In this document: piece after piece, positions 1-64,000 of the stretch
How the letters are laid out: each line of letters starts with the position of its first letter
Position numbering within the stretch: position 1 is the stretch's first letter
Source of the DNA: Octopus bimaculoides
Lineage: Eukaryota
Direction: 5' to 3'
Assembly (NCBI RefSeq): GCF_001194135.2
Contig: NC_068983.1
Coordinates: 146,025,285 to 146,089,284 of the forward strand
Length of the DNA: 64,000 nucleotides
Made by a program: the position numbers and the translations under genes
Notes under the pieces: generated by a model
The model's input: only the letters and a program-made list of their open reading frames with translations
What the model was told of the DNA's origin: nothing
The model's database searches: none

Positions 1-330
1 TCTCTCAGTCGGTCTCCTGCATATTATAGGCCTTTAATGAGGACTTGACACAGTCCTTAAATTGCAGCCTTAGTTTCTGCCGGGGTCTTTTTCCACTAAC
101 AAGTTCCCCATATAGCATCTGTTTAGCAATCCTGCTATCCTTCATTCTAATAAGGTGTCCAGTCCAACGTAACCGGTGCTTGTGTACTATCGCCTCAATA
201 CTGAAGATATCAGCTTTTCTCAGGACCTGTGTGTCTGGAGTTTTATGGTCCAGCCAACATTCAGAATGTGTCTCACATATCTCTGATGAAAGCGTACAAG
301 GACCTTTTCATGACGTTTTTAAAGGGTCCA
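1..330 (-). mobile_element. RTE-clade LINE, decayed C-terminal part of ORF2
   Basis: Minus-strand translation with stops and a frameshift: WTL*KRHEKVLVRFHQRYVRHILNVGW / DHKTPDTQVLRKADIFSIEAIVHKHRLRWTGHLIRMKDSRIAKQMLYGELVSGKRPRQKLRLQFKDCVKSSLKAY. This matches the post-RT region of RTE elements (RW.GH..RM...R..KQ..YGEL..GKR). Confidence 0.85.
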
Positions 331-381
331 TGTATGTATGTATGTATGTATGTATGTATGTATGCATACACACTCATACAC

Positions 382-690
382 GTGGAGGTACATGGCCTAG
401 TAGTAAGAGCAGCAAACTCGCAGTCGAGGGATCGCGGGTTCGAATCTCAAACCAGGTGATGTGAGTGTTTAAGTGTTTATGAGCGAAAGGCCTAAGCTCC
501 ACGCGGCTCCGGCAGAAGGTAATGGTGAGCTTCTGCTGACTCTTTCGCCACCACTTTCTCTCACTCCTTCTTCTAGCAGCTCACCTGCGATGGACCGGCA
601 TCCCGTCCAGATGGGGAACCTATACGCCAATGGAACCGGGAAACCGAGCCTTTTGAGCCGGACAAGGTTCTTGAAGGAAAAACAACAACA
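382..690 (+). mobile_element. tRNA-derived SINE with Meta/MESC-like central domain
   Basis: A-box TGGCCTAGTAG (~393), B-box GGTTCGAATC (437-446), central CCTGCGATGGACCGGCATCCCGTCCAG...GAAACCG (584 onward) resembling the Meta/MESC SINE domain, and an (AAC)n tail. Confidence 0.75.
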
Positions 691-1048
691 AATATGCACA
701 CAAACATACACTCACACATGTACACGTGCGGACGAGCATGCAGGCACATAATCGCTTGACATGTATAGTATTTCAAGAACCAATTTATTAACTCCAGACG
801 AAAGGAAAACCAAACCAGAATTTCTGGGTACAAGTTGAATGTACTCAATGAGAATCTCTTCTCATATTTCTGTGACGTCACTTTCATGACTTATTATTCA
901 GTATAGGATATCCTTCTAATTACGCAATTTGTAAGACTATACTAGTGTTCCGTGTAGAAGCAGTAATTAGATAGCTTATAATCGAAAATCTGACACACTT
1001 ACAAGACAATGGCGAGTGTGTGTGTGTATGTACATATGCATACATACA

Positions 1049-1080
<32 letters not shown>

Positions 1081-2499
1081 CAAGCATATATATATATATA
1101 TATATATATATATNNNNNNNNNNNNNNNNNNNNNNNNNNNNNNNNNNNNNNNNNNNNNNNNNNNNNNNNNNNNNNNNNNNNNNNNNNNNNNNNNNNNNNN
1201 NNNNNNNNNNNNNNNNNNNNNNNNNNNNNNNNNNNNNNNNNNNNNNNNNNNNNNNNNNNNNNNNNNNNNNNNNNNNNNNNNNNNNNNNNNNNNNNNNNNN
1301 NNNNNNNNNNNNNNNNNNNNNNNNNNNNNNNNNNNNNNNNNNNNNNNNNNNNNNNNNNNNNNNNNNNNNNNNNNNNNNNNNNNNNNNNNNNNNNNNNNNN
1401 NNNNNNNNATATATATAATAAACGCTTGCATATACATATACATCTTTTTTATCTTTTATCTTTTACTTCTATTAGTCATTACACTGAGGCCATTTGCATG
1501 TGTGTGTGTGTGTGTGTGTGTATGCATACATGCATGTATAATTCGTACGTGTCATACAGGATATTTTGATAGGGAAGCCCCACTCTGATTTGTGGTACTT
1601 CTAATGTAAATAGAATATAGATAATCTTTTGATATGATTTCATTTTACTTTGAGTTTAATTCATGCCTCTTAAAACTTGATAAATCTTTCTGTCCCTCTC
1701 CTTCTCCTTCTCTCTCTCATACACACACTTTTTCTCTCTTTTCCATATTATAACTAAATTGATGTACAACTGTTCTCAGTGAAGTAGATACAAAGCCACA
1801 TAGCTTTAATGAAAATTAATTATACATTTGATCTCATTTAATTAGAATAAATTTGCTAACCAGAGTTTTATTAGCTTTCAATTAAAATTACTATCCTAAA
1901 ATGCTTTCAGAAATGTGCATCGAATGACTGTTTGGGTGAAGTTTAAAACAATTTAATTAAGAAATCCGAAATTAGGTCAACAATCCGATATCGAAAAATC
2001 CGTGGGAAGTTTTATGCGGTCGCTTAACTTGCTAGAAATTGCAATCAAATCCTTTCAACTCACGCTCTAAGTCTTCAAATAAAGGGAGAGCACATTGGAT
2101 AATATTTTCCTAAATATACAATGTTCGAATAAAAACTGCGAAGATCAAAGCTGGAACAGTTTTGATAAGTTTACTTATGGCTAAACAGCAACAACATCAA
2201 AAATCTTTTTCCATTTTTTTTCTTTCTGATTTCATTCTCAATTTCTTGTTGATGTTAAATTATGGTTGCACATAAATAGTCAATGATCCTTTTCTTTAGT
2301 TCATTATTAGTTATTGGTTTGCTTTGGTCAAGAGATTAAAGGGCCATGCTGAAACACTCCTTCTGCTAATAACAATTTCATTTCACTTAAGCAGCTGCTG
2401 GTATCTCTCTTCAAAGGCATATTCTTCATACAGACCACTTTCTTTGACCCTGAAAATTCGGTGTCTTTTGCCTAAGTAAGAAATCCTGTGTCGACTAAC

Positions 2500-4170
2500 C
2501 ACCTCACCTCCCTGATACTTTTAATTCTTTCATGCGCAAACAAACGTGGTATTCGAGGTGCGGCCGTACGAAGGAGGAGAAAAGTGGAATGATGACACCT
2601 TGTTCTCTGGACTGGAGGATTCTTAGGCTCGAGGAGCTCATCCTACGAGCTATATCGATCTTGTTGTTTATGTGGGCACTGCAACTGAGATTGCTATCAA
2701 CAATTACTCCTAGGTCTCTGATATTATTAGATGCTATGAGAGGTTCCCATGAAGGAAGTGAGTATGGCTGTTTTAGCATAGTCTTTTTTTCCAAAATGCA
2801 TCAGCCCAAATTTTCTCTCGTTTAGTTGCATTTTATTTTTGTCTGCCCATTGACTCACAGCATGTAGATCAGACTGAAGTTGAGATCGGTCTTCTTCGAT
2901 TATTTTCTAGAGCTTAGAGTCATCAACTAATATTTAATATTTTCACTTTGCTGTGTTTTATGACGCTGGAAAGGTTATTTATATAGATTATAAAGAGGGA
3001 CACCAAAGGTGACTTTTGCTGCGCTTGAGTGGATTCCACCGCTTACAACATGTGTTCTGTTCTCCTGGTAATACTCAATCCAATATAGAAGTTTTCTACG
3101 GATTCCAACATTTGACAATTTTGACAGTAGGATACGCTTTACTGAAGTCAAGATATATGACATCAGAGTTCGAACCTGTTTCCAAGGCTTTAAGGATATC
3201 ATCGATGTAGTGTAAGAGCTGTGTTAGACAGTCGCTGCCGCAGTGAAAGCCATGCTGGTTTGAATTTAGGAGTTTGTGGCTCTCCAGGAAGTCAGCTATT
3301 CTTGATCTCACCACCCTTTCCAACACTTTAATGATATGGGAGGTGAGTGAGATTGGGCGATATTTGACTGTGAGGGATCTGTTTCTCTGTTTGAAAACCA
3401 GGATGGCAGACTGGGATAAGAGCTGTTTCTATATATAACCTGAGTCTTAAGAATTTCTCCAGAGGTTAGTCAGAGGGACTGCAAGTTGGTGTCTACATTC
3501 CTTCAGGAGACTTGCGGGGAATCTATCAGGGCCTACAGCAGAACAGTATTTGATCTCATTTATTGCTGCTATGATGTCTGAAGCAGTAAAGCTTATGTCC
3601 GAGATTATATGTTGGGAGTCGACTTCGTTCACATCCCTTACGTCAATATCAGTGAGATCACTAAAGACAGAGCAAGCATCGTGTTGGATAATGCCGTTAT
3701 CATCGATCACTGGACCAATGGGTGAGACAGCGGTCCTATGCTTATTTGCAAATGAATAGAACACTTTTGGGTTCTGTTTGTTTGATCTTTTTTATTACTC
3801 GCTGTTCCTCAGCAGCTCCTTGATTTTCAATGGAGGTTTACATGTTGGTCTGCAGATGTTTTTCCAACTCCAGCCTTTTCCATTGTTGTTGAACATGGAT
3901 GTTGTATGTGGGAGTATTTTATTTGGTTGATTTTTTTTATTAAGTCTTTTGATGCACCTGATGAGTGTTTTTTTTTTCTCTCTAGGGAGCCTGCTTTTGT
4001 TTGTGCGACATGATTTCGTAGAAGCGTGTTTTGAGCATGTATAGGTGACAATGTCCTCAAAGTGCTGCCATGTGGTTTCAATGGTTTCCACACTGCTGTC
4101 ACCTCTTAAAGTGGTGAGTACAATATCATCTTGAGTACAATACCATCTTGGCATTGTACATCCGACGACA
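2500..4170 (-). mobile_element. CR1/L2-like LINE reverse transcriptase, pseudogenised
   Basis: Minus-strand ORF fragments in RT order: GPDRFPASLLKECRHQLAVPL; LERVVRSRIADFLESHKLLNSNQHGFHCGSDCLTQLLHYIDDILKALETGSNSDVIYLDFSKA; VDDSKL; IRDLGVIVDSNLS...SFVRPHLEY. Multiple stops, frameshifts and an internal deletion. Confidence 0.9.
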
Positions 4171-5367
4171 GCTAAGTGTTTAAACTATAGACATAATGCG
4201 GTGAAAGTGACAGAAGCATACCGACCACCGAACCGTCATCTTGTTCTCAACAACCTTATATTGACGCGGACATGCGTGCTTTCCTTTTTACCGACTTAAC
4301 ATATTTCAATTATGTTTTAAAATATCAACACCGCTTGAATCCCTCACCCCAAATTTATCGATAAACGCTAGTCGAACAACAATAAATCTTCCTATATTTC
4401 ATGAGTAACAACACCAAAAGTAATTTCGTTTTATTCTCACTGAAATGTTAAAGATGATAGGAAATTCTTGGTAGTTTTGAATTAGCTTCGAATACATCTC
4501 AACACGACACTTTCTAACATCTTTACACTTCCATGCCAATTTCTCAATATTTTCACTTCTGAATATTTAGAAATTCAGCTTAGGATTTATAAACATACGA
4601 AAAAAACATCGTCGGTTCCGACCATGAGCATTCAGTTATTCGATCAACTGAAATACATGTTCATTGAATAAGTGTGTTCCCTTAACAGTTAATCCAGCCA
4701 GACACGGGGTTAGAAGTCTGTATAGAGTAAAAGGTGAGTACTCACTTCGGTGACGAATTAGCATGGGATTGCACCTAGAATGTTCCCCTCCGAGGAACAG
4801 GTTTGGGACCTTGCGTATCTTAGATTCTTAGATGTTTTATATGTGTTTGTGGATTCATTATAGCAGACTGATACACATAAACACACACACAGAAAGCTGT
4901 ATATCTTTGAATTATTGACACCACCTATTCGAAAATCTCTAGCGGTACTTCCGTCTAATCAAATTCACTCAAAAAGATTGGGAAATTCGAGGCTATAGTA
5001 AGAAATACTTGTCCAAGATGCTATAAAGTGAAATAACACCCGAGATCTCATGACTGTAAAGCGAACTTAATGCGTCACCATGCCTGAAACTTATTTTTAC
5101 TATTTACAACACCATGGCTGATTAGTTACTACCCTTTTTGTATCATTAGAATAGAAATTTGTCTAAATATGCTGTTGGTAGTGAATACTTGCTACCGATG
5201 ACGCGAAAATACGCAGAAATGACGTGATCTTGCAATTCCACTGCCGCTGCTGGACACTTTTAGTCAGATAGTTTTAATCAGCTAATGATACTTCTGAGCT
5301 TTTTTGCGCTTTGCGTCATACGTGATGCTTTCTTAAGACGAATGTCACAGTAACGTGGCTTTCTGCT

Positions 5368-5446
<79 letters not shown>

Positions 5447-5487
5447 GTGTGTGCGTGTGTGTGTGCGTGTGTGTGTGCGTGCGTGTC

Positions 5488-8470
5488 CTAACAGAATATC
5501 CGACGTTACCCTAGCTGAAAAGTAGCTATCACTGAAAGCATATTCAGTTTAATGCAACACTGTTAAACCTCTCTTGAAAAGTTATCTTTCTTACAAGAAA
5601 CAAAACTGTTTTCCAAGTTGCAATTGTTTAGTGTTTAATGCACTGATTTGCAGACAAGCACTCAGCATCATTTGGATATTTCGTAATTTAATTATGTAAA
5701 TAACATATCTAATTCTTACACTGTTAAATAAATCTGAAAACAGTTTTATTTCATTTGAAGCTATTATCAAAAATTAATATATTGCCTTTTATTCTTGAAA
5801 TTCTTAAATTATTAAAATTATTCGAAAAAATATGCAGAAACAGACAATTGAGAGGTAAACTACTTATAGAGAAAATAAAACTATTCTTTTAACTTGTGGA
5901 AGCCAGAGTACCGAGAAGAAACCCGCACTTCCAAATATTGAAGCAGCAATTCATGTTGTGATAAAGTAAGACTAATTTGATTCGATGAGCTATGGTATTA
6001 AATCCGTGCTCATCATAGATCTGGGGGTTCTGAATATTGTCATGCCATGATATGCAATGCTTTTGGTTTTACCATCAAGGAGATTATGGAAGATTTCAAC
6101 TCTTGAGTTTCCTCGGTAATATTGGCAATTAGCCAGTCCAGCAATTGACAATGAAATTAAGTTTAATATAGCAAAACTTGTGTGTTCTAGTAGCACTCAA
6201 GTTTTGCCATTTCTGCTAAATCGAAAGAGTGGAGTGGAATTCTTGGCGTAATTGAATTCCCTCTTTTGGTGCACCCATTAAAAATATTAGTGTCGATGAC
6301 ATGTATTAGCTTCTGATCCATTTGTCTTGTATCATACTACTGCAACATTGATCTAGATTATACAGCAGCATTACAGGGAATATTTCTTTTTTAACTGAAG
6401 CCTGTATGAGGAGAGACCTGAAAGTTCCAAGGAATCTAAATGCTGCAGGATAGTGAATTATTTCTTTCTGATTTACAGCAGTATCTATTGATTTGTATGT
6501 TTGACTATTTCCTGGATGTTCCTGCATCAGCTGCCAGTTGAAGCCGTTAACCGTTGTTTTACATTCGTACAGCCATTTATGTATTAGCACACCTTCGATA
6601 TCAATTTGTCTGCAATCTGGTTCCATTGTATTGTAACTCCCGGAAAGAAAGCCTCTCTTCCCGACTTGTAACAACGTTTTGACAAAATAATTAGACAGCT
6701 GATCTCATCTTTGTAGTCATTCAAAATTCATTTTCTTTGACTTAAAACTATAAAGTATGGATTTCATCGTCTTTTGTTCCTTCCGGGATCATTGGAGGAT
6801 CTGACAGAATTCACTTAACAACAGCACTACTACTACTCCTATTTGAGATCTATCGTCACACATGTCCCTCAATGACCTCCTCAACGACTCCAGAGCTCTC
6901 TTGCGTGTTTAATCAGGTATGTCTTTCCAGTTCTACGACGATCATCAACGAAGCAAATTTCAGCTTCTTATTACCAGCCCCTATTAAAAAACGGCAGAAT
7001 AGACTTCCTTCTCATCTGCAATCAGTTTGTCATGATATAATGCTTCGTTCAAAATTTACATATGTAATTGGATTGGGGGAGCCTGTATTTTTTAAGTTCT
7101 TGAATATTTATACCATTGAGTATTCCGATGACAGCGGCATTGTAAATTTCCTCTGTATACTCTATTTTCATGTCGGGTTACAACTTACCAAGCTTAATGC
7201 TGAAGATCTTCGACAATTTCATCATGATGTTTGTGCCAAAACTGAAGAGGATTGGGTGGTTCACAACATTTTAACCAATTCTTGGTTGTTTGAGATAGAG
7301 AAGCTTCTGACTATAATGCATCCCACCAGCCATCATTTTTCATCAATTCAAATGTAAAACATATCTCTGTAGGTGGCCAAACTACTCCATTGATTATTCG
7401 AAGATGTTGAAATTAATTTGAACCTTGCACTCTTTGGAGAAATCTTAGAAAGACGTTTTCTCGTTGATAGTCATGTAAAGTATACTGTTTTCCACTAACA
7501 TCGACAAAACTCATGTCACGTTGATCTTCAGCATGACTACATTACTTTCTTCATTTCCATTGCTTATTTATTGTAGGACAGAACTTAATGGTACATCAGT
7601 GTTTGTACATCAAGGAAAAACTTTATGCGTTATACCCCTTGGACTCTGCACTTGCTGTGCCACAATTTGCTTGAGTGAAATAAACCTGCTGAGCAATTTC
7701 CGGATGGACAGAAAACTGTTGAAAACTGGGATATCTTCATCAACAGGTAAAAGGAAGTTTCATTGCTGCTTATACAATGTCTTTGCTAGAATTGGTGACT
7801 TAATCGTCATTGTTTTACTGCATCGCAACAAACATTGCAGCATCAAATCTCTTAGTAACAAGTGTACAGCTATATCTGATGCAAGTTATTGGACTGCAGA
7901 ACTACAAACTGATGTGTGCAATATTTGGTTAGCAGTACACAATCAAGAATTATTGATAACTTTATGATATTTAATAAAGGTTTGAAAGCCTCCTTTCTCT
8001 TGTACTCTTTTTCTGCAGCGATAGCCATCTCAACCTGTTTGGGTTTCCTTGAGAAATGGTCATGTAAGCGTTCTACCTCCTATTCAAATTGAACTCCTGC
8101 TGAAGACAACACAAGAACTGTGAGCCATCTGAATTTAAGGAATACTGAACAATTCGCAAGAAACTGGATGCTGTGTAGACGGAACAAATCTGATTAGAGA
8201 GAATTTTACTTATTTACAAGATCAACGTGTGTGAATGTGGCAAGCCCTCTTTTTCTATGGCTTTAATGATGGAAACATCATTTGCAGCAAAATGCTCATA
8301 ACGAGGAGGATATATTTGATTGTAAGCGTAATTCGAATTCGCATCCTCAAGATTTGTCAATCTATTTCAATAAATTAAAATCAGATGTTATTTCAACAGC
8401 CGATGTACGTAGTAGCATAATAGACAATAGATCTACATTAATCCTGTCTTCTGCTAACTATTACTTTACC
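5488..8470 (-). mobile_element. Helitron relic (Rep/HUH + PIF1-like helicase, with degenerate 3' terminus)
   Basis: Collinear minus-strand motifs: EKEGLPHSHTLI (HUH, ~8230), FLKETQTG*DGY, AHISL*FCS..CIRY..KRFDAAMF, RYP....VH....QVYFT, NPLQFWHKH, FVD...RTGKTYLI (Walker A, ~6900), TYKSIDTAVNQKEIIHYP, PVMLLYNLD, GKTKSIAYH. Positions 5488-5514 read on the minus strand as a decayed hairpin plus (C/T)TAG Helitron end. Confidence 0.88.
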
Positions 8471-8573
8471 ATTTAATTTCTAGGAGGTGAGGGAAAGAGA
8501 AATGGAAGAGAGGTGGAAAAAGTGTCCATAGTAATATATAGTGACAGCGATAAAGAGAAACAGGAGATAGTCC

Positions 8574-8668
8574 TTTCTATTATAGGCACAAGGCCTGAAA
8601 TTTGGGGGTAGGGGACTAGTCGATTACATCAACCCCAGTGTTTCACTGGTACTTATTTTACCGACCCG
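8574..8668 (-). mobile_element. Octopus SINE family A, 3' fragment
   Basis: Matches the tail of the recurrent SINE (ttctattataggcacaaggcctgaaattt...gtcgattacatc..ccccag...actggtacttatttt). Confidence 0.8.
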
Positions 8669-8685
8669 ACGCCCTAGAAACAGAA

Positions 8686-8900
8686 TATAATCTTTTCTAA
8701 TCTAGGCACAAGGCCCGAAATTTGGGGTGGGGAGCCAGTCGATTAGATTGACGCCAGTATGCAACTGGTAATAAATTTATCGACCCCGAAAGGATGAAAG
8801 GCAAAGTCGACCTCGGCGGAATTTGAACTAAGAACGTTGCGACGGGCGAAATACCGCTAAGCATTTTGTCCAGCGTGCTAACGATTCTGCCAGCTCGCCG
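8686..8900 (-). mobile_element. Octopus SINE family A, full length with 14-bp target-site duplication
   Basis: Reverse complement reads GGCGGCGAGCTGGCAGAATCGTTAGCACG...AGTTCAAATTCCGCCGAGGTCGACTTTGCCTTTCATCCTTTCGGGGTCGATAAA. Flanked by the direct repeat CCCTAGAAACAGAA at 8672-8685 and 8901-8914. Confidence 0.9.
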
Positions 8901-9813
8901 CCCTAGAAACAGAAAATAGTGACTAAGGAGTATACATGATAAAAACTTGTATAAAACTTTCTCTTTTCTTGCCTTCCACTTCCTTTGTCATACAAGGAAG
9001 AAGACAAGAAAAGAAAACGTTCATGACAAAGAGAGGGAAGCAGGAGGAAGGAAAAGCACTTGATGAATTCTTATGTGGAGTGAGAGAAGACAAAAAAGAG
9101 AAACAGACAGACAGAGAGAAACATCAGAGATACTGGAGGTAGCAAAATTGGTGCCCCAAATACTTAATGTTTTAAGTCAAAGAAAATTTTACTTAAAATT
9201 ACTGTCATCATGAAGAGAAAATTATTAATTTAATTATTAATTCTAGTCAAGAAGAACAATGAAGATACGTCTGACATTTGAATTAATTAGAATTTAGTAA
9301 AATGCAGGGTAACCCATTGAGATCCTCCGCTGTACAACGAAAACACCATTACGGAGATGTTTCTATGTCATTAGACTTCATCGCAAAGGATAGTATTAAT
9401 GGTACAGCCAAACTTCAGATAAAAGAAAGCTATATTGAGTTTTAATTAATAATATACTCATTGCGTGATATCTTAAATGGGTGACTGGTAGAAAATACCC
9501 AAGGATGCCTGTTTGATGAAATTGATGCCAATATGTTTAATGTAAACCAGAAACTGGAATAGATGCTAACGAACTCCATAAATATACTTAATTAATCGGG
9601 TAATGTTTCGTGAATTAAGTTAAGGAGCGTCGTATTGAATGTTATACGTAAAAGCCTTTTCTTGCATTTCATAAAGCAAGTATGTGTATCTACATGCATA
9701 CATATATAAATATATACATATATACATATATTTGTGCGTGTGGTCCCTTTCTATCATCTGTAATCCCTTTCTATCATCTGCACGTGTGTTTGTATATATA
9801 CATATATATATAT

Positions 9814-10211
9814 AATTGAAAAAATTGGAGGCAACAAGAAGGGATACGGTTGGACATTTATTTTTTAATCATTACAATTGTTTCCACGCAACATAGTTCT
9901 CCAGGTGTGCAGGTACTTGATTATGAGATGTTGTGTTTCCTCAGGTGATATGTAAATATTATCTCTGTAAGTTTAAAATTCTCGGCTTCAAGACCATCCT
10001 CTCTATCTGTCGTGACTTGAATTTAGTTTGTAGTCTCTGAGCTTATCAGCATGTGTTGTTAAACTGCTTTGAATGTGTAGATGCAGCGTGATAGGGATTC
10101 TGCTACGGATATGTGAGCATGTGTGTATATACGTATGTATATGTATATGTAGATGTATATATGTACATATACATATATGTGTGTGTGTGTATGTATGTAT
10201 ATGTGAATGTA

Positions 10212-10304
<93 letters not shown>

Positions 10305-10686
10305 GAGCTTTGAATCTTAAAGGTCAGCTAAGGGCAATCGCATATGAAACGAACCATGAGGAACAAATCAGCAGTACAATGCCAATCCCTTTAAAACAGC
10401 AACCAGTTTAACAGTAGAAGAATCACCATCCCACTACATCTACACATTCTAAATTCAGGCCACGACAGACAGAGAGGATGTTCTTGAAACCGAGGATTTT
10501 AAACTTACGAAGACGATATTTACATATCGCCTGAGGAAACACAACTAGATCTCATAATGCAGAGAGACAGTTGCATAATCAAATACCTGTGTACCTGGAG
10601 AACTACGTTGCGTGAAAACAACTGTAGTGACTAAAAAATAAATGTCCAATTGTACCCCTTCTGTTTCACTCCAATTTTTTCAGTTG
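9814..10686. repeat. Inverted pair of ~220-245-bp repeat copies around a (TG)n spacer
   Basis: 9814-10033 (aattgaaaaaattggag...ggacatttattttttaa...tgtttcctcaggtgatatgtaaat...gaatttag) is the reverse complement, with scattered mismatches and one indel, of 10440-10686. Confidence 0.85.
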
Positions 10687-11763
10687 TCTATTCACACATG
10701 ACAGATGCCAAACGTAAACCTGGAAGTACGTATAATACTACTATTGAATAGCACAAGGTAAATCTGAAAGTGGACTAGCTTTATACTGTACTCTACTATG
10801 TTCTTATAAATTATATATATATGTAAAATAACCGTGAGAGTGCGTATATCTTTCAGTGTATGTGTGTACAGGGATGCGTGTAACAGCGTACGCTTCTGTT
10901 TATCTGTCTGCATATGTCCATCAGTTAATGTGTGCGCACGCTTGTAAATGAGTTCGGAGCAAACTTTCCTTATCATTTAATGTTATAAAGTGGTATGAGG
11001 TAATTGAAAAAAAGTATATCTAATGAACTTTTCATCACTGAACTGGTTTATTACTCTCTGTTATTTTCTTTTAAAGCAGTATTTTCTATTAAAATATTAT
11101 TTTTCTATTAAAATACCTGTTTCAATTTTTTTTAAATGTTGCTTTCGTATTGATTTGTGAACTTTCATGATCTGAGCAGTAAAATAAATTTATGTCTCAT
11201 GAGTTTAAACGTAAAAAAAATATCAAGCATTTATTACTGTCATCAATACTATGACTGTACTACATGAATGTTTTGGGTATGATTTTAAACTGTATACAGT
11301 GCTGGGTCCCTGATTTAGGAGCTCCAGGGTTTTGAGTTATGTGGAACCACCCCTTAACCACTTTTATTCCCAGGTCTATTCTGACCCGGATTAGTAACAC
11401 ATGTGAGGATCCCAGCTATACGCCAACTAGCTTATAGATAGAATTCACCTGTGAATATGAGAATAAACAACCCGGGACCAAATCACGGGTGGCTTCTTGC
11501 CATGTCCTAGCACGCGGTAACCACCTAGCCAGGTTTACATCGAAATCATGGGATGCAGCAGGATGGATGTTATCTATTTCGGCAAATGAACTTATTGAAT
11601 CAATGGCGATTATCACTAGATACTGAGCGGATGAACAGCCAACAGGACTAACCAGTTGAGTTAGCGTACTACTACTATCATCTGTAGTCGTGGCGTGCAC
11701 AGATGAGATTTTTCAGTTTGAGAAAGACCAAATATAACTTATTGGTTCAGGCAAGTCGCCCGA

Positions 11764-11767
<4 letters not shown>

Positions 11768-11810
<43 letters not shown>

Positions 11811-11883
11811 CGATGATGATGATGACGACGATGATGATGATAACGATGATGATGATGACGATGATGATGATGATGGCGATGGC

Positions 11884-11924
<41 letters not shown>

Positions 11925-11965
11925 CGGTGATGACGGTGATGATNNNNNNNNNNGATGGCGATGGC

Positions 11966-12003
<38 letters not shown>

Positions 12004-12085
12004 CGATGATGATGATGACGATAATGACGACGATGATGATGATAACGATGATGATGATGACGATGATGATGATGATGGCGATGGC

Positions 12086-12126
<41 letters not shown>

Positions 12127-12185
12127 CGGTGATGACGGTGATGATGATGACGATGATGATGATGACGACGATGATGATGACGATA
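11768..12185. repeat. (GAT/GAC)n trinucleotide microsatellite, partly duplicated across a 10-N gap
   Basis: Visible directly; source of the spurious poly-M and poly-D ORFs. Confidence 0.95.
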
Positions 12186-13420
12186 TACTACATCAAGCGA
12201 ATCTACTGAACCTGGTTTTTACGAGTTATTTATTCATCGGTGTACCATTGTCAGTTGTATTAATTATAGAAAACATTGTATCCTTTCAAGACGATGTGTG
12301 AAATCACTGGTACATTTTTTTTATTTGTGCATTTAATATTAAAATATTACAACTAATTTGGAAACGTGATAATACATGGCGCCACCAAAATCCTGTTTCA
12401 CTACGATATATAAGTATATATGCAATTTCACCATCTTGTTTTACTTGTAACATATTTTTTACTGGTTCACTCAACTGTTCAATCGTGGATATAAAAATTT
12501 CCTAAAAAGTGATAGTTTACAAAAGTATTGCGATGTTATTTACAAAACATTAAATGTGTATATATGATGAACTTTATTATTGAAGTTATTTTATCGCAAT
12601 ATTCATAGTATCGTTTTCCATCGTTATTTATTAGTTTACTACGATTGCTCTTATTTTTCGTACTGCGTAAACGAATTAATGTTCATACCTCTTACTCCAT
12701 CACACTTTCATTTCACTTCTTTCACTCTCATTATTTCCCTGTTTGTTACTACGAGCTTTGGTGAAAAACAACTTCATCCTTTAGCTAAGTTTCAATTTAC
12801 TTCTATTATCACTCATTCTGTTTGTTTTTTTTCTTCTATTTCTCTATAGACTAACTCCTACGTCCATACTATTTCTTTTGTATGACAGCAAACAAACGCA
12901 CATTGCTAATTATCATATGTCCATCATTTCAATAATTCAGTACAACAGTGGATCATCAGAGTTGTTGCTTGATTATATCCAGTCCAGTGTTTCCTTTTTT
13001 TTTGTTTTAAATTCAGTGATGATGAAGATTAAGAAAACCAACTACTGTTTTCCGTCTTCTATATTACATTAATATAAAGGGATTCAATCGAATGTCCTCC
13101 CACCTCTAGCTATAATATATATACACACACACATAGTAGTGCGAACACGCTATCTTCAAGTTAGCATGTTCTTACGTTGATTTAATATCTTTGTATCATA
13201 TATTCTATAGTGTATATGCATAAGTATGCATATGGCATGCATGTAAGAAGAATGTTGACAAGACGTACAATATGAATGAAGCTCGAACAGCAATAATGGA
13301 AAACGCAATGTAGGGCTATAAGATGAAATTCAATTATGTTAAAAGAACGTGCATTTATAAACCAATGAAAAGTTATTCCCTAATTACTGCCAATAAATAT
13401 TATAATACAATAACTACAAG

Positions 13421-13812
13421 ATGATCCAGATCTTCATCAACAAATGTCTCCGGCAGATCCTCCATCTGAAGTGGTTCGACAGAGTGCCAAACATCGACCT
13501 GTGGTAAAGGGCCAACCAAGAACCCATACATGTTCAGATTAGACGAAGGAAATGGAGATGGATCGGGGGGACACTGTGGAAAGAACCCTCAAATGTGACA
13601 CGACAAGTACTTGACTGGAACCCGCAGGGGAAAAGGAAGCGAGGACGCCCGAAGCAGACATGGAAGCGGGGAATTTTGGACGAGCTCAGGACCACCGGCC
13701 TGACATGGAAAGTAACCAAGAAACACGCGAATGACCGCAAAAAGTGGAAAATAACTGTTGAGGACCTATGCTCCACAAGGGGAAAAAAAGATTAAGAAGT
13801 AGAAGAAGAAGT
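13421..13812 (+). mobile_element. RTE-clade LINE 3' end (5'-truncated)
   Basis: IQIFINKCLRQILHLKWFDRVPNIDLW*RANQEPIHVQIRRRKWRWIG..TRQVLDWNPQGKRKRGRPKQTWKR...LTWKVTKKHANDRKKWK, followed by a (GAA)n-like tail. Confidence 0.9.
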
Positions 13813-14191
13813 ATCAACAACACACTTGCTCCAAGCAACGTAACTGGTCTACAAGATACTGGGTTTTTAATATGAATACCGCGTCTTCAGTTGTAGCTCT
13901 AACGCGGGTGTTTAAAGTTAATAGAAGCCACTGTTTCTATCTGTTGAAATTCGTAAACGAAGCATTCTCTGGTGTATACTGAGATAACATCAAAATTTTT
14001 ATTGCTGTATTGCTTGACTGTAACAATTTAATCTAAGTTTCGTGAGCCATTGCACTCTTCAACGAATATTTCGCCTGAAGTGACTATAATCGCACTGAAA
14101 TACCTGTTTTTAAATATAGGAGTGTGCATGTGTGTGCTTGTGATTATGTATTCATATCTATGTATACACATACACACACATATACACACAC

Positions 14192-14264
<73 letters not shown>

Positions 14265-14526
14265 CCGGTAACAGCACAAGCATTATCAGTAACAACGGCA
14301 CATGCAATCATTCATAACTGCATCAAATATATTATAGCTAATATTTCATTAAGATATCCCATTGTAGCCAAGTAAAATATTTTTCTGATTCTTTTACATT
14401 TGTAGTGAAATCTTTAGTATAGCCTTACACTAATTATCAACATTTAAAAATCCACCAGTTTTAATTATACGACGATATGACCAAAACAGAAAAGATTATT
14501 ATTATTGTTATCATTATTATTCTTTT

Positions 14527-16066
14527 CTACTCAAGGCACAAGGCCTGAAATGTTGAGAGAGGGGGGCCAGTCGATTAGAACGACTCCAGTATGCAACTGG
14601 TACTTAATTTATCGTTCCCGAAAGGATGAAAGGCAAAGTCAACTTCGGCGGAATAGTTATTATCGTTAAGTCGACGAGTTGGCAGAATCATTAGCACGCA
14701 TTTCATCAGTCTTTCATAAATTTCGGGATCGATAGAATCAGTACCAGGTGAGCACTGGGGTCGATGTAACTGGCTTACCTCCTCTCTCGAAATTGTTGGC
14801 CATATGTTACAATTTGACACCAATATTATTATTTGTAAGGCGGCGAATTGGCAGAATCGTTAGCACACCGTGCAAAATGCTTAAAGGCACTTCTTACGAC
14901 TTTACATTCTGAGTTAAAATACTGCTAAGGTCGACTTTGCTTTTCATCCTTTCGGGATCGATAAATTAAGTACCAGTTGAGTATTGGAGTTGATGTAATC
15001 GACTAGCCCCCGCCCCTCTCCACTTCGCTAGAGTTTCAGGTCTTGTGCTTATAGTAGAAAGGATTTATTAATTCCGCCGAGGTCGACTTTACCTTTCATC
15101 CTTTCGGGGTCGATTAAATAAGTACCAGTTACGCACTGGGGTAGATGTAATCGACTTAATCTCTTTGTCTATCTTTGTTTGTCCCCTCNNNNNNNNNNNN
15201 NNNNNNNNNNNNNNNNNNNNNNNNNNNNNNNNNNNNNNNNNNNNNNNNNNNNNNNNNNNNNNNNNNNNNNNNNNNNNNNNNNNNNNNNNNNNNNNNNNNN
15301 NNNNNNNNNNNNNNNNNNNNNNNNNNNNNNNNNNNNNNNNNNNNNNNNNNNNNNNNNNNNNNNNNNNNNNNNNNNNNNNNNNNNNNNNNNNNNNNNNNNN
15401 NNNNNNNNNNNNNNNNNNNNNNNNNNNNNNNNNNNNNNNNNNNNNNNNNNNNNNNNNNNNNNNNNNNNNNNNNNNNNNNNNNNNNNNNNNNNNNNNNNNN
15501 NNNNNNNNNNNNNNNNNNNNNNNNNNNNNNNNNNNNNNNNNNNNNNNNNNNNNNNNNNNNNNNNNNNNNNNNNNNNNNNNNNNNNNNNNNNNNNNNNNNN
15601 NNNNNNNNNNNNNNNNNNNNNNNNNNNNNNNNNNNNNNNNNNNNNNNNNNNNNNNNNNNNNNNNNNNNNNNNNNNNNNNNNNNNNNNNNNNNNNNNNNNN
15701 NNNNNNNNNNNNNNNNNNNNNNNNNNNNNNNNNNNNNNNNNNNNNNNNNNNNNNNNNNNNNNNNNNNNNNNNNNNNNNNNNNNNNNNNNNNNNNNNNNNN
15801 NNNNNNNNNNNNNNNNNNNNNNNNNNNNNNNNNNNNNNNNNNNNNNNNNNNNNNNNNNNNNNNNNNNNNNNNNNNNNNNNNNNNNNNNNNNNNNNNNNNN
15901 NNNNNNNNNNNNNNNNNNNNNNNNNNNNNNNNNNNNNNNNNNNNNNNNNNNNNNNNNNNNNNNNNNNNNNNNNNNNNNNNNNNNNNNNNNNNNNNNNNNN
16001 NNNNNNNNAATGCAATCGATTTATCTCCTCCTCAAAAACTGCTGATCTTGTGCCAAAATCTGAAAC

Positions 16067-16148
<82 letters not shown>

Positions 16149-16345
16149 GTTGTTGTTGTTGTTGTTATGAAGGCAGTGAGTTGGTACAATCGTTAGCGCG
16201 TCAGACAGATTGCTTTATCAGCATTTCTTCCAGCTTTATTTCCTGAGTTCAAATTCCGCCAAGGAGTACAACTTGAACATTGACGTTGACTTGTCCCCGA
16301 CCAACAAAGTTTCAGGCTTTGTGTCTATAACAGAAAGGATTATCA
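14527..16345. mobile_element. Cluster of about six family A SINE copies or fragments (one minus, the rest plus) spanning an N gap
   Basis: Repeated GGCAGAATCGTTAGC / GTCGACTTTGCCTTTCATCCTTTCGGG / AAGTACCAGTT motifs at ~14527-14655 (-), 14676-14830, 14838-15065, 15070-15188, 16010-16070 and 16168-16345 (+). Confidence 0.85.
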
Positions 16346-17865
16346 TCATCACTATTACTACTACTGCTGCTGCTGCTGCTACTACTACTACTGCTACTGC
16401 TACTGCTACTACTGCTACTGCTGCAACTATTATTATGCATGAATATATATATGTATATATCTATGTATATATATGTGTGTGTATGCATGCATGTATGTAT
16501 TTTTGTATGGAAATGTCTGTGGACAATGGACGCATGTGTTTATTTACATGCATACACATACATACATACATACATACATACATACATACATACATACATA
16601 CATACATGCATACATACATACATGCATACACATGCATATGTGTATAGTTGTATTCTGTCTATTGTAATTCTACGTATTCGCTTATATAAATGCATTCAGA
16701 TTATATATATGTGTTTACGCGCGCCAGTGTGTATGTGTGCGTGTGCCTGCGTGTAGGAAGATTACATATGTATGTGTGTGTGTGTATTTGTGTGTGTGTT
16801 CAAGTGTTCATGAGTTTGCATGCGTGTTTGCACGCTGTACGTGGCTGTTATGGGAATCTGTGAACTTGTAAATTTACATTGATTTGATTGTGAGCAATAA
16901 TCATCATCAATGACAATCACGCCAATTTGTGCACTAAACTAAAAGATATTTTGTTATTATTTATTCATTTTGATTTCTCACTCCCGCCTAACCTTACTGT
17001 CCATTCATTCTGTAATAACAGATGCACAACAAGCATGCCGTGGAGGCGTGGCCTAACGCCCTTCTCTAAAGAACAACAACTCGGCAAACATTTTAATTGG
17101 ACTATCACCAAACCGACCACTTAAAGACATGATAGCCATCGATATTTCATATTCCAGCATTCCTCTTNNNNNNNNNNNNNNNNNNNNNNNNNNNNNNNNN
17201 NNNNNNNNNNNNNNNNNNNNNNNNNNNNNNNNNNNNNNNNNNNNNNNNNNNNNNNNNNNNNNNNNNNNNNNNNNNNNNNNNNNNNNNNNNNNNNNNNNNN
17301 NNNNNNNNNNNNNNNNNNNNNNNNNNNNNNNNNNNNNNNNNNNNNNNNNNNNNNNNNNNNNNNNNNNNNNNNNNNNNNNNNNNNNNNNNNNNNNNNNNNN
17401 NNNNNNNNNNNNNNNNNNNNNNNNNNNNNNNNNNNNNNNNNNNNNNNNNNNNNNNNNNNNNNNNNNNNNNNNNNNNNNNNNNNNNNNNNNNNNNNNNNNN
17501 NNNNNNNNNNNNNNNNNNNNNNNNNNNNNNNNNNNNNNNNNNNNNNNNNNNNNNNNNNNNNNNNNNNNNNNNNNNNNNNNNNNNNNNNNNNNNNNNNNNN
17601 NNNNNNNNNNNNNNNNNNNNNNNNNNNNNNNNNNNNNNNNNNNNNNNNNNNNNNNNNNNNNNNNNNNNNNNNNNNNNNNNNNNNNNNNNNNNNNNNNNNN
17701 NNNNNNNNNNNNNNNNNNNNNNNNNNNNNNNNNNNNNNNNNNNNNNNNNNNNNNNNNNNNNNNNNNNNNNACACACTCACACACACACGCACATATTCAC
17801 ACACACACGCACACGCACGCACACATACACACAAGCATATACATACATATATATATATATTTATT

Positions 17866-17898
<33 letters not shown>

Positions 17899-18318
17899 CT
17901 ATATACTGAAACCAGTAAAAGAATATAGACAGACAGCCAGATAGATAGATAGATAGATATACATACTCATATATATGTAGATGCACATATATATGTATAT
18001 ATTTGTATGCATTTGTGTATGTACATATTTACATATATACAGATATGTATATATGTGTGTGTGTGTGTGTATGTATATATATGTATATATATATACATAT
18101 ACATATATATATATACACATATACATATACATANNNNNNNNNNATATATATATATATATATATATATATAAGTGTAAATACACATACGCATACATACACG
18201 TGTAGGAGTGCGTCTGTATACATATACACACTCACACACACACGCACATATTCACACACACGCACACGCACACACACATACACACAAGCATATACATACA
18301 TATATATATATATTTATT

Positions 18319-18351
<33 letters not shown>

Positions 18352-19175
18352 CTATATACTGAAACCAGTAAAAGAATATAGACNNNNNNNNNNNNNNNNN
18401 NNNNNNNNNNNNNNNNNNNNNNNNNNNNNNNNNNNNNNNNNNNNNNNNNNNNNNNNNNNNNNNNNNNNNNNNNNNNNNNNNNNNNNNNNNNNNNNNNNNN
18501 NNNNNNNNNNNNNNNNNNNNNNNNNNNNNNNNNNNNNNNNNNNNNNNNNNNNNNNNNNNNNNNNNNNNNNNNNNNNNNNNNNNNNNNNNNNNNNNNNNNN
18601 NNNNNNNNNNNNNNNNNNNNNNNNNNNNNNNNNNNNNNNNNNNNNNNNNNNNNNNNNNNNNNNNNNNNNNNNNNNNNNNNNNNNNNNNNNNNNNNNNNNN
18701 NNNNNNNNNNNNNNNNNNNNNNNNNNNNNNNNNNNNNNNNNNNNNNNNNNNNNNNNNNNNNNNNNNNNNCACACACACGCACACGCACACACACATACAC
18801 ACAAGCATATACATACATATATACACACACGTACATACATGTGGGGGGACAGAGATAGAGGAGGAAGAAAAAACTGCTTATCTAACTCTCTTCCGAAATA
18901 CGCCAACACAAACTGGAACACGCACATACATATGCATATGTACACACACACACACACACACAGTGGGACAGACGCACGCAAAGTATGAAAGGCGTGGTCG
19001 GACACATGCAAGTGTACGTGTCCATCTTATGCATGTGTGCATGTGAGTATAGAGATGTCTACGTGCATGCGCATGCATTTAACTGAGTGTGTGTGTGCGC
19101 GTGTGTGTGCGTATGTGCGCGCATGTGTGTCTGTGTAAGCGCGCGTGTGTGAACTTGTACATGTGGAAATGAGTG

Positions 19176-19208
19176 TGATAAAAGAAGGCGTGATAAGGAA
19201 TGTGATAA
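19176..19208 (+). promoter_or_regulatory. Triple WGATAA (GATA-site) cluster upstream of the neuropeptide core promoter
   Basis: TGATAA at 19176-19181, 19191-19196 and 19203-19208, i.e. 82-114 bp upstream of the predicted start site. Confidence 0.4.
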
Positions 19209-19259
19209 TCAAGCTGGTATCAAACTACGGTGAAGTATTGTTATTCAGTTTGAGAAGTA

Positions 19260-19292
19260 TATATAAAAAGAAATCGCTTATCGCCATTCAGT
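19260..19292 (+). promoter_or_regulatory. Core promoter of the neuropeptide gene: TATA box plus initiator
   Basis: TATATAAAAAG at 19260-19270 and the Inr TCAGT at 19288-19292 (A at 19290). TATA lies at -30/-28, the canonical spacing. No ATG occurs between 19290 and the start codon at 19367. Confidence 0.7.
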
Positions 19293-19366
19293 AGTCACAT
19301 ACCAAAGCTTCTTCCCCGGATTCTCTAGGACGTCTCAAAATTTTTTTCACAGTATAACCAAGAAGA

Positions 19367-19369
19367 ATG
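19367..19369 (+). CDS. Neuropeptide precursor, exon 1 coding part (ATG only; exon ~19290-19369)
   Basis: ccaagaagaATG|GTAAGT: consensus donor directly after the ATG, A at -3. Phase 0 matches exon 2, which lacks its own Met, and gives a complete signal peptide MVKITS... It is the best candidate seen, but N gaps in the intron could hide another exon. Confidence 0.72.
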
Positions 19370-19782
19370 GTAAGTAAACTAATGGCCACCTCTGACTGTC
19401 TCTTCTACTTTTACTTTCGCTATCTTCTTTCATTATTTATTTCTCTATTTCTCTCGCTCTCTCTCTTTCTCTCTCTCTCTCTCCATCTTACTCCGTCTCT
19501 CTTTCTCTTTCTCTCTCTCCCCTTCTCTCTCACACACACACGGTATATGCATACATGCATACATACATACAGACAGACTGACTGACAGGCAAACAGACAG
19601 ACATATACACATACACACATTATATGAAAACATTTGCTTTGCTTATATATTCGAATGAATGTAATTTATATGGGAGTGTTTATATGTACTTTTGGTATAT
19701 AGTTTGGCACGTATACAATATACACGCACACACACACAAACATATATACTTACATACATAAACACATGCATACATACACACG

Positions 19783-19813
<31 letters not shown>

Positions 19814-20176
19814 ACGTATGCATACATGTATACATACATATATATATATATATATATACACACATATTTGATAGTATAAGTGTGCTTTATAAGTTTGGTG
19901 CTTTACTATGAACATATATATANNNNNNNNNNNNNNNNNNNNNNNNNNNNNNNNNNNNNNNNNNNNNNNNNNNNNNNNNNNNNNNNNNNNNNNNNNATAT
20001 ATATATATATATATAAGTAACGAGAAGATGAATTTCGTATTAAACTTTATTCTATACAACGTTCATTTCGACCCGAAATATACCACGACTGCGGATGACA
20101 ACAGGTAGCCTAAACTCTGCCAGTGCTCTACTCAACACTTAAACACACTAATCGACTTATATCTATTAGTCCAAAA

Positions 20177-20233
<57 letters not shown>

Positions 20234-20268
20234 CATCATCATTATTATTATGATTATTATTATTATTA

Positions 20269-20315
<47 letters not shown>

Positions 20316-20386
20316 GTATATGAATATATATACACACACACAAATGCTTTCACAAATGCAACATCAACAAACATTAAGAAACATAA

Positions 20387-20453
<67 letters not shown>

Positions 20454-20711
20454 TAACTACATGTAGCTTATGATATTCAACTACTGTGAATAACAGTTTA
20501 GTTACATCTAAAAGATTAGAAAATTAAAAACTATTTGATCCCAGTTTTTTCTATATCAGTAAACAAACAGAATAGTAAAGGTATACAAAATTGTCGCATT
20601 TGATCGTAATTAGTTCCGACATACGATCAAAATAGCCGTTATTCATCATTTAAATTAACTGTTTGATGAATAAAACAAATTAGCAAACATTTAGTTTTTA
20701 TTACATCTGAT

Positions 20712-21770
20712 CTGCTGAAAAGGATTCGATCTGTCAGAGCCATTAGCACGCCGGGTAAAATGATTAGCGGTATTTTGTTCATCTTTACGTTCTGAGTTCA
20801 AATTCCGCCAAGACTGACTTTACTTTTCTGGGTCGACAGAATAAGTACCAGTTGAGTACTGGAATCATCCCCTTCCCCTAAATTGCTGGCCTTGTGCCAA
20901 AATTTGAAACCATTATTAATCTGCTGAAAGGCGGTGAACTGGTTGAATTGTTAGCACGCCGGGCAAATACTTAGCAGTGTTTCATCTGCCGCTACGTTCA
21001 GAGTTCAAATTTTGCCGAAGTCGACTTTGCCTTTCATCCTTTCATCCTTTCGGGGTCCATAAATTAAGTATCAGAGAAGCACCAAATTTCAGGCCTTATG
21101 CCTATAGTAGAAAGGTTTATTAATCTACTGAAAGGCAGCGAGCTGGCAGAATTGTTAGCACGCCGGGCAAATGCTTAACGCTATTTAATCTGTCTTGACG
21201 TTCGGAGTTCAAATTCCGCTGATGTCGACTTTACTTTCCATCCTTTCCGTGTCGATGAAATAAGTACCAGTCTAGTCCCCTCCCACAAAATTTCAGGCCT
21301 TGTGCCTATAGTAGAAAGGATTATTAATCTGCTGGCAACGGCAGCAAACTAGTAGAATCGTTAGCACGCCGGACAAAATGCTAGGTGGCATTTCATCCGT
21401 CTTTATATCTTGAGTTCAAATTCTGCCGAAGTCGACTTTTACTTTTATCCTTTCGAGTGTTGATAAAATTAGTATTAGTTGATTAATGGGGTCGTATAAT
21501 CGACTTACTCCGATATTGCTGGCCTTGTACCAAAATTTGAAATCATTATTATTATTAAGCCGGCAGAATTGTTAGCACACCGGCCAAAATGTTTAGCGAC
21601 TTTTCGCCTGTCTTTATGTTCTGAGTTCAAATTCCACCGTGGTAGACTTTACTTTTCCTCCTTCCAGTGATCAATAAAATTTGAGTACTACCGGGGTCGA
21701 GGTAATCGTCTAACCTCCTCCCCACATATTTCAGGCTTTGTCTTTATAGTAGAAAGAATTAGTATTATTT
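20712..21770 (+). mobile_element. Head-to-tail array of five family A SINEs in intron 1
   Basis: Five ~200-bp diverged copies (starts ~20712, 20928, 21132, 21338, 21557). The first three junctions share the linker ATTAATCT(G/A)CTG, and two different tail types are present. Confidence 0.88.
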
Positions 21771-22604
21771 TAGATTTATATTTGTACTTTGTAGACATCA
21801 ATATACATAATATTTGGTGACCTTACGAACATATTGAACTTCCATCAGCCAGAGTTGTCTATGTATCAGTATATGTACGCATAGGCTTGGGCTAGATTTT
21901 TTGGGTGGAAGCCTGGCAGGTGCCCATACATCCAAGTCTCCACTTTCCTTGCAACTGTTGATTATTCAATATAAAAACTCCCACTTTGGGCCGATTTTGG
22001 CACCAGTGTCGTCACAGACGTTGCTGTCTGAATGCAAAGAACCGAAACAGACAACCTTAGACATTTCGTTCCAACTCTCAAACCATTCCTCCGATTCAGC
22101 ACCCTAGGTTGGTACTCTAGTAGAAATCTTCAAAAATGTAAATTTGGAGTTTGTGGCTCGATAAAAACGATATGAAAAATCAGTTCACTTGAGAGATTAA
22201 TTTTATGCTAGACATTTTCTGAAATTCAAAATGTGACTCTAATCAGTTGTCAAAGAGTAAATATTAAAGAAAAAATATCGATTCTTATTAAGAGGTTAAT
22301 TTTTGTTTCTGTGGATATTGATGGGAGGGCAGAGAGTTCCAATAGATATAAAAAAAAATTTTGAAGAGCTAGAAAGAATATTGTAAAGTAGGAAACGTAC
22401 TTGTTGATAATACATCGTATTCATTTGCAAATGTGACTATATAAATATTAGTTTCAAATTTGGCCAGCAATTTCAGGCGAGGGGTAAGTCGATTAGATCG
22501 ACCCCAGTACTCAACTGATATTTATTATTATAATTACGTAATTATATTATGTGATTATATAAATATTAAAATCAAATAATTTATTTTAGAACAATTTTAG
22601 AGCT

Positions 22605-22815
22605 GCAAACCGGCATAATCGTTAATGCGTCAGACAAAATGTTTGGCGATATTTCTTCTCGCTATTTACGTTCTGAGTTCAAGTGTCACTGAGGTTGACT
22701 TTGCTTTTCTTTTTCCCAGGGCCGATAAAATAAGTACCGGTCAAGCACTGTCGTCGACGTAATTGACTTAATCCCTCCCCTAAAATTACTGGCCTTATGT
22801 TTAAGTTTGAAACCA
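22605..22815 (+). mobile_element. Octopus SINE family A
   Basis: ggcataatcgttaatgcg...ttctgagttcaagt..gaggttgactttgc...taagtaccggtcaagcactg...ggccttatgtttaagtttgaaacc. Confidence 0.8.
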
Positions 22816-23794
22816 TTTTTTTTTAAAACGTTTTTTTAAGAATATGAACATTCAATGGTGGTATGACTCCAGAGTCAGAATAAAATCAAATTTATTGTGA
22901 GGAGCCAGTTAAGTTGAATTTCACCATGTATGGGATTTTATGCGCTAACTTACTTTAAAAAAAAACACATTGCATAATATAACCGCATTCAGTGTCTTTA
23001 TAAAAGATGGGACGATCACGATTGAAACATCTTTGATTATTGGTTTTCTGGAAAGGGGCAGATATGTTGCTTTATCAAATTTTCCAGTAGTGAACGTTGG
23101 TCAGCAAATCTTCTGTGCTATACGATGAAATAGGGAAATGAAATGAAATAAAAACATTTAATAGTATTATTTGAAGATTTAATCCAAAAATAACTGTGCA
23201 AGTTGCTTAAAAATTTAGTTTCTAAGGTGTTCCTGTTGTCTAGATTTTGAACCAGTAGTCTATGTTCTTGGTTAAAGACGAGATGATTATAAGGTGTAAA
23301 GTTACTGTAGTCCATTGGATCGTCAGAAAACTACTGAAGACATCCTCTTTGCGAGAGACTACATCAGAATTGCTTACAGTGGCAGATTATAGCATCTTCG
23401 TTATGTATTTAAACCCAAAAAGAGTGGTGTACGTTAGCTTGAGATGTGCAAATCAGTGATAGATTTCGAATCGCTGACATCCCGATCAGTATAAAAGCGC
23501 TTGATCGCTTTGACCAACCATGTTCTCTAAAAGAAGTTTATTGTAATGGTTTTCTCTTTCTTAAAAAAAAATATTCAGATTAAGACATTTTCAGGCATTA
23601 CCAGTGAGATTCATGAGGTTGATGTTCAGCTTGAACTTCTTTAAATAAATAATTATAAGAAAAACATGGGTAAAGGGGAAATTCTATAAAACAGAATGAT
23701 GGGATTAGGCGAAGTTTTTATTCTCGGAGATACACCGAAAATAAACTGATTTGACACAAAATTAAATTTTACATTATAAAAAAAAAAACCAAGC

Positions 23795-24155
23795 ATATGA
23801 TCTTTGGTTCAGACCCACTGTGTAGCATCTATGACAAGTTTCTTTTCCTGTAACCCAGGGCCGACCAAGAGCCATATGAGGGGGTTGGTTGACGGTAACT
23901 GAAAGAAGCATGTCGTATATACGTGTGTGCGTTTTATGTCTATATGTCTTTCTGTTTGTACCGCACCAACACTTGACAACCGGTGTTGGTTTGTTTATGC
24001 TCCTGTAACATAGCGGTTCGACAAAAGAGACTGATAGAATAAGTTCCAGGCTTTTAAAATAGATACTGGTGTCGATTTGTTCGACTAAACACTTCAATGC
24101 AGTGTCCCAGTGTAACCGTAGTCCAATGACTGAGACAAGTAAAAGATAAAAAGAT
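23795..24155 (+). mobile_element. Octopus SINE family B (CORE-like head, central microsatellite)
   Basis: ggttcagacccactgtgtagcatc..gacaagt...gggccgaccaa...actgaaagaagc...ttgacaaccggtgttgg...tagcggttcgacaaaagagactgatagaataagt...aatgactgagacaagtaaaaga. The same family recurs at 25125-25460, 30520-30650, 37725-37830, 51150-51490 and 61470-61578. Confidence 0.85.
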
Positions 24156-24567
24156 TTTTTTTAAACCAGCTCAATTCATAATTTAGATGCGCAAATAGCA
24201 AATTGTATTCACCTGAAAATAAACTTTACATTAAACATAACATAATCTTTGTAATAAAGCGTAAGTTTTAATTTTCGTTAGAAAATGAACACTAATTTTC
24301 TTTTAGCTCTTAATTAACCATTACCTTACTTATTCGTTGACATCTAATAGTCAGATTCATATAAATGAGTTATTCCACCGTAATGGGTTGTCGACTTCGA
24401 TTGCACACAGTGCTTTGAGGTTTATTACTGTTGTTGATTAGCCTTAGAGCAGGGCTTTAATCAAAAGTATGTCGAGCATATATATTTTTTTTTGTTTTTA
24501 GTTGGGGGAACATTGAGGACTACATCACGTAATGCGTCCTTTTTAATCTGTATGATGTGATTTAGGG

Positions 24568-24864
24568 CAGTGCTACTCAAAGTGGTGGTACGCGGACCGG
24601 TGCCGGTCTGCGAGCTATCAGCTGCTGGTACGCGGCAAGTTTCCAGAAAAGAAACATTATAAAATGCTTATAAAATGCTTATGTAATATTCTATTATTTA
24701 TTTACAAAATAAATATAAGATAAAAAATATTGTCAACTTTTATTATATTCATTATATATATTGTTTCTGGCATAAATAAATATTACTAAGAAATATTGCC
24801 GGTCCCTGGCTCAGTGGGGGGGAAAAATGCCCGTACGCCACATCAGAAAGTTTGAGAAGCACTG
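24568..24864. mobile_element. hAT (Charlie-type) non-autonomous element/MITE, complete
   Basis: TIRs CAGTGCTACTCAAA (24568) and TTTGAGAAGCACTG (ends 24864). The 8-bp TSD is ATTTAGGG / GTTTAGGG, with the central TA typical of Charlie elements. Confidence 0.9.
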
Positions 24865-25124
24865 GTTTAGGGAATTTGGCAGCTTTTTTGTAATTCCTTT
24901 CTCTTTTTTTTTTCTTTTTTTTTTTTTTTCGCTGTAGAGTGAGTGTGATTTTAAGATTTGTCTGAAGATCAAACAACAATGTTGACGGTTTTCTTGGTAG
25001 AAATCGGATTTTTTGGCTTAAACTCACCTAAAAGATTTGAATTCAGAACTACAAACTAATAGAATCCAATAATGCAGAGTATATACCTTTCCACAGTAAT
25101 TATTCTTTTACTCTTTTACTTGTT

Positions 25125-25460
25125 TCAGCTGGATTGCGGCCATGCTGGGGCAACGTTTAATAGGATTAGTCGAGAAAATATAAACACAAACACACACATT
25201 CACACATATACATACATATATGTGTGTGCGTTTACATTATACATACACACATGCACACACACGCACACACACGCACACACACACACATATATATATATAC
25301 ACACATACACACACACGGGGGGCTTCGATACAGTTTCTGTCTACCAAATTCATCCAAAGAACAGCGATCCGCTCGAAGCCATAGTAGTAGACACTTTCTC
25401 AAGGTGCTCTGCATTTGGATTGAACGTGAAACTATGTGATTGCGAAGCGAACTTCGTAAC
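25125..25460 (-). mobile_element. Octopus SINE family B, degraded
   Basis: Reverse complement of family B: tttcagctggattgcggccatgctggggca... and cagtttctgtctaccaaatt...gacactttctcaaggtgc...ggattgaacgtgaaactatgtgattgcgaagcgaacttc. Confidence 0.75.
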
Positions 25461-25503
25461 CATACAGATGTCAGCAGTTAGGTGAATTGAGATTGTCTTG
25501 TTG

Positions 25504-25535
<32 letters not shown>

Positions 25536-26416
25536 GGTGGTGGTGGTGGTGGTGGTATTGCTGTTTAACTCCAAGTCAATCTTGATAGAGCAAGTCTACG
25601 ATCAAAGATGTTCCAGCTGTGATCATTCTGCCTTTCTGTGACTATCTAGGACTTGTATTATTTTAAGTGTCCTTCATTATCTAAGGCTCTTTCATGCAAT
25701 TTGAGAATGGTTTGGTTGTTCTTTAAGTTAATCTATCTCACAGACGATTAAGTACATTGCATTACGGTCAATGAATACGAACCATATAACCTTCTGTTAA
25801 TAGTCTGACGCCACATTGGCTCCACCAGCTGCGATTCTCCATTGAAGTTCATATTTATGATAGTTTGTTTTACGTGAAATAGTTTTTCTTTGGATTAAAT
25901 TAATACATTAAATATGTCATAAATTAGATTATTCTAATGGACAGATAGGATATTTATAATACGCTCTCACTCTAAAGATTTAGAATACACTTTTTCAATA
26001 AGTTATTCATCTATTATTATTCAGTTCACATCAAGGATACTTTATAGGAATATGTAATCGATCTCAGTACTTCGCCTGATGCTTTGTTTTCGACTCCATA
26101 TGGTATGAAAGGCAAAGTTGTGAACTCAGAAGGTAATGGGCCAGAACTAAACACTGTAAACATATTGTCCGATGCTTTAATGATGCTAATAGTCCACCGC
26201 TCGTTATTTGTCCGAGCCTATATGATGAGAGACAATCAAAAGAATATATTGAACAAAACGAATAAAATTTTGTAAAATATTCGCAAATGACGCATACAAA
26301 ATCTATCCTGCAAAGAGAGAAGTAAAAAACAGACTGCTAAATAAATATGATTGTAATATTACGTAAGATTCAATTTAGTAATCATGCATAATGTGGATTA
26401 TGTGCATTGTGACGGG

Positions 26417-26476
<60 letters not shown>

Positions 26477-27997
26477 CCGAAAAAGTGATGCCCAGAAAAC
26501 TTTAAGTAATGTGGAGTTGTGTTAAAGTGTTATTAAATGCATGTAACTCCAACTAAATGTGTCGAGCGCTACTTATTTGTTTGTTCACTCCCTGCAATAT
26601 ATAAGTGTGGATGTATGTGTGTTTTTATGTATATGTGTGTGTACAGGGAGAGAAAAAACACATCTATGTATTAATTCAATCTTTTAACGCTTTGTCGTAT
26701 TTGCGTTTCAGTCTCTTATAGTTCGTTCGAACAATAAAGTTGCCAAGTTCATTTTTAACAACGTTGCCAAGCTATCTCAGCCTCATCATGAGGATGTGGA
26801 ATGGCTTTTGATTTCTGTATTACCTACATCACATACCATCAAAACAAAAAGGGTTAGAAAAATACGAACAAAGACTACTCCCATACTTTACAGAATCCCC
26901 ACACACACACACACACCAAAAAAATAATAAAGTGATTAAGGAAACAATACTAATATCGCAACAAGAAGCTACAATTGACATACAATATACACACATTACA
27001 ATCTACAATTGACATACAATATACACACATCACAACTTCAAACACTTTTACAGAGGATAGAAGATTACAGGAGTGAAGCATATGTACCAGAATTGACAGA
27101 AGTAGTGGGCAAAATAAAACTAGTCATACATTATTCAAATAGAAAATATATTTTTCGAAGAACAGGCTGAACGATAAGTTAGCGGATAAAGTTAGATAAG
27201 AAATTGATAGAATCTGTAGATTATGTATCAACACTCAATTCAGCATCTATTCAGTAGAGCATTTAACCACGTAAAGCATTCAATCACGTATTATGAAACG
27301 GGTTTTGCCTGTTTTGTTGTAACAGCGCAATTGATGATATTGTAACTCTGTTTTCACAAAAATAAATGAATTCTCATTTAGATTAGATTCAATGCTTAAA
27401 GAAAAGTTGTAAAGGATAAGAATAAGATAGTATAAGAACCATAGTTACCAGAAAGACTTAAGGAAATCTGTTTTCATTAAATTATGCAGTCAATATGTTA
27501 GCTGCGCGGCAGAGCTATGAACATCGCATTATCTGAATACCTTTCTCTTCTATAATTTTCAGAAATGCAAATAAATCCCATTCAGATGCATATATATATA
27601 CACACACAATGAACACATCCATCCATCTATCCATCCATACATACATACATACATACATACATACAAACATACATACACATACATACGTACACACGTACAC
27701 ACACACATATATATATTCGGAATGGTAGATCCCAGAGTAAATAAATCAATAAATAATAGTGTGTAAATAACCTTTTCGATCGAAAAAGTCGAAGGCAGCC
27801 TTCGACCTTTTCTATCGAATGAATTTTTAACCCAATATCCACACGGTATCATTTCTAGATTTATTTGCTTCCAGATCTACCATTCCTTCCCACCGAAAAA
27901 AAAATTATTTCACGTTCTCTCGAAGTCTATGAAAGTTTCTTATGACATCAACAATATATATGTACGTGTGTGCGTGCGTGTGTGTGTGTGTGTGCAT

Positions 27998-28030
<33 letters not shown>

Positions 28031-28292
28031 TTAAATTTACAGAAAAACAAAAGACGAAGACATGTGTATGAACAACAAGCAGGTGTATTAGTTTGACACT
28101 CGGGAAAGTGAGAAAGTCTTTTACGTTTCGAGCCTACGCTCTTCAGCAGAAAAAAAATACGAGAAAATAAACAGAGAGAGAATTTTTAAAATCTTGTGGA
28201 TTTAGCGGTCATACATATATATACATATACATGTATTCATACATACACACACACATATAGACATACATACACACATATATGTATACACACAC

Positions 28293-28323
<31 letters not shown>

Positions 28324-29544
28324 TGTATGTATGTATGTGTGCATTATTTAATGAATAGAAATCAATTTGATTTTAGTCAGGACAAGATTACTATTTTCGC
28401 GTGGGGAGGTTTATAGTTGATTTTACTTAGTTGTTAAATTTCTTTCAAACTGCATCCTACCATCTTAAAGGAAAATACGTTTGCTCAATCAGAACTGACA
28501 TCGAAGTACAGAACATTTGTTACTTTTTATTCAATGCCGGCTAGATTTGATGATAAATTTATCACAGCTATGAAACGAACTCAGAAACTTGATATAAGTT
28601 ACTGTACTGAATCACATCTGGCGCTCCACCGTTTTTGCCAGTTTATTCAAGTCTTACCATCAGACTTAACGTACCGACTATACAGTACATTCACCCACTA
28701 GTGAACTTTTCTTCACTCTAAATATGATTCCCCATCAACGAGTTACAATGTAAATCTAAACTACGTCACTTGAACAGCCGCGTAGCTTCAACATATGCAT
28801 AAGCTCTGTTAATCGTTTATTTTGTGGTTTAAACATAATTACATACTTAAAAGAAATACTTTGCTAATTATCTTCAAAAATCAATATTATTCTACTAGAT
28901 AAAATGGAGTGATCGATTCATTTCAAACTTTATACTTGCGATGCCGTAATATAACATAAATAATATAAAAGATAGAAGCATAATTATTCTTTTAGGTACA
29001 CTGACTTCTAACACACGCACAAGTCCTTGCGCATTTCAGAGGAAAAGTGTAGTTGATTACACTTTTGGATTAAATCGATCCCAGGACCTATTTTTTAAAT
29101 AAGATTTCATATAGGATTTAGGGAACAATAGAGCCATTATTCAATGATCGGGTCACTCTATTTTACAATTTTAAAAAATGACTAGAGATTGCTTGTGCAA
29201 CACAGGCTAAACAAATATCACTCGAAGAATTTTCTTTCGAAAGCAGTGATTTATCAGTTTTCTCACCCCAACACAGCGGCGAAAGAGATACGTTTATATG
29301 TATGTATATATATATANNNNNNNNNNNNNNNNNNNNNNNNNNNNNNNNNNNNNNNNNNNNNNNNNNNNNNNNNNNNNNNNNNNNNNNNNNNNNNNNNNNN
29401 NNNNNNNNNNNNNNNNNNNNNNNNNNNNNNNNNNNNNNNNNNNNNNNNNNNNNNNNNATATATACATACATATATATATGTACACACACATATATAAATA
29501 TATATATACATACATACATACATACATACATACATACAGCCGAA

Positions 29545-29930
29545 AATCAGTGAAAAAGAGAACACTTATGCTGAACTATTGAGAAATCTACAGTTATTCT
29601 ATCCAGATTACAAGTTCAGGTTTATACCTGTAATTATTGGGACCCTGTGATATGTAACACACTGCCTAAATACCAATCTTGAGAAATTAGGCTTCTCAAA
29701 ACCAGAAAGCTAATTCGAACGCTACAGATCCAATCCATCACTGGAACTGTAAAAATCTGTAAAACTTTCCAGAAGTTTATCACTTAAATATATATGAACA
29801 TGTCTTGCTATGTAACTCTATGCATGAGAATACATACATAAAACATACAAATCTGCACATACATACATACATACATACATACATACATACATACATACAT
29901 ACATACATACATACATACATACATACGTAC
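29545..29930 (+). mobile_element. R4/Dong- or NeSL-type non-LTR retrotransposon 3' end (restriction-like endonuclease tail)
   Basis: EKENTYAELLRNLQLFYPDYKFRFIPVIIGTL*YVTHCLNTNLEKLGF... /LIRTLQIQSITGTVKICKTFQKF*, followed by a 3' UTR and a (TACA)n tail. Confidence 0.7.
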
Positions 29931-29964
29931 GTACGTACGTACCCTGCTGTTAATTATTTACATT

Positions 29965-30010
29965 CCTAGTTCGATTCCAGGCAGTGACTTGAATAATAAT
30001 AATAATAATG

Positions 30011-30103
<93 letters not shown>

Positions 30104-30287
30104 TCGAAAGATACCTTAGGAATGAGATCCCAGGCTCGAAATTTCCCCAAGATACCTGATGAAAACTGGAGGGTATATCAGCCGAAACGTTGTGTTAACA
30201 GCAAACAAGATGAGGACAAACATCCGTCAGATGTAAATAATGCAAATAATGTACATAATTCCTCATCTCTTAAATATAGAACTGTAC
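29965..30287 (+). mobile_element. Penelope-like element terminal repeat (tRNA-like remnant + (AAT)n + hammerhead region), copy 1
   Basis: gttcgattccaggcagtgacttg-(AAT)n-...ggaatgagatcccaggctcgaaatttccccaagatacctgatgaaaactggagggtatatcagccgaaacgttgtgttaac...ttcctcatctcttaaatatagaactgt. Same family as the GIY-YIG-bearing copy at 55085-55872. Confidence 0.8.
30151..30196 (+). ncRNA. Minimal type I hammerhead ribozyme, degenerate stem II
   Basis: GAUAC-CUGAUGA-A-AACUG...CAGCC-GAA-ACGU-U-GUGUU. Core and stem I are intact, but the two stem II pairs next to the core are A-C mismatches (GGCUG in the 55 kb copy). Confidence 0.6.
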
Positions 30288-31791
30288 CTGCTGTTGATGT
30301 TGAAATTTCAATGAAGGAACCGTGGATCTAGGTTAGAAACCGGTTCTTTCTCTATTGGCAAGAAGTCTTGAAATAAACTGAATAATGACATACATACACA
30401 CATGCATATATACATACATACATACACACACACATACATACATTCATATATGCACACACATACATACATACATACATACATACATACATACATACACATT
30501 TGTTTATGTGTTTCTATGTGTGCGAGGGGCTTTTGCACTGCTTCCGTCTACCAAATTTTATTTGCAACGAATTTGTCAACCTGAGGCAAATATCAAATGA
30601 ATAGGAAGCAAACTTAACGACTCCGTAACCATGCCAGCACCCATTATACTGTATGGTAGTTACTTTAGTGACACCAGATAGTTGAAAGGTAGGTAAAGGA
30701 TCGTTACTAAATACAGCAAAGCAATCCGTCATTGCCTCTTTGCTTCATATTAGCGATCACTTTCGATTCTTCCTCATCATATGTAATGACTAGTGGAGTC
30801 ATGAATGTTAATGAGACAACGACTCCAAAATATTCACTTCTTGAATTTGCTTTTCTTACAGTATCAGTGTCCCAAATAGAACAAGACATCTTCAACAAAA
30901 CAATAAGCAAAGTCTATTAATTAATTTCTTTATAAAGCTAACAATTTACCAGAGTAAGTTGATGGAGTATCTTGGGTATCAATCACTCATTGACAATCGG
31001 GCTCTTTACTTACAGTCATGGCTTTATATTTATATATATATATATNNNNNNNNNNNNNNNNNNNNNNNNNNNNNNNNNNNNNNNNNNNNNNNNNNNNNNN
31101 NNNNNNNNNNNNNNNNNNNNNNNNNNNNNNNNNNNNNNNNNNNNNNNNNNNNNNNNNNNNNNNNNNNNNNNNNNNNNNNNNNNNNNNNNNNNNNNNNNNN
31201 NNNNNNNNNNNNNNNNNNNNNNNNNNNNNNNNNNNNNNNNNNNNNNNNNNNNNNNNNNNNNNNNNNNNNNNNNNNNNNNNNNNNNNNNNNNNNNNNNNNN
31301 NNNNNNNNNNNNNNNNNNNNNNNNNNNNNNNNNNNNNNNNNNNNNNNNNNNNNNNNNNNNNNNNNNNNNNNNNNNNNNNNNNNNNNNNNNNNNNNNNNNN
31401 NNNNNNNNNNNNNNNNNNNNNNNNNNNNNNNNNNNNNNNNNNNNNNNNNNNNNNNNNNNNNNNNNNNNNNNNNNNNNNNNNNNNNNNNNNNNNNNNNNNN
31501 NNNNNNNNNNNNNNNNNNNNNNNNNNNNNNNNNNNNNNNNNNNNNNNNNNNNNNNNNNNNNNNNNNNNNNNNNNNNNNNNNNNNNNNNNNNNNNNNNNNN
31601 NNNNNNNNNNNNNNNNNNNNNNNNNNNNNNNNNNNNNNNNNNNNNNNNNNNNNNNNNNNNNNNNNNNNNNNNNNNNNNNNNNNNNNNNNNNNNNNNNNNN
31701 NNNNNNNNNNNNNNNNNNNNNNNNNNNNNNNNNNNNNNNNNNNNNNNNNNNNNNNNNATGTGGTTGGTAAGCAAGCTACTTACCACGCAGA

Positions 31792-31822
<31 letters not shown>

Positions 31823-32985
31823 CTTTTCAAGTCCATTTATGTGAAACATTTTTGAGTGTGCTCATAAAAGTTCCTATGCTATTTATTCCAGGTATATATA
31901 TTCTCCTTAACTTCGTCTCTGTTTAGGTGACTTCAGTTGTCTGAGGAAGACAGATCAGCCCCCACATAATGCTAATAATAAGGCGAACATAATGGACTCT
32001 CAACATCCTAGAATGTCTAATTGTAATAAGAATCCATTTTAGGTAGTTTAATTCCCCTTCTTTATGTCATCAGCAGGAGCATAGATGAGCTAATATGGTA
32101 GTCCTAATATGGTAGTCCTAATATGGTCACTTGGTCTACCATATTTCTTTCAAGTCATACACTACCATCTTTAAAAATAAAAAAACACATTACATAATAT
32201 TCTCGTAGAAACAGTATGTCTGAGAAAAGGGACGGATACAGCTTGACTGTCTTTGGTTATAAGACCTGGGGCTAAGCAACAACAACACAACAACAACGGT
32301 AGGGAACAGTAAAATATGACGAACGCACCATTTGTTTTTAGGGAATGAATTTAACTGTTCTTGTGGCTATTAAAATAGGAATTGTTGTGTCCTCCGGGTT
32401 TCGTATATCTATGTCCAAGTCGCATCAACGCAATAGGCTTATACGCATCAGTGTAGAAAAGAGTTAAGAGTCTGACATAATGGTCGAGATAAAGCATTTT
32501 TTATTTGTATATATTTAGCTCACACTAATGTCACTGTATTGTTATAGGAAAGAGTGGATACAGTAAAACATGTTTGGAAATAAATTGAAAACAAAACAGA
32601 TTTACTATGTATATGTGTGCATATATGTGTATGCGTGCGTTGTGAAGACCTAAAGACTTTATAAAAAGACTTTATAAGCTAAAGAAAACAAAAGATTTAT
32701 TGTGTGTGTGTGTGTATTCGTACTCGTATGTGTGTATGTGTGTATGTGTGCAAACGGAAATCTTTATAAAGACTTCATAATATAAAGGATACAATGGATT
32801 TAGCCTGCGCGCATGCTTGTATAATTTTAGCAAAATATTTTTAGTATGTGTGTGTGTGAATTTCAATGTATGATTATGTGTGTATGTGATGTAAGTGTTG
32901 TGAAGACCGAAGATGTTATAAGATAAAAAAATTAAAATATTAAGTTATACGTATACGCGTTTGCGTATGTGTGTGTGCGTGTGTG

Positions 32986-33020
<35 letters not shown>

Positions 33021-33368
33021 ACGTTTTCATGTCTATATAGTTGTGCGTGTAAAAACGCATCGGTTGGTTCAGGCGGAAGACGGGATAGCCCAGAATAAAC
33101 AAATATTTTAATCGGAATTTACAAACTGAATAGATTTTTGGATCATTATGATTTCTATTGTTTTGTTAATAGGTTGATATTGAATGATAAATTGTAAAGG
33201 TCTGTTTAGATTTCGCCTCAAATACAACAAAATATTTCTATAAAATCAGTGTTTTAAAATGTCCGTTGTATCAAGCTTCCCCCACTTCGGCACTTTTAAA
33301 CGCGTACAGTTTTTGTTTCCTAAACTTGTGTTAGAGGAAGAGTAAAGCATATCATAATGATTTCTAAT

Positions 33369-33568
33369 TTAGATACAAAGCCAATAATTTCGGGCAGGAG
33401 TGTTTAGTCTATTACATCGCGACCAAGGTTTTATTTTAACGACTTCGGCAGGATGAAAAGTAAAGGTGACCTCAGTGATAATTGAACTCAGAACGTAAAG
33501 TGTCGGAATAAATATCGCGAAGGATATTGCCAGACGTTCTAGTGATTCTTCCAATCTAACATCCTTGC
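33369..33568 (-). mobile_element. Octopus SINE family A, degraded
   Basis: ggatgaaaagtaaaggtgacctcag...ttgaactcagaacgtaaag...gattcttccaatctaacatcctt, the reverse orientation of the family consensus. Confidence 0.75.
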
Positions 33569-34629
33569 AGCAGTATAAAATAATATATCATAAGTTAATA
33601 CCAAATTATCCAAGTGAGGATGGTATTCCACTAAATCCTCCTTGTATCACTGCCTCAAATCTTAAACAAGAATGGGATACATTAAATGTTATAGTCCTAT
33701 ATTATTCCTGAAAAAGCGGCATGATCATGGTTGGAATTCGTATAACCATAGGTCATCTCAGTAGAAGTGGACCTGAGGGCTACACAGTGTCATCTTCATC
33801 TTCATCATCGACTTTTTATCGTACATCTGTGGAGAATCAGCTTAAAGACCCTTCCCTACCATCTTCAGCCTTTTACCAAATATGGAGTTGAACTTACCTC
33901 TGTTATTAATGGGGCCGATGCCAGTCTGTTTACTGAAACAGCCTCGTTCAAATTTCTTTCAAATCACATCCTCATATCTTAAACCTTTTAGTCAAAATTC
34001 ACTGCATTTAGATACGAATCTGTTTCAATTCTACGCGCCTCATTACGTAACTGCCGGCGTGCTTAGCAAATTTGTTTTGCAACTATCGTTAGATATACAT
34101 ATAATACTCATCTCGATTGTAAGGAGCCTAAATTGTTTTAAGAATTTTATATCATCTATACCACAAAAAACATAATGTACACACCCCTTATTTTAATTTT
34201 CATTTTGTTGAAAAAAAGGAGTTATACAAAGACTTTACGTTATGTAGTTACGGGCTCGATCGCACTACAAGCATCTTGGACCTGAGTCCTCCGCCATAGA
34301 GCCAATACTTAACTATATCTCACAATGGTGCCTATTTGTGCTTAGTATTTCCAATCAGTTTTTCAATGCACTACATGAAATATATTCACCACTATTTAAC
34401 GTTGATTTTTTAGGCGAAAAATGTTTCAATTAGGCAAAGTAGGTGTTTTATTTTTTATGCTAATTTTCCACTGCTATTTGGATTATAATATTACATGGTT
34501 GCGTTTAAAATCAGAACATAAAGCGACGTCATAAAATATCGAAAAATGTTTTTCGTCCAGCTCTCTATCGACTTCGAAATACATCACTCGTTCACATAAA
34601 AAAAACTACTAACATTCATGTTAGTTCAA

Positions 34630-34840
34630 AGGCAGTTAGCTGACAGAATTGTTAGAACGTAGGGTAAAAAAAAATGCTTTGCTGTATTTCTTCAGTTTCA
34701 TTACGTTCTGAATTCAAATTTCGCCAAGGTTGACTTTACTTTTCATCCTTTTGGAGTCAAGTGCTGGGATTGATGCAATCGACTTGTCCCTGACCCTCAA
34801 AATAGTTGGCTTTGTATTCAAATTAGAAAGAAATATTAAT
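34630..34840 (+). mobile_element. Octopus SINE family A just upstream of exon 2
   Basis: aggcagttagctgacagaattgttag...ttacgttctgaattcaaatttcgccaaggttgactttacttttcatccttttggagtc...caaattagaaag. Confidence 0.8.
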
Positions 34841-34936
34841 ATCAGTTCAATTGAAATTTACAGAATGTTGTGAATGTTTTTGTATTTATTGTTTATTTGT
34901 GTCTTCAATTTTTATTTTTTATTTTTTTATACTCAG

Positions 34937-35124
34937 GTAAAAATTACGTCCATATGCTTTTGCTTCCTTTTGGGATTGGGAGTATTGTTTGATTCCTGGG
35001 CTGAAGCCGGCTGCGCCAGACCTTGCCTTTTGAGTTTCTTTCGGTGTGTCAGAAGCGTTGAAGAAGAATGCTGTAGTGGTTACAGAACTTGCATGAAAGA
35101 TGCCTGTGATGTCGCAAATCCATC
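34937..35124 (+). CDS. Neuropeptide precursor exon 2: signal peptide plus most of the cysteine-rich peptide
   Basis: Strong acceptor (long T tract ...ttttttatactcAG|) and donor (|GTAAGT at 35125). The 188 nt (phase 0 to phase 2) encode VKITSICFCFLLGLGVLFDSWAEA GCARPCLLSFFRCVRSVEEECCSGYRTCMKDACDVANP(S), with a hydrophobic core and an A-E-A signal peptidase site. Confidence 0.92.
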
Positions 35125-35196
35125 GTAAGTACAACTATTTCACTTTCATATAATTAATCCTTGTATCGAACTCTGATTTGTTGGTTCTCTTAGATT

Positions 35197-35246
<50 letters not shown>

Positions 35247-36305
35247 AGAGAAGAGAAGGAATTTTATAACAGTGCATGACTTTTCGAATAACGTACGAGC
35301 CGTGAGAAGACAATGACACCAGATGTGAAGATATTTTGCTCTCAGCATCCTATACCGTCTAATTGTGAGCGAAAGTCCACTTTCGGTAGCTTAGGAAGAC
35401 AGACAAGCTAATGAATCACTGTGCAATAGTTCGAATGTAATAAATAGCAACCAAGTATCCTTCAAATCAAACCCCACAATCTTAAGAAGGAAGTACATAT
35501 CGAACAATGTAGTCCGATATGATCTTTAAAACACAAATCACACATTTTGATCGAAGGATATAAATGGTTAAATCCTTTTCGGTACTTCTACTTACTTTAT
35601 TGACCCCGAAATAATAGTCACTTGCTAACATCAGAGCCTCTATGTGGTCACTCGATCTGCTATAAATATCAGTAAGTGAATCGCTCTCTCAAACCACACC
35701 CTATAGTCTTCAAAAAGAAAGAACTCTCAGGATAATGAAGTCAAAGATGAGAAAATCACAGCTGGAACGTCTCTAATCAAAGATTTGCTCAGTCAGGACT
35801 CAATCTAAACTAAATCGAGAACAACATCTTCCATTCCTTTCCAATCACAGAGTCTCTGTTAACATATGAATTCTGTTCCTTGAGTTCGCAGCAACTACAG
35901 TACTTCGATATCTAGTTTTCACATTATACAGTAAAATCACTTGAATACAAATCATTGATATTGTTTTTCTAAAATCGTTCCGTGCTTTAGAGATCTGAGC
36001 TCAAGTCTTGAATGTGGAGCAACTTTTACATTTATTGTAGGTAGTAGATATAATTGTTCAAAAGTTTGAACGGGATACAGTTTATTTTAGTAACAAAATG
36101 ATTAGTGCAAATAAATTAAATCACAAATGATGTAGAATGATTGCTGTATATAAAAGTCAGCTTCGAATTTGATCATTTATATCAAAGCTGTTTTACACTT
36201 TCTTATTAGTCAGCAATGTTTTGTACGAACCAATAATGTTGTTCAGTTCATTAATATTACAAGACCTTTTCAATATCATCCATATCATTCCATTAGAATC
36301 CTCAA

Positions 36306-36484
36306 AGTTATGATACGTACATGGTGGTCGTCAACTTAACGGTGTTGTGTAAGCTGTTATTCACTGTAAATTTCAGCACGGGAATTGCTGAGAGCCATTG
36401 TCTTTAACATCTAGGATTACACAGTTTATCGATGATGGCCATACTAGTCTACGAGTTGACAGCCACCATGTATGCATCATAACT
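36306..36484. mobile_element. Small MITE-like element with ~31-bp imperfect terminal inverted repeats (intron 2)
   Basis: agttatgatacgtacatggtggtcgtcaact (36306-36336) versus agttgacagccaccatgtatgcatcataact (36454-36484): 4 mismatches. Confidence 0.6.
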
Positions 36485-37216
36485 CTTAGAATTCTAATAA
36501 AATATCTTCTATGACAGTTTACGAAAGTTTAACATCGTTACATGTAAACGCAGTTAACGGCAGCCATTTTAATCGTCTGACAACACATTTGCATGAACTT
36601 TTCAAACATTTCTTAAATGGTTTTACCACGATTAGAATGTGTTGCTTGAGAAAAGGGAAGAGTTTCCTAATTGCTTCGCATTTTCGTGAATGATTAGACA
36701 GTTAGAGCTGTCTTTCTCCCCAGATAAATAGAAAATAATTATATAGTTAATTTATCTGGCTAGGAATTGTCTCTTAAAATGAGTGTGTGTGTGTACATCA
36801 TTGTGTATGTATATGTGTGTGTGTGTGTCTGTGTATGTACGTACGTACGTATGTATGTATGTATGTATGTATGTATGTATGTATGTATGTATGTACGTAT
36901 GTATGTATAAAAATATGTGAGATAGAAATTAATTCACGCGACTCTTTATTTAGAGCCACTACGATAGTTTTGACTCATCATGCACCAGTACCTTACCGGT
37001 AAGATGTACAAACAATTGTCATGCATCATTGGTGCAGATGCGTTTCCTCAAGTGACTTCTGAAAAAATTACCTCGTTTTTTTTTATATCTAGCCGTTTCG
37101 CTTATTTCTATAACAATACACTTTTGGTTAGTGTAGCATATTATCCTTCCTCATAAGGAACTGCGATATTTATGTATGTTTGTATGTATGTATGTATGTA
37201 TGTATGTATGTATATA

Positions 37217-37259
<43 letters not shown>

Positions 37260-38701
37260 NNNNNNNNNNNNNNNNNNNNNNNNNNNNNNNNNNNNNNNNN
37301 NNNNNNNNNNNNNNNNNNNNNNNNNNNNNNNNNNNNNNNNNNNNNNNNNNNNNNNNNNNNNNNNNNNNNNNNNNNNNNNNNNNNNNNNNNNNNNNNNNNN
37401 NNNNNNNNNNNNNNNNNNNNNNNNNNNNNNNNNNNNNNNNNNNNNNNNNNNNNNNNNNNNNNNNNNNNNNNNNNNNNNNNNNNNNNNNNNNNNNNNNNNN
37501 NNNNNNNNNNNNNNNNNNNNNNNNNNNNNNNNNNNNNNNNNNNNNNNNNNNNNNNNNNNNNNNNNNNNNNNNNNNNNCACGCACACGCACACGCACACAC
37601 ACACGCACGCACACACACACACACACAAACACGAGCACGATTGTTTTCCATATACTTTTCGTCAACGAAATCCCACTGAAAGTATTGGTAAACCTATGGC
37701 TGGAAAAAGTAGAAGACTGTACGGTAGTCCCAGCTACCGTACAGTGGGATCGAACTTTGAACCACTTTGTTGCGAAGCGAATTTCTAAATCAGACGGCCA
37801 GCCATGCCGACACTTCATATAGTTTCGGATAGCATAACTGCACAGAATCACCTTTACCTTGAGTATTTATTCCGTGGTACTTAGCAGACACTGAGTTTCC
37901 TATAACATGATAACTACTTAAAACACATAACAGGTATAAATGACTTTGCAGGAATGATAATGCTATATCTGTAGATACAAACAGCGAGAATGATAAAGTT
38001 AGTGTCTGGCAAAATACCCTGCAATTAATAATTACATTTCTTTACAGTTCAGCTAAGGATTAGTTTGCCTTTCCTCTTTCCCAGTAATATACAACCTCCT
38101 ACAACCTCCTCCACTCCAAACAAACAGTTCTCTCCGTATGTTACTGTAGTAAAACCTATATTTCTGTCAACAAAATGTTTTTACTGTTGTTTAATTCCAG
38201 ATCCTCTCTGATCAAAGAAACTGATGGCGAAAGTCGTTCTAGTTGTGAACATTTCATCTTATTTGGAACTACATTGTCTAATGCATTTCCTTTTAAGATA
38301 GTCAGATATTGTTTGGGGGAGATTTAGTTAGTATTTCTAGTTGGTCTGGTTATGACGTAAAAGCTCCCTAGTTGGCTCGTTCCAGAGTCTCGGTAACTCT
38401 CAAGGTAACAACGGCCTACATATTTCAAAGCATAAGGTATCCATTTTGGCCCATTTTGCTCTTATTACTGCTGCAAGTAACATTTATTCAAAATACTGCA
38501 TAGTATCAGTGTTACAATATGATGTTACGTTCATCAGGTAAAAGAGATTATCTGCTTTACGTATAAATATCTTGTATGAGAAGTTGAGAAAATCCAATCT
38601 CCTTACTGTAGACCATCCAACTAACACGTTATGGCCTTCGTTTCAGAAGATAGTATCGCAACTTGAGCTCATTATTACTTTTTTTTCTCTTTAACTTTTA
38701 G

Positions 38702-38933
38702 ATGCAATGATAATGTCGGTAAACGAAGTGGCTGGTATAAACGTGGAAGTTGGGACAAACGTGGAAGCTGGAATAAGAAAAGTGATGATCAAACCAAACG
38801 TGGCAGCTGGAACAAACGTTCGGATGAAGAGGACAGCAAACGAGGCAGCTGGAACAAACGACAAGAAACGGACGACTTCTCTGAGGCAATGCTTAAGAAA
38901 GTCCTTAATGAAAACTATGGAGTCCACTTGTAA
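38702..38933 (+). CDS. Neuropeptide precursor exon 3: GSWD (Ocp-3/Ocp-4 cardioactive peptide), 3x GSWN, SGWY and spacers
   Basis: Acceptor ttttttttctctttaactttt AG| at 38700-38701. Phase 2 completes Ser (TC|A), then CNDNVG KR SGWY KR GSWD KR GSWN KK SDDQT KR GSWN KR SDEEDS KR GSWN KR QETDDFSEAML KK VLNENYGVHL TAA. It supplies the 8th Cys and nine dibasic sites. The ORF track missed it because this frame has no upstream Met. Confidence 0.95.
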
Positions 38934-39165
38934 ACAAATTATACTAATAATACATATATATAGAAACATATGTATATTATGATAAAATGTGAACTAAACT
39001 TTTCCTCTGGGATATTAACTGCATACAAATGGAAAGGATTATTACACGCCGGTTAGCACGAATGCCAAGACATTTCTTCTGTAAGATTCTTCGCAGCTAA
39101 CAGTATGGAATTTAAAGGCTCTTCAAACCAACCTGCATTTTAAACATTTCATGCTTTTTTTTTTT

Positions 39166-39400
39166 AATAAATTCATTTTCCTGAAACCGTTTCTTTCTTC
39201 ATCATTTTTAAAAATCATTTATCTGTTATATCTTTTATTTTATACATTACTTTTATTTTTTTACCTTATGATTATCGGATGATCTCTTATTGTTGTGGAT
39301 ATCAGTAAAAATCTGAACCTGACGAGTTTGGAATCTATATGTATTTTTATTTTGCCTTTCAGGTTGCTATATTAAATATGTTGACTGAACTAGCAATAAA
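39166..39400 (+). terminator. Candidate polyadenylation signals of the neuropeptide gene
   Basis: AATAAA at 39166-39171 and 39395-39400 in a U-rich 3' UTR, before the SINE cluster that starts at ~39455. Confidence 0.45.
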
Positions 39401-39454
39401 GTAAAGAAAATATATACATACATATGTGGGTGCATAATAATGTTTCCCAATTTT

Positions 39455-39845
39455 AATTTCAAGAACAGCAAGTTTAAGGAGTGGGGACTAGTCGATCACA
39501 GTGACGCGAATACTTGACTAGTATTTTATTTTATCAACCCAGAAAGAATAAAAGGCAAAGTTGATGTAAAGAGCCTAAAGAAATATTATTAAACATTTTC
39601 TCCGTTATGCTAACGATTCTACTAGCTCACCGCCTTATTAATCCTTTCTATTATAAGCACAAGGCCTGAAATTTTGGGACTAGTCGATTACACTGACACC
39701 AGTGTTCAGCTGGTACTTATTTAATTGACTCCGAAAGAATGAAAGACAAAATCGGCCTCGGCGGATTTTAACTCAGAACGTAATGACGGCGTGTTAAAGG
39801 TTAAAGGTTCATTTTGTCCGGCGTGTTAAAGGTTCTGCCACCTTA
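39455..39845 (-). mobile_element. Two tandem family A SINE copies
   Basis: ggggactagtcgatcac...aaaggcaaagttga...gctaacgattctactagctcaccgcctt, then ttctattataagcacaaggcctgaaatttt...gaatgaaagacaaaatcggcctcggcggattttaactcagaacg. Confidence 0.8.
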
Positions 39846-39850
39846 CCATC

Positions 39851-39852
<2 letters not shown>

Positions 39853-39906
<54 letters not shown>

Positions 39907-40452
39907 GCCCTGATGCAGTACCAGACACTAGTTCTCATGGGTTCTCATCTTAACTTATTGGAAGTGTTATCATGTACATTGTTTTGTCTTGGCATAAAAG
40001 ACGGGCTACAGCAAATATTCTGCTCAGTACCATATATTTTCTTATCAGTTGTTTGAGCTTAACCAGTTGAGCATGTCCCTTAGTGGCTGACGATATGTGC
40101 ATCGCTGATCACGAGCAGAAGTAGTGGGGGAGCCATGTGTTTAGAGGGATTCTTTGGGGTTTGAATAATTCACCTTTGGAAATATCGGTGTTTCGTTCAA
40201 CATCCTTAAACAAACCTTATTCAAGAACCTTTTGAGCGGAATGGGCTACTCGACCTGAAGAAAATTCTAACTGGACCCCACCTGCAAGGTCATGCGCTGT
40301 GTATTTTGATATAAGATCACTATGTCGCGCACATATGGTTGTGATGCATGTGCTTGGTGTACCCTTATCAGATGGGTTGTCATGATGGGTATACTGGGCT
40401 TCGTATAGTTTACCCTAGTGTCACTTTGATGACATGCACTGCTCTCCCACTC

Positions 40453-40488
<36 letters not shown>

Positions 40489-40490
40489 TT
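39853..40490. repeat. ~530-bp interspersed repeat of unknown class flanked by (AAT)n tracts
   Basis: Non-coding, moderately GC-rich block bounded on both sides by (AAT)n. It resembles a high-copy octopus repeat as I recall it; not verifiable within this window. Confidence 0.5.
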
Positions 40491-40749
40491 TTACTGGCCG
40501 CAAGAGTCGCAAATAAACATTTTGGAAAAAATAAAAACAAAGGACAATAGGGATTTACATTGTGACATTGTAATCAATATAATTGTTATTAACAAGAAAA
40601 TTCTGACAACAAAATTCCCCAATAGCAGGGGAAAGCCACTCGGGGACAACCAAGGAACCCCACAAATCCCTTTGTCACCTTCCTCACCAAGAGTACTAAT
40701 GCAAGTGCTCCTCTCTCCTCCACACCATTCATTCGCTACATACTCGCTA

Positions 40750-43640
40750 CTTTCACCAATATTCACCCTCAAATCAATAACGACATGGCTAAAATGGAAA
40801 TTGTTTAATGTCAGTCATTTCAGTCACACCCACCACACAACCTTATTCGCCGTTTCCACCAGTCACAGCATGAAAGTCTGTCCTTCCCTGCAAAAGGTAG
40901 ACGGCGGGACGATTTTTACGATGGAGTCGGCCGATAGCCCGATCTGGTCTGCACGTGTTAGCAGCTGCTCGACATAAATCCACAAGTCAGAAATGCTTGA
41001 ACACTGTACGAGCGCGCGGCTCTGCGTACATCTCAGGCAGATCCGACTGACATCACTACCATACCTACAGGATTTGTTAGGGATTTCTGGGAATTATCCA
41101 TGGATTCTGGCCCAAAAATCCTCGGGAAAAAGACCAGCGAGTTGATTTTCTTAAACGCCAAGTTCCCCTAAGGGCACCATCACTCTTACCTTCTGCTAAT
41201 CTTCTATTGGACACCCACCGACCACATTGTTCGAGTGGCACTCTAGAGTGCTGTCAAGCACTCTAGTTACCATTCCTACATCTGATCCTGGATGGCAGGT
41301 TTGTTAAAGAGACGAGCTGAGGAACAAGCATCTAAGAAAAGGTAACCACTCCTGCTCAGCGTCAAAGAAAAGTTGAACATATCGCAGCCACAACGCATGT
41401 CTGCACATCCTCGTCTGCGGTATGATTAGTCCTCCACGCTGCGGATATTGACAACAAATGGACCGTACGATCAGCGGGACTAATCCTCTCAACAGAAAGC
41501 AGAGTAGCAAGCGCCCATACTGGTCAGCCATGAAGCAAGGCAAAACACAGCGGTCAGGTTGTATGAGAACATGACGGATATGGTGCAGGCATTCGCCACC
41601 TCACCCGATCCTTCAGGAATAATTTCCTCACGGCCGATTTTTTAGACTGACCAGCCTACTCGTCACCTTTTCCCTAAAGGTTTGGATCAAACCAGTGCCT
41701 CACAACGTTGTTGGGTGGTATAGACTTACCTCTCTACGTGCCGAGCTGCCGGGCCACTGGTTAATTTTTGCTCCTGTCGCTCCCTCATAGTTCCTCAGAG
41801 TAGTGCCGATCACCTCGGTGTGCTTCGTGTTTGACATTATTACGATGACGCCGTCTACATACGAGGGGTGTATGAAAAGTTTTGAGCCTTCAAGGCCTTT
41901 GAGCCTTCAAGGCCTTTGAGCCTTCAAGGCCTTTGAGCCTTCAAGGCCTTTGAGCCTTCAAGTCTTGTACCTTCATCATGTCTTGTATCATGTTTTTTTT
42001 TTTTTTGAGGCTCAAGACTTTTCATACACCCCTCTATGCAAACACGGTTCTTATACATCATCCTAGTTCTCGGGGGGTACCCCTGGAAACCTCCAACGTC
42101 TGTAGTAGTGACTCAGTACGAGCTGAAGGGAAGAAATGATACTACTGACGGATCGAACGCATGACGCTGAATGGTTCCGACAGGTGACTGTTTACTCTGA
42201 CCACCAAATAGATATTACTGTACATTGCAACGGTCCAGGTTCTGAAGAATTCAGCAGGTCTACCATATCGAAATCCGCATACATCTGCTTAGAAAAGGTG
42301 CCTCCCCAATCCATCAAAGACCGAATTGTCACTCTGTTGCCATGTTGTACCTCTGTCATCCGGGATCATCGGACAACATCCGTTCCCTCGTGCCTAGGAT
42401 TACGCGCCCAAGCTCTAACCTAAGAGCTTACCGTTGAAGAATTGGTCAAGGGCTAATCTCACCGCCAGCACGTCAGTTGCAATATCTTACTAAAGCGCCT
42501 CTTGTAGGTTGCTAACTAGCTCACCCTCTAATCTAGAATTCGCTATCATTATTTCTTATTGATTCTAATCTAATAACCTTATATAGGGTTATTAGATTAC
42601 CCCTATCAACTCCCTCTTAACAAGTTCTCTAATCTATCTCAGTAAAATAGGCGCACCGAGAAAGATGCGTTCAGATTCCAGTGACTGAACCTCTCTCTAT
42701 GTAGCCTACGCAGGTTGATCATACAAATCACAAACTCATAGTGTGTAGTCGACCACTTTCAATTATGGACAATCTATGGTATTCCTACTAGTTTACACGT
42801 ACGATCTGGTTTATTCGATGTTGTTTGCCCTTGTCCACACTGGCATTAGCGAAATCCAGTTCGTACCTTTCAGCTGGTTAGAAACTACTGAGAAGTTTTG
42901 CGAGGCTTTTTTACATCCTTTCTTCTATGAGCTAGCCCCACACAATCCAGACATGTATCCAAGATGGCGATCTAATTGCCCACAAGCATTAAAAGGACAT
43001 TCAAAGGAACCTACTGAAAACACCTAAAGAAATCCAGCCGGCCCGCCCCGCCCCAGTAGGAGCATAGATGGTGATAAGTCTAAAGGCACCACTTTCTTAT
43101 TGTTCACGTCCAGGGCCACCAACTAATTCCCTTTCCGTTCGTTTGACGTTGAGGATGGCGTCACTGCCTTCTAAAGAAACACAGATCAACAATTACCAGA
43201 TTTTCAACCCAGATGAAACTCTATCATAATGCAGCATATCCTTCTCCCTAAATATGTTGGGAAGAAATGAGTTCCCTGTTGCATATGAGAACTATGGAGC
43301 GCTTCAATTCAAGGGCTTTGCTCTTGAAGGGAACTTCTCTGTTCTCTGGTCACATGATCTATATCTGCCCATATTTCTTTTAGGGCTCTTTCCACTTAGC
43401 AAGTGTCACAGTTTCTAGGTGCCGGATTTTAGTGGACACGGTGTTATACTACCGTCTTCTGTGCATCTGCTTACAAAAACTCAGCTGGGATGGTAACTTG
43501 TACTTTCCTCCCATTTACCTTCACAAGCTGTTTCGCTTGTCAGGTTATCTCCTTGTCGCCAAGGGAGAGTGAAAAGTATCGTATTGATTTCCTCACGATC
43601 CCAGAAAAAGTGACCTGCCCGTAGAGTCTCCCCACACTTA
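40750..43640 (-). mobile_element. L1/Tx1-clade LINE relic (APE endonuclease + RT), heavily decayed
   Basis: Minus-strand fragments: FRLITIYAPTGAGRAG (APE, ~43070), LSEPFSVMRSIRQ (RT, ~42160), and GTVFA^YVDGVIVIMSN...YEGATGAKIN (the YADD motif, split by a mariner MITE). Confidence 0.75.
41862..42034. mobile_element. Mariner-type MITE with an internal 17-bp tandem array
   Basis: TA|CGAGGGGTGTATGAAAAGTTTTGAGCCT ... AGGCTCAAGACTTTTCATACACCCCTC|TA, with a TA TSD at 41860-61 and 42035-36. Contains (TTTGAGCCTTCAAGGCC) x4 plus a partial fifth copy at 41881-41962. Confidence 0.9.
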
Positions 43641-43676
43641 GACGTCATCGTTATTGTTATTGTTGCTGCTACTGCT

Positions 43677-43751
<75 letters not shown>

Positions 43752-44040
43752 GCTGTTGTTGTTCTCGTACAAATTTCGTCTCGTGAAGTTTGTAGTAATA
43801 AGAGAAAATTTTCCCGCTACCGCCTCCTTAATAGTCGGTGTTGTTACCGCCATAATCCTAAAGAGACGAAAACCAGACGAAAGCAAATAAATATTGTGAA
43901 AATTTGCAGCCCCTTCTTCTTCCACAAAAGTAGGTGTTCTTATTTAAAGTTTTAAAAAGACTCGCAACGGTTAACAAATTATTTTTCAGCAACACTTAAT
44001 AAAATTTCGGAAGCCAATACGACGCACGCTCAACTCAAAG

Positions 44041-44097
<57 letters not shown>

Positions 44098-44134
44098 GAT
44101 GATGATGATGATAACAGTCTTAATGCGACAGTCC

Positions 44135-44587
44135 CAAGGCTGACAGGAAGCGGTGCTGCTTCCTAGGGCTAAATAGCAGTAGTACTATTCCCTTCATATG
44201 ACTGTCCCATTAAGTTGACAGCATACAACTACTTTATCGTATCACTACTGCATAAATCTCTTTGAGAGATTTAGAAATGTATTATTTCTATTTTTGAAAT
44301 CAGTAAATGTATTTCACTAGAATAATTATATGCATACAAGAGCTAGATAGGCATCTCCAACTAGCAAGCCATGCTACTCCAGACTGAAGACGAGCAAAGA
44401 CTGAGAAACTAGTCTCTGGATGCAGGTTTAGCAGAGTGGAGGTGCTTATCTCCACCTTATAAACATAAGGACACAGGAAATGTGTCAAGGCTGACAGGAA
44501 GCGGTGCTGCTTCCTGGGGTAAATAGTAGTAATATTATACCTTTCACGGGACTGTCACATTAAGTTGACAGCATACAACTACTTTAT
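44135..44587 (+). repeat. 103-bp direct repeats (period ~351 bp) enclosing a hammerhead-like motif; retrozyme- or PLE-pLTR-like
   Basis: caaggctgacaggaagcggtgctgcttcct...aagttgacagcatacaactactttat at 44135-44237 and 44486-44587. Confidence 0.7.
44378..44420 (+). ncRNA. Minimal type I hammerhead ribozyme, stem II damaged
   Basis: UCCAGA-CUGAAGA-CGAGCAAAGACUGA-GAA-ACUAGU-C-UCUGGA: perfect 6-bp stem I, intact core, palindromic stem III (ACUAGU) and a GUC site. Stem II has only 2 pairs left. Confidence 0.6.
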
Positions 44588-45393
44588 ATATANNNNNNNN
44601 NNNNNNNNNNNNNNNNNNNNNNNNNNNNNNNNNNNNNNNNNNNNNNNNNNNNNNNNNNNNNNNNNNNNNNNNNNNNNNNNNNNNNNNNNNNNNNNNNNNN
44701 NNNNNNNNNNNNNNNNNNNNNNNNNNNNNNNNNNNNNNNNNNNNNNAACAAAGTTTTGTCAACAGAGTGATATAGTACTAAAGTATAATGAAGCAGCGTC
44801 TTAATTCTTCATGTTGAAATTCAAAGATACTTCCCCGACCTACAAAACATCGAAAAAGTTCATCGTTTCATCACCAATCCCTTTGCAATCTCTGTTGTCG
44901 ACCTTCTGTCAGAAGATTACGTCATTCAAGAACCGTTGTCGCCAAATTGGCCCCCAAATTCATCGTTCCATTCGCAACAGTATACGAATGTGAGACGGCT
45001 TTTCCAACTTTACTCACAATTAAAACAAAGGCTCGCAATAAACTGGATGTTGCGCATGACATGAGGGTCGCATTATCAAAAACGCAGCCTAATATTGAGG
45101 ACATGTTATAGACCAAACAAGTTCACTCCTCTCATTGAGGTTTTTTATTTTATCAGTAAAATTTTGTCTCATAAAAATTATTTTATACAAGGTTATTTTG
45201 CTTTGTTCGTTTTCTCTATTTTTTTTCATTTTGAGGCGAGGCTAGGGGTCTGCGAAACCTCGAAAAAGTGGAAGGTTGTCCGTAGGACGAAAATTTTGAA
45301 AAAGTTTAGGAACCTAGGCAGTAGATAATAGTAGTTCCAGGGTTATCAATTGTTTTTTTGTTTTTTTTTTCTCATATAGATCAGTCGTTCTCG

Positions 45394-46271
45394 TAGGGTC
45401 TGATTAATAAATATCTGGACAGTTGCCATAGTAACAAAGCTAAAGCACGCAGAGTGAAGTCGCTTGGCACAGATTGACCTTGAACTTTGCTGTGCATGCA
45501 CACTAAAATTTAGCATTCAAGCTCACTTCCACAGTTTACAGCAATGCTTGGAAGGAACTTGCGTAGCGTGTGATCGTCGCATTGACCATGAATCTACATC
45601 AAATTTTGCCAAAAGCTTGGCGATACCTGCTCAGAGGCCTACGCAATGTGACAGAAAGTGTATGGAGAGGAGTGTATGAGCCAAAATATTTCGATAGTGA
45701 CGAACGTTCTGAGAGACCGGCAACCAAAAGAACTGAGAAAAACATAGCAGATGTGTGTGCAGCTGCGAGGGGAAATCGTCGAATCATCATCCATGAGTTA
45801 TCAGAGGGTGTGCAGATTAGTTACGATTCAGTTCAGTACATTATCACTGAAGATTTAGATATGAGACGCGTGTCTGACAAGTTTGTGCCAAAACTGCTTT
45901 CAGCTGACAATGCACCTGCCCATTCAATGCAGCTTCTGTAGCAGTTTTTGGCTAGGCACAGCATTCCCCAGGTCCGACAGCCACAGTATTCCCCAGATCT
46001 CGCCCCTTGCAACTGATTCCTCTTTCCAAAAATTATCCCGCTTGAAAGGAAGAAGATTTCAGGACGTCGAGAAAATCAAAGTAAATGCGACGAGGCAGCT
46101 GCTGATTATCCCAGAAAACGAGTTTCGGGATGCTTCCATCAATGGAAACAGCACTGGATTAAGTATGTGGCTTCTGAAGGGAACTACTTTGAAGGAGATA
46201 ATTGCCAGATTGGTACATGTTGTAGTTTTGTTTTTATAACACATGTCCGGATACGTATTGATCAGACCTCG
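45394..46271 (+). mobile_element. Mariner (DD34D) transposon, internally deleted and pseudogenised
   Basis: TIRs ..GGTCTGATTAATAAATATCTGGAC / GTCCGGATACGTATTGATCAGACCTCG|TA. Peptide remnants: DERSERP..., EDLDMRRVSDKFVPKLL, DNAPAH, YSPDLAP, LKGRRFQDVEKIK. Confidence 0.9.
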
Positions 46272-46292
46272 TATATATATATATTTATATAT

Positions 46293-46331
<39 letters not shown>

Positions 46332-47092
46332 NNNNNNNNNNNNNNNNNNNNNNNNNNNNNNNNNNNNNNNNNNNNNNNNNNNNNNNNNNNNNNNNNNNNN
46401 NNNNNNNNNNNNNNNNNNNNNNNNNNNNNNNNNNNNNNNNNNNNNNNNNNNNNNNNNNNNNNNNNNNNNNNNNNNNNNNNNNNNNNNNNNNNNNNNNNNN
46501 NNNNNNNNNNNNNNNNNNNNNNNNNNNNNNNNNNNNNNNNNNNNNNNNNNNNNNNNNNNNNNNNNNNNNNNNNNNNNNNNNNNNNNNNNNNNNNNNNNNN
46601 NNNNNNNNNNNNNNNNNNNNNNNNNNNNNNNNNNNNNNNNNNNNNNNNNNNNNNNNNNNNNNNNNNNNNNNNNNNNNNNNNNNNNNNNNNNNNNNNNNNN
46701 NNNNNNNNNNNNNNNNNNNNNNNNNNNNNNNNNNNNNNNNNNNNNNNNNNNNNNNNNNNNNNNNNNNNNNNNNNNNNNNNNNNNNNNNNNNNNNNNNNNN
46801 NNNNNNNNNNNNNNNNNNNNNNNNNNNNNNNNNNNNNNNNNNNNNNNNNNNNNNNNNNNNNNNNNNNNNNNNNNNNNNNNNNNNNNNNNNNNNNNNNNNN
46901 NNNNNNNNNNNNNNNNNNNNNNNNNNNNNNNNNNNNNNNNNNNNNNNNNNNNNNNNNNNNNNNNNNNNNNNNNNNNNNNNNNNNNNNNNNNNNNNNNNNN
47001 NNNNNNNNNNNNNNNNNNNNNNNNNNNNNNNNNNNNNNNNNNNNNNNNNNNNNNNNNNNNNNNNNNNNNNNNNNNNNNNNNNTATATATTGA

Positions 47093-47300
47093 TCGAAGCA
47101 TTCCTGAAACTCGTTTTCTGGGATAATCAGCAGCTGTCTCATCACATTCACTTTGATTTCCTCGACATCCTGAAATCTTCTTCCTTTCAAGTGGGATTTG
47201 ATTTTTGGAAAGAGGAAACAGTCGCAAGGGGCGAGATCTGGGGAAATCGGTGGGTGTCGGACCTGGGGAATGCTGTGCCTAGCCAAAAACTGGCACACAA
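47093..47300 (-). mobile_element. Second fragment of the same mariner family in opposite orientation
   Basis: FLARHSIPQVRHPPISPDLAPCDCFLFPKIKSHLKGRRFQDVEEIKVNVMRQLLIIPENEFQECFDQ. Confidence 0.88.
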
Positions 47301-47345
47301 ACACACGCACACACACACACACACTCACACACACACACACATATA

Positions 47346-47379
<34 letters not shown>

Positions 47380-47421
47380 CATTCATACATACATGCATGC
47401 ATACATACATACATACATACA

Positions 47422-47455
<34 letters not shown>

Positions 47456-47456
<1 letters not shown>

Positions 47457-48150
47457 TAAAACATGGGGTAAAAAATCAGATATTAATTAATATCGATTTA
47501 TTACCAGGAAGCTAGCACATTTAAAGAATCAGAGAGATTCAGAAAGAATATCTGAGATCTTAGGGGATTAAAGTATATTTTTATATATAATGTTGACCAC
47601 TAAAGTGGTCATTTAATGTGCTAGAAGTAGATCACATGTTGTGTCTACTAAGACCTAATGGTTCTCAAAAGAAATTCAGCGAAATACCAAAACGTATGCG
47701 GGCAAAACAGTGAAAATTACATAAATAAAACATTATTATTCGTGGACCGGTTTCGAAATTAAGACTCTTACCGAATGTCTATTTCTCTTCAGCACGACTT
47801 GTAAGGAAATCATAATTCTCAGAATCTTATACAAGTTGTTCACTCCTAGAGGCAAACGTGTATATGGTTCTGCTAATTACAACTTAATGGTAAAAATCAA
47901 ATGTCTTCGTTTTGGCGCGCTAATTCCGGAAACATGTCTGCAGAAAATAGTTACTGCGTCGCATATATCCACTTTGAGAACTTGGTTATGGTTAATAAAA
48001 TTAAAACATAGAGTAAAAAATCAGATATTAATTCATATCGATTTATTACCAGGAAGCTAGCACATTTAAAGAATCAGAGAGATTCAGAAAAAATATCTGA
48101 GATCTTGTATAAGTGAACAACTTGTATAAGATTCTGAGAATTATGATTTC
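47456..48150. repeat. Rearranged PLE/retrozyme-like element: 106-bp direct repeats (period 545 bp) plus a short internal inversion
   Basis: 47456-47561 matches 48001-48106 closely. 47808-47845 is the reverse complement of ~48112-48150. The hammerhead lies between the direct repeats. Confidence 0.7.
47740..47797 (-). ncRNA. Canonical type I hammerhead ribozyme (predicted intact)
   Basis: Minus strand: UCGUG-CUGAAGA-GAAAU-AGAC-auucgguaaga-GUCU-ua-AUUUC-GAA-ACCGGU-C-CACGA. Stem I is 5 bp, stem II is 5+4 bp closed by G10.1-C11.1, stem III is the palindrome ACCGGU, and the cleavage triplet is GUC. Confidence 0.82.
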
Positions 48151-48526
48151 CGATTTGAAGCGAGAATTTTTAAATACAAACAAATGAGTTTTCCATAATA
48201 GCTTTCTCTCCGTAACTTACTAAGCCCTTCGAACACACACACATATGATAATGTATCATTATGTATACTTGTAACAGAAAGCGTCCCTTTCTATCACCAA
48301 CTCCAAACAGTCAGACTATAGATATTTCGATAAGTTTCCAGAGCAAAAGACCACCGCATAACTACGTTAAAAATCGGGAGTAAGGCTAACGTTACTGAGA
48401 ATTTTTCTCATCTTAATATAATGCTCGCTGAGCTGAGCTACTTGTAGGTGATTCCTTAAATTTTAAGATATATATTTACTGTCATTAACATGAGAAAGTT
48501 TTGCAAAATTATATCAAACAAATATA

Positions 48527-48880
48527 CGGGGTGGGGCAGAGAGGACAGAGATATTTTAAATGGCTATTACTCAGTCCCACTTTGAGTGACATATGTCCGA
48601 TAGGTACCATTCGGTCTGTGGTGTCTTAGCATTTTTTATCTTTTTAGGTGAAGCCATGGCTCTATGGACGATAGAGTATTGCATGTTTGCCTACGACAGT
48701 TATGTGAAGAATAACGGGTCTGTCACAGCAGTTCAGCGTGAGTTTCGGCGCCACTTCAACATTCACCGTAATCAGGATGTTCCCACCCGTAACACAATCT
48801 TACGTTGGGCGAATGCGCTTCGTACACGAAGTACACTAATGAATACGTCCAGCAGTTTCGAATGTGAATATGTTAATCGC
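48527..48880 (+). mobile_element. Tc1/mariner-superfamily transposon 5' fragment (DUF4817-type HTH)
   Basis: TA|CGGGGTGGGGCAG start, then FAYDSYVKNNGSVTAVQREFRRHFNIHRNQDVPTRNTILRWANALRTRSTL. Confidence 0.75.
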
Positions 48881-49109
48881 TGTTGCATATTTTGTTATTG
48901 AAGAACAACTCCTTTCAGGTGAAAATGCGTTCACAACACATTGGGATTATTAGTGCAAGGGGAATTAATTAAGCGTGTTTATGAACATACATTCGTCTGA
49001 AAGGGGTTGTTCTCCTATGACGAAAGACAACAACGATTAGCATAGCATATTCACATTCGAATTTGCCGGAACGTATTAAGAATTCTTTCTAATGTTGACA
49101 GAAAGCCGA

Positions 49110-49290
49110 CAATTTTGGGAGAAGGAGGGGTGGTCAAATCGATCTCATCAATTCCAGCACTTGACTGATACTTTATTTCATCGAATCCGGAGGAGAATTA
49201 AAGGCAAGGTTGGTCCCGGCGGAATTTGAATTTCGGAAAAAATTCCGACAAGCATGTTTTCCCGGCTCTCTAACGGTTCTACCAAATCAC
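49110..49290 (-). mobile_element. Octopus SINE family A, degraded
   Basis: ggtcaaatcgatctc...actgatactttatttcatcgaatccggag...aaaggcaaggttggtcccggcggaatttgaa...ctaacggttctacc. Confidence 0.7.
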
Positions 49291-50334
49291 CGTTGGCAGA
49301 ACCGTTTTAAGAATGAATGCAAATGCCATCAATATTTACATGTGTTTTACCGTTAGTTTGCAGTTCTGAGTTCAGACCAAACCTCGGGAATGTATTTGAA
49401 AGAGATGTACATCACCATTCACTGGCCTTGTCTAAATATACTAATATGAAAACGAAGTCTTCGGTGGTATTCCTATGACTCAATAGATTACAGAACTCAT
49501 CATCTCATCATTCCTAATGCAGTATTTATTTCACCCAGCTGGTTGTTCGGAGCGTTGACTTTTAATCAGCGTATATCTCTTATAGTCTATTACAAACGTA
49601 CAGCCGTTTGGGTTTCCACAACAGCATAATCCATGTAACTGTGATAACCTTCACCTTTTTTAAAGTAGACATTTCTTGTAATGTTCTCAGTCACTTATTT
49701 AAAGAAATGTGAAGAAGATTCATTGAAATTATTTATCTACTGACTGATCATCAATTTTCAGTTTTCCGGAAGTCTTTTTGCTTTGTTTTATTTATTTGTT
49801 TGTTCTACTCGGAATGTGTATAACTTTTCTAGTAGAATTTATTTCTGACACTTACTATCGCTGATGGCTTTCTCTTCTTACTGCACACTGACACCTGGTC
49901 TCTATGATTTACTGAACCAGGTCTTCTAGTAACAAAATGGTAAGTGGAAAGAGTCGTTGAAAATTGTCTCAGAATACAGATGTAATTAACACTTTCCCTT
50001 AACATATATGATGATGTTAGTAAGTTGTTACATTGCTTCACACAGTGATTTATATTTATAATTTACAACCAAGCTGAATAATTCATTCTGATGATGAATG
50101 AGTCAGTCCTGTGGCAGTAATAGAATTACCTTTCATGTGTAATATTAAAACTCAGTTATCAAAATCGTTCTTCATTTGTGCTCATTTCCTATCTAATTTC
50201 TTTTAAGACTAAAAAGCAAACTAACATTATGGAAATTTGCGTTTGTAATGCACGTTTTGATTACTACATATTTAACAGTTTCGTTAACAATTTTATAGAA
50301 CATACATACATACATACATACATACATACATACA

Positions 50335-50850
<516 letters not shown>

Positions 50851-50951
50851 AAGTTCTTTTGTTTTGTTTTTTTGTATACTAGCCACTATTCCCAATCCTC
50901 CATCTCCAGAACATCGATCCACTGGAATCTCCCCTCGCTCATATCTTTCCT

Positions 50952-51099
50952 ACAAGAGTGGACCAGCTTGTAAATAGATGGAAGGAAGTCATAGATAATC
51001 AGGGAAAGTACATTGATGATTAAATTTCAATTAGATATAACATCTGTTGACTTGTTTTCTTCATTCAAAATTCGGACAGAACTTATGGGATGACCTGAT
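50952..51099 (+). mobile_element. Mariner 3' end fragment
   Basis: LVNRWKEVIDNQGKYIDD* followed by a TIR-like end (...gaacttatgggatgacctgata|ta). Confidence 0.7.
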
Positions 51100-51149
51100 A
51101 TATGTGTGTATGCGTGTGGGTACATGTTTTTGTGAGGTATAACTACGGA

Positions 51150-51275
51150 GTAAGAAGTTTCGGGTTCAGTCCCACTGCGTGGCGCCTTCAGCAAGTTTCT
51201 TCTATTACAGTCCCGGGCCTATCAAAGCTATGTAAGTGGATTTGGTAGACGGAAAATAAAGGAAGCCTGCTGTAT

Positions 51276-51306
<31 letters not shown>

Positions 51307-51490
51307 TGCATGTCTTTGTGTGTCAGTGTCTGCCCAACTCTCATTACTTAACAACCGGTGTTCATTTCTTTAAGTTCCTGTAAACTAGCGATTCGGCAAA
51401 AGAGGCCGATAGAATAAGTACCGGGATCGATTTCTTCGACTAAAACCGTACAACACGGAGCTATATGACTGAAGCGAATAAAGAATAAAA
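51150..51490 (+). mobile_element. Octopus SINE family B
   Basis: gggttcagtcccactgcgtggcgccttcagcaagt...gtggatttggtagacggaaa...acaaccggtgtt...tagcgattcggcaaaagaggccgatagaataagtacc...tgactgaagcgaataaagaataaaag. Confidence 0.85.
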
Positions 51491-51602
51491 GATATGTGTG
51501 GATGTGTACGTAGGTGTGTGTGTATATGTATGTATGTATATGTATGTATGTGTGTGTATGGAGGGTGTGTGTATGTGTGTGTTCATATATATATGCCATA
51601 TG

Positions 51603-51729
<127 letters not shown>

Positions 51730-52304
51730 AATATAGGTTCGGCATGTGATATCCTACCCATAAACTTGCTTTATTACAACTGTCTCTGAGTAAGATCTCT
51801 TTCTCCCAATTTGAAGCAAAATTTCACACAAACGTCTTCGGTTCCAAATCCTTCGCTGTACAACTAGCCTGGCATCACCAAGTGCACTAAACATACGTTC
51901 TATTAAATATGTATTGATCGGTAACGAAATAGAGTGACGTGATGTGGCTATCATAAACTTTAGATCAAGCACAGAAGTTGCCGACCTCATAAGAATTTAT
52001 AAACTTCGGGAGAACGTGAGATAATTCTTTCTTGGAACATTGGATTTCGAAGCTGAGGATAAAGCTATAAATAATAGCATATAAATATTGAATTAAAAAC
52101 CCGTTGGACAGAAAAAGTTGAAGGCTGCCCGTTGGACTCAAGCCCGCACCTCCTGCTATCATGTCAGGCATTCTGCCACTGAGCCAATGCAATCCTTCAA
52201 ATTTATCCATTTATTTTGGAAACTTTATTCTTATTGCTTCGAGATCCATTGTTCGAAGTATTATACATTCTTGTGACGTCAACAACATACGGGTCTCGTG
52301 TATA

Positions 52305-52378
<74 letters not shown>

Positions 52379-53372
52379 TAATCAATTCGAGGATGTTAGA
52401 TCCACATTAAGGATTATATAATCCCAAAAATTCCACTGGTTAATCACTATCATATAAGGAGAAAGTCTCGATGATATGTTTAGGGATTATTATGGTAATA
52501 CATATTAATACTGAAAGAAAGAAAATGGAGAAATATGGATGTATAAGTAATTTATTTCTATGATATAAAAATGTTGAAATTTTTTTATATAACAACAATA
52601 CAAATAAATTATAAGTTCTAAAGCTCTAAAAGAAATGGCAGATGCAAAAAAAACCTACACATATGTTTCGATTCATGCCCCTAAGTCATACATAATTCTC
52701 AGCATTTGGTCATATGCTAAGAATTGGCATTATTTTCAACTATATGGGGTAGAATCTCATCAAGGTTTTAAGAGCTTATGGAGCAAAGGTTAACATATTT
52801 CTTGAAAGGATGCATACAAAATACTAATAAGTTTAAAAAGTTAGATCCTATGTATAATGTTTATGTGTCTAGCTAGTGAGTTATAGACATTAGTAAAGAT
52901 ATAATAAAGTAAAATAAAAAATAACGTAAAAATAAGAGTAAAGAAAGAAGATAAGACGGATAAAAATAAAAATAAAATAAAAATAAGTAATAAATAGAAA
53001 TTAAAGAAAAATATAAATGTATGTAAAGTATACATAGCATAAAATCTAAATAAAAGTAAAGAATAATACCTAAATATGCAATGGAAGAATTATGTAATAA
53101 AATAAATGAAGGATAAGTTATTGTAAAAAAAAAATTATTCAACCGGTATAGATAAATTATTTCTATTGGTTTGGTAATGGATACAGTTCAAGAAAACTAT
53201 TGATGGTTAGCGTTTACATCATTATGTGTATTATTTAAAATCAGGTATAGATGAAAGTTTGAAAAATTGACCATTAAGATATGTTATCTTGTAAGCATTA
53301 CTTATAAACCGTTAGTCTTCAATATATAAAATATATATATTCAAATTCATGAGTTTATGCATTGGCAGATGT

Positions 53373-53403
<31 letters not shown>

Positions 53404-54165
53404 NNNNNNNNNNNNNNNNNNNNNNNNNNNNNNNNNNNNNNNNNNNNNNNNNNNNNNNNNNNNNNNNNNNNNNNNNNNNNNNNNNNNNNNNNNNNNNNNN
53501 NNNNNNNNNNNNNNNNNNNNNNNNNNNNNNNNNNNNNNNNNNNNNNNNNNNNNNNNNNNNNNNNNNNNNNNNNNNNNNNNNNNNNNNNNNNNNNNNNNNN
53601 NNNNNNNNNNNNNNNNNNNNNNNNNNNNNNNNNNNNNNNNNNNNNNNNNNNNNNNNNNNNNNNNNNNNNNNNNNNNNNNNNNNNNNNNNNNNNNNNNNNN
53701 NNNNNNNNNNNNNNNNNNNNNNNNNNNNNNNNNNNNNNNNNNNNNNNNNNNNNNNNNNNNNNNNNNNNNNNNNNNNNNNNNNNNNNNNNNNNNNNNNNNN
53801 NNNNNNNNNNNNNNNNNNNNNNNNNNNNNNNNNNNNNNNNNNNNNNNNNNNNNNNNNNNNNNNNNNNNNNNNNNNNNNNNNNNNNNNNNNNNNNNNNNNN
53901 NNNNNNNNNNNNNNNNNNNNNNNNNNNNNNNNNNNNNNNNNNNNNNNNNNNNNNNNNNNNNNNNNNNNNNNNNNNNNNNNNNNNNNNNNNNNNNNNNNNN
54001 NNNNNNNNNNNNNNNNNNNNNNNNNNNNNNNNNNNNNNNNNNNNNNNNNNNNNNNNNNNNNNNNNNNNNNNNNNNNNNNNNNNNNNNNNNNNNNNNNNNN
54101 NNNNNNNNNNNNNNNNNNNNNNNNNNNNNNNNNNNNNNNNNTATATATATATATATACATATACA

Positions 54166-54200
<35 letters not shown>

Positions 54201-54509
54201 TCGCACATAGACATAATACTAATTCTTACTATATGACCAAATGCTTAGAATTACGAATCACCTAGGGACATGAATCGAAACATACATGTAGGTTTTTCGC
54301 ATCTGCCATTTTGTTTAGAGCTTTACAACTTATAATTTATTGGTACTGTTATTATATAAAAAAAATTTCAACATCTTTATATCACGCCAAAAAATTATTC
54401 ATTCAGCATGGCTGCAGTCAATTGACTGAAACAAATAAAATAAAAGAATAATCCGTATTTCTCCATTTTCTTTATATATATATATATATCTATATATACA
54501 TATATATAT

Positions 54510-54582
54510 AATCAAAATAAGCAACAAGGATATCCAAAGTTAACTGTATTAACTTTAGATATCCTTGTTGCTTATTTTGATT
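54510..54582. repeat. Near-perfect 34-bp hairpin (5-nt loop)
   Basis: AATCAAAATAAGCAACAAGGATATCCAAAGTTAA-ctgta-TTAACTTTAGATATCCTTGTTGCTTATTTTGATT; one mismatch. Confidence 0.95.
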
Positions 54583-55137
54583 TTAATCACTTTATTTTGA
54601 AATTGTATGGATAATACCATAATTAATTCTGGTGCCTAAACTTAAGTACCATATTCACCTTGAATCTATATATATATATATGTATATATATACATATATA
54701 TATAAAACACAAAATAACACTTCTCCAGTGCTAGATAACGTAACAAAATATGAGGTCGAATTTAGGCTGTATGTCCTCTAATTTCCTTAGGAAAATTTTT
54801 AGGCATTATATATTTGTATATAATTAAATAAACCATACCACCATTACTTATGACTAATTATTTTTTTACTATTGTTATTAATACTGTAATCTGTATGCTA
54901 CCAAGAACTTTTATTCCTAAACCTGCGTGTGTGTGCGTGCGCGCGTGTGTGATATAATGTTTGTGTTCATATAAACACTGACAGCGAAAACAAAGTGGTC
55001 TGAAGATATATTCGTCTATCGCAACAAAACTGACATTACACTTTAGAATAACACCATAACAGAAGGAAAAGCTTGTTGTCTGCTTTATTTACATTATTTA
55101 CATTTGACGGGTATTCGTCCTCATCTTGTTTGTTGTT

Positions 55138-55183
55138 AACACAACGTTTCGGCTGATATACCCTCCAGCCTTCGTCAGGTGTC
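55138..55183 (-). ncRNA. Minimal type I hammerhead ribozyme in the Penelope pLTR (predicted intact)
   Basis: GACAC-CUGACGA-A-GGCUG-gaggguauau-CAGCC-GAA-ACGU-U-GUGUU: stem I GACAC/GUGUU, 5-bp stem II, palindromic ACGU stem III, one extra A after A9. Confidence 0.72.
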
Positions 55184-55269
55184 TTGGGGAAATTTCGAAC
55201 CTGGGTTCTCATTCCTATCGATGTTACTATTATTATTATTATTATTACTATTATTAATATTATTAATCA

Positions 55270-55342
55270 GGTCGCTGCCGTGAATCGAACTCGGAACCTT
55301 GGGGTTAGTAGCCCGCGCTCTTAACCACTACGCCATATGCCC
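55270..55342 (-). other. tRNA-derived block (Pol III A/B boxes) inside the Penelope 3' region; not a functional tRNA
   Basis: GGGCATATGGCGTAGTGGTTAAGAGCGCGGGCTACTAACCCCAAGGTTCCGAGTTCGATTCACGGCAGCGACC: A-box TGGCGTAGTGG and B-box GTTCGATTC; the acceptor stem does not pair. Confidence 0.75.
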
Positions 55343-56625
55343 GTGGGCAATTATGGGGTGAATTTTAAGGCTTATAAATCTATTATTTTTCTATCCTTCC
55401 TCAATACCGGTTCCCATATGCTATTCATATCTGAACTCGGTCTGCTTAGGAGGTTGTTGTGTCNNNNNNNNNNNNNNNNNNNNNNNNNNNNNNNNNNNNN
55501 NNNNNNNNNNNNNNNNNNNNNNNNNNNNNNNNNNNNNNNNNNNNNNNNNNNNNNNNNNNNNNNNNNNNNNNNNNNNNNNNNNNNNNNNNNNGATCAGCTA
55601 TACCCGATTTATCAATATCTCCTCGTGTCACAGCTTTGCGATGTTCTTCTACCCTTATTTTGAGGGGGCGACATGTTTCGCCTTTGTATAACCTACCACA
55701 GCTGCATGGGATGGAGTACACGCAGTTTTTGGTCATATTCTCTTCTGTTGGTGGTTTTACCCGAAGGAGGGTATATCAGCCGAAACGTTGTGTTAACAAC
55801 AAACAAGATGAGGACGAATATCCGTCAAATGTAAATAATGTAAATAATTCCTCATCTCTTAAATATAGAACTGTATTGTTGTCTGCTAATTAGAAGTATA
55901 TCTGCTTTAACTTACTGTGTGTATACTTGAATATATACTTGTTATTGAATGTCGAACTGAAGTTGATCGATTATAAATTTTATTGTTATCAATAATATTA
56001 ATACGCTAACTTTTTATTTGTTGTACGTACCTGATGCGTGTGTCACACTTACTTCAAAGAAGTGGCAGGGCGAGAGAGAGGAGGACAGAGAGAAAGTAAG
56101 AAAGAGAGAGAGAGAGAGAGAGTGAGAGAGAGAGAGAGTGAGAGAGAGAGTGAGAGAGATAGAGAGTGAGAGAGAGAGAGTGAGTGAGAGAGAGAGAGTG
56201 AGAGAGAGAGAGTGAGAGAGAGTGAGAGAGAGTGAGAGAGAGTGAGAGAGAGTGAGAGAGGTAGTGAGTGGTGACAGCGTTCGTTTTGTGTTTTTAAATT
56301 TTTATCACATCGCAAGAGAAATAGATAAATAGATTCACATACACATTGTTAAATCAAAAGCGGGAGAAGATAGAGACACAAAGGAAGTGAAAGAGAAAGA
56401 AAGAAAGTAAGGGAGACAGCAGATACACAAATCCAAAGAAAAGTTCATACGTAGATACATAGACACAGCAAATATTGGATGTCAATTTCACTTTTCATTA
56501 AAATTAACTCACAAATGGCTGAGTACTCCACAGACATGCATAACATTAACGTAATTCTCGGGGAGAATCAGCCTCACACAGAATATGACAAGGCTGGCCC
56601 CTTTGAATTACAGCTACAACTCGAG

Positions 56626-56663
<38 letters not shown>

Positions 56664-57227
56664 NNNNNNNNNNNNNNNNNNNNNNNNNNNNNNNNNNNNN
56701 NNNNNNNNNNNNNNNNNNNNNNNNNNNNNNNNNNNNNNNNNNNNNNNNNNNNNNNNNNNNNNNNNNNNNNNNNNNNNNNNNNNNNNNNNNNNNNNNNNNN
56801 NNNNNNNNNNNNNNNNNNNNNNNNNNNNNNNNNNNNNNNNNNNNNNNNNNNNNNNNNNNNNNNNNNNNNNNNNNNNNNNNNNNNNNNNNNNNNNNNNNNN
56901 NNNNNNNNNNNNNNNNNNNNNNNNNNNNNNNNNNNNTATATATATATATATATATATATGAATGTATGTGTATAGTTTAGATTTGCAATAATAAGTGTCG
57001 CGTGGTGGAAATAAACGCAATTACCAAACTTTCATTCATAAATCCATTTATTATTTCGTTCTTTTGCATTTCAATTTGTACATTAAGGTTCTTTGAATAT
57101 GTGCGATGTATTTTAAGGTTAGATAGTAATTCCGTTTACGTTTGTGTAACTGAGATATTTGGGTTGGATTATATAGTCATTGGTGTTACATTACTTTCTA
57201 TATTCTGTAACTATAACAATATACTTT

Positions 57228-57365
57228 TCTAGGCCTGAAATTTTTGTGGGGAGGGGACCAGTTGATTAGATTGACCTCAGTACACAACTGGTACTTAATT
57301 TATCGACCCCCGAAAGGACGAAAGGCAAAGTCTACCTCGGCAGAATTTGAACTCAGAACGTAAAG
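57228..57365 (-). mobile_element. Octopus SINE family A, 3' two-thirds
   Basis: ctaggcctgaaattttt...ccagttgattagattgacctcagtacacaactggtacttaatttatcgacccccgaaaggacgaaaggcaaagtctacctcggcagaatttgaactcagaacgtaa. Confidence 0.85.
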
Positions 57366-57413
57366 TCAGACGGTCGTAATATACAAACATTTCACATGGC
57401 AGCAATACACTGC

Positions 57414-57447
<34 letters not shown>

Positions 57448-59269
57448 ATATGCGAGAGAAAGAAGTTGGGGTGTACAAACAAAACAAAAGAATGCTCATT
57501 GTATTGTGAAGAGTTTATATTTATGTAAACAGTCGGGAATTGGTCCGTTCGTTATTCAGGGTTTCTTATGTATTTAAAATAGAAATACAATCATTCAGAT
57601 GTCTCTCGTAAACAGAGGTGTAACCACAAATCACTGGTAGAACTACTGATTATTGGTCGTTATTAACGTCCTTTTTAGTGATCAAAGTAAATCGCATGGC
57701 CGAAAATGTTGTCATAAATCGAACTACTTAATACGAAATAGAACCATATTGCGAACTTTTGAAATTTCCTCCTGTCCACGTTTTACCACCAGACATCGAG
57801 CTACGGATTGTCAAACTGAGCACTAACTAACTACAACGATCTGAACAATCTTAGAATGATTTCATAGAAACTGACCCCGTCCATTAATTAATTAATAGTT
57901 AAAAAGTATGACACGAACATCCTTTTAATTATTAATTAGTCAATGCGAACCTAATTTTATAGCTTCACAAAACCTATATTTATGTCACTCGTATTATTAT
58001 GCATTATTTATTCATAACTCACGCCGTATTGTAACTGTAGCAATTAATTTAGGAAGACGCCATGACAAAGCAACAACTATGTCAGAATGGCCATATTTTA
58101 CACTTAATAAATTACCGCTCATCCAGAGACAGTAACAGATTTGAGAGTTAAATTGAAGAAAGGAAGAAATTATGATTAAACGTAAGATGAAATCTATTTT
58201 ACCAAATCAGAGTCAAAACTATTAGAAAGGTTGCAAGACGCAACGAAAATTTTAGAAAAATAAATAATAAATAAGTGGAAATTTTAAATTATAAGGCACC
58301 AAAAGAGAATGACTCTCCCCAGACACAACAATAAACAATAAATCCTCTTAATATATATTCTCCATTGATTCCTATATCAGCAGTGTTATATTTTACTTTC
58401 CGTGAAATATGGCGGTCTATAAGTTCATTGCTCACATTCTTTGGGTCTTCTGCATAGATTTAAAAATTATCTTTTACCCTTTTCTCCTATCTCCGGCACA
58501 AAACACTTCTAAAATTATCTCGAGCTACCGAAAAAGCATCTAAGTGGTCTTCCTGGATGATAGAACAACCAGTCAAATTTCGTTCCTGTCACTCACTAAC
58601 TTCTTTAAAAAAAAGTATCTGTCTGGAAAATGAACTGATTTATTTGGTTTATTATCGATCACTATAACCTGGAAAGAGATTTGTTTTGGGATTTTTTTGT
58701 CAAAATATTTAAAGCCGAAGCCCTCGATAGTTGCTCAATGATCCATTAAAGCTTATAGACATTTTTAAACATTTATTCCGAGTAAATTTGTAATACTTTT
58801 GACTATAAGTCTGCTTGGAAAAGAGTGGCCAAGAGTTAAACAACATCCCCTAAATCCCAGAAAAATAATCCTTGGTTATTCCACTGCATGGATATTCTCC
58901 TCACCTATATACATTTTAGGAAATAAAGATTGCGTAAAAAAAAATGAGGGATGATCTGCAAAAAGGAAACAGATAATAAATTTAATAATATAAGAAAAGT
59001 TAAAAGCCTGAGTAGAGGTGAGTTCTGACGTTATGAACAAATCTTTCTTTATCCGAGCTTGAGAGGAAACTTTTACGACGTACATTCCAGAAGTTTTGAG
59101 ACTGTTTTAGAAGAGGCAGTTATATATATCTTACATAATTGTAATTTTAGTATATCATTAGTATACATCTAATAAGCTGACCTGCCAACTTTTAATATTC
59201 CAAATTGAAATAAAGGAAACGGCTGTAATACACTCTGAATACATCCTACTAAATATTGCATGTCACAAC

Positions 59270-59958
59270 CGACTGGTCTGCAGAATGCAGTCATGAAGTT
59301 TGGAAGCTTGCTATGCAATATAGTTTTGTGTTAAATTGGACAAAAACGCTACAGAAACTCATGAAATGCTTCAGACTACTTATGGATAAACTTTTTCGCT
59401 GGCACAAGAGATTCAAGGACGTTTAGAGGAGATGAGAGATGATGAGAGGTATGGAAAGAGGACGTCAGAACATTAGATTTGGTTGAGAAAAATGCAATTT
59501 TTTGGATGAAGACCGTTGTGTGTCTATAAAGATAGTAAGTATACATTTTGGAGTAGGTGTGGCAACTGTACACAGAATTATTCATGAACATCTGAACATG
59601 CGCAAAATTTGTTCGCAGGGTACTCCATGACGAACAACTTGGTAACCAAGTACTCGACAGAGATGAACATCAGAACTGTCCCTCAGCCTCCCTACAGTCC
59701 AGACCTTGTTCCCTGTGACTTTCGGTTTTTCCCTGTGACTGGAGAACCTCAATCATTTTGAAGACATTGAAAAGATGAAGGAGGTTGTGACAGGGGTCTT
59801 GAATACCTTCACTTTGGAGGACTTCCATGGGGCCTTCACGAAGTGGCTGGAGCGCTGCAACGAGTGATTTGAAGTCAGAAGATTCTACTTTGAAGGAGAT
59901 TGGAGTTTTGTACATCTTTGAAATTTTCTCTCCTGAAAAAGTTTGAAAGCTTCTGGAA
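59270..59958 (+). mobile_element. Mariner transposon relic, internally deleted
   Basis: AI*FCVKLDKNATETHEMLQTTYG, FRWHKRFKD, RDDERYG, EDRCVSIKIVSIHFGVGVATVHRIIHEHLNMRKIC, VPQPPYSPDLVPCDF; ends with the TIR-like cttctggaatgcaccttg. Confidence 0.85.
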
Positions 59959-61284
59959 TGCACCTTGAACATTATCACTCGACCTGCTAGAAATAGCAGT
60001 AATTTATTTCTGATAATATCCATCATGCTATCATTAAATGCAAAGACAGATTGAACACTGTAATCATACATGTATTCCAACCATCAAGGAATTATCACAG
60101 CTGGAAATATTCAATAAGGGTTGACTCGAGTCTGGATAAGAACAAACTACATTTTACCTACACTTTATTTATTTATTTATTTATTCATTTATTGGCTAAA
60201 CCCCACACCATTATATCCCCATATACAATGGATGGCGTTTGAGCCAAAATTAAAATAGCTCTATAAAAATGTCGCAATTATACGCACGGTAATACTAACC
60301 AAAATAAACAATTGTCTTATCTTACTTTATCTCTATTATATCTTGTAATGAGAAACGAGTCAAGAAGGAGAATGCAAAACTTTATAAAGCAATACAATTT
60401 ACAAAAGTGAATGAAAGTTCTCCCTCGGCAAGAACATATTCGTACTTTTTATAAAAGCATATGCTTTGAATAGTCTATTGTTTACTTATAATTGTTTGAC
60501 TTCAAGTGCAGTAGTTGTAAGGAACGCTCAATGCAAAACATTGATGGTTCAAATTCATACAAGACCACTCACTATCTGTGAATTAGTTTCATTCCAAAAC
60601 AGATAGCAGTTTTAGCGGCACATTTTTTCTGTTATACCCAGGCCTCTGACTTTCCTGACATTCTTAAATCATATTTAAAAATACTTTACCAAGATCGACA
60701 TCAGCCTGGTTTTATTACATCGTAGACGATAGGGACAAATGGCAACGCCAAAAAAGTTTAAATCTAATGTTAATGATTTACTTCATTATCATTCTATTAG
60801 CGATAATCGAACTATTGATATTATCTTAATATAATCAGACTACATAGTTTTGAATTGAGAATGGATCGTATCTCATTCTCGACCCAAAACTATCAGTCGG
60901 TTAAATGCTGATATTAATTAATCGTGTGGTTACTAGACTTGTAACAGGTCCAGTCTTTAGTATATCTCTAAAGACTGTGACAGGTCAGATTAGCAGAATC
61001 TATTTTTCACAAGCTATATCAATAATAACATAACACAACAAACTAATGCAATGCTCCATAATTATACAGTTCTCGTGCTACAAATATAAATGAATTTTCC
61101 TGTACACGTGCTAACAACTCGATACGAACCACTAAAAGAAGCTCAACGTGCTCACTTGGCCTTCTAGAAAAAAAAAACATCCAAATCTTTTAAAATTACA
61201 CCCAACAATTTTGAAAAGAAAAGGGAACATTGAATAATGTAGTCCTGAGATGGCAGCATAGAGGGGATAAACAAGGACCGACAA

Positions 61285-61578
61285 AGGAATTCGGTCGATT
61301 ACAACGACCCCAATGCGTAACTGGTACTTAATCTATCGACCCCGAGAGGATGAAAGGTAAAGTCGACCTCGGCGGAATTTGAACTCAGAACGCAACGGCA
61401 GACGAAATACCGTTAAACATTTCGCCCGGCGTGCTAACGTTTCTGCCAGCTCGCTGCCTTTCAGTTTCTGGCTACCAAATCCACTCACAAGGCTTTGGTC
61501 GGCCTTAGTAGAAGACACTTGCCTAAGGTTCCACACAGTGGGACTGAACCTGGAACCATGTGGTTTGGAAGCAAGCTA
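61285..61578 (-). mobile_element. Family A SINE (61285-61462) joined to a family B SINE head (61470-61578)
   Basis: gtcgattacaacgaccccaatgcgtaactggtacttaatctatcgaccccgagaggatgaaaggtaaagtcgacctcggcggaatttgaactcagaacg...gccagctcgctgcc, then ctaccaaatccactcacaaggctttggtcggcc...gaagacacttgcctaaggttccacacagtgggactgaacc. Confidence 0.88.
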
Positions 61579-62476
61579 TATATATATTTATATACATACA
61601 TATATATATATATATATANNNNNNNNNNNNNNNNNNNNNNNNNNNNNNNNNNNNNNNNNNNNNNNNNNNNNNNNNNNNNNNNNNNNNNNNNNNNNNNNNN
61701 NNNNNNNNNNNNNNNNNNNNNNNNNNNNNNNNNNNNNNNNNNNNNNNNNNNNNNNNNNNNNNNNNNNNNNNNNNNNNNNNNNNNNNNNNNNNNNNNNNNN
61801 NNNNNNNNNNNNNNNNNNNNNNNNNNNNNNNNNNNNNNNNNNNNNNNNNNNNNNNNNNNNNNNNNNNNNNNNNNNNNNNNNNNNNNNNNNNNNNNNNNNN
61901 NNNNNNNNNNNNNNNNNNNNNNNNNNNNNNNNNNNNNNNNNNNNNNNNNNNNNNNNNNNNNNNNNNNNNNNNNNNNNNNNNNNNNNNNNNNNNNNNATAG
62001 AAAATACGTATTCGTCTTTATATATTTAATCCTTTATACTGAACACTCAATATTTCATCTATTCAATAAGACATATTCCATATATTCAATAAGACATTCA
62101 ATACTTCATTTCATTGTACCATCCATCTTTTTTATATTATATATTATATATTCCATATTCTATATCCCACATAAATTTTACAAGAATATAAATAAAAAAT
62201 ATAAAAAACAGACAGAGCTGGAACCCTTTTAAATAAAATAATATATTCCTCTATACACGATCATACAAAACCCTTTTTTTGTATTTATTTTTACTCACAT
62301 ATATATGTATATATACACACACACACACACACACACATCAGCAATGAAGTGTTGAGCACTCATTCTCACTGTTCGATATTAGCGTGTATGTATGTGTGTG
62401 TGTGTGTGTGTAAGTATGTATATATATGTATACATATATATATGTATATATATATATACACACAAATATACAAATA

Positions 62477-62552
<76 letters not shown>

Positions 62553-64000
62553 CACATACACACATACATACGCACATACATAAATATGTGTGTGTATATT
62601 TATATACGTATGTGTGTATATTTATGTATATATACGTGTATACACACACACACACACACACACACACATACGTACATATGTGTGGCGTGTATGTGTGCGT
62701 GTTTGTGTGTGTGATATTATATAAGGCATTTGGAAATAGAGATAATTCTAAACATCAAATGAACCCTATCATATTGCAGTAAGCAGATAACTACTACTTG
62801 TCACAATTAGTTTTACTTAGTTGAACATTTTAACGCATTTTTCCCGTTTAGAATTGCTTCACACATTTTTTTAATCTGCAAGTATGTTTTGGAAAACAGG
62901 AATACTTTGAAATCTCAATAGATGATGTACTTGATATAAGAAAGCGATATTAAAATTTGTCGTTCTTAGTATTTCCTGTGCAAAGAAAACGAAAAATAAA
63001 TCCAGTTTTAATGTTTATTACATATATATTTTTGTCACCGTCATTTGGTTCGGTAGTAGACAGTGTAGTACATTACTTTCACTTTCCAGTTAGAATAAAT
63101 ACAAGAGTGCTAAATACGTAATGCAGGGTTTATTATTAGCAAATGTATAAACTATGTCTTAATGGTGTTATGTTTATCAACATTCACCAGCAAAAGCAGA
63201 ATATAATTTATAATACGACTGTACATTATGGCTTGTGTGAACATGTGTGATGTGTCTGTCATTTTACAGTTGTGTTTATGTACCATTGTATAACCATTTA
63301 TGGATAACTATATATGTGTTTGTGTATATATCTATGTGTTGACGGTTTCGTGTTTATGAACAATCATTAGTAAGGGTGAAGTAGAATTCATAGAAGAAAG
63401 TTATTCAAAAACATACAAACATGCATATATATATATATATATATATAAAATATATAGTTTTAGGGAAAATAACCAAGTTTCAAGAACTCATCGATGAAAA
63501 TCCACTATCACATATAGAAAAATTAACAATTAAAAGCACAATAAATGAGTATAATATAAAGCAAAGTAAATATCATAAGATAATTATAATAAAATGATTA
63601 CACGTGTTTCATAACTAATTTTCAAATAGAAAGATAATTTAAAACAATGATAATTTATGTAAGCTGTTTTTTGTATATAATATACATGTTATTATAATGG
63701 AGGAAGGGAGGATTATTGAATGGTTATTATTTTGATATTTTTAATAATTTTTCTATCTTTATAAAATAAGTATTTCATATTAATTCATTTGGTACTTATT
63801 GTTGGTTGAGATATATATATCTAATTATTGTTCTACTTAAGATCTGACGATTAGCTATATTTTTGAATAGAATTTAATTTTCGATAATTTCAATTGATTT
63901 TAATCGATTTAAATTTCCTTTCTATTTGAAAATTAGTTATGAAACACGTGTAATCATTTTATTATATTTATCTTATGATATTTACTTTGCTTTGTATTAT

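What the first reader, a model, noticed from the sequence alone, without database searches (positions are those of the whole stretch)
19290..39400. Hidden three-exon neuropeptide gene encoding the octopus cardioactive peptide GSWD (Ocp-3/Ocp-4)
Seen in sequence: an ATG|GTAAGT exon behind a TATA+Inr promoter, exon 2 (34937-35124) and exon 3 (38702-38933) splice in compatible phases (0, then 2) with canonical GT-AG. The product is a 140-aa ORF with a 25-aa signal peptide and nine KR/KK sites releasing SGWY, GSWD, GSWN x3 and acidic spacers. Established knowledge: Gly-Ser-Trp-Asp is Ocp-3, a cardio-excitatory peptide isolated from Octopus minor brain, whose D-Ser2 isomer is Ocp-4. Inference: this locus is the Ocp-3/4 precursor gene. 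The architecture (Cys-rich domain plus short Trp peptides) recalls lophotrochozoan CCWamide-type precursors, but I cannot verify that, nor whether this precursor is already annotated. None of the supplied ORFs shows the peptide exon in the right frame.
Basis: partly seen in the sequence, partly recalled or inferred. Interest (0 to 1): 0.92.

Follow-up and report, generated by a model that had tools for sequence, protein, structure and literature searches.

The report
Octopus GSWN/GSWD neuropeptide precursor gene
This is a real, already annotated but unnamed octopus gene for a small secreted precursor that is cut into the tetrapeptides GSWD and GSWN; it belongs to a known mollusc neuropeptide family, and it is the likely source of a heart-stimulating octopus brain peptide whose gene had not been named.

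Summary
Exons 19367-19369, 34937-35124 and 38702-38933 (+) join through GT-AG introns into a 140-aa ORF. It has a 25-aa signal peptide, an 8-Cys domain and nine dibasic sites that release SGWY, GSWD and three GSWN.

The gene is not hidden. The product is 100% identical to RefSeq XP_014770093.1 (LOC106869081, Octopus bimaculoides, "uncharacterized"). All four assembly gaps are intronic. Gap-free O. vulgaris and O. sinensis loci are collinear across them.

Argonauta hians has the same three-exon plan. A squid (Todarodes) brain mRNA, published in 2023 as "achatin-related", is a colinear orthologue.

Profile comparison (98.9%, E 1.7e-17) places the protein in the mollusc "GSWN" precursor family described in oyster in 2021. 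It is not a CCWamide, achatin, SMB or WAP protein.

The link to Ocp-3/Ocp-4 is plausible: there is one GSWD copy flanked by KR on both sides. It appears in no paper I could search. It rests on my memory of Iwakoshi et al. 2000, which I could not read, and the O. minor gene was not examined.

Verdict: an ordinary member of a known family with a useful new functional link. Interest is modest.

The parts
19258..19267 (+). TATA box (TATATATAAA)
   Evidence: It is conserved in Argonauta hians at the same spacing. Identity is 74% from the TATA box to the splice donor, against 38-40% in the flanks.
19288..19292 (+). Initiator-like TCAGT; the likely transcription start is the A at 19290
   Evidence: ATTCAGTAGT is identical in Argonauta. 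No transcript end data are available, so the start site is inferred.
19290..19369 (+). Exon 1: a 77-nt 5' leader plus the start codon ATG (19367-19369), followed by the donor GTAAGT
   Evidence: O. vulgaris, Argonauta and the O. vulgaris paralogue all have the same ATG|gtaagt first exon.
19370..34936 (+). Intron 1 (phase 0), holding assembly gaps 19923-19996, 29317-29457 and 31046-31757
   Evidence: It is collinear with the gap-free O. vulgaris and O. sinensis loci across every gap.
34937..35124 (+). Exon 2: residues 2-64 (first two bases of codon 64), covering the signal peptide (residues 1-25, cleavage after A-E-A) and seven of the eight Cys of the Cys-rich domain
   Evidence: The hydrophobic core spans residues 4-19. 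Nucleotide identity to O. vulgaris is 98.8%. The Argonauta exon has the same 188-nt length and the same boundaries.
35125..38701 (+). Intron 2 (phase 2), holding assembly gap 37260-37577
38702..38933 (+). Exon 3, coding part: the eighth Cys, NDNV-G (amidation signal), all tetrapeptide copies, spacers, the C-terminal peptide and the stop codon
38727..38738 (+). SGWY (residues 73-76), flanked by KR on both sides
   Evidence: This copy reads GSWN in squid and is degenerate in Argonauta.
38745..38756 (+). GSWD (residues 79-82), flanked by KR on both sides; this is the sequence attributed to Ocp-3 and Ocp-4
   Evidence: GSWD copies flanked by KR are also present in the Todarodes mRNA.
38763..38774 (+). 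GSWN copy 1 (residues 85-88), flanked by KR and KK
38802..38813 (+). GSWN copy 2 (residues 98-101), flanked by KR on both sides
38844..38855 (+). GSWN copy 3 (residues 112-115), flanked by KR on both sides; the only copy kept with dibasic flanks in every cephalopod compared
38934..39400 (+). 3' UTR with AATAAA signals at 39166 and 39395 (ATTAAA at 39371); which one is used is not known
   Evidence: Identity to O. vulgaris is 92% from 37853 through 39728.

Best explanation
The locus is the Octopus bimaculoides gene LOC106869081. It is a TATA-driven gene with three coding exons for a 140-aa preproneuropeptide of the molluscan GSWN precursor family.

Shown:
- The exon structure and the reading frame.
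- Identity to the RefSeq gene model.
- Orthology to a squid brain mRNA and to the oyster Cragi-GSWN precursor.
- Purifying selection on the coding sequence.

Inferred:
- The 25-aa signal peptide is removed after A-E-A.
- Prohormone convertases cut at the nine KR/KK sites, and a carboxypeptidase trims the basic residues.
- This releases one GSWD, three GSWN, one SGWY, acidic spacers, a C-terminal peptide, and a 44-residue 8-Cys peptide ending in Val-amide (from ...NDNV-G-KR). That peptide is predicted to fold as a disulfide-stapled helical hairpin.

Inferred from prior biochemistry that I could not re-read: GSWD is Ocp-3, the cardio-excitatory peptide of Octopus minor brain, and part of it is converted after translation to the D-Ser2 form, Ocp-4. 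The D residue at position 2 is the same position as in achatin-I and D2-ATRP. GSWN is the ancestral conserved product and probably acts on the same or a related receptor.
For: - Sequence and splice sites.
- 100% identity and 100% coverage to XP_014770093.1, and the same CDS span on CM046603.1.
- The O. vulgaris/O. sinensis orthologue differs by one residue. The CDS is 98.8% identical with 4 synonymous and 1 conservative change, against about 86-92% identity in the introns.
- Argonauta has the same exon boundaries and phases, and a conserved promoter and leader.
- A Todarodes brain transcript of 149 aa is colinear from end to end and encodes four GSWN and two GSWD.
- Bivalve and gastropod relatives share signal peptide, C-x3-C-x6-C-x(7-13)-CC-x5-C-x3/4-C-x6/8-C, then KR-GSWN-KR, then an acidic and aromatic tail. 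hhalign gives 98.9% probability, E 1.7e-17.
- The oyster member is Cragi-GSWN. Its C-terminal peptide YQVSQGYEDRELYPYY was detected by mass spectrometry in ganglia, which proves cleavage after GSWN-KR in a relative.
- Hydrophobic core at residues 4-19, with an A-x-A cleavage motif.
- The D residue at position 2 is the rule in the molluscan achatin and ATRP systems.
Against: - There are no transcript or peptide data for O. bimaculoides itself. No intron-less RNA contig carrying this protein was on record.
- The identity of Ocp-3/4 with GSWD could not be read in any source held here.
- The Octopus minor gene was not examined.
- In Argonauta the GSWD motifs are not flanked by dibasic sites and only one GSWN is cleanly excisable. 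GSWD is therefore not a conserved product across octopods.
- Signal peptide cleavage was judged by rule, not by a trained predictor.
- The structure model has only moderate confidence: mean pLDDT 62, and 82-86 in the Cys domain.
Confidence: 0.85

Rival explanations
1. The gene is a GSWN-family precursor, but it is not the source of Ocp-3/Ocp-4. Those peptides would come from another gene, such as a paralogue or the achatin-type precursor that must supply GFGD, or they would arise in extracts by deamidation of the C-terminal Asn of GSWN.
For: - A tandem paralogue with the same exon plan exists and encodes a different G-x-aromatic-D peptide: KR-GNYD-KR in O. bimaculoides.
- GSWN copies outnumber GSWD three to one.
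- O. minor was not examined.
Against: - The precursor encodes GSWD directly, with KR on both sides, and so does the squid orthologue.
- A profile search seeded with words such as RGSWD and GSWDK found no other cephalopod protein.
- The paralogue's tetrapeptide is not even conserved between two Octopus species: GNYD against GNDD, with the second site lost.
Confidence: 0.1
2. The product is mainly a secreted cysteine-rich protein, as the automatic UniProt names 'SMB domain-containing' and 'WAP domain-containing' suggest. On this view the repeated tail is a low-complexity linker, not a set of bioactive peptides.
For: - The 8-Cys domain is the longest conserved block across molluscs.
- UniProt carries automatic SMB and WAP names for family members.
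- A paralogue, CAI9719506.1, has the Cys domain without any GSWN.
Against: - No family member reaches any Pfam domain, including SMB and WAP.
- The Cys spacing puts CC at Cys 4-5, unlike WAP or SMB (from my own knowledge of those patterns).
- The model is a helical hairpin with no PDB match.
- KR-GSWN-KR is invariant in bivalves, gastropods and cephalopods.
- Processing after GSWN-KR is shown by mass spectrometry in oyster.
- Expression is in squid brain and oyster ganglia.
Confidence: 0.04
3. The gene model is an artefact of a gapped assembly. Exons would be wrongly joined across unread sequence, or a coding exon would be lost in a gap.
For: Four runs of N lie between the exons, and the estimated gap lengths are unreliable. 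For example, 712 N at 31046-31757 corresponds to at most about 305 nt in O. vulgaris.
Against: - All gaps are intronic.
- Two gap-free congener assemblies are collinear through the whole gene and give the same 140-aa product.
- The gap-free Argonauta locus has the same three exons.
- The squid mRNA has no extra residues at either junction.
Confidence: 0.01

Closest known systems
Todarodes pacificus 'achatin-related peptide' precursor (TRINITY_DN1065_c0_g3; PMC10172372, 2023)
   Same: It is the orthologue, 59% identical and colinear from MVK to the C-terminal ENYG..L. It has the same signal peptide motif LFDSW, the same 8-Cys spacing, a G-KR amidation signal after the Cys domain, and repeated KR-GSWN/GSWD-KR. 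It is expressed in brain.
   Different: The squid has six copies (four GSWN, two GSWD) and no SGWY. Octopus has one GSWD, three GSWN and one SGWY. The authors relate it to achatin and state it is the first report in a cephalopod. They do not cite the Ocp peptides.
Mollusc GSWN precursor family (Cragi-GSWN, LOC105336174; PMC8398477, 2021)
   Same: Both have a signal peptide, then an 8-Cys domain with conserved Cys positions, then (G)KR-GSWN-KR, then an acidic and aromatic C-terminal peptide. hhalign gives 98.9% probability, E 1.7e-17.
   Different: Bivalves and Lottia carry a single GSWN copy. Cephalopods, and gastropods such as Nucella (about ten copies) and Elysia (GSWS plus GSWN), have several. 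The GSWD variant was seen only in cephalopods. Bivalve and gastropod (Elysia, Lottia) Cys domains contain C-K-R, a possible internal cleavage site, where octopus has C-V-R.
Achatin / Ocp-1 type precursors (GFAD, GFGD, GFWD, GFFD)
   Same: Both give acidic, non-amidated tetrapeptides that start with Gly, are repeated between dibasic sites, and are reported to carry a D residue at position 2.
   Different: In achatins the aromatic residue is at position 2. Here it is at position 3, with Ser at position 2. Most copies here end in Asn, not Asp. Oyster has a separate achatin gene (GFWD/GFGD) as well as Cragi-GSWN. No sequence similarity to an achatin precursor was shown here.
CCWamide precursors (lophotrochozoan)
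   Same: Both are small secreted precursors with Cys and Trp residues.
   Different: CCWamide is listed as a distinct family beside GSWN in the same oyster survey. This protein has no Trp-Gly-dibasic site, so no Trp-amide can form.

Membership tests
Mollusc GSWN neuropeptide precursor family (Cragi-GSWN) | N-terminal signal peptide | tested here: met
   Hydrophobic core at residues 4-19 and an A-E-A|G cleavage motif. It aligns with the signal peptides of all relatives. No trained predictor was available.
Mollusc GSWN neuropeptide precursor family (Cragi-GSWN) | Cysteine-rich region with strictly conserved Cys positions | tested here: met
   Octopus has C-x3-C-x6-C-x7-CC-x5-C-x4-C-x6-C. Oyster has C-x3-C-x6-C-x7-CC-x5-C-x3-C-x6-C. 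The Cys columns are invariant or nearly invariant across 13 sequences.
Mollusc GSWN neuropeptide precursor family (Cragi-GSWN) | Short GSWN peptide between dibasic cleavage sites, directly after the Cys-rich region | tested here: met
   There are three KR-GSWN-K[KR] copies plus KR-GSWD-KR. KRGSWNKR is invariant in the six bivalve and gastropod sequences.
Mollusc GSWN neuropeptide precursor family (Cragi-GSWN) | Overall sequence homology to described members | tested here: met
   hhalign of the cephalopod profile against the bivalve/gastropod profile gives 98.9% probability, E 1.7e-17 over 74 columns. The oyster hit carries the MS-verified Cragi-GSWN peptide YQVSQGYEDRELYPYY.
Mollusc GSWN neuropeptide precursor family (Cragi-GSWN) | Expression in nervous tissue and processing into peptides | not testable with these tools
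   This is shown only in relatives: squid brain RNA-seq and oyster ganglia MS. No O. bimaculoides RNA contig was on record.
Ocp-3/Ocp-4 precursor (Octopus minor cardioactive peptides) | Encodes Gly-Ser-Trp-Asp in an excisable context | tested here: met
   KR-GSWD-KR at residues 77-84, window 38745-38756.
Ocp-3/Ocp-4 precursor (Octopus minor cardioactive peptides) | The published Ocp-3/4 sequence is GSWD / G-(D-Ser)-WD | not tested
   Iwakoshi et al. 2000 is not held. A review that should list the sequences is not held either. No open paper prints the sequences. This rests on recollection.
Ocp-3/Ocp-4 precursor (Octopus minor cardioactive peptides) | Orthologue in O. minor encodes the peptide; D-Ser2 is formed in vivo | not testable with these tools
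   No O. minor sequence was reachable, and chirality needs chemistry.
Achatin-type precursors | Repeated G-[F/Y]-x-D tetrapeptides with the aromatic residue at position 2 | tested here: not met
   The peptides are G-S-W-[DN], with Ser at position 2 and Trp at position 3. Oyster keeps achatin and GSWN as separate genes.
CCWamide precursors | Mature peptide ending in Trp-amide (a W-G-dibasic site) | tested here: not met
   There is no W-G-K/R site. The only amidation signal is V-G-KR after the Cys domain. CCWamide is listed as a different family from GSWN.
SMB (somatomedin B) or WAP four-disulfide-core domain proteins | Match to the domain model | tested here: not met
   None of 13 family members gives a Pfam hit at E<=1. 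The AlphaFold model is a helical hairpin and has no PDB fold match at E<=0.001.

The most novel reading that the evidence does not exclude
The GSWN family would be a second, achatin-like system of D-amino-acid peptides spread across Mollusca. GSWN and GSWD would be isomerised at Ser2, as reported for Ocp-4. They would act as cardio- and neuroactive transmitters through a dedicated stereoselective GPCR. The co-released amidated 8-Cys helical-hairpin peptide would be a hormone in its own right. The octopus gene would then give a function to a family now listed as 'function unknown'.
Probability: 0.3. Interest if true: 0.55.

Novelty: new member of a known kind. Interest (0 to 1): 0.3.

Why it matters
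In the literature I could search, two strands have not been joined. One is a bioactive peptide pair purified from octopus brain in 2000, for which I found no precursor. The other is a mollusc-wide "GSWN" precursor family, described in 2021 and 2023, that has genes but no known function.

If the link holds, the family gains a candidate activity (cardio-excitation). It also gains a candidate modification (D-Ser at position 2). Peptides carrying a D residue are hard to find, so this is useful.

It also corrects the label "achatin-related" for the squid gene, and the automatic SMB and WAP names in UniProt.

It does not reveal a new kind of gene. The gene model is already in RefSeq.

Tried and rejected
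- **Intron-less RNA contigs.** I looked for contigs carrying the exact protein in public assemblies. Only the genome record was found, so there is no direct transcript evidence for this species.
- **Pfam.** Searching the protein and 12 relatives gave no SMB, WAP or any other domain.
- **Structure.** The AlphaFold2 model has moderate confidence and Foldseek against the PDB found nothing below E=6. The fold is not informative beyond "helical hairpin".
- **Ocp-3/4 sequences.** Five searches and two direct look-ups all failed to find a source.
- **Gene and protein accession numbers in papers.** None were found.
- **GFGD precursor.** A synthetic (KRGFGD)n query, meant to find the octopus Ocp-1/2 precursor and test kinship with achatin, found nothing usable. 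That question stays open.
- **Tandem paralogue in the window.** It is absent. In O. vulgaris it lies about 48 kb away.
- **tRNA and Rfam scans of the window.** Both were empty.
- **CCWamide reading.** Rejected.
- **Gap-artefact reading.** Rejected.

Full report
**What is in the sequence**

- The start codon at 19367-19369 is followed at once by GTAAGT.
- Exon 2 (34937-35124) lies between a polypyrimidine-CAG acceptor and a GTAAGT donor.
- Exon 3 begins after TTTTAG at 38702 and reaches TAA at 38931-38933.

The joined CDS is 423 nt, giving 140 aa, with intron phases 0 and 2. Of the three frames of exon 3, only the peptide frame is open.

The protein has these parts:
- a hydrophobic N-terminus (core at residues 4-19) ending in A-E-A;
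- a 44-residue segment with eight cysteines, followed by G-KR;
- the series KR-SGWY-KR-GSWD-KR-GSWN-KK-SDDQT-KR-GSWN-KR-SDEEDS-KR-GSWN-KR;
- a 23-residue tail containing one KK.

Upstream, TATATATAAA starts at 19258. A TCAGT initiator-like motif sits 30 nt downstream at 19288-19292. The 77-nt leader contains no ATG.

**The assembly gaps**

All four runs of N inside the finding lie in introns, so their unknown length cannot change the frame. The remaining question is whether the flanks are really contiguous and whether a coding exon is hidden.

Gap-free loci from O. vulgaris (GCA_951406725.2) and O. sinensis (GCA_006345805.1) align collinearly with the window from about 18.8 kb to 41.2 kb. Each gap is bracketed by matches. 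The congener sequence across each gap is only about 25 to 640 nt. The 712-N gap at 31046-31757 is clearly over-estimated.

Those assemblies give the same 140-aa protein, apart from D121E. The gap-artefact reading is rejected.

**The gene is already annotated**

The spliced product is 100% identical over 100% of its length to XP_014770093.1, "uncharacterized protein LOC106869081 [Octopus bimaculoides]" (UniProt A0A0L8IFA5). The annotated gene on CM046603.1 has exactly the CDS span of the window model, 19,567 nt. So the window comes from that assembly, and the gene is not hidden. It is only unnamed.

Annotated orthologues are XP_029634124.1 (O. sinensis), CAI9719516.1 (O. vulgaris) and GAB1600580.1 (Argonauta hians).

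**Conservation**

Between O. bimaculoides and O. vulgaris the CDS is 98.8% identical. There are four synonymous changes and one conservative replacement. The surrounding intron sequence is about 86-92% identical. This indicates purifying selection.

In Argonauta the three exons have the same boundaries and phases (L002 3001-3003, 21341-21528, 22558-22774). The TATA box, the ATTCAGTAGT motif and much of the leader are conserved: 74% identity against about 40% in the flanks.

A brain transcript of the squid Todarodes pacificus is printed in a supplement of PMC10172372. It is colinear with the octopus protein from MVK to the C-terminus (59% identity) and has no extra residues at either exon junction. 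This is mRNA-level support, from an orthologue, for both splice joins.

**Which family it belongs to**

An exhaustive profile search of 1.84 billion representative proteins found only six hits. A second, word-seeded profile search found thirteen. The informative hits are small mollusc proteins with one architecture: signal peptide, eight Cys at conserved positions, (G)KR-GSWN-KR, then an acidic and aromatic tail. They come from Magallana (Crassostrea) gigas, Mytilus, Mizuhopecten, Solemya, Lottia, Elysia and Nucella.

The oyster protein ends in YQVSQGYEDRELYPYY. That is the peptide Réalis-Doyelle et al. detected by mass spectrometry and assigned to "Cragi-GSWN". That paper defines GSWN as a mollusc-specific precursor family with strictly conserved Cys positions and GSWN.

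A profile-profile comparison of four cephalopod sequences against six bivalve and gastropod sequences gives 98.9% probability, E 1.7e-17. Every sequence-level defining feature of the family is met.

The same paper lists CCWamide as a different family. The octopus protein cannot yield a Trp-amide.

The squid authors called their gene "achatin-related". However:
- achatins carry the aromatic residue at position 2;
- oysters possess a separate achatin gene (GFWD/GFGD) alongside Cragi-GSWN.

I treat the two as distinct families with a similar logic. Common ancestry was not tested, because my attempt to retrieve an octopus GFGD precursor failed.

The UniProt automatic names "SMB domain-containing" and "WAP domain-containing" are not supported:
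- no family member matches any Pfam model;
- the AlphaFold2 model shows two helices (residues 28-40 and 46-58, pLDDT 82-86) forming a hairpin, followed by a disordered repeat region;
- the model has no PDB fold match.

**How it most likely works**

Shown: the gene structure, the frame, the orthology and the family membership.

Shown in relatives only: expression in brain or ganglia, and cleavage at the KR after GSWN.

Inferred from standard prohormone processing:
- signal peptide removal;
- convertase cleavage at the nine dibasic sites;
- carboxypeptidase trimming;
- amidation of the Cys-rich peptide at Val69, with Gly70 as the amide donor.

The products would be GSWD (one copy), GSWN (three copies), SGWY (one copy), spacers and a tail.

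Inferred from prior biochemistry: GSWD is Ocp-3, and its D-Ser2 epimer is Ocp-4, from Octopus minor brain. The paper exists and is cited as a source of octopus D-amino-acid peptides. A D residue at position 2 fits the molluscan pattern described for achatin and ATRP.

One caution applies. GSWN, not GSWD, is the universally conserved product. In Argonauta the GSWD motifs lack dibasic flanks, and only one GSWN is cleanly excisable. GSWD therefore looks like a lineage-specific variant, seen here in Octopus and Todarodes.

**Novelty**

- The gene model is in RefSeq.
- The family was described in 2021.
- The squid orthologue was described in 2023. Its authors noted that eight deposited homologues encode GSWN/GSWD, which presumably include this protein, and they already planned to look for D residues.
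- The explicit connection to Ocp-3/4 appears in none of the open literature searched. The squid paper does not cite the Ocp work and calls its peptide the first of its kind in a cephalopod. No paper mentions the gene's accession numbers.

That link is useful but incremental. I rate the finding a new member of a known kind, with interest 0.3.

**Surroundings**

Nothing else of note lies inside the finding. Both introns contain microsatellites and a ~207-nt dispersed repeat. No tRNA or Rfam match occurs anywhere in the window.

A tandem paralogue with the same three-exon plan lies about 48 kb away in O. vulgaris. It is outside this window.

Noticed in passing
Outside the window; O. vulgaris OX597816.1, L003 10001-21650: A tandem paralogue (O. 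vulgaris CAI9719515.1; O. bimaculoides A0A0L8IFG7) has the same ATG|gtaagt three-exon plan and the same 8-Cys domain. It lies about 48 kb from the orthologue of this gene. It encodes KR-GNYD-KR in O. bimaculoides but GNDD-TR in O. vulgaris, so its peptide region is evolving fast.
   Followed up: partly
O. vulgaris CAI9719506.1 (P0006), same chromosome: A third relative of 92 aa has the same signal peptide start (MVK) and the same 8-Cys spacing, but no GSWN or GSWD peptide. This suggests a small local gene family built on the Cys domain.
   Followed up: no
L002 22558-22774 (Argonauta hians exon 3): The Argonauta orthologue has degenerate peptide copies: GNWNHA, and ASWDETKPGSWDEI without dibasic flanks. 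Only one KR-GSWN-KK is clean. Its Cys domain ends in E-KR rather than G-KR, so it would not be amidated.
   Followed up: partly
window 31046-31757, and the other gaps: Estimated gap sizes are unreliable. The 848 nt between the flanking matches in the window (31046-31892), 712 of them N, correspond to about 305 nt in O. vulgaris; the 74-N gap at 19923-19996 corresponds to about 25 nt.
   Followed up: yes
window 34491/34493 and 37851/37853: O. vulgaris and O. sinensis carry insertions relative to the window of about 1.7 kb just upstream of exon 2 and about 1.0 kb in intron 2. These are probably transposable-element insertions or deletions between species.
   Followed up: no
window 21080-21474, with similar copies at 14477-15070 and 20710-21769: A unit of about 207 nt is repeated in tandem in intron 1, with dispersed copies upstream of the gene. 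It looks like a SINE-like octopus repeat.
   Followed up: no
window 45570-45941 (+) and 47083-47382 (-): ORF fragments resemble Tc1/mariner transposase, with the motif HPPISPDLAPCDCFLFPKIK. Only a weak DDE_3 match was found (E 0.12, below the cut-off). The element is interrupted by gap 46332-47082 and is a decayed transposon remnant.
   Followed up: partly
window 11768-12301: A long poly-Met and poly-Asp 'ORF' is simply an (ATG)n/(GAT)n microsatellite around a 10-N gap. Many other listed ORFs are gap or microsatellite artefacts.
   Followed up: no
Nucella lapillus KAL8591767.1 (P0005); Elysia chlorotica P0010: Multi-copy GSWN precursors also exist in gastropods. Nucella has about ten R-GSWN-KR copies behind a 6-Cys domain, and Elysia has GSWS plus GSWN. 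Copy expansion is therefore not specific to cephalopods.
   Followed up: partly
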